A stretch of DNA of 34,331 bases, from positions 1 to 34,331 of the forward strand of contig JAGBWQ010000030.1 of NCBI GenBank assembly GCA_017629735.1, read 5' to 3'. The notes under the pieces are model-generated. The model saw nothing but the letters and a program-made list of their open reading frames with translations, did not search any database and was not told the DNA's origin. The DNA comes from Kiritimatiellia bacterium. GTDB taxonomy: Bacteria > Verrucomicrobiota > Kiritimatiellia > RFP12 > UBA1067. This document shows positions 1-34,331 of this stretch, in pieces. The translations under genes and the position numbers were made by a program. Within the stretch, counting starts at the first letter, position 1; each line of letters starts with the position of its first letter.

Positions 1-138
1 ATGCACACCGTGAAGGCCGCAGAACCGGAGTCGATTCGGCAGCCTGCACAGCGACGGCGGAAAAGCCGCGGCGTATCCGACGCGGATTTAGCGAGCACCA
101 GCGCCGAATCGACTCCGGCTCGAAGGCCTTGCGTGCAT
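1..138. repeat. Long interrupted inverted repeat / structured element (possible ncRNA, MITE- or REP-like element); may extend past the window edge
   Basis: Perfect 16-bp arms ccggagtcgattcggc (25-40) and gccgaatcgactccgg (103-118). Outer pairs aaggcc 13-18/ggcctt 125-130 and atgcac 1-6/gtgcat 133-138. Inner hairpins cggc-ggaaaa-gccg (55-68) and atccg-acg-cggat (75-87). Confidence 0.75.
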
Positions 139-170
139 CAATTCAAAAAAGTGGGATAAGGGTGATTACT

Positions 171-722
171 TCAAAGGCGGCGCCAGAGGCAGAGGCGAGT
201 TTTGCCGTAGGAACGGTCGCGCACGAGTTCCCAGCCGGGAACAGACGAGATATTTTGGGAGGCTGTCATCTCTGCCGCAAAAAGACCTCCCTGCAAGACA
301 ACATTACGCGCTATAAGCGTCGCAAGAACATCCGCATACCCCTTCTCCTCGCCAAGCGCATAAGGAGGATCGGCAAACGCAATATTAAAAGCTGGCCCTG
401 AATATGTAGAGAGGAATCGATAACAATCCCCCGTCACAACTCGCGTTTTTGCAGAACAACCAAGAGTCGTTGCATTCTCAGACACAACCGCCGAATGGCG
501 TCGATCAGCCTCGACAAACACCGCCTCCGCTGCACCACGGGAAATCGCCTCAAGCCCTACTGCCCCAGAACCTGCAAAAAGATCTAAAAACCGCGCCCCT
601 GCAATTTCGCACTGCACCATGCTGAAAAAAGCCTCGCGCACCCTATCCTGAGTTGGGCGCAAAGCCCCTGATGTTGGAACTTTTATGCGACGGCCACCAA
701 ATTCTCCACCTGCAATACGCAT
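171..722 (-). CDS. rsmD: 16S rRNA (guanine966-N2)-methyltransferase RsmD
   Basis: Starts MRIAGGEFGGRRI; LRPTQDRVREAFF; SAM motif LDLFAGSGAVGLEAISRGA; DPPY; C-terminal YGKT. Confidence 0.95.
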   Translation of the reverse strand: MRIAGGEFGGRRIKVPTSGALRPTQDRVREAFFSMVQCEIAGARFLDLFAGSGAVGLEAISRGAAEAVFVEADRRHSAVVSENATTLGCSAKTRVVTGDCYRFLSTYSGPAFNIAFADPPYALGEEKGYADVLATLIARNVVLQGGLFAAEMTASQNISSVPGWELVRDRSYGKTRLCLWRRL

Positions 723-725
723 AAA

Positions 726-1601
726 TTACAACTCCGAAACTACCACCGGCGCCCCCTTGGGCAAAAGCATTTCCAACTCAGCGCGGTCGGAAGCACTAAA
801 CTCCACTCCAATCGTACTCCAGAATTTGCGAATCGGAATAGTCACCTCATATGTATCCGCTGGAGCCGAAACCACTGAAGTAATATCGTAACGCTTGAAA
901 AACTTGCCATTAAGCGAAAGATCAGCAAGTTTAGACCTTCGATGAAGCACAAGCCTAAAACGCGGATGATTCATCACATTCACCTTCTCCCCTATCCGCA
1001 GCTGGGAGACGCTCTTGTCATTAAGTTTAACAAGCGAAGCAAAGGTTGAGCCGTTTTCCGCCGCAATGCGCGTAGCATAATCGCCACGACGAACAGTAAC
1101 GGTCTTCACCCACTGCGCATTGCGCAAAACAAAAAGCCTCTTAAAATTAAGCACTCCAAGCCGCCGCGCAAGATGGTCATCAAGATCGGCCGCAGGCGAC
1201 CCAGGCAAAGCCCTTATCTGCTCAATAGTAGTAATCGCCATCTCCACATTGCCTTTGCTCTCCGCCTCTTGAAGACGCATAATCAAATTCTGCAACATTG
1301 GAGGGCGCTTCTCAAACGACTTCCCAAGAACCCCCTTATTAGGAGGAGTAGGAGCAACATTTACACGAGGCGGCGGAACTGCCTTGGAAGCACTAGGCAC
1401 AGGAGAAGGAATTTGCTCCTCAACGACGGGCAACTCTTTGCCGCCCTCCTCTTGCTTCTGCCAAACTCGCGAAATAAGTGTATAAACGAGCGAGATCGCC
1501 ACAAGGATAACTAGACAAACGACCAAACATCCCAAGCCGCCCGATTCTCTTTCGGACGGCTTGTCGAAATGCTCGATGCCGTATTTCCCTTTGGCGATCA
1601 T
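726..1601 (-). CDS. Membrane-anchored LysM protein with degenerate L,D-transpeptidase (YkuD)-like C-terminal domain
   Basis: N-terminal TM helix (CLVVCLVILVAISLVYTLI), Pro-rich linker, LysM-like TVTVRRGDYATRIA...LVKLN...LRIGEKV. YkuD-like first strands and terminal ...DRAELEMLLPKGAPVVV. Confidence 0.7.
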   Translation of the reverse strand: MIAKGKYGIEHFDKPSERESGGLGCLVVCLVILVAISLVYTLISRVWQKQEEGGKELPVVEEQIPSPVPSASKAVPPPRVNVAPTPPNKGVLGKSFEKRPPMLQNLIMRLQEAESKGNVEMAITTIEQIRALPGSPAADLDDHLARRLGVLNFKRLFVLRNAQWVKTVTVRRGDYATRIAAENGSTFASLVKLNDKSVSQLRIGEKVNVMNHPRFRLVLHRRSKLADLSLNGKFFKRYDITSVVSAPADTYEVTIPIRKFWSTIGVEFSASDRAELEMLLPKGAPVVVSEL

Positions 1602-1612
1602 CGCGCCGCAAG

Positions 1613-1939
1613 TTACTTGGCGCTCTCGCCCTCTGCGGGGACAACTGCGCTTACGCTCGCGCGTGCAATTTCAATCGTTACGCCAGGGCAGATTTCAACC
1701 TTGAAAGTCTTCTCGGTTGCCTCCTGGATCGTGCCCATGAGTCCGCCCGCGAAAATGATCTTTGCACCAGCGCGCAATTCGTCGATCATTTTTCTGCGCT
1801 CCTTCTCCTTGCGCTGCTGAGGACGCACAAGCATGAAGTAGAAAATAGCAAGGATAAGCAACAGCGGCACAAACATTCCCATGCCAGACTGTGTGGGAGC
1901 GGCAGGAGCCGCATTGCAGAGCATCAACAACGAATTCAT
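1613..1939 (-). CDS. yajC: Preprotein translocase subunit YajC
   Basis: Single TM then FYFMLVRPQQRKEKERRKMIDELRAGAKIIFAGGLMG; directly downstream of tgt; SD aaagga. Confidence 0.95.
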   Translation of the reverse strand: MNSLLMLCNAAPAAPTQSGMGMFVPLLLILAIFYFMLVRPQQRKEKERRKMIDELRAGAKIIFAGGLMGTIQEATEKTFKVEICPGVTIEIARASVSAVVPAEGESAK

Positions 1940-1993
1940 TTTTTGTTCCTTTCTGATCTTAACTGACTTTTGTTTACCTTAAAATTTGCCGTA

Positions 1994-3091
1994 TCAAACT
2001 ATCTTGGAATACTCTTCTCTGAACGCTCCGAAAGTCCCGTCGGCGATAGATTTACGCATATCCTCCATAAACCTGTTGAGCGCCCACACATTATGTATGG
2101 TAAGAAGTCTCAAGCCAAGAATCTCGCCACACGCCAGAAGATGACGAACATAAGAGCGCGAGAAATTGCGGCAGCAGTAGCATGTGCACCCCTCTTCCAC
2201 TGGGCCTTGATCAAATGCCCATTTTGCCGCTTTTATCGCCACATTCCCCTTCCGCGTAATGGCAGTACCATGGCGCGCTATGCGAGTAGGAATGACGCAA
2301 TCGAACATGTCGACACCACGCGCCACACACTCCACCATCTGCCGCATAACGCCAAGCCCCATAACATAGCGTGGGCGATCTTTCGGCAAGAAAGGAACGC
2401 TCGCATCGACAGCCTGATACATATACTTCTCAGGCTCGCCAACAGAAACGCCCCCGACTGCATAGCCATCAAAACCAATCTCAACAAGACTTTCGGCGCA
2501 GTGCCTGCGTATATCGTCGTACACGCCGCCTTGCACAATCCCGAAAACTTGCTGACCTGGCGCATGAGGCTCTTCTTTACTGCGCCGCGCCCAGCGGATA
2601 GATCTTTCTACCGAAGCTTCCGCACGCGCGCGATCGCACGGATAGGGAAGGCATTCATCGAAGACCATGGCAATATCGGAGCCAAGCACCCTCTGCATCG
2701 CCATCGACTCCTTAGGCCCAAGGAAGAACTCGTGTCCATCGATATGCGAGTTGAACCTACAACCCTCTTCAGTAAATGTACGACGCTTCGCCAATGAAAA
2801 AACTTGAAAGCCACCTGAGTCGGTAAGGATCGGACCATCCCAACGCATGAACGAATGAAGCCCACCAGCGGCGGCGATGATCTCGGGACCTGGCCTTAAA
2901 AGAAGGTGATATGTATTGCCCAACACCACCTGCGCCTTAAGCTCTTTCAAGTCGCGAGGCTCAAGCGCCTTTACCGAGCCAAGCGTCCCCACATCCATAA
3001 ACACAGGCGTTTCCACGACACCATGCGCCGTCGTTAAGCGACCAAGCCTTGCTGCCGAACCTAAATCTTCCTTTATAACCTCAAAACTCAT
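1994..3091 (-). CDS. tgt: tRNA-guanine transglycosylase (queuine tRNA-ribosyltransferase)
   Basis: ETPVFM, LGNTYHL, ILTDSGGFQVFSL, DMFDCVIPTR, Zn site CTCYCC...H. Start moved from 3166 to ATG 3091 (MSFEV), which matches the family N-terminus and the upstream -10 box. Confidence 0.97.
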   Translation of the reverse strand: MSFEVIKEDLGSAARLGRLTTAHGVVETPVFMDVGTLGSVKALEPRDLKELKAQVVLGNTYHLLLRPGPEIIAAAGGLHSFMRWDGPILTDSGGFQVFSLAKRRTFTEEGCRFNSHIDGHEFFLGPKESMAMQRVLGSDIAMVFDECLPYPCDRARAEASVERSIRWARRSKEEPHAPGQQVFGIVQGGVYDDIRRHCAESLVEIGFDGYAVGGVSVGEPEKYMYQAVDASVPFLPKDRPRYVMGLGVMRQMVECVARGVDMFDCVIPTRIARHGTAITRKGNVAIKAAKWAFDQGPVEEGCTCYCCRNFSRSYVRHLLACGEILGLRLLTIHNVWALNRFMEDMRKSIADGTFGAFREEYSKIV

Positions 3092-3099
3092 TGATGCGT

Positions 3100-3108
3100 A
3101 TTTTACCA
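3100..3108 (-). promoter_or_regulatory. Extended -10 element (TGgTAAAAT) 8 nt upstream of the tgt ATG; predicted leaderless promoter
   Basis: Minus strand reads tttTGgTAAAATacgcatcaATG; no SD. Confidence 0.6.
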
Positions 3109-3116
3109 AAATCCCC

Positions 3117-3145
3117 TTGCCATTTTTTGAAAAATTGTGTATCAT
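3117..3145 (+). promoter_or_regulatory. Sigma70-type promoter for the 3192 gene (TTGCCA-N17-TATCAT, with TG extension)
   Basis: TTGCCA 3117-3122, 17-nt spacer ending tgtg, TATCAT 3140-3145; SD-like aaggaag before ATG 3192. Confidence 0.6.
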
Positions 3146-3191
3146 TCTCACCAATATTAGTCTCATAGTCTAAAAGACAGACAAGGAAGAT

Positions 3192-4322
3192 ATGAACAAA
3201 GCCCTTTACGTATTCGTATATGTGTTTCTGATACTCTCTGGCGCTGCGCTCTTTTTTGAAATAGAGCTCAACGGCAAGCGCGCTGAATTGACAGATCGCA
3301 ACCGCATGCAAGAGGACTATCTCGTCCGAATCGCAAAGACTATCGAAAAGGTCGAGCCCGACAAAAACTCCACTTTCGAAATTCAGAAAGACGCATCTGC
3401 CGTCGAGAACAAGGATATCGCTCCCGAGATGGAGAACATTCTCGAAGAATATCCCGCCCCTCTCGAGCAGAGCAACCTCGAAACCTACAACTGGGAAAAC
3501 AGCCGCGATCAGCTCCGCTCCGTTTATGTCATCGATCCGATGACGGGCAAGCCTGTAATGGACGGCAATCAGCCCCAGACGCGCGGCAGTGACGAGCAGA
3601 AAATGCTCGAGCAGCTCTTTGGCAGCGCAAAGGAGCAGCAGACGCGCCTCAACAACACTCGCGCCCAGCTCACGGAACTGCGCGCAAGACTCGAGTCTGT
3701 TGTTAATGAGCTCAATAAACTCAAGCCCGAAGCCCGTAAGGACAAGGTGACGATCGACGATAGGAACGCAAAGATCGCCAAGCTTGAAGAAGCCAAGACT
3801 CAGCTCGAAGACTCGATTAAGAAACTCAAAGCTCAGATCGATGAGCTCAACGGCGAAATCACTTCTCTTAGAGACGAAGTTCAGACGGCCAAGAACGAAA
3901 CTGAAGCCGCCAAGGAAGAGCTCGCAAAAGAGCAGAAGAAGACCGAACAGCTCAAGATGCTTGTTAAGGAGCTTATCGCAGAAGCCAATGCTCGCTCCGC
4001 CAAGGGTGGCCGCGCAGCAGTCACTTCTATCACGAATGGCGACAAGGGCAAGGTCGTCCACTGCGACAACAAGTTTATGTTCGCTATCGTCGAGTTCAGC
4101 GACGAAGCCATCAAGGAGCTTAAGGGCGAAGACTTCTCTCGTCCCCTTCCTGTTCTTGAGCTGAGCGTCCGCCGCGAAGGCTTCAAGGGCCAGGCCGGCG
4201 AGTTTATCGGCCGCATTCGTCTCCGTCAGGAAGTCAAGGGCAAGAACTTCATCATCTGCGATATCCTCGGCGAATGGGAACAGGCCAAACTCCAGAAGGG
4301 CGACATTGTCGTAGCTGACTAA
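3192..4322 (+). CDS. N-terminally anchored long coiled-coil protein with small C-terminal beta domain, function unknown
   Basis: N-terminal hydrophobic helix; E/K/Q/L-rich heptads over about residues 135-270; beta-rich tail (GKVVHCD...FAIVE...GRIRL...KGDIVV); strong codon bias. Confidence 0.85.
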   Translation: MNKALYVFVYVFLILSGAALFFEIELNGKRAELTDRNRMQEDYLVRIAKTIEKVEPDKNSTFEIQKDASAVENKDIAPEMENILEEYPAPLEQSNLETYNWENSRDQLRSVYVIDPMTGKPVMDGNQPQTRGSDEQKMLEQLFGSAKEQQTRLNNTRAQLTELRARLESVVNELNKLKPEARKDKVTIDDRNAKIAKLEEAKTQLEDSIKKLKAQIDELNGEITSLRDEVQTAKNETEAAKEELAKEQKKTEQLKMLVKELIAEANARSAKGGRAAVTSITNGDKGKVVHCDNKFMFAIVEFSDEAIKELKGEDFSRPLPVLELSVRREGFKGQAGEFIGRIRLRQEVKGKNFIICDILGEWEQAKLQKGDIVVAD

Positions 4323-4329
4323 TCGCAAC

Positions 4330-4506
4330 ATGGCCAAAAAACTTCTATCGCATACTTTCAGGGTGCTTCTCGCTTCTATAGCGTTTGGCACCCTTGTTGG
4401 TTGCATAGCAGACAATGCGGAAGATACAGACCTGCCGTGGGCATCAAACCGCGGTTGGGAAGGAATCGCTCCTATTTCTCCCGCAGTGATGGATCGTTAC
4501 GATTGA
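4330..4506 (+). CDS. Small predicted lipoprotein, 58 aa (not in the supplied ORF track)
   Basis: My translation: MAKKLLSHTFRVLLASIAFGTLVGCIADNAEDTDLPWASNRGWEGIAPISPAVMDRYD*. Basic n-region, hydrophobic h-region, lipobox LVG|C; fills the gap between two same-strand genes. Confidence 0.8.
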   Translation: MAKKLLSHTFRVLLASIAFGTLVGCIADNAEDTDLPWASNRGWEGIAPISPAVMDRYD

Positions 4507-4523
4507 TGTAACGAATTGCCAAA

Positions 4524-5486
4524 TTGATCAAAGACACACAGATACGCGCCTCGCAAGGAGGAATGCGTCTTGACGCGGCAATACTTGAAGCATTTCCCTC
4601 TGCTTCCAGAGCCTTTGTACGCGATGCTATTGCTGCAGGAAACATTCTCGTAAACGGGAGACGATTTCGCAAAGGCGCAAAGCTCGCAGGAAATGAAATT
4701 ATTTCCATCAAGGAACTCTTAGAAGAATCGGACAATCTTGTCTTGCCCGAAAGCGGAGGCGATCTTAACGTCGTTTACGAAGACGATTTGATTGTAGCTT
4801 TCGACAAAACAGCAGGCATGAGCGTCCAGCCTCTCTCGTGCAAAGAGACAGGCACACTGATGAACTTAGCAGTATCAGTTTATCCTGAATGCAGGAAGAT
4901 CTCGGAAACGGACTCTCAAGGGAAAATAAGAAATACATTGATGGCGGGAGCGCTTCACCGAATCGACGCCGACACCTCTGGGCTTGTGATTGTAGCGCGC
5001 AGCCAAGAAGCGTTTGATTTTATCCGCGATCAATTTTCGATGCAGACGGTTGAAAAAACTTACCTTGCTCTAGTTGAAGGAAATTTTTGCGAAGGAGGAA
5101 GAATCGAAGGCGATCTCATCCACGATCCGACAGTCCCCTTCTGCAGAATGGTCGATCTTAAAAACAACCGCCTACACCCTTCGCAAGTTGCAAGGGCGAA
5201 GCCTCTGCATGCCGTAACAGAATACAAACCCATCGGGCACACGCGAAAAGAAAACGAAGATCTTACTCTTCTTGAAGTTACAATTTACACTGGAGTTACG
5301 CATCAGATAAGAGCGCAACTTGCATCATCTGGCATGCATATTGTAAACGATAGGCTCTACGGTGCTTTTGCTGTTGAAGGAATGACTGGTCACTGCCTAC
5401 ACTCTTTATCGGCAAAAATTATCCACCCATCTTCTGGCGAAAAAGTAACAATAAAAACTCCTTTGCCTGAGTGGGCAAAATTTTAA
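4524..5486 (+). CDS. RluA-family (RluD-like) 23S rRNA pseudouridine synthase with N-terminal S4 domain
   Basis: S4-like MRLDAAI...SRAFVR..I..GNILVNG; VVYEDD; catalytic HRIDADTSG; TGVTHQIRAQLA; DRLYG. Confidence 0.93.
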   Translation: MIKDTQIRASQGGMRLDAAILEAFPSASRAFVRDAIAAGNILVNGRRFRKGAKLAGNEIISIKELLEESDNLVLPESGGDLNVVYEDDLIVAFDKTAGMSVQPLSCKETGTLMNLAVSVYPECRKISETDSQGKIRNTLMAGALHRIDADTSGLVIVARSQEAFDFIRDQFSMQTVEKTYLALVEGNFCEGGRIEGDLIHDPTVPFCRMVDLKNNRLHPSQVARAKPLHAVTEYKPIGHTRKENEDLTLLEVTIYTGVTHQIRAQLASSGMHIVNDRLYGAFAVEGMTGHCLHSLSAKIIHPSSGEKVTIKTPLPEWAKF

Positions 5487-5489
5487 AGC

Positions 5490-5978
5490 CTACACAGATG
5501 TTGCGGCAACAACAAGCATGCCGAGCGCATGAACTACCGCTTGCTTTCTTACTAGCTCGCGATCTCCTTGGAAAAAAGCCTTTTCTGCTCGCGTGCCTGA
5601 TGACGAGGAAACTGCAAACCAAACAGTTCCAACTGGTTTTTCTGCCGTTCCTCCGCCGGGCCCTGCAATGCCAGTAATAGACACTGCAATGTCTGCGCCG
5701 TAAAGTCTGCGCGATCCTTCTGCCATTTCTACTGCGCACTCAGATGAAACGGCGCCATAGCGCTCTAAAGTATCACTGGAGACTCGAAGCACCGCTTCCT
5801 TCGCGCTATTGGCGTATGTTACAGCTCCTCCAAGGAAAACCTCACTTGCACCAGAGACTGATGTAATTGCCTGAGAGACGCCACCACCTGTACAGCTTTC
5901 TGCCGTAGCACAAGTCATACCGCTCGATTTAAGCAATTCGACAAGAACAGCGGCTGTCTTTTCAGGAGAGATATTCAC
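5490..5978 (-). CDS. pncC: CinA C-terminal domain protein / nicotinamide-nucleotide amidohydrolase PncC
   Basis: ATAESCTGG, VTYANSAK, GAVSSECAVEMAEG, SITGIAGPGGGT.EKPVGTV. GTG start at 5978 overlaps the upstream TGA (GTGA coupling). Confidence 0.9.
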   Translation of the reverse strand: MNISPEKTAAVLVELLKSSGMTCATAESCTGGGVSQAITSVSGASEVFLGGAVTYANSAKEAVLRVSSDTLERYGAVSSECAVEMAEGSRRLYGADIAVSITGIAGPGGGTAEKPVGTVWFAVSSSSGTRAEKAFFQGDRELVRKQAVVHALGMLVVAATSV

Positions 5979-7060
5979 GATACAATCCCCCACTCGCGCA
6001 GAGGCTCCACAGGAAGCCCCATAATATTCTCATATCCACCACTGCTGTACGAGGATATAAGATTAAATCCGCTATCGTCAATATCGTAAGCCCCTGCACG
6101 ATCAAGAGGACAGACGCGCGTTACATAATCTTCTATCACCTCGTCGGGAAGAACGCGAAATGCCACATCTGAGCGAACTGTCTTTACATCGCCATCGCAC
6201 ACAACTGCCGTATACACCGAATGGACATTACCCGAAAGCTCGCGCAAGAACGCCCTTGCCTCGTCAAGATCACGCGGCTTGCCATATATCTTGCCGTTTA
6301 ACCACACGATCGTATCAGCGGCAATAACATGGCCGCGAGATTTGACGGCGGCGCCTTTAGCCAATGCATTTTCGCGAACAGTTCTCCCCGGGTCTCCCGG
6401 ATAGATGACCTCCTCCACATCAGTTTTAACAACTATAAAATCAACTCCGTGGTCGCGCAGAATTTTTGCTCTTCGCGGGCTAGCGCTCGCAAGAACATTG
6501 AACGCCACAGGCCCTTCGCGCAAAAGAACAAGCTCACCCTTATCTGATTTTGCGACGGTCGAAGCTTCGCCCCCTGGCGAGAGACCATCGTCCACCACAA
6601 TATCAGCACCAAGACCAACATTCTCAAATGTGAGCGCAGCATCAGTAGCAGGCGCACAGCCCGATTCATTTGCGCTCGTCACACGCAAAACGCCGCCGCA
6701 CCTTGAAATAAGTTCGCGCGTAAAAACATGATTAGGAACGCGCACACCTTCAAATGTGCCATTAGACGACGGAAGGACAAGCGTCAACGCGCCTGGCCAA
6801 TGAAGTTTTGCCAAGCGACGAGGCTGCGCCTCAAGGCCGCCAAGAAAATTTTCAACCGCCATCACATCCGATGCAAGCAATGCTATCGGCTTATCCGAGG
6901 GGCGCCCCTTCAAAGAAGAAAGGCGCGCAACCGCCTCAGGACAATCAGGATGCGCGGCAAGTCCATAGACTGTATCCGTGGGGATTACAGCTACTCCTCC
7001 CGCCTTCAATACACGCACAGCCTCTTCAAGGCCTGCACCATCTGCTTTTACCATCTTCAC
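5975..7060 (-). CDS. Fusion: L-threonylcarbamoyladenylate synthase (TsaC/YrdC/Sua5) + Maf-family nucleotide pyrophosphatase
   Basis: N-half: IPTDTVYGL, KGRPSDKPI, WPGALTLVL, GVRVP, TSANESG, LLREG. C-half: VLASASPRR, ENALAK, IAADTIV, IYGKP, LRELSG..HSVYT, AGAY, NIMGLP. One continuous ORF. Confidence 0.9.
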   Translation of the reverse strand: MKMVKADGAGLEEAVRVLKAGGVAVIPTDTVYGLAAHPDCPEAVARLSSLKGRPSDKPIALLASDVMAVENFLGGLEAQPRRLAKLHWPGALTLVLPSSNGTFEGVRVPNHVFTRELISRCGGVLRVTSANESGCAPATDAALTFENVGLGADIVVDDGLSPGGEASTVAKSDKGELVLLREGPVAFNVLASASPRRAKILRDHGVDFIVVKTDVEEVIYPGDPGRTVRENALAKGAAVKSRGHVIAADTIVWLNGKIYGKPRDLDEARAFLRELSGNVHSVYTAVVCDGDVKTVRSDVAFRVLPDEVIEDYVTRVCPLDRAGAYDIDDSGFNLISSYSSGGYENIMGLPVEPLREWGIVS

Positions 7061-7067
7061 AAAGCGG

Positions 7068-7076
7068 ATTATATCA
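7068..7076 (-). promoter_or_regulatory. Extended -10 (TGaTATAAT) 7 nt upstream of GTG 7060; predicted leaderless promoter
   Basis: Minus strand reads ttTGaTATAATccgctttGTG. Confidence 0.7.
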
Positions 7077-7081
7077 AATTA

Positions 7082-7090
7082 TGGTATACT
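7082..7090 (+). promoter_or_regulatory. Extended -10 (TGgTATACT) 7 nt upstream of ATG 7098; predicted leaderless promoter
   Basis: Plus strand reads aTGgTATACTccatcttATG. Confidence 0.65.
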
Positions 7091-7097
7091 CCATCTT

Positions 7098-7715
7098 ATG
7101 AAAAGGACGACAATTTCAACTGGCACATTCGAAGTTAACTGTTCCATACTTACAAACGGAGCAGATGCAATGGTTGTAGACCCGGGCGGCGAGCCAGAGA
7201 GAATTATTGCGATCATGCGCAAAGAAGGCGCGTCCCTCAAAGCGATTCTTCTTACACACGCACACTTCGACCACATTGGAGCTGTCAATCAGCTTCTTGA
7301 GGAATATCCCGATACGCCAGTATACATCGGCGAAAACGATATGCCTGTCGTCTCACACCCTTTCAATCAACTCCCTCCAGATTATCCGCCGTGCGCACCA
7401 TTCCCAAATATGCGCCCCGCATCGGAAGCTCATGGAGTTGAGGCAATTCCAACGCCTGGGCATACACCTGGAGGCGTCTGCTATTTTATCCGCGATTTCG
7501 CCCCAGAGACAAATACACCGCATCTCCTTCTTAGTGGAGACACTCTTTTTGCAGGCTCAATAGGCAGAACCGATCTTCCTGGCGGAGATATGGCAACGCT
7601 TTCGCGCAGTCTCGAAAGCCTTAAAAAACTGCCTTCCAATACGCTCGTCGTCCCAGGGCACGGCTACGAGACGACATTGGAAAGAGAAATATCCTCAAAC
7701 CCCTTCTTGGTTTAA
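7098..7715 (+). CDS. MBL-fold metallo-hydrolase (glyoxalase II-like, YcbL/GloC type)
   Basis: VVDPG, LLTHAHFDHIGA (HxHxDH), TPGHTPG, SGDTLFAGSIGRTD, PGHG. Start set at ATG 7098 because the longer ORF overlaps the divergent gene. Confidence 0.92.
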   Translation: MKRTTISTGTFEVNCSILTNGADAMVVDPGGEPERIIAIMRKEGASLKAILLTHAHFDHIGAVNQLLEEYPDTPVYIGENDMPVVSHPFNQLPPDYPPCAPFPNMRPASEAHGVEAIPTPGHTPGGVCYFIRDFAPETNTPHLLLSGDTLFAGSIGRTDLPGGDMATLSRSLESLKKLPSNTLVVPGHGYETTLEREISSNPFLV

Positions 7716-8192
7716 GCTCTCGGGAAGAGATTTTAAAAATTCATCAACTCCGCGGTGATGCCAGGAGTCTAGGATGATTTTATTTCCATCTTTAAGTTTT
7801 AAAAGAGCCACGCCCTTTGCCGACCAACGAGCCCTGTCAACGGACGATATGTCTGCATAGGAATAGCGACTTCCCTTCAAAACAAATCCTTCTTCATCGT
7901 AGGAAAAATCGAACTTCACCGAAGAGAGAAGCCTAAGCCCTACAACAAGAAAAGCGAGCAGCGACAGCGCGGAAAAGCTTATCTGCGTGCGAATTTTCTG
8001 CGCCTTAAACGCATCAAGATCAAATGCAGCAGGAGGATCAGACTTTTCTATCGCAACATAAAGCTCCGCGGCAGGAGTTGCAGGATAAACAACGAACCCG
8101 TCATAGGCAAACCAAACAGCAAGAGCAAGAGTGACTACCACCGTAAAAAGATGGCGGCGAACATACTCCATATTTACCGCAAGCTTCTTCAT
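7695..8192 (-). CDS. Hypothetical membrane protein (2 TM plus small beta-rich, possibly PH-like, C-terminal domain)
   Basis: Two hydrophobic segments (WFAYDG after the first); C-terminal YDEEGF...YSYADI..VD...W...G...I.LDSW; ATGA-coupled to the upstream ATPase gene. Confidence 0.75.
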   Translation of the reverse strand: MKKLAVNMEYVRRHLFTVVVTLALAVWFAYDGFVVYPATPAAELYVAIEKSDPPAAFDLDAFKAQKIRTQISFSALSLLAFLVVGLRLLSSVKFDFSYDEEGFVLKGSRYSYADISSVDRARWSAKGVALLKLKDGNKIILDSWHHRGVDEFLKSLPESLNQEGV

Positions 8193-9886
8193 TGATCCTC
8201 CGTAACGCGCATAACTTCCTTAACAGAAGTAATTCCTGCAAACACCTTCGCCCAACCATCTTCGCGCAATGTCTTCATGCCCTTAGAAAGAGAGATGTTG
8301 CGAATGACAGAAGCGTTTTCTCTGCGGACGATTGCGCTTTCAATATCTTCATCAACATCCAAGACCTCAAAAAGCGCCCTTCTTCCCTTGTAACCCGTGC
8401 GCGTACATTCGTCGCACCCAAAAGGCTCAAAGACAGTATTTTTCGCAGGAGGAACATCGAGCGTGTAATACTTCATGTCGAGAGGAACTTCTTTCCTGCA
8501 CGTTGGGCACAGACGACGGCAAAGACGCTGCCCCATCACACCAGCCACTGCCGACGCGATAAGGAATGGCTCCACACCCATATCAATAAGACGCGGAAAT
8601 GCGCCTGCAGCATCATTCGTATGAAGCGTTGAGAACACCATGTGACCGGTAAGAGAAGCGTTAATGGCGATTTCTGCTGTTTCCTTATCGCGTATTTCGC
8701 CGACCATGATAATATCTGGGTCTTGACGGAGAAACGCACGAAGCGCACGCGCGAAAGTCATGCCAATTTCAGATTGCATCTGTACCTGATTGATGCCGGC
8801 CATGTGATATTCGATAGGATCTTCGGCCGTCATGATACGCACATCAATCTTGTTAACTTCGCTCAAGAACGAATAAAGAGATGTAGATTTACCAGAACCA
8901 GTAGGCCCTGTTACAAGAAAGATTCCGTTGGGACGATGAATAATCTTATCAACCACAGCAAAATCTCGCTCGTTAAATCCGAGATCTTCCATCTTAACGA
9001 ACGAACCAGACTTTGCCAAAAGACGCAGCGAAATCGATTCACCATACGCCGCAGGCATCGTAGAAACACGAATGTCGAGATCCTGCCCGCCGATTCGCAT
9101 ACCAATGCGTCCGTCCATAGGAAGGCGCTTTTCTGCGATATCAAGAGAAGCCATAACCTTGATACGAGAAATTATGGCATTCTTCAAACGGTTCAGCTGA
9201 TGAGGAACATCAACCTTGTGCAACATTCCGTCGATACGATAGCGGATGCGCAACTCCGTCTCTTGAGGCTCGATATGAATATCAGTGGCTCCCTGGCGAT
9301 CGGCTTCTGCAATAATCTGGTTGACGAACTTGACGATCGAGGCTTCCTCGTCCATCTCGTTAACATCAATCTTCGTCATCGCGCCTATATTATCTTCAAC
9401 ATAGAAGCGACCATCTTCAAGCATCTGCTCGATTGTCTCGGCGCCTACACCGTAATACTTCTTAACAGCCTTCTCCACTTCTTCCTTTGGAGCAAGAGCC
9501 GTTTTGACCACGACACCAGATGCTAAGCGTATGCCATCAGCAGCAACAGTGTCAAAAGGATCGGACGAGACAACTGTTAGAATATTCCCTTCAATGCGGA
9601 ACGGAAGAACAGTAAACTTATTAACCGCCGCGGCAGTTAAGCTCTGAAGCGCGTCTGGAGAAGGGTTCTGCCTGGAAAGATCGACCATCTCCATACCAAG
9701 CGCACGAGCAACAGCAGAAAGAAACTCCTCTTCGCGAACGCCGCCAAACCTAACAGCGGCGTCCGCAAGTTTCATTCCTGGATTTGCCGCGCGCTGGACC
9801 ATAATACGATCAAGCGCCTCCGGAGAATAAATTCCGGCAGACGAAAGAAGCAACCTAGCAAGCGATGAATTTTCGGACATTCCCAT
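8189..9886 (-). CDS. GspE/PilB-family type II secretion / type IV pilus assembly ATPase
   Basis: N-terminal T2SSE domain; ATDIHIEP, LDIAEKRLPMDG, Walker A GPTGSGKS, AEDPIEY, LRQDPDIIMVGEIRD, TGHMVFSTLHTND, Zn motif CPTC...CDEC. Confidence 0.95.
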   Translation of the reverse strand: MGMSENSSLARLLLSSAGIYSPEALDRIMVQRAANPGMKLADAAVRFGGVREEEFLSAVARALGMEMVDLSRQNPSPDALQSLTAAAVNKFTVLPFRIEGNILTVVSSDPFDTVAADGIRLASGVVVKTALAPKEEVEKAVKKYYGVGAETIEQMLEDGRFYVEDNIGAMTKIDVNEMDEEASIVKFVNQIIAEADRQGATDIHIEPQETELRIRYRIDGMLHKVDVPHQLNRLKNAIISRIKVMASLDIAEKRLPMDGRIGMRIGGQDLDIRVSTMPAAYGESISLRLLAKSGSFVKMEDLGFNERDFAVVDKIIHRPNGIFLVTGPTGSGKSTSLYSFLSEVNKIDVRIMTAEDPIEYHMAGINQVQMQSEIGMTFARALRAFLRQDPDIIMVGEIRDKETAEIAINASLTGHMVFSTLHTNDAAGAFPRLIDMGVEPFLIASAVAGVMGQRLCRRLCPTCRKEVPLDMKYYTLDVPPAKNTVFEPFGCDECTRTGYKGRRALFEVLDVDEDIESAIVRRENASVIRNISLSKGMKTLREDGWAKVFAGITSVKEVMRVTEDQ

Positions 9887-9901
9887 CAGTCCCTTTTTGT
9901 T

Positions 9902-11017
9902 TTAAACAACAGGTCGTATATACTTAGACTTGAGCGCTCTCCAAAGCACTACGCAAAAAGCCGACAGCGGTATTGCCAGCAACATCCCAAGCAAAGGCCC
10001 GAGTAGCGTCGCCCAAAGGAAGAACGAGAAGATAACCCCACCGTAGCCAAGGCCTGTGCGGTCGCCCTGTATCTTTGGAGTAATAAGATAGCCATCAAGA
10101 AGCTGACCCGCAAGCCACACAGCAAGAACCGAAAAGAGTCTAGCCGCCGACCCGCCAGGACCAAAATACGCAAGCGGGAGTGCTATTGGCAAGCACACGA
10201 GAGATCCAAGGAATGGAACGAGGTTTATTGCACCAAGCGCAAACCCAACGAGGAAGCCACACGGCAATCCAACAAACATAAACCCAAGCCCGTAGAGCGT
10301 TCCTTCACAAAGGCAGATTACCGTCTGACGTTGGAAGAACGAAACGAGAATATCCGTGAAGGCATCAATTTGCTGCGCGACAAAAGCCTTTGTCTCGGGC
10401 TTAAGGAATGCAAGGCCTTTGACCATCTCTTCGCCGCGGCGTTCCTTGGTGGTAATGAAGAAAATGAAGAAAATAAGAGTTACCAGCCCGCTTACAAGTA
10501 TCTCAGCAAGACGTATGGCGCCAGAGCCTGCCTTAATGGCTGTCATTCCATAACGAGAATAAATGTCACCAATATTTTCGTATGGCACTCCAAGCTGAGC
10601 CATTAGCGAATGAAATTTAGGAAATGTATCGCGAAACCAGTTACTTGCCTGAGAGAAAAGCTGCGGCCCTTGGGCGATAAGATTAGAGAGCTGATCGACC
10701 ACAACAGCTCCTGCATACCAAAGAAGAAGGACAATAGGCACTGCCACAGACAAAAGCATCAGGACAAGAGCAAGCGTAGGATTTTTAAAAATTCGCTGGC
10801 AAAGCTGATAATAAGGCCTAAAAAACAACGCCAAAAAGAAGCCGAGCAAGACTGGCACTAACGCTGGAGAGGCGAAAAGAAGCGCCTTCATAACAAACCA
10901 TGCCACAACACCGGCAAAAGTCAAAACTGCAATAGTCGCGAGAACCGCAAGCCCTCCTGCAGCCGTTTTTCTCGATGTTATACGTTCTTCATTTACTTTT
11001 TCGTTCTGCATACTCAT
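9902..11017 (-). CDS. AI-2E family transporter (PerM/TqsA-like)
   Basis: Multiple TM helices; NLVPFLGS, LDGYLITPKIQGDRTGL, LGMLLAIPL. True start may be the second ATG at 11011. Confidence 0.9.
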   Translation of the reverse strand: MSMQNEKVNEERITSRKTAAGGLAVLATIAVLTFAGVVAWFVMKALLFASPALVPVLLGFFLALFFRPYYQLCQRIFKNPTLALVLMLLSVAVPIVLLLWYAGAVVVDQLSNLIAQGPQLFSQASNWFRDTFPKFHSLMAQLGVPYENIGDIYSRYGMTAIKAGSGAIRLAEILVSGLVTLIFFIFFITTKERRGEEMVKGLAFLKPETKAFVAQQIDAFTDILVSFFQRQTVICLCEGTLYGLGFMFVGLPCGFLVGFALGAINLVPFLGSLVCLPIALPLAYFGPGGSAARLFSVLAVWLAGQLLDGYLITPKIQGDRTGLGYGGVIFSFFLWATLLGPLLGMLLAIPLSAFCVVLWRALKSKYIRPVV

Positions 11018-11020
11018 AAT

Positions 11021-11048
11021 ATTGTAGCATTATTTTTCCGAAAATCAA
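11021..11048 (-). promoter_or_regulatory. Promoter TTGATT-N16-(TGc)TACAAT just upstream of the AI-2E gene; predicted leaderless
   Basis: Minus strand taTTGATTttcggaaaaataaTGcTACAATattATGagtATG; -10 box is 9 nt from ATG 11011. Confidence 0.55.
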
Positions 11049-11080
11049 TAGTGTAAGACTATAATAGCACTTAATTTCTA

Positions 11081-11524
11081 TCAAATTACTACCTCAATAG
11101 AAAAAGGCCCATCGTTTAGAAGGCGCACTTTCATGTCGGCACCAAAGCGACCCGTACCGACACGATCATGACCCATCTTCGACCGAAGATTTGCGACAAC
11201 TCTCTCATAAAGCGGCTCGGCCTTCTCAGGTCTTGCAGCCGCAGAAAATCCTGGACGACGCCCATGCGCCGTGTCGGCATAAAGAGTAAACTGCGAAACA
11301 ACTATGATTGAACCGCCTACATCTTCAATCGAGCGATTGGTCTTGCCTTGCTCATCCTCAAAGATTCTCAGCGCAAGAATTCTTGAGGCAAGGGCATCTG
11401 CTTTCGCTTCATCATCGTCATGCGTAACGCCCAGAAGGATAAGATAGCCAACGCCAATTTCTGCTACGCGCTCACCATCAATCTCGACAGACGCCTCTGT
11501 AACTCTCTGTATCCACGCTTTCAT
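11081..11524 (-). CDS. dtd: D-aminoacyl-tRNA deacylase
   Basis: [44 protein letters not shown]. Confidence 0.97.
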
Positions 11525-11536
11525 ACGCTGCCCTTT

Positions 11537-14479
11537 TTACTTCTTATTTGCCTTGTTCTTTGGAAGATGCTTGATCAAAATATCAAGCGCCTTGCGGTCG
11601 AGCTTATGTCCGCGGAAGTCTTCAAATTTACAGTCTGTACGCGGAGTATCGAGAATACCAAAGGTGCCGTCAATATTCCAAACAGCCCATCCCCACCCGT
11701 GGCGATCGCACATTTCAAGCGTGTCATCAAGCCATGCAAGATATGTTGCATGCTGCACATTTTTCTGATGGCAACCCAATTCGCCTGCATGAATAAATGT
11801 GCCGTCGTCTATTGCCGAACGCCAAAGTCTAACCACATTCTTCTCAAGCCAATCTACTCCGCTCTTCCAGCCTGCTGGCGGCCACGGAGGGCACGGACCT
11901 TTCTCATCAGGATTATGAACCTTATGGTGCGTTAAAGCCTGCGGCTCATAACAATGAATCGACTCGCCTGTCGAAGGAGGGAAAGGATGAAGCTCCATAA
12001 CAGGCTGCTTACCCCAACGCCATCCGTCAGACATCACAAACCGATTGGGATCCACAGCGCGAATCGCAGAAAGCGCCGCTCGCGCGACAACCGCATAATT
12101 TGACGGCGTCATTCCATTGATAGGTGCAGGCTCATTTAAAAGGTCAAACGAAAGTTCCTCATTGGGGATGCCACGGTAACGCCGCGCAAGAACGGCCCAT
12201 AGATTTGTAAACGCCACCAATGGTTCTTTATCATGGAAGAGCGACATTGGCTCTTTGGGGGCGTTGCAACAATATCCAGGCCCACGATGGAAATTTATTT
12301 GAACATGGATACCATACTTCTTCCCATATTTTACAGCTTCATCGAGTTTTACAAGCTGCGACTCGATTGTTTTCATCCAATCGCTTTTGTCCACGAAAAA
12401 TCTGTAATCGAGCGGCAAGCGCGCAAAATTAAACCCCCATTCATGCATCCACTCAAAACGATCTTCTGGGAAATAACCAAAAATACGTTTGTCTCCTTCC
12501 GCCATTCTTGTCTCGCAGAACATCCCAAGAAGATTAAATCCGCACCAACGCTCTTTCGGTCTCCACCCCTGATGCCTCTCCGTGCCGACAAGATACGGCC
12601 GCGCATTGGAAAGATATTTTTTTCGTATGTTTTCATCGAGCGACGCTTGGCAGTTGTAGTCTTGCCTTGGATGTCTTTCGCCATCGCCTATACCTTCTTC
12701 CATAAGAGTCTTAAGCTCATCAAAATATTTCGTGTACACATCACGAGGATCGCAGTCGTGCTTCTTACAAACGGAGGCCGCCATGCCAACAACTTCGCCC
12801 ATCATACCATGCGTGCGCATAAGGCGCGTCGTACCGAGGGCAATATGCGTAACTGAGATATCACGCCCAGCCATAAAAAGATTTGGAACATTGCGCGAAT
12901 AGAGGCAACGATACGGAACGGGATATGGCCAAACAACTTCATTGCTCGCATTTGACTGGTATGGCTCGCCTTCAAATTTCGTTTCGATTGCGCTCCGAGG
13001 GGAATGCAAATCAATCGTCCAAGTTGTCGCGCATGTACCATCTTTCTGAATATCGCGATTGCGTAAATGATTCTGATCGAGAATAAAATCGCCCAGCAAA
13101 CGCCTTGACTCACGACGCCCTGCATTATACGCAACCCAATTAAGCTCTATGTTTTTGAAATCTCTTTTTTTGGGGCTACGATTTTTGACGAAAGACCAGT
13201 TGGAAAACGCAACAAGAAGCCCATAGTCGCGGATATACTCTCCATCTGAAATCTGATTGCGACCAAAGCCAGTTTCCCACCACCAATCTCCTACCAATCC
13301 ATGAGAATAATTTGCCTCGTTTATGCTTTTAAGCATCCATTCCTCATCCGGGAATAATGTCTCCTTATCAGTCACACATGCACGCCACTGAACAGAAGAG
13401 CCCATCGTAAGCATATCGGCAACTTCTGGTGCGGAGAACTCGCGCGTCTCAGATTTCGACTCACGCCCCATACGATAGTCTGCCCCTGCAAGATATCCTA
13501 CCGTTCCATCTCCAGTGCAGTCGACAAAATATTTACCCTCAATATTCAACAATCCACCACGGCGCGTATCTTGAGACACGACAGAGACGATTCTCCCCTC
13601 AGCATTTGTAACTACGCCATTAACATGCATATTTAAGAATAGATCAAGCCCCTTTGTCGCTTTGACGACAGCCATCTTGCGATTGTCCTCATAGACAGAA
13701 GCATCTTGTGCATTTCCACCAGCTCTAGGGCCTATTTCAGCAACCACATCTCCGAGCCTCGGATATGGAGGAAGATTGATGTATGCGCCAAGATGCACAC
13801 GCACTTCCGACGAATTATTTCCACCAAGAACTGGACGGTCGTGGACAAGTGCAGTCTTAAGACCAAGCCTTGCAGAAGAGATTGCCGCGCAAATGCCAGC
13901 GACACCACCTCCTACAACGACAGTATCGTATTTTACTTGCGCATTCTTCTTTTCTCTCTGCGATGGACGAGGCGAAACATTCAATATATCGGCAGAAAGT
14001 TTTTCTTTTGAAAAGACAATTACATCAACGCGTCCATCAAAACCATCAAGGTCGCGAAGTGCGATTGTGTTCTCCCCTTTTTTTAGATACGCTCTTCCGG
14101 CATTAACCCAGAGCCACTCGCCATTTCCTTGACAACCTAAAGTCTTAGAGAAAGCCTTTCCATTGACAATCAAATTAAACTTACCAGCCCCTTCTCCCTT
14201 CCACCAAAAAGCAGTCCAGTTTTTTGTCCTGACCCAAACATCATATTCTCCGCCATCTGCCACAAACTTTGTCTTCGCATCTGCAACGCTCTTACCAAGT
14301 CCATGCGCCAACAAATACGGCGAATGCATCTGATCCATAAATTGAGTGTCATTTACCCAACCACCCCAATCTTCAAACGACTCCGCCTCTACCCAGATTT
14401 GAGAATCTGTCTCTGCCGCGGCAGAAAATGCCAGGGCAAGTACAAGCATAAAAATCGCTTTGGCAATCATCTTCATCAA
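11537..14479 (-). CDS. Exported multidomain protein: signal peptide + beta-sandwich + FAD-dependent oxidoreductase + C-terminal glycoside hydrolase family 5 domain
   Basis: Signal peptide (...LALAFSAAA); WVEAESF..GGW domain; Rossmann VVVGGGVAGICAAISSARLG, LGGNNSSE, DCTGDG, RESRRL.G, PYRCLYSRNVPNLFMAGR. GH5: GFNFARLPLDY, NFHRGPG, FDLLNEP (acid/base), IHCY, GELG (nucleophile), WAVWN. Confidence 0.88.
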   Translation of the reverse strand: MMKMIAKAIFMLVLALAFSAAAETDSQIWVEAESFEDWGGWVNDTQFMDQMHSPYLLAHGLGKSVADAKTKFVADGGEYDVWVRTKNWTAFWWKGEGAGKFNLIVNGKAFSKTLGCQGNGEWLWVNAGRAYLKKGENTIALRDLDGFDGRVDVIVFSKEKLSADILNVSPRPSQREKKNAQVKYDTVVVGGGVAGICAAISSARLGLKTALVHDRPVLGGNNSSEVRVHLGAYINLPPYPRLGDVVAEIGPRAGGNAQDASVYEDNRKMAVVKATKGLDLFLNMHVNGVVTNAEGRIVSVVSQDTRRGGLLNIEGKYFVDCTGDGTVGYLAGADYRMGRESKSETREFSAPEVADMLTMGSSVQWRACVTDKETLFPDEEWMLKSINEANYSHGLVGDWWWETGFGRNQISDGEYIRDYGLLVAFSNWSFVKNRSPKKRDFKNIELNWVAYNAGRRESRRLLGDFILDQNHLRNRDIQKDGTCATTWTIDLHSPRSAIETKFEGEPYQSNASNEVVWPYPVPYRCLYSRNVPNLFMAGRDISVTHIALGTTRLMRTHGMMGEVVGMAASVCKKHDCDPRDVYTKYFDELKTLMEEGIGDGERHPRQDYNCQASLDENIRKKYLSNARPYLVGTERHQGWRPKERWCGFNLLGMFCETRMAEGDKRIFGYFPEDRFEWMHEWGFNFARLPLDYRFFVDKSDWMKTIESQLVKLDEAVKYGKKYGIHVQINFHRGPGYCCNAPKEPMSLFHDKEPLVAFTNLWAVLARRYRGIPNEELSFDLLNEPAPINGMTPSNYAVVARAALSAIRAVDPNRFVMSDGWRWGKQPVMELHPFPPSTGESIHCYEPQALTHHKVHNPDEKGPCPPWPPAGWKSGVDWLEKNVVRLWRSAIDDGTFIHAGELGCHQKNVQHATYLAWLDDTLEMCDRHGWGWAVWNIDGTFGILDTPRTDCKFEDFRGHKLDRKALDILIKHLPKNKANKK

Positions 14480-14488
14480 GTTTGTCTC

Positions 14489-15058
14489 CTAGGTTTCTTC
14501 ACTCTGTCTTTTTGAAAACTCGCACCCACAATATGCCTGCCTGTAAAGATTAAGTTCCTTGGCGCGGCGAACAGACTGAAGGAAGCCATCTTTCTTTTTG
14601 AAATCTACCTTTAAGAACCCTTCCCCCGCCGCGACACCAGCGGCAAAGACTTTCTCAGAATTCTTATGCGGAGAGACAGTTAAAGACGATGTGAATGTAG
14701 ATATCCCAACAGATGAGGCATACTCTGCCGTCTTGGAAAGAGAATATCTGAAACACCTCTCGCAGCGACTGCCACCCTCTTCCTCTGCCTCATACCCTAA
14801 AGCAACTTTTGAAAGCCACTCGTCGTGATCATATTCAATCGCTACAAACTCGACACCATCGTGCCTAGCTAATGCCTCTGCCGCCTCGCGGCGACGCTCA
14901 AATTCCTCGCGCGTATCAATATTTGAATTTGCAAATACCATTACAACGCGATGACCATCTGCAACAAGGCGAGGCAAACAAGCAGAAGCGCAAGGGCCGC
15001 AACAAACATGCAAAGCCACATCTTGCTTCGATGATGAGTTTTCCTTATCACTCATCAT
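14489..15058 (-). CDS. queH: Epoxyqueuosine reductase QueH (DUF208)
   Basis: [12 protein letters not shown]...[37 protein letters not shown]. Confidence 0.93.
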
Positions 15059-15452
15059 CTGACACCTTTCTTCTCATTGCCTTCTTCTCAGAATGCGCGT
15101 GCTTATCAGCAAGCATTTTTTGCTTCTGCTTCCTGCTACGCCTACGCTTCTGACGACGAATTTTCTCAGCCTTCTCGCGCGCGGCACTCTTACGTTTATG
15201 CTCCCTCTCAAGAATCTCTTCTGCAAGCATTCGCCGCGCAAGATACCTATTAGTCTCGCGGCTTCGCGTTTCTCCGCAACGCACCTGAATGCCACTTGGC
15301 TCATGAGAAAGCCTAACTACATTTGAAGTTTTATTCGTCTTCTGCCCGCCAGGGCCTCCGCCAAGAATAAAGCTCTCTTCAAGATCCTCTTCAAAGACAG
15401 AGGCTTCTTTCATTAGCGCAAGAATGCGCGCTATCGTCTCAGGCGAGATCAT
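15048..15452 (-). CDS. Peptide chain release factor-like protein (ArfB/YaeJ-type peptidyl-tRNA hydrolase for ribosome rescue)
   Basis: [34 protein letters not shown], basic C-terminal tail ([14 protein letters not shown]...SEKK..R). Start set at ATG 15452. Confidence 0.88.
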
Positions 15453-16470
15453 GCGCCACCCGATTCTTTCCTGCCGCCGCAAAACGGCCTTTTGAGAGTG
15501 CCGCTCCCGACAAGAGCAATACGAGAGACGGAATCAAGAATAATTGATAACGGTCGGCTGTGCGCTCTGATGCTTCGTTCTGCTCCTTCGCCGCAACCTG
15601 CCTGAGAAAGTTCCTGTATATCGCTCCGAGAGTAGTCTCTGCCGTACCCGCCGTTGCAAGAGGCACATATCTACCGTTAGACGCAGAAGCTATCGCCTTG
15701 AGCGCTTCTTCTTCAAGCTTAACTGTTACAGTCTCGCCTTTAAACTTCGCGTATCCTCGCCCGTCAGCCGCTGGTATTGCAGCACCACGGCGCGGGTCGC
15801 CAATGCCCACCGTGAAAATCGGAACGCCGCGCTTCTTCGCAAGAAGAGCATTCGAAAGAGCCTCGCCGCGAAGATCACCACCATCGGAAATAAGAATAAT
15901 TGCATTGTGATCGTCCGCTGCAGGATCAAGAGTATCAAGCGCGGCGCGTATTGCAGAGCCGAGGTCTGTCTCGCCACGAGGTGCAGAATCGGGAGAAAGC
16001 TGCTCAAGAGAACTGCGCAAAAATGCATGGTCTGAAGTAAGCGGACAAACTACAACTCCCGTACGACGAAACGCCACAAGCGCACAACGATCTCCAGCCA
16101 GCGAATCAATAAGATCTGCGACATCGGCCTTTGTACGCTCAAGTCTATTGGGTCTAACATCTTCAGCAAGCATTGAACGAGAAACATCGATTGCGACTAC
16201 CACATTGCGGCTACGCTCAATATATTTTTCCGTTACCATTCCCCACTGCGGGCGTGCCGCCGAGAAAAGAGCGAGAAAAAGGCCTATCGTAATGCACCAG
16301 GCCTGCACTCCGCGCATAGCAGGCGCACCTGGAATAAGCCTAGCTTTTAAATGGGGTGCAACTAAACGCTCAAGCGCACGTTCTCTACGCGCACGAAGGA
16401 ATGCCCAAAAAATTCCTGCAAAAGGAATTGCCGCCGCAAATACGAGAAATATCGGTTCTGCGAATCTCAC
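15439..16470 (-). CDS. von Willebrand factor A domain membrane protein, BatB-like
   Basis: MRFAEP N-terminal Bat-type TM segment, [43 protein letters not shown]-terminal TM. GTG 16470 has SD agagg. Confidence 0.88.
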
Positions 16471-16481
16471 GGAGACCTCTT

Positions 16482-17612
16482 TTACATATTGCGCCGCAGC
16501 AGCCACGATGCAAGAGCAAGGCAGGCTACGGCCGGCAGGTAAATGAGAAACTCTGGGTGAATTAGATACATCTCATCGAATGAAAGCATCAGAATTACAA
16601 CCATGTAATAACCGAGCGCCACAGCAAGAGAAATAGCCATACCGATCGAGCTTTCTTTACGGTGCGAGCGTATGCCAAGAGGAATACCCACAAGCACAAA
16701 GCAAACAGATGCAAGAGCAAAGACAAACCGCTTCATAAGTTCAACCTTAAGCGAACAATGCTCGCCGCGAAGCTCATCAAGGACATTCTTGCCTTTGTTT
16801 TTTGCGCTTGCAGGACGCGCGGCAATTTCATCTATCTGCTTCTTGTAATCACCGATATGACGAAGCATTTGGAAAAATCCATAGTCTTTAGGACGACGGC
16901 GATACTTTGAGTCTTTAAGCACATCTTCAAGCGCATAGGAAAAACGGCTAAAACGCGCCATCGTACGATGCTTTTCGTCGACAGGGTCAACTGTCATCCC
17001 ATAAAGATCAAGAAGAACGTCTCTGCCGCGTTGCGTGACAAGAGCCTTATCGGCAGTAATCATACGAGTGAAGTTGGTGTTCGACTGATCGAGCGCAACA
17101 AAATCGTAGAGCCAGTTGCCTTCCTTCGAGCCGAAATAAAGCTTCACCTTCGGAAACTCATCGATAACACGCCCTGGCTCAAGAACGCTTAATCCTGCCC
17201 CAACCGAGACGCGCGTTTTAAGAGTGCGGCGAACTTCGTGCCCTCTTGTAACAACTTCGTTGTTGATGTAAAAACCAATCAAAGTGCAAACTAGCGCAAA
17301 GAGAACTGGCCATTTGACCACCGTCACGAGGTTTACGCCACACGCGCGCATCGCGGCGATTTCGCTATCTGCACTAAGACGCGAGAACACAAGAATGGAG
17401 CTTACGAGCAGCGCCAACGGGACCGACCATTGAAGCGTCTCTGGCAGCGAGACCATGCAGAATTCGGCCACCAGGTCGAGCGGAACTCCATCCATGATGA
17501 AACCGACTATCTGGACGAGAAGCCCAATAGTCAAGACGAACGACAGCACCACGAACGCCAAAATAAAGCTCGAAAGAAACGAGCCAAATACATACCGTTC
17601 GATCGTCTTCAC
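16482..17612 (-). CDS. LptF/LptG-family lipopolysaccharide export permease
   Basis: MKTIERY; SRLSADSEIAAMRACGV; three TM, periplasmic domain, three TM; VLVGIPLG; SD ggagg. Confidence 0.9.
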   Translation of the reverse strand: MKTIERYVFGSFLSSFILAFVVLSFVLTIGLLVQIVGFIMDGVPLDLVAEFCMVSLPETLQWSVPLALLVSSILVFSRLSADSEIAAMRACGVNLVTVVKWPVLFALVCTLIGFYINNEVVTRGHEVRRTLKTRVSVGAGLSVLEPGRVIDEFPKVKLYFGSKEGNWLYDFVALDQSNTNFTRMITADKALVTQRGRDVLLDLYGMTVDPVDEKHRTMARFSRFSYALEDVLKDSKYRRRPKDYGFFQMLRHIGDYKKQIDEIAARPASAKNKGKNVLDELRGEHCSLKVELMKRFVFALASVCFVLVGIPLGIRSHRKESSIGMAISLAVALGYYMVVILMLSFDEMYLIHPEFLIYLPAVACLALASWLLRRNM

Positions 17613-17657
17613 TAAAGTTCCTCCGCCAGATATCGTTTCTATGCCAGCGCGAAAGCC

Positions 17658-18899
17658 TTAAAACCTCAACACGAAATAATTCTTCTTGCCTGCACGCAAG
17701 ACAGCAACGCCATCGCGTACATCATCTTCGGAGAAGATTCTTTCTGGAGGTGCCTTCGTGTCGTTGAGGGAAAGACCGCCCTGCTGCGACATGCGCCTTG
17801 CCTCACCATTGGACTTGAACATCCCAGCTGCCGCGGCAACTGCAAAGACGCTCTTACCCACACATTCAGAAAGGACAACATTCGCGCTTGGAACATTCTC
17901 GGCCTTCGCCACATCGGAAGCAGTCTTCTTGGCATAAAGAGCCTCAGTTGCCTCCTGTGCCTTCTTAAGGCCCTCTGCACCATGCACAAGAAGAGTTACT
18001 TCTTCCGCAAGCGCCTTCTGAGGAATTCTCGCCTCGGGGTTTTCCTTCATAGCGGCCTCAAGAGAAGCAATCTCATCAAGAGACTTCATCGAGAAAACCT
18101 TAAGATACCTGATAGCATCAGCATCAGGCGTACGAAGGAAGTACTGATACCAATCGAAAACAGATGTCATCGACGCATCAAGGTACAAAGCATTACCTTC
18201 GCTCTTGCCAAATTTACGCCCAGCCGAATCAAGAAGAAGCGGGAATGTAAGACCAAAAACAGACTTGCCCCTCATGCGATGGACAAGGTCTGTTCCTGCT
18301 GTGATATTACCCCACTGATCGGCGCCTCCGACTTCCATCGTGCAACCAAACTTATCGTAGAGATGGAGGAAGTCGTTGCCTTGAAGGATCTGATAGGAGA
18401 ACTCTGTAAAAGTAAGCGCACCATCGCTAGCCTCAAGACGCTTTTTGACAGACTCCTTAGCGAGCATCTGAGGAACGCGGAAGTTAACCGCAATATCACG
18501 GAGAAACTCAATCGCCGAAGTATTGCGATACCACTCGTAATTGTCTACGAGAACGGCCGCATTAGGACCGTCGAAATCGAGTATTCGCGAAAGATTCTCG
18601 CGAATACCCTTCTTGTTCTCTTCGACCTGTTCGACCGTAAGCATATTGCGCTCGGCCGACTTGCCAGACGGGTCGCCTATAAGCCCTGTCGCTCCGCCTA
18701 CAAGAGCAATAACCTTATGCCCCGCAAGCTGGAAGCGGCGCAAAACCATTATAGAAACAAGGTTGCCCGCCTGCAGCGATTTCGCGCTTGGATCAAACCC
18801 GCAATAAACAGTGGTGGGCTTGTCGAGAGCCTTCTCTACCTCCTGATCGGTGAGCGCCTCGACAAGTCCGCGTGCCTTAAGTTCTTCTATCAGATTCAT
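17658..18899 (-). CDS. tyrS: Tyrosine--tRNA ligase
   Basis: YCGFDPSA.SLQAGN (HIGH-equivalent), GGATGLIGDPSG, FTEFSYQILQGNDF, GGADQWGNI, KFGKS, C-terminal S4 domain. Confidence 0.97.
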   Translation of the reverse strand: MNLIEELKARGLVEALTDQEVEKALDKPTTVYCGFDPSAKSLQAGNLVSIMVLRRFQLAGHKVIALVGGATGLIGDPSGKSAERNMLTVEQVEENKKGIRENLSRILDFDGPNAAVLVDNYEWYRNTSAIEFLRDIAVNFRVPQMLAKESVKKRLEASDGALTFTEFSYQILQGNDFLHLYDKFGCTMEVGGADQWGNITAGTDLVHRMRGKSVFGLTFPLLLDSAGRKFGKSEGNALYLDASMTSVFDWYQYFLRTPDADAIRYLKVFSMKSLDEIASLEAAMKENPEARIPQKALAEEVTLLVHGAEGLKKAQEATEALYAKKTASDVAKAENVPSANVVLSECVGKSVFAVAAAAGMFKSNGEARRMSQQGGLSLNDTKAPPERIFSEDDVRDGVAVLRAGKKNYFVLRF

Positions 18900-18907
18900 T
18901 GCTATGT

Positions 18908-18916
18908 ATTATATCA
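18908..18916 (-). promoter_or_regulatory. Extended -10 (TGaTATAAT) 8 nt upstream of the tyrS ATG; its TGA is the stop codon of the upstream GH2 gene
   Basis: Minus strand aaaTGATATAATacatagcaATG. Confidence 0.7.
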
Positions 18917-21900
18917 TTTATTAGCATTAAGAGGCGTGATCGACGTCGTCCAAGAGACGGGGGCCTTGGGATCAAAAAGGTACTTGTTGAGAGGCCCAGG
19001 ACCGCAGCTTGCGCCGCCAAGACCGACCTGCCTTACATCAAGGTTGAGGTAGATTTCCTTCTGCATTTCAACAGGCGTACGATAGCGCTTCTGTCCGCTA
19101 CGCTGACGCGACATATCAAGCTGCTCCCAGTTGCAGTGAAGTGCCTGGACGAACATCGGCTCGGACGATGCAAAGCGCACGCCGCGCCCAGCCTTGTCCT
19201 TAAAATCGACATAACGCACATCTGCCTTGTAGCCGTTATCCTGCGGCCTTACATAAAACTCGAACTGCTCGGTGACAGTAGACTCCCAAAGAGCAATAAA
19301 CGAACCGGAGCAGCGGTCAATGTAGTTCTCACGCGGGCCGCGTCCGTAATAAGCCATGCGCTCAAGGGCGGGGTCAAGAATGAGAGAAAGACCGATACGC
19401 GGAATGTGCGAGGGGAAGTCGCCATGCGGAATAGACTTATTCTCGATGGAGATGTTTCCGTCGGCAGAGAAGCTCCAAATGGCCTCGTGCGTGAAACCAG
19501 CGGATTTTGCTCCCGTAACTTCTACAACAGTCTTGACCTTACCATTTTCAACCTTAATCGGGCGAGCATGATAGGAAATCTGCGAAAGACCCTTAGAGAA
19601 GAATCCGCCATGCTTGCGGTTTTCGCCCCAAGCGGATCCGTCGCGCATCCAGCGATCGTTGTCTGTGAATGCACGGGCGCATGTTAGACGAGGACCTGCC
19701 GCAAGACCAGGGGCGATATCGCGAAGAATAGTCCTGCCATCCATTTCAAGGGACGAGAGCGTGCCAGTCTTTCTGCAGAAGATAGCCTTTGTGCTACCTG
19801 CAACGACTGTAACTGTCTTTTCGTCCTGAGTTATCGCAGGAGCAAACTCCGTCTTAACCGCGAGGAAGCTCTTCGCAACACCCTTGCCGAGAGCTATCTG
19901 GTTGCGCGAAACAGCCCAGCCCTTCTTTGCCCACCGGCAATCTGCCTTGGTAAGGAATTCAACTTCAAGGAACACTTCCGCGTCTGCCGGCGTGCGCGAA
20001 AGCGCCTCAGCAAGACCAGGGATGGTGAACCTGCAACGGCTGAGCGGCTGAACAGCGGGAGATTCAAATGCACCTGCGGCGCACTCCTTGCCGTCTGCGC
20101 GAAGACGCCACACACCGTCGAAAGCATCTGCACATGTGAAGCAGAACCTGTTCCAAAGCTCAAGCACAACGGCTCTAGGATTATCCTTCTCGTCTTCCGA
20201 GCGCGTAACGACAAGATTGCGGTAAACATGAGCAACTTCGATAAGCTTGGCGCTCACATTGCGGAAAGGATCGACGACGCCATTGCAGCAGAAAGGTCCG
20301 TCGTTCGGCTCTTCGTCCCAATCGCCGCCGTAGGCCAAGAAGCGCTCAGCCTTGCCAGTCGCAGGATCTACAAGACCTGTTTTCTTCCAAATAGCCTGAT
20401 CGACCCAGTCCCAAATGCAACCGCCGGAAAGTGCAGGATACTCATAGAATACATCCCAATATTCCTGAAGGTTGCCGATCGCATTGCCCATCGCGTGGGC
20501 ATACTCGCAAAGGAAGAAAGGTTTGCCAGGAGTCTGAGCGTACTTGTCCTTATTCTCCTTGCCCTTGGCCGGTGGCTTGTCGTTTCCGATCTTGCCGCGC
20601 CAAATAAGCCAGTCTACAAAAGGATACATGTGCGAGTCGACATCGGCATCGCCATTGCCGCGCTCCCAGTGGATTGGACGCGTAGGATCGACAGCGCGAA
20701 CTTTATCTGCGGCGCGGCAGAAGCCCTCGCCATGGCCAGTCTCGTTGCCAAGCGACCAAAGCGTGACAGAAACATTGCCGCGGTAGAAAATAGCATTGCG
20801 CTCATTGCGCTCGACAATAGACGAGAACCATGTCTCATGGAGGCCAAGACCGTCTTGATCGTAGCCAGGCTCGTGCGCCTCAACATTTGCCTCGGCGCAA
20901 ACATAGATACCATAAAGGTCACAAAGATCATACCAGAGGTGATGGTTCGGGTAGTGGCTTGTGCGGACTGTATTGATGTTGTACTTCTTGAAAAGTTCAA
21001 TATCGGTAATCATGTCCGAAAGCGAAACGGTGCGGCCATTTTCAACATTGCACTCGTGGCGGTTTACGCCTTTGAACTTAACAGCCTTGCCGTTTACATA
21101 GAAAGTATTACCAACGATCTTCTGCTCCTTGAAGCCAACCTTCTTTGTGCGGATATCGCCGCCCTTCTTGAGGATAAGCGTGTAAAGGTAAGGATCTTCA
21201 GCAGACCAGAGGCGAACATTCTTCACCTCAAAGGCGACAGGCCCTGCCGTGAATGCGCCAACGAGCGCACCATTAGCATCGTAAAGACGAGCCTCGGCGC
21301 CATCGCAACCTGCAACGGAGATAAGCGCATTCTTGTAATCGTCCTTAAGTTCCGTCTTGGCGTGGAAATCCCAGATACCGCCCTTAGGCATCGACCAAAG
21401 CGTCACATCACGGAAGATGCCGGAGAATCTGTACATATCCTGGTCTTCGAGGAAGCTACCATCAGACCAACGGAACACCTCGACTGCCAGCACATTTGGA
21501 CGCGCGGCATCGGTGTTGAGGTAAGCGGTGATATCAAATTCGCTCGGAAGCTTGGAGTCTTCCGCATAGCCAACCTTCACGCCGTTCACCCAAACATAGT
21601 AGGCCGAATATACACCGTCAAAGCGGAGGATTACATCGCGCCCCTTCCAATCGGCGGGAACGGTGAATGTCGTGCGATAGCTCGACACGGGATTGTAATT
21701 CGCCTTGCCCGTATCGCGGTCGCGAATGGTGGGGTTTTTAATATCGCGCTTCGGTTCCCACGCATGCGGATAGCGCGTATTGACATACCCCGGCGTGCCG
21801 AAACCGCGCATTTCAACGCAGCTGGGCACATCGATCGTGAACCAGTCAGAATCGTCGAAGCCATTCTCCCAAAAGCCCTTCACGCGAAGCGCGGGATCGC

Positions 21901-22114
21901 CAGCCCACGAAATTTTCCATGTGCCATTAAGCGATTTAACATAAGGCGTTTCCGGCTGAAGCGCCGATCCCATTGCCGCGCTTTCGCTCGCAAGAGGCAT
22001 GGAATATGTGCGTGCAGGCAACCTACCTGAAGAATTGACCGCAGGGTTCTCCCAGTCGGGTGCTGTAGCGGAAGAAACCGCTACCGCCGCAGCGGCTAGA
22101 ATTGCTATGTTCAT
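18914..22114 (-). CDS. Glycoside hydrolase family 2 beta-galactosidase (LacZ-type), exported
   Basis: Signal peptide; DWENP, LRFDGVYSAYYVWVNG, SFLEDQDMYRFSGIFRDV, KGVNRHE, VRTSHYP, WSLGNE (acid/base), CEYAHAMGN (nucleophile), WDWVDQ, YYGRGPRENY.DR small-chain domain. Confidence 0.95.
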   Translation of the reverse strand: MNIAILAAAAVAVSSATAPDWENPAVNSSGRLPARTYSMPLASESAAMGSALQPETPYVKSLNGTWKISWAGDPALRVKGFWENGFDDSDWFTIDVPSCVEMRGFGTPGYVNTRYPHAWEPKRDIKNPTIRDRDTGKANYNPVSSYRTTFTVPADWKGRDVILRFDGVYSAYYVWVNGVKVGYAEDSKLPSEFDITAYLNTDAARPNVLAVEVFRWSDGSFLEDQDMYRFSGIFRDVTLWSMPKGGIWDFHAKTELKDDYKNALISVAGCDGAEARLYDANGALVGAFTAGPVAFEVKNVRLWSAEDPYLYTLILKKGGDIRTKKVGFKEQKIVGNTFYVNGKAVKFKGVNRHECNVENGRTVSLSDMITDIELFKKYNINTVRTSHYPNHHLWYDLCDLYGIYVCAEANVEAHEPGYDQDGLGLHETWFSSIVERNERNAIFYRGNVSVTLWSLGNETGHGEGFCRAADKVRAVDPTRPIHWERGNGDADVDSHMYPFVDWLIWRGKIGNDKPPAKGKENKDKYAQTPGKPFFLCEYAHAMGNAIGNLQEYWDVFYEYPALSGGCIWDWVDQAIWKKTGLVDPATGKAERFLAYGGDWDEEPNDGPFCCNGVVDPFRNVSAKLIEVAHVYRNLVVTRSEDEKDNPRAVVLELWNRFCFTCADAFDGVWRLRADGKECAAGAFESPAVQPLSRCRFTIPGLAEALSRTPADAEVFLEVEFLTKADCRWAKKGWAVSRNQIALGKGVAKSFLAVKTEFAPAITQDEKTVTVVAGSTKAIFCRKTGTLSSLEMDGRTILRDIAPGLAAGPRLTCARAFTDNDRWMRDGSAWGENRKHGGFFSKGLSQISYHARPIKVENGKVKTVVEVTGAKSAGFTHEAIWSFSADGNISIENKSIPHGDFPSHIPRIGLSLILDPALERMAYYGRGPRENYIDRCSGSFIALWESTVTEQFEFYVRPQDNGYKADVRYVDFKDKAGRGVRFASSEPMFVQALHCNWEQLDMSRQRSGQKRYRTPVEMQKEIYLNLDVRQVGLGGASCGPGPLNKYLFDPKAPVSWTTSITPLNANK

Positions 22115-22119
22115 CTCTA

Positions 22120-22827
22120 CTATTCTCCTTTAGTTTTTGAATAAATGTACGAAACTGTTGCTGAAAAAGCGTGCCACACGCCTACGTATGCGCCTGAAAT
22201 GCGCTCTACGAATGACGATGCCATGGAGCTAAATGTGTATGGCGTTGCGCAAGCAAGCCATACAAGCACAATCGCAACGTTTGCAATGAATATAATGCTC
22301 CATGAAAAAATTCTTCCATAAATTTTTACATCAGGCTGGCGTTCACAAAGCGTCTGAATGGTGAAAAGAACATGAAATGCCCATGTAAAACCTATAAGGA
22401 ACATCCAAAGAGGAAGATAAGGCAAAGGCCGCAAGAATGCGTATGTGATAAGAGCGACAACGATAACGATGAAAGTGTAGAATGGGAAGAAATACGGAGC
22501 AAGCGTTATTACGACATTAGTCTTAGTGAGCCTTACGCTACCTCCAGTGGGCCCCACTTTAATATCACTTGGGCGCGCACCAAAAAGAAGCCCCCAGAGC
22601 GCGTGAGTTAATTCGTGCCCAAGAACATAAGCCCTTACAGGACGAGAGATTGCAGCCCAGCATAGCGAAAAAGCAGCGATTCCGCCAAGAAGAGCTACAA
22701 CTTCTGCACTAAAGCCTTCGACTGCGCCAGCTTCTGCCACGGCGTCGAGAAAGACGCGCAGAAAAGCCCAGCACAAGGGCAAAAGACATAAGCCAAGCAA
22801 AAGTCTCAAAAAAGCGGCCATCTTCAA
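22120..22827 (-). CDS. Membrane metalloprotease-like protein (M50/M50B-like, HExxH)
   Basis: Several TM helices; GHELTHALWGLLFG; ITLAPYFFP; downstream conserved-looking QPD. Confidence 0.75.
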   Translation of the reverse strand: MKMAAFLRLLLGLCLLPLCWAFLRVFLDAVAEAGAVEGFSAEVVALLGGIAAFSLCWAAISRPVRAYVLGHELTHALWGLLFGARPSDIKVGPTGGSVRLTKTNVVITLAPYFFPFYTFIVIVVALITYAFLRPLPYLPLWMFLIGFTWAFHVLFTIQTLCERQPDVKIYGRIFSWSIIFIANVAIVLVWLACATPYTFSSMASSFVERISGAYVGVWHAFSATVSYIYSKTKGE

Positions 22828-23111
22828 TCTTCAAAAATGAACACTAATTCCCCAGGAAACACACGGCGGTTCTGCCTAGCAATTGATTCAACAAAATCCG
22901 GATCAGAGCGAAATCTACGCTGATTTTCAGAAAGTTTAGCAATCTGCCGCTGTTTTGCTTCAATCTGAGCTCTAAGCTCCATATCGCGCTGAAGCAAAGT
23001 ACGCCTCCTATTGTAGGTGGGTAAAGCAAACAGAGAACCACCCACCACAATGACAGCCACAAGCGCCATAGTGAAGAAAAGCATGCAACGATTCTTAAAA
23101 CCCTCTTTCAT
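22824..23111 (-). CDS. Septum formation initiator family protein (FtsB/DivIC)
   Basis: Short cytoplasmic tail, single TM, coiled coil, SDPDFVESIARQ...PGELVF. Confidence 0.85.
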   Translation of the reverse strand: MKEGFKNRCMLFFTMALVAVIVVGGSLFALPTYNRRRTLLQRDMELRAQIEAKQRQIAKLSENQRRFRSDPDFVESIARQNRRVFPGELVFIFED

Positions 23112-23119
23112 AACCTTGC

Positions 23120-23128
23120 ATTATATCA
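23120..23128 (-). promoter_or_regulatory. Extended -10 (TGaTATAAT) 8 nt upstream of ATG 23111; predicted leaderless promoter
   Basis: Minus strand tttTGaTATAATgcaaggttATG. Confidence 0.65.
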
Positions 23129-23147
23129 AAAATTCTTCATCCAATCA

Positions 23148-23177
23148 TTGACATTTGCCAAAAATTTGAGATACTAT
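23148..23177 (+). promoter_or_regulatory. Sigma70-type promoter (TTGACA-N18-TACTAT) for the CBM48 gene
   Basis: Consensus TTGACA at 23148-23153, TACTAT at 23172-23177; SD-like gaaagg before ATG 23251. Confidence 0.6.
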
Positions 23178-23250
23178 GTAATAATTCTTGCCGCAAAAGG
23201 CCAATTCGAGATGAATTTTCGAGTAGCCTAAAGGTGAAAGGCAATCAAAG

Positions 23251-23613
23251 ATGAAAATCAAAACTACTAAGAAGTGCGCGGCAAAGACCGTTGCGAAAAA
23301 GAAATCCACCAGCGGGAAATGCGCGGCAAAGAAGACCGTCGCAGCCAAGAAGCCTGCAGGAAAGAGCGTAATGTTCACTGTCCATGCAGAAAAAGGCAAG
23401 GCTGTCTATCTCGCTGGAGACTTCAACGAGTGGAATCCTAAGGCCAAGAAGATGACCTTCAAGGCTGGTGTCTACTCCGCAAGTGTCAAGCTTGTTCCTG
23501 GAGAATACCAGTACAAGTTCATCGTTGACGGGATCTGGTGCGCCGACCCGGAGAACACAAACTCCGTGCCGAACGATCAGGGCACATTCAACTCTGTAAT
23601 CACCGTAAAGTAA
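23251..23613 (+). CDS. Lys/Ala-rich histone-like N-terminal tail fused to a CBM48 (AMPK-beta/isoamylase early-set) glycogen-binding domain
   Basis: N-terminal about 37 aa KTTKKCAAKTVAKKKSTSGKCAAKKTVAAKKPAGK; then VYLAGDFNEW, LVPGEYQYKFIVDGIWCADP, GTFNSVITV. Confidence 0.88.
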   Translation: MKIKTTKKCAAKTVAKKKSTSGKCAAKKTVAAKKPAGKSVMFTVHAEKGKAVYLAGDFNEWNPKAKKMTFKAGVYSASVKLVPGEYQYKFIVDGIWCADPENTNSVPNDQGTFNSVITVK

Positions 23614-23626
23614 CGCTACTCGCCGA

Positions 23627-24469
23627 TTAGGCGAAGATAGCGCGACAATAGATGCCGCTCGGGCAGGGAAGAGAATTCCCCTCGAGCAGCATCTCTCCTT
23701 TTTCTACGCTCGCTCCAGGGAATAACTGAGAGATAATGTTGCCTGCAACAATCGGCGAAAGCCCTGGCGTGTGCGAAGAGAAAAGAACAAAAAGCGGCTT
23801 ATCTGAAAGAAGCTCTTTAACGAGAGAGAGAGTCTCCTTCACGTCTCTTTCAATTTTGTACATCTCCCCACCTGCTCCGCGGCCAAAGCTGGGCGGGTCG
23901 AGAACAATTGCGTCGTAGCGACGACCGCGGCGGATTTCTCTCTTCATAAATTTGTGGGCATCGTCCACAATCCATCTAATCGGACGCTCGGCAAGGCCAT
24001 TTAGCTTGGCATTTGAACGCGCCCACTCCACCATTCCGCGAGACGCATCGAGATGACAGACATCTCCACCGCCAAGAGCTGCCGCCATCGTGGAGCCCCC
24101 GGAATAAGCAAAGAGATTGAGAAGCGTAGGGGCATCACCGCGAGACGAGGCTGCCTCTGAAATTTTAGAGCGGATCCACTTCCACTGTGCACGCTGCTCA
24201 GGAAATATCCCAAGATGCCCGAAATCAGTTCCTCCAAGACGGAACTTTACACCAGCAGTCTCAATCGTCCACTCCTTCGGAAGATTCGCTCGATCGTGCC
24301 AACGATTTCCGTCCTCGCGATCGAACGACGCATCGGCGCGGCGCCACACATCGCCTCCAAGAGTCGGTCTCCACATTGCCTGCGAACACGGGCGTGCAAG
24401 CAGATATCGCCCAAAGCGTTCAAGTTTCTTTCCGTCTCCACTGTCGACAAGTTCGTAATCATCTTTCAT
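23627..24469 (-). CDS. Class I SAM-dependent methyltransferase (RlmI/RlmK-related, COG1092-like)
   Basis: DYELVDSGDGKKLERFG, HLGIFPEQ, LNLFAYSGGST, HLDAS, YDAIVLDPPSFGRG. Start at ATG 24469 with SD aggtg/aaggtg upstream; the longer ORF overlaps the upstream gene. Confidence 0.88.
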   Translation of the reverse strand: MKDDYELVDSGDGKKLERFGRYLLARPCSQAMWRPTLGGDVWRRADASFDREDGNRWHDRANLPKEWTIETAGVKFRLGGTDFGHLGIFPEQRAQWKWIRSKISEAASSRGDAPTLLNLFAYSGGSTMAAALGGGDVCHLDASRGMVEWARSNAKLNGLAERPIRWIVDDAHKFMKREIRRGRRYDAIVLDPPSFGRGAGGEMYKIERDVKETLSLVKELLSDKPLFVLFSSHTPGLSPIVAGNIISQLFPGASVEKGEMLLEGNSLPCPSGIYCRAIFA

Positions 24470-24479
24470 CGCAACACCT

Positions 24480-26189
24480 TCACCTTCCCTCATTCGCATT
24501 GTCAAAATCGACTGTCTCAGGAACATTCGGTAAACAACCGCCTGTGCTGATGGCACTAAAAAGCTCTTCTGCCTTATCCATATCGTACCACCAGTACGAA
24601 AGCGCAGCCTCCTCCCTTCCAAGGCGAGAAAGAACAGCTGGTGGAGTACCAAATTTATTCCAATAAAGAAGCCGCGTAGAATCGGTCTGCCAAAGAAGCA
24701 CATAAGGAACAGCTGCTGCGATTCTGGCATCCATCTGCCTATACGCTTCAGTTCGCTCGTCCATGGACGACATCTTCTTCTCATCATCAATGAGCTTGTC
24801 TACTACAGGATCGCTAAAGCCTGTAATATTGTTCGACCCCTTGCGCACTGCCTCACGGCTCGACCAAGAAAGCTCTGGATATTTAACGCGCCCCGCGCCC
24901 CACGCCGCCCATGTCATATCAAAGTTAAAATCGTCCATATCGCGCATCCATGCTGCGAAATCCTTGCGCACAATTTCCATCTTCACACCACATTCAGCAA
25001 GCGCATGCGAAAAGAGCGAAAGGAATTTATCTTCCGTTGAACTGCGCGAAAGAAATGTGAAAGAAAATCCGTTAGCGTAGCCGGCCTTGCGCAGGAGCTC
25101 CTTCGCGCCCTTAACATCGTACTTCCAAACAGTATTCGTGCATGGGTGCTTGGAATCATAGAGGTCTTGCCAATAAGAGCTGAGAAGGAAATATGCGCCA
25201 TTCATCATTGTGCGATTCATCGTCTCCCTATCGACGAGTTTAGCCATAGCCTGCCTCACCTCAAGCTTATTGAAAGGCGCTCGGCGCATATTCATTGCAA
25301 ACCCCTGGAATCCAATTGGCGCATGATTTTTGACGCGCCTTTTAAGCGTCAAATTACGCCCGAAAATCTCAGAGCGAGTACCTTCGGCGTAGATGCGCGC
25401 CGTATATACAGGATATAGATCGATCTTTCGCTTCTTAAATGCTTCAAACGCATTTTCATTATCTGCAAAATAGCGCACAACAACTTTATCAAAGTTGCAA
25501 GTTCCGCGGCAAGAAGGCAAATCCTGTCTCCACCACCGACCATGGCGCGTCAGCTCCGTTTCTATCTGCTCGGCGACACGCGAAATAAAATACGGCCCAC
25601 CTGAAACGGCATTGGCAAATTCAAGTTTATTGAAATCCTTCCCTTCAAATGCGTGGCGCGGCAAAATCCAAAATGTTGAGCAGTTGAGAATATCGCGCCA
25701 ATCGCTACCGCTACTCCCCTTCTTCTTAAAGCGAACCGTAAGATCATCTACAACGATAGGACTTTCAAAGAAAGCAAGCGTTGGCTTCCACGGCCCTGTA
25801 TCACTCGCAGGATCAAGGACAGTATCAAACGTCCACTTTACATCGTGCGCCGTGACACTTTTCCCGTCCGACCATTTTGCACGCGGATCAATTTCAAAGA
25901 CAAACTCGTTTCCATCTCTTGAAACAGCCCAGCGTCTTGCGAGCGCAGGCACAAGCTCGCCTGTCTGAGAATCAACACCAAGGAGTCTATCGTACATCAT
26001 ATCGAAGAGCATCGATGTGTACGCATTATTGTCGGTGTATGCGTTGAAACTCTTTGGTGGCTGCGCTCCATTCAAGCGCATCACACCGCCACGACGGGCA
26101 TAAGGCGATGCAGAAGGATCGGGCTTTTCCGTCCATCCTGCGGATGGATACCAGATAAGCGAAGCAAGCAGAATACTTGCGAAAGGCAT
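24480..26189 (-). CDS. ABC transporter family-5 extracellular solute-binding protein (YejA/OppA-like)
   Basis: RRGG..., PKSFN, LVPALARRW, AKWSDGKSVTAHDVKWTF, SGGPY, FAMNMRRAPF...VRQAM, DFNFDM, WWYD. ATG 26189 overlaps the upstream TAA (TAATG). Confidence 0.92.
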   Translation of the reverse strand: MPFASILLASLIWYPSAGWTEKPDPSASPYARRGGVMRLNGAQPPKSFNAYTDNNAYTSMLFDMMYDRLLGVDSQTGELVPALARRWAVSRDGNEFVFEIDPRAKWSDGKSVTAHDVKWTFDTVLDPASDTGPWKPTLAFFESPIVVDDLTVRFKKKGSSGSDWRDILNCSTFWILPRHAFEGKDFNKLEFANAVSGGPYFISRVAEQIETELTRHGRWWRQDLPSCRGTCNFDKVVVRYFADNENAFEAFKKRKIDLYPVYTARIYAEGTRSEIFGRNLTLKRRVKNHAPIGFQGFAMNMRRAPFNKLEVRQAMAKLVDRETMNRTMMNGAYFLLSSYWQDLYDSKHPCTNTVWKYDVKGAKELLRKAGYANGFSFTFLSRSSTEDKFLSLFSHALAECGVKMEIVRKDFAAWMRDMDDFNFDMTWAAWGAGRVKYPELSWSSREAVRKGSNNITGFSDPVVDKLIDDEKKMSSMDERTEAYRQMDARIAAAVPYVLLWQTDSTRLLYWNKFGTPPAVLSRLGREEAALSYWWYDMDKAEELFSAISTGGCLPNVPETVDFDNANEGR

Positions 26190-27028
26190 TATCGCTCCGT
26201 CGGCAAGCCCCAAGAATCGAGCTTAGCCGCCATCCAATCGAAGGCCGCCTCGTGAATCTGACGCGACTTTCCACAAGGTATCGCAGGCCCACACGCCACA
26301 CGAATATCGCACGACGTATCAACTGGACCGAAATCTTTAAACACCTTGCTCAAAAGGCCTTTCTTGCGAGTCGGCTGGCACCTTGTATCAACTACGAGCG
26401 GTATGACAGGGCACCCTGCTCTTTCTGCAAGCTTTGCGCCAATCGACGAATATTTCGCACGGCTGAAAACTTCGCAGCGCGTTCCCTGAGGGAATATAAG
26501 GAAACTCTGGCCAGACTGAATTCTCTCCGTTCCAATGCGAAGAATATTCATCAAATCCTCACGCGGCGACGAACGGCTGATTGGGACCATTCCCATGTGG
26601 GCAGCAGCCTTTTCAAGGAACGGAAGATGCGCAAGAGATGCTTTAGCCACATAGCTAAATGGGCCGAACGAAAGCAGAATTGGAGGCAGAAGAATTGTCT
26701 CCGTCATAGACATGTGGTTGCAAAGATACACAACGGGACCGTCGACTGCGAGGCGATTTTCAAACCCTTCAACCGTCACATTCATACCAAGCTTTTCGGC
26801 AACATTCACCACGCCCAGGCACGCCTTTGCCCAGTTTTGCGTAGTAAGAATACCAAACGGCTCAGTAATGGCGCAGAAAGGAAATACTCTTGTAACTCCC
26901 CACGAATAACGAAGAGTGGCGAGCGCACTAGGACGCGCTCTTTTCTTCGCACGATGGCTTGGCGCAGTAGCATACGCGCCAGTCGAACGCAGTTCGTTTT
27001 GAAACTCACTCAACGACGTCGTTTTCAT
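26189..27028 (-). CDS. Lysophospholipid acyltransferase family protein (PlsC-like)
   Basis: VYLCNHMSMTE (HX4D-like), YVAKASL..PF, IFPQGTR, PVIPL. Start at ATG 27028 with SD ggag. Confidence 0.88.
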   Translation of the reverse strand: MKTTSLSEFQNELRSTGAYATAPSHRAKKRARPSALATLRYSWGVTRVFPFCAITEPFGILTTQNWAKACLGVVNVAEKLGMNVTVEGFENRLAVDGPVVYLCNHMSMTETILLPPILLSFGPFSYVAKASLAHLPFLEKAAAHMGMVPISRSSPREDLMNILRIGTERIQSGQSFLIFPQGTRCEVFSRAKYSSIGAKLAERAGCPVIPLVVDTRCQPTRKKGLLSKVFKDFGPVDTSCDIRVACGPAIPCGKSRQIHEAAFDWMAAKLDSWGLPTER

Positions 27029-27827
27029 TTTCTCCACCCTTCTCTGCTTTCGCTTGAGCTTCCTTTGCTTGAGCTTCCTTTGCTCTAGCCTCGCGTAGCT
27101 GACGCATTTCCTCACTCATCGCACTAAGACGCTCGCGCATTTCTTCGCGTTCAGCAGCATGCTCAGCTTCGCGCGCCGCTTCTTTTTCAGCCTGTGCAGC
27201 CTTTTCTTCCGCCTGACGCTTGGCTTCCTCTTCCTGGCGACTGCGCTCTTCCATCGCAATACGCTGTCTGCGCGACCTAAGCGATGTAAAACTTCTTGTC
27301 CCAAGCAAAGAAGAACGTCCTGCCGAAGCTGGGGCGGGGGTTGCCTCAAGCGTGGCTGGGGTTGCTGCGCCCTTGCGCTTCATATTGCCGCCGCCCTTTG
27401 CGGAATTATCACCAAGCGTAAGCTCAAGAGAAACGCCATCTTTCTCAAGCACAATAGAAGCCTTCTCAGGATCTGCATTAACAACCGTCCAACCGCCAGC
27501 AGTATCGCCTTCGCAAATAAAATAATGGCAGGGCTCCTTCGGATCGGAATTATCCGTAAAGCCTACTTCAACCTTCCCATCTTTCCTTACATTAATAACG
27601 GAAAAATGGATAGAACTTTTGAGCTTTTCCTGCTCAGCGGCAAGCTCTTTATCTGCCTTTGAATTGCGCTTTTGGACCTCGCTTGGCATCTTCGTGGGAT
27701 CGAAGCCTTCAGGCAATGCCCCAAACATCTGCCGCTCGATAATCGACTCATAGCGACTAAAAGGCGCTCTCTCGGCCGCAGCCGCAAACGAGAATACTGC
27801 AGATATTACTAATATGATGCGCTTCAT
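27006..27827 (-). CDS. Hypothetical exported protein, possibly GspC-like beta domain with a charged coiled-coil tail
   Basis: Signal peptide MKRIILVISAVFSFAAAA; YESIIERQMFG; beta-rich middle (...YFICEGDTAGGWTVVNAD...IVLEKDG...LTL); E/A/R-rich helix. Start at ATG 27827, 7 nt after a -10 box. Confidence 0.75.
   Translation of the reverse strand: MKRIILVISAVFSFAAAAERAPFSRYESIIERQMFGALPEGFDPTKMPSEVQKRNSKADKELAAEQEKLKSSIHFSVINVRKDGKVEVGFTDNSDPKEPCHYFICEGDTAGGWTVVNADPEKASIVLEKDGVSLELTLGDNSAKGGGNMKRKGAATPATLEATPAPASAGRSSLLGTRSFTSLRSRRQRIAMEERSRQEEEAKRQAEEKAAQAEKEAAREAEHAAEREEMRERLSAMSEEMRQLREARAKEAQAKEAQAKAEKGGENENDVVE
27052..27084. repeat. 15-bp perfect tandem duplication in coding sequence (AKEAQ x2)
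   Basis: gcttgagcttccttt at 27052-27066 and 27067-27081, plus partial gct. Confidence 0.85.
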
Positions 27828-27834
27828 TTGCGTA

Positions 27835-27843
27835 ATTATATCA
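27835..27843 (-). promoter_or_regulatory. Extended -10 (TGaTATAAT) 7 nt upstream of ATG 27827; predicted leaderless promoter
   Basis: Minus strand ttTGaTATAATtacgcaaATG. Confidence 0.7.
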
Positions 27844-27861
27844 AATTCGCGCCGCAATATG

Positions 27862-29394
27862 TCAGAAAAAGAGGTCTCGCTCGCCGCGGCAGGTATTCTC
27901 GTACTGCTTCAAAACTGTCGGGTAGAACTTCGGCAACCACTGACGAATCCCTTCAAGTTCCGATGCAATAACCTTTTCGCCAAGAGCCTTCGTCTCTTCA
28001 GAAGCGAAATCGTCGAGCCATTCGCGGAATGTAAGGACGGCGTTAATCTTACAGAACTTGCCCTCTCTACCAGTCTTAAGCGCATCCATAATGCACCCTC
28101 CTGTACGGCCGCAGCGATAGCCTGCCGTGCAGAAACTCGTGATAATGTCTCGGGAGGCAAGGTAGCGCACCATCTCATCAATAGAGCGATTGTCGCCAAG
28201 CATGAACTGCTGGCGCTCCTTCTCTTGATGAGCCTCATCGCTGAAATCACTGTATCCCTTAATGGCGATATTCGACGAGCAATCGAGCTGCGTCATGCCG
28301 TGATTGAGGACGCGATTGCGCGATGCAGGGCTCTCGCGCGCAGTTACGATCATTCCCGTATAGGGAACAGAAAGACGCGCAATAACAAGGATACGCGCAA
28401 AAGTATCATCGTCGATAAGCCAAGGCGACTCTTCTGGAACTTTCGTGCCAGAGGCCGGCTCGAGACGCGGGAACGAAAGCGTATGCGGCCCGATATTAAA
28501 CCATCTTTCGAGGTCGCGCGCATGCATGACTGTGGCGAGAAGCTCTTTTCTCCAGTCGCAAAGGCCATAGAGGACGCCAAGGCCGACATCGTCCACACCC
28601 GCCTCGAGACAGCGGTGGAACGCCGTAACGCGCCAATCATAGTCGCCCTTGACGCTCCACGAAGGATGCATCTGCTCGTAAAGGCGCCTGTTGTATGTCT
28701 CTTGAAACACCTGAAATGTCCCAATGCCCACTGAGCGAAGAACCTTGAGATCTGCGATAGGAAGAGGCGCCGCATTAATATTGACGCGTCTTATGCCAAC
28801 CTTCGCTCCAGTGCGCGGCACAGTGACGACGCGATTGTAGCATGTCTCGATTGTCTCTGCGATATATTCAGTAGAAGTCGAAGGATGCTCTCCGTAGACA
28901 GCGATAAGGCGCTTGTGCCCGATTCTTCCAGCGAGAACATCAACTTCCTCTTTAAGCTCGTCCATAGTGAGCACGCGGCGCACCTGAGTCGAATTGCCAT
29001 CGCGAAAACCGCAATACTTGCAGCCGTTGACGCAGAGGTTCGACATATAAAGAGGAGCAAATACAACGAGACGATTATCGTAGACCTTATGCTTAATACG
29101 ATCGGCGGCAGCGCGCATCTCTTCGAAAAGCTCAGGATCGGTCACTGACATCAAAACGGCAGTCTCCTCGGGGAGAAGCGTCTCGCAGGTCGATTCGCTT
29201 TTCGCGATGATTTCGCGCACTCTAACGGGATCGGCAGGATTCTGAGCTATTTCGCTGATGCATTTATCGATAAGGGCCTCGTCAATAAAATGCTTTCCGC
29301 CAGGAAGATACTTATTTACCTCTTCCTTTATTATAAAGTTCTTGCGGTAATCGTCCGCATCTTTAAATTTTCTGATTTGAGAACAGTCTGCCAT
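27862..29394 (-). CDS. hydG: [FeFe]-hydrogenase H-cluster radical SAM maturase HydG
   Basis: FAPLYMSNLCVNGCKYCGF (CX3CX2C), IRRVNINAAP, IGTFQVFQETY, DDVGLGVLYGL, GPHTLSFPR, TARE. The C-terminal cluster domain SFCTAGYRCGRTG...FCKINA..TFREWL.D distinguishes it from ThiH. Confidence 0.92.
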   Translation of the reverse strand: MADCSQIRKFKDADDYRKNFIIKEEVNKYLPGGKHFIDEALIDKCISEIAQNPADPVRVREIIAKSESTCETLLPEETAVLMSVTDPELFEEMRAAADRIKHKVYDNRLVVFAPLYMSNLCVNGCKYCGFRDGNSTQVRRVLTMDELKEEVDVLAGRIGHKRLIAVYGEHPSTSTEYIAETIETCYNRVVTVPRTGAKVGIRRVNINAAPLPIADLKVLRSVGIGTFQVFQETYNRRLYEQMHPSWSVKGDYDWRVTAFHRCLEAGVDDVGLGVLYGLCDWRKELLATVMHARDLERWFNIGPHTLSFPRLEPASGTKVPEESPWLIDDDTFARILVIARLSVPYTGMIVTARESPASRNRVLNHGMTQLDCSSNIAIKGYSDFSDEAHQEKERQQFMLGDNRSIDEMVRYLASRDIITSFCTAGYRCGRTGGCIMDALKTGREGKFCKINAVLTFREWLDDFASEETKALGEKVIASELEGIRQWLPKFYPTVLKQYENTCRGERDLFF

Positions 29395-29415
29395 ATGAAA
29401 ATGTGATTTTTGCGT

Positions 29416-29424
29416 ATTATATCA
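29416..29424 (-). promoter_or_regulatory. Extended -10 (TGaTATAAT) 21 nt upstream of the hydG ATG
   Basis: Minus strand tttTGaTATAATacgcaaaaatcacattttcatATG; short AU-rich leader with no SD. Confidence 0.6.
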
Positions 29425-29456
29425 AAAACATACCCACTACCGCCTGACACTTAAAA

Positions 29457-29465
29457 TGATATAAT
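29457..29465 (+). promoter_or_regulatory. Extended -10 (TGaTATAAT) for the 29517 gene
   Basis: aaaaTGaTATAAT about 50 nt before ATG 29517; SD aaggt present. Confidence 0.55.
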
Positions 29466-29516
29466 ACTCTCTTATATTAGATACATCAATTTTTCTGTAA
29501 ACAAAAAGGTAGCATT

Positions 29517-30539
29517 ATGAACGAAAATACAGAACTTCGCAACATTGCCTGGAATAAGCTTTGGGGCGAGAAATGGTTTGGAAAAATTTTGTTCGCATCT
29601 ATTCTTCTAAATTTGATATCGCGCACCATACATAATCTGGTGAGAGATCTTTTCAACACATCCCTCCTTCAAGAAGAAAATATCAAAACGCTTCTCAATC
29701 AAGTAGCATCAGGCACAGCAGATTTTGGACAGCTTAAACATCTTTCGATTTTTGCCGTTGTCTTCTTATTTCTCGCTCTAATTACTGTAGGTATTACGAA
29801 ATTTGGAAAATCAATCATTCTCATCAATGCCGCTGAAAACAAAGTTGAAGGTTGGCTAGGTGCTGCATTTAGCGGATTCAAAATGCCGCTCGGATTGGCA
29901 GCCCTGTCATTTAGAGTTACAATGGTATTTATAGGCTGGAGCATTCTTGCGATACTTACATGCGGAATTATAGGAGCCTCGCTTTCATATCTCTTAAATA
30001 TACTTCCTGAAAATGAACTTTTACATATTGCTTCGCTTTGCATACTAACATTTATCATATCGTCGTTCTTTATTGCGATTTATTCCATTCCGATTTATCG
30101 TTACCGCTATCTCTATAGGCTTAAGGCAGACAATCCTGAATGGTCGGCGGGCAAATGCATGCGTAAATGCCGCGCCCTTACAAAGGGAGAGAAATGGCGC
30201 ATCTTCAAGCACGACTGTGCCTATTGGCGCATTCTTCTAGCGCCCATCCTCATTGTTACAGCCGTGATTTTATTAAAGGCTCACCAGATAATCACACTAG
30301 TTGCCAACAACTATTTGCCTAACACACAAGAAGGCACAATGCCTCTGCCCGAAAGCTTTGCTGCTTTCGCAAATCCTGAAGGCTTCATTGCATATGTATA
30401 TTTGGCAATATTCCTTCTTGCTTTTATCCTTTTCGCTATCGCAGGAATATACATATCCGTCGGACAGACCTTGCTCTACCGCAAAATAGTAAGCGAAAAG
30501 GCAAAAGCAATTGAAACAAAACAGTCCAATTTGATATAA
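29517..30539 (+). CDS. DUF975-like integral membrane protein
   Basis: N.ELR..AW.KL.G.W start; multiple TM; YRYR...L.ADNPEWSAGKCMRKCRALTKGEKWRIF; C-terminal Y...QTLLY. Confidence 0.75.
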   Translation: MNENTELRNIAWNKLWGEKWFGKILFASILLNLISRTIHNLVRDLFNTSLLQEENIKTLLNQVASGTADFGQLKHLSIFAVVFLFLALITVGITKFGKSIILINAAENKVEGWLGAAFSGFKMPLGLAALSFRVTMVFIGWSILAILTCGIIGASLSYLLNILPENELLHIASLCILTFIISSFFIAIYSIPIYRYRYLYRLKADNPEWSAGKCMRKCRALTKGEKWRIFKHDCAYWRILLAPILIVTAVILLKAHQIITLVANNYLPNTQEGTMPLPESFAAFANPEGFIAYVYLAIFLLAFILFAIAGIYISVGQTLLYRKIVSEKAKAIETKQSNLI

Positions 30540-30540
30540 T
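30532..30540 (+). promoter_or_regulatory. Extended -10 (TGaTATAAT) overlapping the stop codon of the DUF975-like gene, upstream of the sugar cluster
   Basis: atttGATATAAT contains the TAA stop at 30537-30539; SD aaggt before TTG 30567. Confidence 0.5.
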
Positions 30541-30566
30541 TTCTAGAAAAATAAAGGTGCTTAAAA

Positions 30567-30977
30567 TTGAAATCAAAAGACTTAGCACAGTTATTAGAAT
30601 TTCCAATTCATGGTGACAAGAATGGGAAATTAGTTGCTCTAGAAAAAGGAGCTGACTTTCCATTTGAGATAAAGCGCGTATATTATATTTGGGGAACGCA
30701 AGCCAATGCTGTAAGAGGCCGTCATGCGCATAAGAAGTTAGAGCAAGTAATCATTTGCACATCAGGATCTTGCGACTTCATTCTTGATAATGGCAATGAT
30801 TCTCAAACATTTCACTTAAATACACCTCATCAAGGTTTGTATATTAAGAATAACGTCTGGCGAGAGTTCACTAATTTTTCTCCTGATTGCGTCGTAATGG
30901 TGCTTGCAAGTGAACATTACAACGAAGAGGATTATATTCGTGATTACAAAGAATTTTTAAAAAACATTGAGCAATGA
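30567..30977 (+). CDS. dTDP-4-keto-6-deoxyhexose 3,4-ketoisomerase (FdtA/QdtA/WxcM-like cupin)
   Basis: GDKNGKLVALE..FPFEIKRVYYI, RGRHAHKKLEQ, GLYI...WRE..NFSPDCV.MVLASEHY.EEDYIRDY. Confidence 0.92.
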   Translation: MKSKDLAQLLEFPIHGDKNGKLVALEKGADFPFEIKRVYYIWGTQANAVRGRHAHKKLEQVIICTSGSCDFILDNGNDSQTFHLNTPHQGLYIKNNVWREFTNFSPDCVVMVLASEHYNEEDYIRDYKEFLKNIEQ

Positions 30978-32020
30978 CAATTGATAAAAACTATTGCATG
31001 AGCTCTTATCTCGCGCTTCGATACATCGAACGCGATGATGTAAACTTCTTTCCAGGAATGGCTCATAAGAACATAGCCCGATTGCCTAAAGAAAAAAAAC
31101 ATCCAGTAAGAACGGCTTACGAAATTGGGGAAAGCATTCGCCAACAACTGTCAGGCCTTAAAGAAAAGAAAATTGGTGTGCTACTATCTGGCGGTATGGA
31201 CAGCGCAATTGTCGCATCATATGCTCCTGGAGCGGAAGCCTACACCTTCAGGTTCTTAGGTGGTGAGTTCCAAAAAGAAGAATTATCGCGAGCCGAATAT
31301 TATGCACGAACATATAATCTGAACCTTCATTATGTAGACATCTCTTGGGACACTGTCATACATCACCTTGACGCTGTGATGGAAAGGAAATGTGCACCAG
31401 TTCACTCAATTGAGCCTCAAATACTCCAAGCTGCATTACAGGCAAAAAAAGATGGCATAGAAATTATGTTAGTTGGAGAAAGCAGCGATCTTGTTTTTGG
31501 AGGGATGGACGGTCTCCTCTCAAAAGACTGGACACTTGAAGAATTTGCCAATCGATATACATTCACAAACCCTGCTGATGTATTAACCAATCCTGTAGAC
31601 ATGAGTTATGTCTACGAACGATACCGGATAGGCAAAAACGGCATAAACTTTCTTTCTTTTATGGATGACATATTTTCAATAGAAAGTTCCAGTTCATATA
31701 TGAACGCTTTCGCTGTTGCAAATATGCCGTATTATGACCCCTATGCTGCATTTAAAATGTCCGAGCCGTTAGATTTATCTCGCATACGAAATGGTGAACC
31801 AAAATATCTAATTCGGGAATTGATGGCGTCTCGGTATCCTAACATTCCTGTTCCTGACAAAGTGCCTATGCCACGCCCAGTTGATTCGTATTTTAAGAAC
31901 TGGCAAGGCCCTTCCCGCCCTGAATTTAAACCAGATTTAAATATCACAACGTTTACTGGCAATCAAAAATGGCAGCTTTGGTGCCTAGAACAATTCCTCA
32001 ACAAATACGACAAGGAATAA
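30974..32020 (+). CDS. Stand-alone asparagine-synthetase C-terminal (ATP pyrophosphatase) domain protein
   Basis: PP-loop GVLLSGGMDSAIVA, AYTF, E...A...A, LVGESSDLVFGG, KYLIREL; no N-terminal Ntn glutaminase domain. Confidence 0.8.
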   Translation: MTIDKNYCMSSYLALRYIERDDVNFFPGMAHKNIARLPKEKKHPVRTAYEIGESIRQQLSGLKEKKIGVLLSGGMDSAIVASYAPGAEAYTFRFLGGEFQKEELSRAEYYARTYNLNLHYVDISWDTVIHHLDAVMERKCAPVHSIEPQILQAALQAKKDGIEIMLVGESSDLVFGGMDGLLSKDWTLEEFANRYTFTNPADVLTNPVDMSYVYERYRIGKNGINFLSFMDDIFSIESSSSYMNAFAVANMPYYDPYAAFKMSEPLDLSRIRNGEPKYLIRELMASRYPNIPVPDKVPMPRPVDSYFKNWQGPSRPEFKPDLNITTFTGNQKWQLWCLEQFLNKYDKE

Positions 32021-32026
32021 CCGACT

Positions 32027-32451
32027 ATGAACAAAACAACCATAGGGTACACAAGCGGTGTCTTTGACCTTTTCATATCGGGCATTTAAATTTACTCAAA
32101 AATGCAAAAGGTCTATGCGATAAATTAATTGTAGGAGTGACAGTAGACGCCCTTGTAAAATACAAACACAAGAACTCTGTAATACCGTTTGAAGAGCGCA
32201 TTGAAATAGTGCGGAACATAAAATGCGTAGACGCCGCAATACCTCAAGAAGATCTTGATAAATTCAAGATGTGGGAGAAAATCAAATTTGATGTACTTTT
32301 TGTCGGAGATGATTGGTATCAGTCCCCTAGGTGGAAAGCCCTTGAGCAGAAGTTCAAAAAAGTTGGAGTTCGCATTATATACTTCCCCTACACAAAAGGT
32401 ACGAGCTCAACATTACTAAACGACACCTTGAAAAAAATGAGAGCTTCTTGA
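32027..32451 (+). pseudogene. Glycerol-3-phosphate cytidylyltransferase (TagD-like), interrupted by a 1-nt frameshift (real lesion or sequencing error)
   Basis: ATG 32027 reads MNKTTIGYTSGVFDLF, then ISGI* (TAA 32087-32089). Adding one base in the T-run 32070-32073 gives ...[26 protein letters not shown]..., in frame with the 32137-32451 ORF ending YTKGTSSTLL (141 aa). Confidence 0.88.
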
Positions 32452-33746
32452 TTTCTTTTAACTCTATGAAGCGAATTTTTATTAGCTATTTACGAAAAAT
32501 ACTTAATCTTTTAATAGAATTTCCTTCTGACATATACAAAAATATATGCCGTAGCACTTTTTTACCGTTATGCAAATACAAAATAGCACAACAACAACGC
32601 AATAATTGTGCCATAAAAGTAGGTTTTTTTGTTATATCTAACGCAACCGAAATTTTTTGGGAACCGCTATACGACCTATTTAGTAAGGACAACCGCTTTG
32701 ATCCTTACATGGTTATTGTTCCTTATACTTATGCTAGCGAAGAATACAAGATTAGCACTGTTTCAAACCTTAAAGAACTAATTGTAAAATCAGGTCGTAA
32801 AGTTGTAGTAGCGGACGAACCAAACATAAGAGAGTCCGTTTGCTGCAGACATTTTTTTGCCTATGGCCTTGTTTTTCATATGGATCCATACACATGGCTA
32901 TGTAATCCAGAAACTCAAATGAGAAATTTAACACGTTCGCTAATTTTTTATACTCCATATTCTTATTGCATTGTAAACAAAGATAATGCCTTTGAGTTAA
33001 AGAGCCTAAAACACCCATACAAAATACTTCCAGAAACAAGATTACACATTAACTGCCATCAAAAATACGGTATAACAAAAGGCAAAAATGTATCGCCATT
33101 CTTAGGCTATATGGGCGTCCATAAATTATTAAACACTACCAAATGCCAATACAATTGGAGACTAAAAAAGTCAAACGTCAAAAAAGTCATCATTGCCCCT
33201 CACCATGTATTAGGACTCGGTAATATATTGCGACTTTCACAATTTTATTTACATCTTGCAAGGCACTATGAGAACCGAATTTCATTTGTTTTCAAGCCTC
33301 ACCCCTATCTAAAAGAAGATTTAAAGAAATATTGGAGCGAAACTGATATAAAAAATTATTATTCACAATGGGATAAAATGCCTAATACTCAACTAGAAGA
33401 AGGTGAGTACATAAATTTACTAAAAACATCTGATGCTATGATACTTGATAGCGGTGCATTCAACGCTGAATATTCACTTTTATACAAACCACTTTTTTTC
33501 GTTGAAAAAAAACCAAGACGCAAATTTAACGAAGTTGGAGAAAAAATCTTCAATGTACAATATCACGGCCACTCAGAAAATGAGATAATTGATTTCATTG
33601 AAAATGTAGTTCTAAACGAAAATGATATACTTTACACAGCTCGCAAAACATTTATTGACACCTATTTTTGGCCCCCAAACATCGATATCGCAAGAAACAC
33701 ATATGAATATGTCTTATCTACAATTAAATACTCAACAAAATACTGA
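32448..33746 (+). CDS. CDP-glycerol glycerophosphotransferase (TagF-like) family protein
   Basis: W..LY..F..D.RF, YTPY, IIAPHH, FKPHP.L, SDAMILDSGAFNAEY....KP; adjacent to the cytidylyltransferase. Confidence 0.8.
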   Translation: MISFNSMKRIFISYLRKILNLLIEFPSDIYKNICRSTFLPLCKYKIAQQQRNNCAIKVGFFVISNATEIFWEPLYDLFSKDNRFDPYMVIVPYTYASEEYKISTVSNLKELIVKSGRKVVVADEPNIRESVCCRHFFAYGLVFHMDPYTWLCNPETQMRNLTRSLIFYTPYSYCIVNKDNAFELKSLKHPYKILPETRLHINCHQKYGITKGKNVSPFLGYMGVHKLLNTTKCQYNWRLKKSNVKKVIIAPHHVLGLGNILRLSQFYLHLARHYENRISFVFKPHPYLKEDLKKYWSETDIKNYYSQWDKMPNTQLEEGEYINLLKTSDAMILDSGAFNAEYSLLYKPLFFVEKKPRRKFNEVGEKIFNVQYHGHSENEIIDFIENVVLNENDILYTARKTFIDTYFWPPNIDIARNTYEYVLSTIKYSTKY

Positions 33747-33749
33747 TTT

Positions 33750-34223
33750 ATGACAAACACCTTTATCCATGCACTTTCTGACGTCCAAACAAAGGACATA
33801 GGAGATGGAACTCGCATTTGGCAATTTTGCGTCATTCTTCAAGGAGCAAAAATAGGAATGAATTGCAACATTTGCTCACATTGTTTCATCGAAAATAACG
33901 TATGTGTAGGTAACAATGTAACAATCAAATGCGGTGTACAGCTCTGGGATGGGATAAAAGTCGGGAACAATGTTTTTATTGGTCCGAACACAACTTTCTG
34001 TAATGACAAACATCCTGTTAGTTGCAACTGCGAATATGACTGCCTTACAACAATTATTGAAGACGGCGTATCTATAGGTTCAAATGCAACCATTCTTCCT
34101 GGCATTAAACTAGGTACTGGTTGTATTGTCGGGGCTGGAGCTGTCGTAACTAAAAACGTCAAACCAGGTGCCGTTGTGATTGGAAACCCTGCACGAGAGT
34201 TAGTAAAACAAGCAACCACATAA
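33750..34223 (+). CDS. Hexapeptide-repeat sugar N-acyltransferase (WxcM/FdtC/QdtC-like)
   Basis: [72 protein letters not shown]. Confidence 0.92.
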
Positions 34224-34257
34224 GGCACATCTATCGGCACTTTTAGCAAATAAAACA

Positions 34258-34267
34258 CCCCCCCCCC
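34258..34267 (+). repeat. Intergenic poly-C tract (C10)
   Basis: Ten consecutive C in otherwise AT-rich intergenic DNA. Confidence 0.85.
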
Positions 34268-34276
34268 GCTCAAGAA

Positions 34277-34307
34277 TTGCGAAAATTTCGTTGCGAAAAT
34301 TTCGCAA
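34277..34307. repeat. 14-bp tandem direct repeat whose second copy extends into a 17-bp palindrome (operator-like)
   Basis: ttgcgaaaatttcg at 34277-34290 and 34291-34304; TTGCGAAA-a-TTTCGCAA at 34291-34307. Confidence 0.85.
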
Positions 34308-34331
34308 TGGATATTGCGCAGTATATGAAGG

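Follow-up and report, generated by a model that had tools for sequence, protein, structure and literature searches.

Extended -10 promoters next to start codons point to leaderless expression as a genome-wide mode in a gut Kiritimatiellia bacterium

Leaderless expression is in itself well known among bacteria. According to the main text of the GeneMarkS-2 study (PMC6028130), genomes of its group C (Mycobacterium, Streptomyces, Corynebacterium and Deinococcus-Thermus) have a Pribnow box 6–8 nt before the starts of operon-first genes, with 25–50% of operons leaderless and SD sequences serving the other genes; the leaderless phyla named there are Actinobacteria, Deinococcus-Thermus, Proteobacteria and Firmicutes. 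For Lactococcus and Streptococcus, Zheng et al. (2011, PMC3160421) describe a strong TG signal ahead of the Pribnow box, some 10 bp from where translation begins, which seems to take the place of a -35 element, and they report that the -10 element degenerates with rising GC. Verrucomicrobia, Chlamydiae, Planctomycetes and Lentisphaerae are absent from their list of phyla with leaderless genes. In Deinococcus-Thermus, as described in the body of PMC12340547, about 30% of ORFs have a leaderless mRNA whose promoter is a -10 motif that adjoins the ORF on its upstream side.

The genome considered here is a 1.48-Mb MAG (72.5% complete, 50% GC) of a gut or rumen Kiritimatiellia (Verrucomicrobiota, PVC). 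Its sequence resembles the published account of group C in the short, fixed spacing of the -10 element (peak at 7 nt), in the substantial share of leaderless-type units (27 of 80 divergently transcribed genes, an estimate because the class is defined by the motif itself), in an SD peak for the remaining genes and in the use of AUG and GUG starts. It differs from that account in lineage, and its -10 element is a full TATAAT with TGn, whereas the high-GC groups have a degenerate TAnnnT. The GC trend described in PMC3160421 has a parallel in a relative of 66% GC (G007), in which the pattern is TGnTAnnnT; unlike the low-GC Firmicutes of that paper, the present genome belongs to another phylum and has 50% GC. 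The Deinococcus-Thermus study drew on transcription profiles and promoter swaps, whereas the Kiritimatiellia case is read from sequence. The novelty is thus modest and lies in the lineage: the first-pass annotation of this DNA knew of no description for it, and no report of leaderless expression in gut Kiritimatiellia was found in the literature either, in a search that covered PMC6028130 and PMC12340547 by their main text.

That annotation listed seven genes in which TGn and a -10 hexamer end 7–9 nt before the start codon, and all seven sites were recovered in the window, that is, the whole stretch of 34,331 nt that was analysed (Table 1). At tsaC-maf the first ATG (7054) is 13 nt from the motif and the start at the promoter is GTG; this promoter and that of the MBL hydrolase are arranged back to back. 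The first ATG of the AI-2E gene (11017) is just 3 nt from the motif and would therefore precede every plausible transcription start. The tyrS promoter is directly 3' of the upstream gene, the stop codon of which begins at 18916, a base common to the 9-mer. Short leaders had also been ascribed to hydG, the DUF975-like gene and fdtA, and rightly so, with no obvious SD in the spacer of the hydG-like gene. Nine of ten gene names in the window are upheld by Pfam at or above the curated cut-off. The tgt product matches TGT (E = 3.4e-155), the tsaC-maf product matches Sua5_yciO_yrdC plus Maf, the MBL hydrolase matches Lactamase_B from residue 10, and the AI-2E and ftsB genes match AI-2E_transport and DivIC, respectively. 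The DUF975 match, at 20.4 bits, is below its Pfam cut-off of 34.8, and no Pfam family matched the 27827 gene.

Table 1. Extended -10 sites and the start codons that they precede in the window.
Gene	Coordinates	Strand	Motif	Motif position	Spacer (nt)	Start codon	Remark
tgt	3089..3108	-	TGGTAAAAT	3100-3108	8	ATG 3091-3089	extended -10
tsaC-maf	7058..7076	-	TGATATAAT	7068-7076	7	GTG 7060-7058	extended -10
MBL-fold hydrolase	7082..7100	+	TGGTATACT	7082-7090	7	ATG 7098-7100	extended -10
AI-2E transporter	11009..11029	-	TGCTACAAT	11021-11029	9	second ATG, 11011-11009	
tyrS	18897..18916	-	TGATATAAT	18908-18916	8	ATG 18899-18897	
ftsB/DivIC	23109..23128	-	TGATATAAT	23120-23128	8	ATG 23111-23109	spacer gcaaggtt
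27827 gene, no known family	27825..27843	-	TGATATAAT	27835-27843	7	ATG 27827-27825	
hydG-like radical SAM gene	29392..29424	-	TGATATAAT	29416-29424	21	ATG 29394	leadered class
DUF975-like gene	29457..29519	+	TGATATAAT	29457-29465	51	ATG 29517	
fdtA	30532..30569	+	TGATATAAT	30532-30540	26	TTG 30567	aaaggtg in leader

Across the genome there are 366 TGNTANAAT sites, 100 of which have the ATG of an ORF of at least 100 codons at 6–10 nt. Spacings of 6, 7, 8, 9 and 10 nt account for 20, 31, 18, 21 and 10 of these cases, against a background of 0–3 each at 0–5 nt and 0–9 each at 11–40 nt (about 3 for near neighbours). A lack of positional enrichment genome-wide had been named beforehand as an outcome that would refute leaderless expression, and it was not observed: the peak found is sharp, at 6–10 nt, with its mode at 7. 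Gene starts in the genome counts come from a simple caller based on ORFs and dicodons and not from a gene finder that has been validated; relative to 241 TGNTATAAT sites they fall at 6–10 nt (89), 11–20 nt (10), 21–40 nt (45) and 41–80 nt (34), a bimodal distribution of either 6–10 nt or at least 21 nt. Beside the motif, 113 genes start with ATG, 6 with GTG and 3 with TTG; the nucleotide just before a leaderless-type start is most often T (61 cases), followed by A (32), C (22) and G (4). Leaderless-type genes make up at least 120 of the 1295 ORF calls, again an estimate for the reason given above, and about one third of transcription units have a promoter so near that the mRNA should begin at the start codon. 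We quote the fraction for divergent genes because a split into operon-first and internal genes by intergenic distance is unreliable, since leaderless promoters sit within the 3' end of the upstream gene. Forty-five leaderless-type starts lie 40 nt or less from an upstream gene on the same strand, and their genes may be co-transcribed with that gene as well. Where the spacer is 9–10 nt (31 of the 100 sites), the mRNA may have a leader of 1–3 nt instead of none.

We conclude that these sites are probably promoters from which mRNAs with no leader, or almost none, are transcribed, and that this is a genome-wide mode of expression (probability of about 0.85). The spacing peak, the promoters of tRNA genes, the use of SD sequences elsewhere and conservation in relatives all support this interpretation, which the first-pass annotation had proposed. 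We infer both the position of the transcription start and the mode of ribosome binding. A housekeeping, sigma70-type RNA polymerase would recognise an extended -10 element that has no -35, and transcription would begin 6–8 nt downstream, at the A of ATG, at the G of GTG or 1–3 nt before. Since an SD sequence cannot fit between motif and start, ribosomes with initiator tRNA would bind straight to the start codon at the 5' terminus, as for leaderless mRNAs of other bacteria; this mode would coexist with SD-led initiation of leadered and operon-internal genes. The RNA data consist of one bovine-gut metatranscriptome (share 0.09), with assembled contigs that carry no 5'-end information, of which 14 short ones match. 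One contig (18798–18961) spans the tyrS promoter and start, and therefore some RNA, or library DNA, reads through from the upstream gene.

The promoter could be real and translation could nevertheless begin further downstream, at a codon that has an SD to itself, in which case the mRNAs would be leadered and the adjacent ATG incidental. The choice of start is indeed not trivial: called gene starts are not validated, and in 35 of the 120 leaderless-type ORFs other candidate starts lie further upstream in the same frame, which bears out the earlier proposal that the motif corrects start calls. Downstream initiation, however, leaves the sharp 6–10 nt peak of long-ORF ATGs unexplained, is at odds with a 93% share of ATG among the starts and does not sit well with Pfam domains that start at residues 10–33 (profile positions 2–10). 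Codons right after the ATG or GTG are also conserved in relatives, whereas the upstream sequence is not. On these grounds we regard a downstream start as highly improbable.

Comparative data from relatives back the starts proposed for tgt, tyrS, tsaC and the 27827 gene, with an architecture that is conserved although the flanks have diverged. TGnTAnnnT occurs 6–10 nt before the ATG in 55 of 80 relatives' tyrS loci and 6–10 nt before the aligned start in 62 of 79 tgt loci (40 ATG, 22 GTG); tgt loci of the clostridial outgroup carry AGGAGG or AGGAG, which resembles an SD, immediately before the aligned N-terminus. A related-locus search with TsaC-Maf returned no close relative and a genome search supplied TsaC relatives instead, with residue 1 of which the tsaC-maf GTG aligns. 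For the 27827 gene, the geometry is kept, with an ATG or GTG start, in 5 of the 12 relatives examined.

Another reading takes the A/T-rich 9-mer for a non-SD translation element within a longer leader, comparable to the A-rich motif of Bacteroidota (GeneMarkS-2 group B), and its distance to the start is also typical of ribosome-binding sites. However, TGnTAnA[A/C]T is found 10–39 nt upstream of 24 of 40 tRNA genes, the 9-mer also occurs 21–80 nt from starts whose leaders have SD-like sequences, and it is an exact match to the extended -10 consensus of sigma70. SD sequences are, moreover, clearly used in the same genome, by most of the other genes, and the first-pass annotation had proposed them for operon-internal ones: SD 4-mers peak at 7–9 nt before the starts of the other genes, with 115 per 1000 at 8 nt compared with 23 per 1000 at internal ATGs. 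The 16S rRNA gene was not found in the 72.5%-complete MAG, and SD use is shown by this mRNA-side enrichment instead. A translation element is accordingly slightly less probable still than a downstream start.

Aligned motif sites from the genome give the consensus (A/T)(A/T)T(A/T)TGnTATAAT, often followed by AC. T has a frequency of 0.91 at -5 from the hexamer, a position that was not selected for, as TG and the hexamer were. No -35 element was found at 8–40 nt upstream of the hexamer, where information is at most 0.14 bit. Because the motif precedes tRNA genes, lacks a -35 element and has a bimodal distance to starts, we read it as a promoter and not a translation signal, with the behaviour of a sigma70-type extended -10 element. 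It combines TGn with the lack of a -35 and, indirectly and on sequence evidence only, marks promoters regardless of coding context. TTGnTATAAT without a -35 is a usable promoter model for an uncultured lineage. Rumen and gut MAGs of this kind are abundant, and gene callers that assume SD sequences will put starts in the wrong place in them.

The window holds 11 TGNTANAAT sites, compared with 4.44 ± 1.93 in 100 dinucleotide shuffles (none of which reaches 11), and 5 cases of TGNTANAAT-N6-9-ATG, compared with a mean of 0.27 in 500 first-order Markov simulations (none of which reaches 5; maximum, 4). Genome-wide, TGNTATAATN{6,9}ATG occurs 87 times and its reversed-pattern control 0 times. A perfect TGNTATAAT lies at 6–10 nt from 85 of 1846 gene-start-zone ATGs and from 0 of 6237 internal in-frame ATGs; with at least 7 of 8 matches, the counts are 113 and 4. 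Although about 4 sites are expected in the window by chance and 2 of the 11 are intragenic (9575–9583 on the + strand and 28834–28842 on the - strand), a number in line with chance expectation, the shuffles, the simulations, both controls and the arrangement kept in relatives led us to reject the idea that the 9-mer is a chance or compositional artefact of A/T-rich intergenic DNA, to which we give next to no credence.

Leaderless architecture reaches a high density in certain genera, which belong to three families of the source order. In 34 genomes from other orders of the class there are at most 5 exact-consensus matches per genome, in a survey that undercounts in GC-rich relatives: the 66%-GC relative has 0 such matches yet shows a weak TGnTAnnnT peak, with 160 loose-pattern matches compared with 70 in the control. 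Abundant leaderless expression may tentatively be seen, at somewhat less than even odds, as a derived trait whose expansion took place within a single gut-associated order of Kiritimatiellia; it abounds there in certain genera from three families and takes a degenerate form in GC-rich relatives, and no comparable density was seen in the other orders sampled. If so, leaderless initiation would have risen independently and fairly recently in the PVC superphylum, and near relatives with and without the trait could reveal by what route promoters come to lie on start codons and in what way SD-led and leaderless states interconvert. With this genome, a PVC lineage in any case joins the bacteria in which leaderless genes are frequent. 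SD-led and leaderless states of tgt and of tsaC both occur among relatives, and this patchy spread in one order, with the same gene in either state, could serve the study of changes in initiation mode.

The first-pass annotation had proposed that seven genes of the window (tgt, tsaC-maf, an MBL hydrolase, AI-2E, tyrS, ftsB and the 27827 gene) are transcribed without leaders from an extended -10 motif (TGnTAnAAT) 7–9 nt before their start codons. All seven sites were found where they had been placed, with the spacers assigned to them. The 7-nt spacer of tsaC-maf leads to a GTG rather than an ATG, as the first ATG is 13 nt from the motif. For AI-2E the proposed second ATG is the start; the first, a mere 3 nt past the hexamer, would fall upstream of the transcript. 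Pfam supports TGT, Sua5/YrdC and Maf, Lactamase_B, AI-2E_transport, tRNA-synt_1b, DivIC, radical SAM with BATS, and FdtA; the DUF975 score is under the Pfam cut-off, and the 27827 gene matched no Pfam family. The pattern TGNTANAAT occurs 11 times in the window compared with 4.4 ± 1.9 in shuffled sequence (0 of 100 shuffles reach 11), and TGNTANAAT-N6-9-ATG occurs 5 times compared with 0.27 in simulations (0 of 500 reach 5). Other genes of the window have SD-like sequences (aaggagga, aaaggagaa, ggcggagga, ctaggaga) or a start that overlaps the preceding stop codon. No SD-like sequence was found in the leader of the hydG-like gene, the mRNA of which would have a short leader lacking an SD.

Coordinates of features discussed in the window
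Feature	Position	Strand	Description
TsaC (Sua5/YrdC)-Maf fusion	5975-7060	(-)	single 361-aa ORF
tsaC-maf / MBL-hydrolase promoter pair	7068-7090	opposite strands	back-to-back 9-mers 5 nt apart
Small gene opposite ftsB	23251-23613	(+)	best-covered stretch of metatranscriptome
9-mer to start codon of hydG-like gene	29392-29424	(-)	9-mer 21 nt before ATG; leader acgcaaaaatcacattttcat
Window end, fdtA and sugar-modification genes	30000-34331		GC ~50% to 40% to 35%

The feature is real, and the genome-wide positional enrichment that the annotation had suggested looking for is present. Across the genome, 100 of 366 TGNTANAAT sites are followed at 6–10 nt by the ATG of an ORF 100 codons or longer (20, 31, 18, 21 and 10 at spacings of 6, 7, 8, 9 and 10 nt), compared with 0–3 at each spacing of 0–5 nt and 0–9 at each of 11–40 nt. 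With genes called by our own ORF and dicodon caller (1,295 calls), a perfect TGNTATAAT lies 6–10 nt before 85 of the 1,846 start-zone ATGs (113 with at least 7/8 matches) and before none of the 6,237 internal in-frame ATGs (4 with at least 7/8). An independent tool counted 87 instances of TGNTATAATN{6,9}ATG (that is, a 6–9-nt gap and then ATG) compared with 0 for the reversed control. Start codons adjoining the motif are 113 ATG, 6 GTG and 3 TTG, and the preceding base is rarely G (4 of 119). Leaderless-type starts number 120 among the ORF calls and account for 27 of the 80 divergently transcribed genes, each of which must be served by a separate promoter. In 35 of the 120 leaderless-type ORF calls there is an upstream in-frame start candidate, so that a longest-ORF rule would over-extend these starts, and that of tgt likewise; the motif thus corrects start calls, as had been claimed.

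Several sequence features indicate that the motif is a promoter. Sites aligned on the hexamer show an unselected T-rich stretch before the TG, (A/T)(A/T)T(A/T), in which T reaches 0.91, and just past the hexamer A followed by C is favoured; the -35 region of these sites carries no information. TGnTAnA[A/C]T also lies 10–39 nt upstream of 24 of 40 tRNA genes, and many of the 16 others are at a contig edge or directly after another tRNA gene. Promoters of tRNA genes are mostly TATACT (14 of 24) and those of leaderless protein genes in this genome mostly TATAAT. Distances between TGNTATAAT sites (n = 241) and the next called start have a bimodal distribution (89 at 6–10, 10 at 11–20, 45 at 21–40 and 34 at 41–80 nt); leaders would therefore be either absent or long enough for an SD. 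SD 4-mers peak 7–9 nt before start-zone ATGs (115 per 1,000, compared with 23 per 1,000 at internal ATGs), and the rest of the genes therefore use SD-led initiation. One metatranscriptome run yielded contigs that match part of the window, one of which spans the tyrS promoter and start. The best-covered stretch is the small gene opposite ftsB (contig 23255-23604, depth 12.6).

Relatives preserve the arrangement at several loci. For tyrS, TGnTAnnnT lies 6–10 nt before the ATG in 55 of 80 related loci with diverged flanks; in about a dozen other related loci or species (L007–L016) the gene directly follows a tRNA gene and has a purine-rich leader (gaaagagaagaaaa) instead of the leaderless promoter. 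The tgt arrangement is kept in 62 of 79 evaluable loci (40 ATG, 22 GTG), and in 3 of 4 clostridial outgroup loci an SD-like sequence, AGGAGG or AGGAG, immediately precedes the aligned N terminus. The GTG of tsaC aligns with TsaC residue 1 in eight relatives, some SD-led and others with an element resembling a -10 box 6 nt ahead of the ATG, and 5 of 12 homologues examined of the 27827 gene have the same geometry. In five relatives with genomes of 4.6–6.7 Mb (L191, L195, L200, L202 and L203), the ATG of TsaC is preceded at 6 nt by a conserved block, ...cttacacgccttgcgc...caagtgTGGTACAnA, in which the -10-like hexamer ends in A, not T. Together, the spacing peak, promoter character and conservation support the proposed leaderless interpretation, and mRNAs of motif-adjacent genes are predicted to lack leaders or to have almost none.

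We surveyed the distribution using the exact pattern TGNTATAATN{6,9}ATG, which is blind to GC-rich genomes. Of the 61 genomes sampled from the same order, 22 yield 19–115 matches (control at most 6) and most others 0–9; the 22 represent four genera of the window's family (g1, g2, g44 and g46), g5 in family f4 and g4 in family f3. In the phylum sample, other orders of the class are represented by 34 genomes, none with more than 5 exact matches. Of the 101 genomes that come from other classes, two of one genus stand out most clearly above control (25 compared with 0, and 15 compared with 1), and four more have 12–14 matches compared with 0–1. A member of the same order with 66% GC (G007) has 0 exact matches and a weak TAnnnT peak at 6–9 nt (21 sites compared with approximately 8 expected), with TGn on 9 of the 21. 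Observed-to-control ratios for the loose pattern TGNTANNNTN{6,9}ATG are 1.4–11.9 in the order and mostly 0.8–2 elsewhere. Frequent leaderless-type starts are therefore concentrated in this order, with a consensus that weakens as GC rises, and comparable density was not found in the other groups searched.

The arrangement, known here from sequence, matches the bacterial leaderless architecture of GeneMarkS-2 group C, whose defining mark is a Pribnow box some 10 nt ahead of first-gene starts; 1,028 of 4,769 bacteria have 25–50% leaderless operons, and those mentioned in the text are Actinobacteria, Deinococcus-Thermus, Proteobacteria and Firmicutes (PMC6028130). The TG-extended form occurs in low-GC Firmicutes and the -10 degenerates in a GC-dependent manner (Zheng et al. 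2011, PMC3160421); the phyla with leaderless genes in the available sections of that paper include no PVC member. In ProTISA, 0 of 11 genomes of Chlamydiae/Verrucomicrobia had a TA-like signal (PMC2238952), and in the accessible part of PMC10783764 Kiritimatiellae appear only in an anti-SD table. Literature searches on leaderless genes in Kiritimatiellae or Verrucomicrobi* (papers on the latter judged by titles and abstract openings), and broader ones, turned up no account of the trait in this lineage, in line with the annotation, although the supplements of PMC6028130 and PMC12340547 may bear on this. The mechanism is already known; the lineage and patchy distribution are, as far as could be found, new.

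The window comes from a metagenome-assembled genome of 1.48 Mb (158 contigs, 72.5% completeness, 50% GC), the nearest relatives of which by TyrS and Tgt proteins are rumen and gut genomes titled Kiritimatiellae or Kiritimatiellia (Lentisphaerae or Verrucomicrobia in older entries). Its phylum is read here as Verrucomicrobiota and its class as Kiritimatiellia. The GC content falls across fdtA and the sugar-modification genes at the window end, where ORFs scored poorly with the dicodon caller; this end may represent a glycan cluster gained by horizontal transfer. The genes tsaC-maf and MBL hydrolase, both of the leaderless type, diverge from a gap of 37 nt between start codons. In each of the 40 family relatives searched, including two congeners, the TsaC and Maf halves match two distinct genes that lie far apart or on different contigs. 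The single ORF here reflects either a fusion particular to this species or a chimeric assembly.
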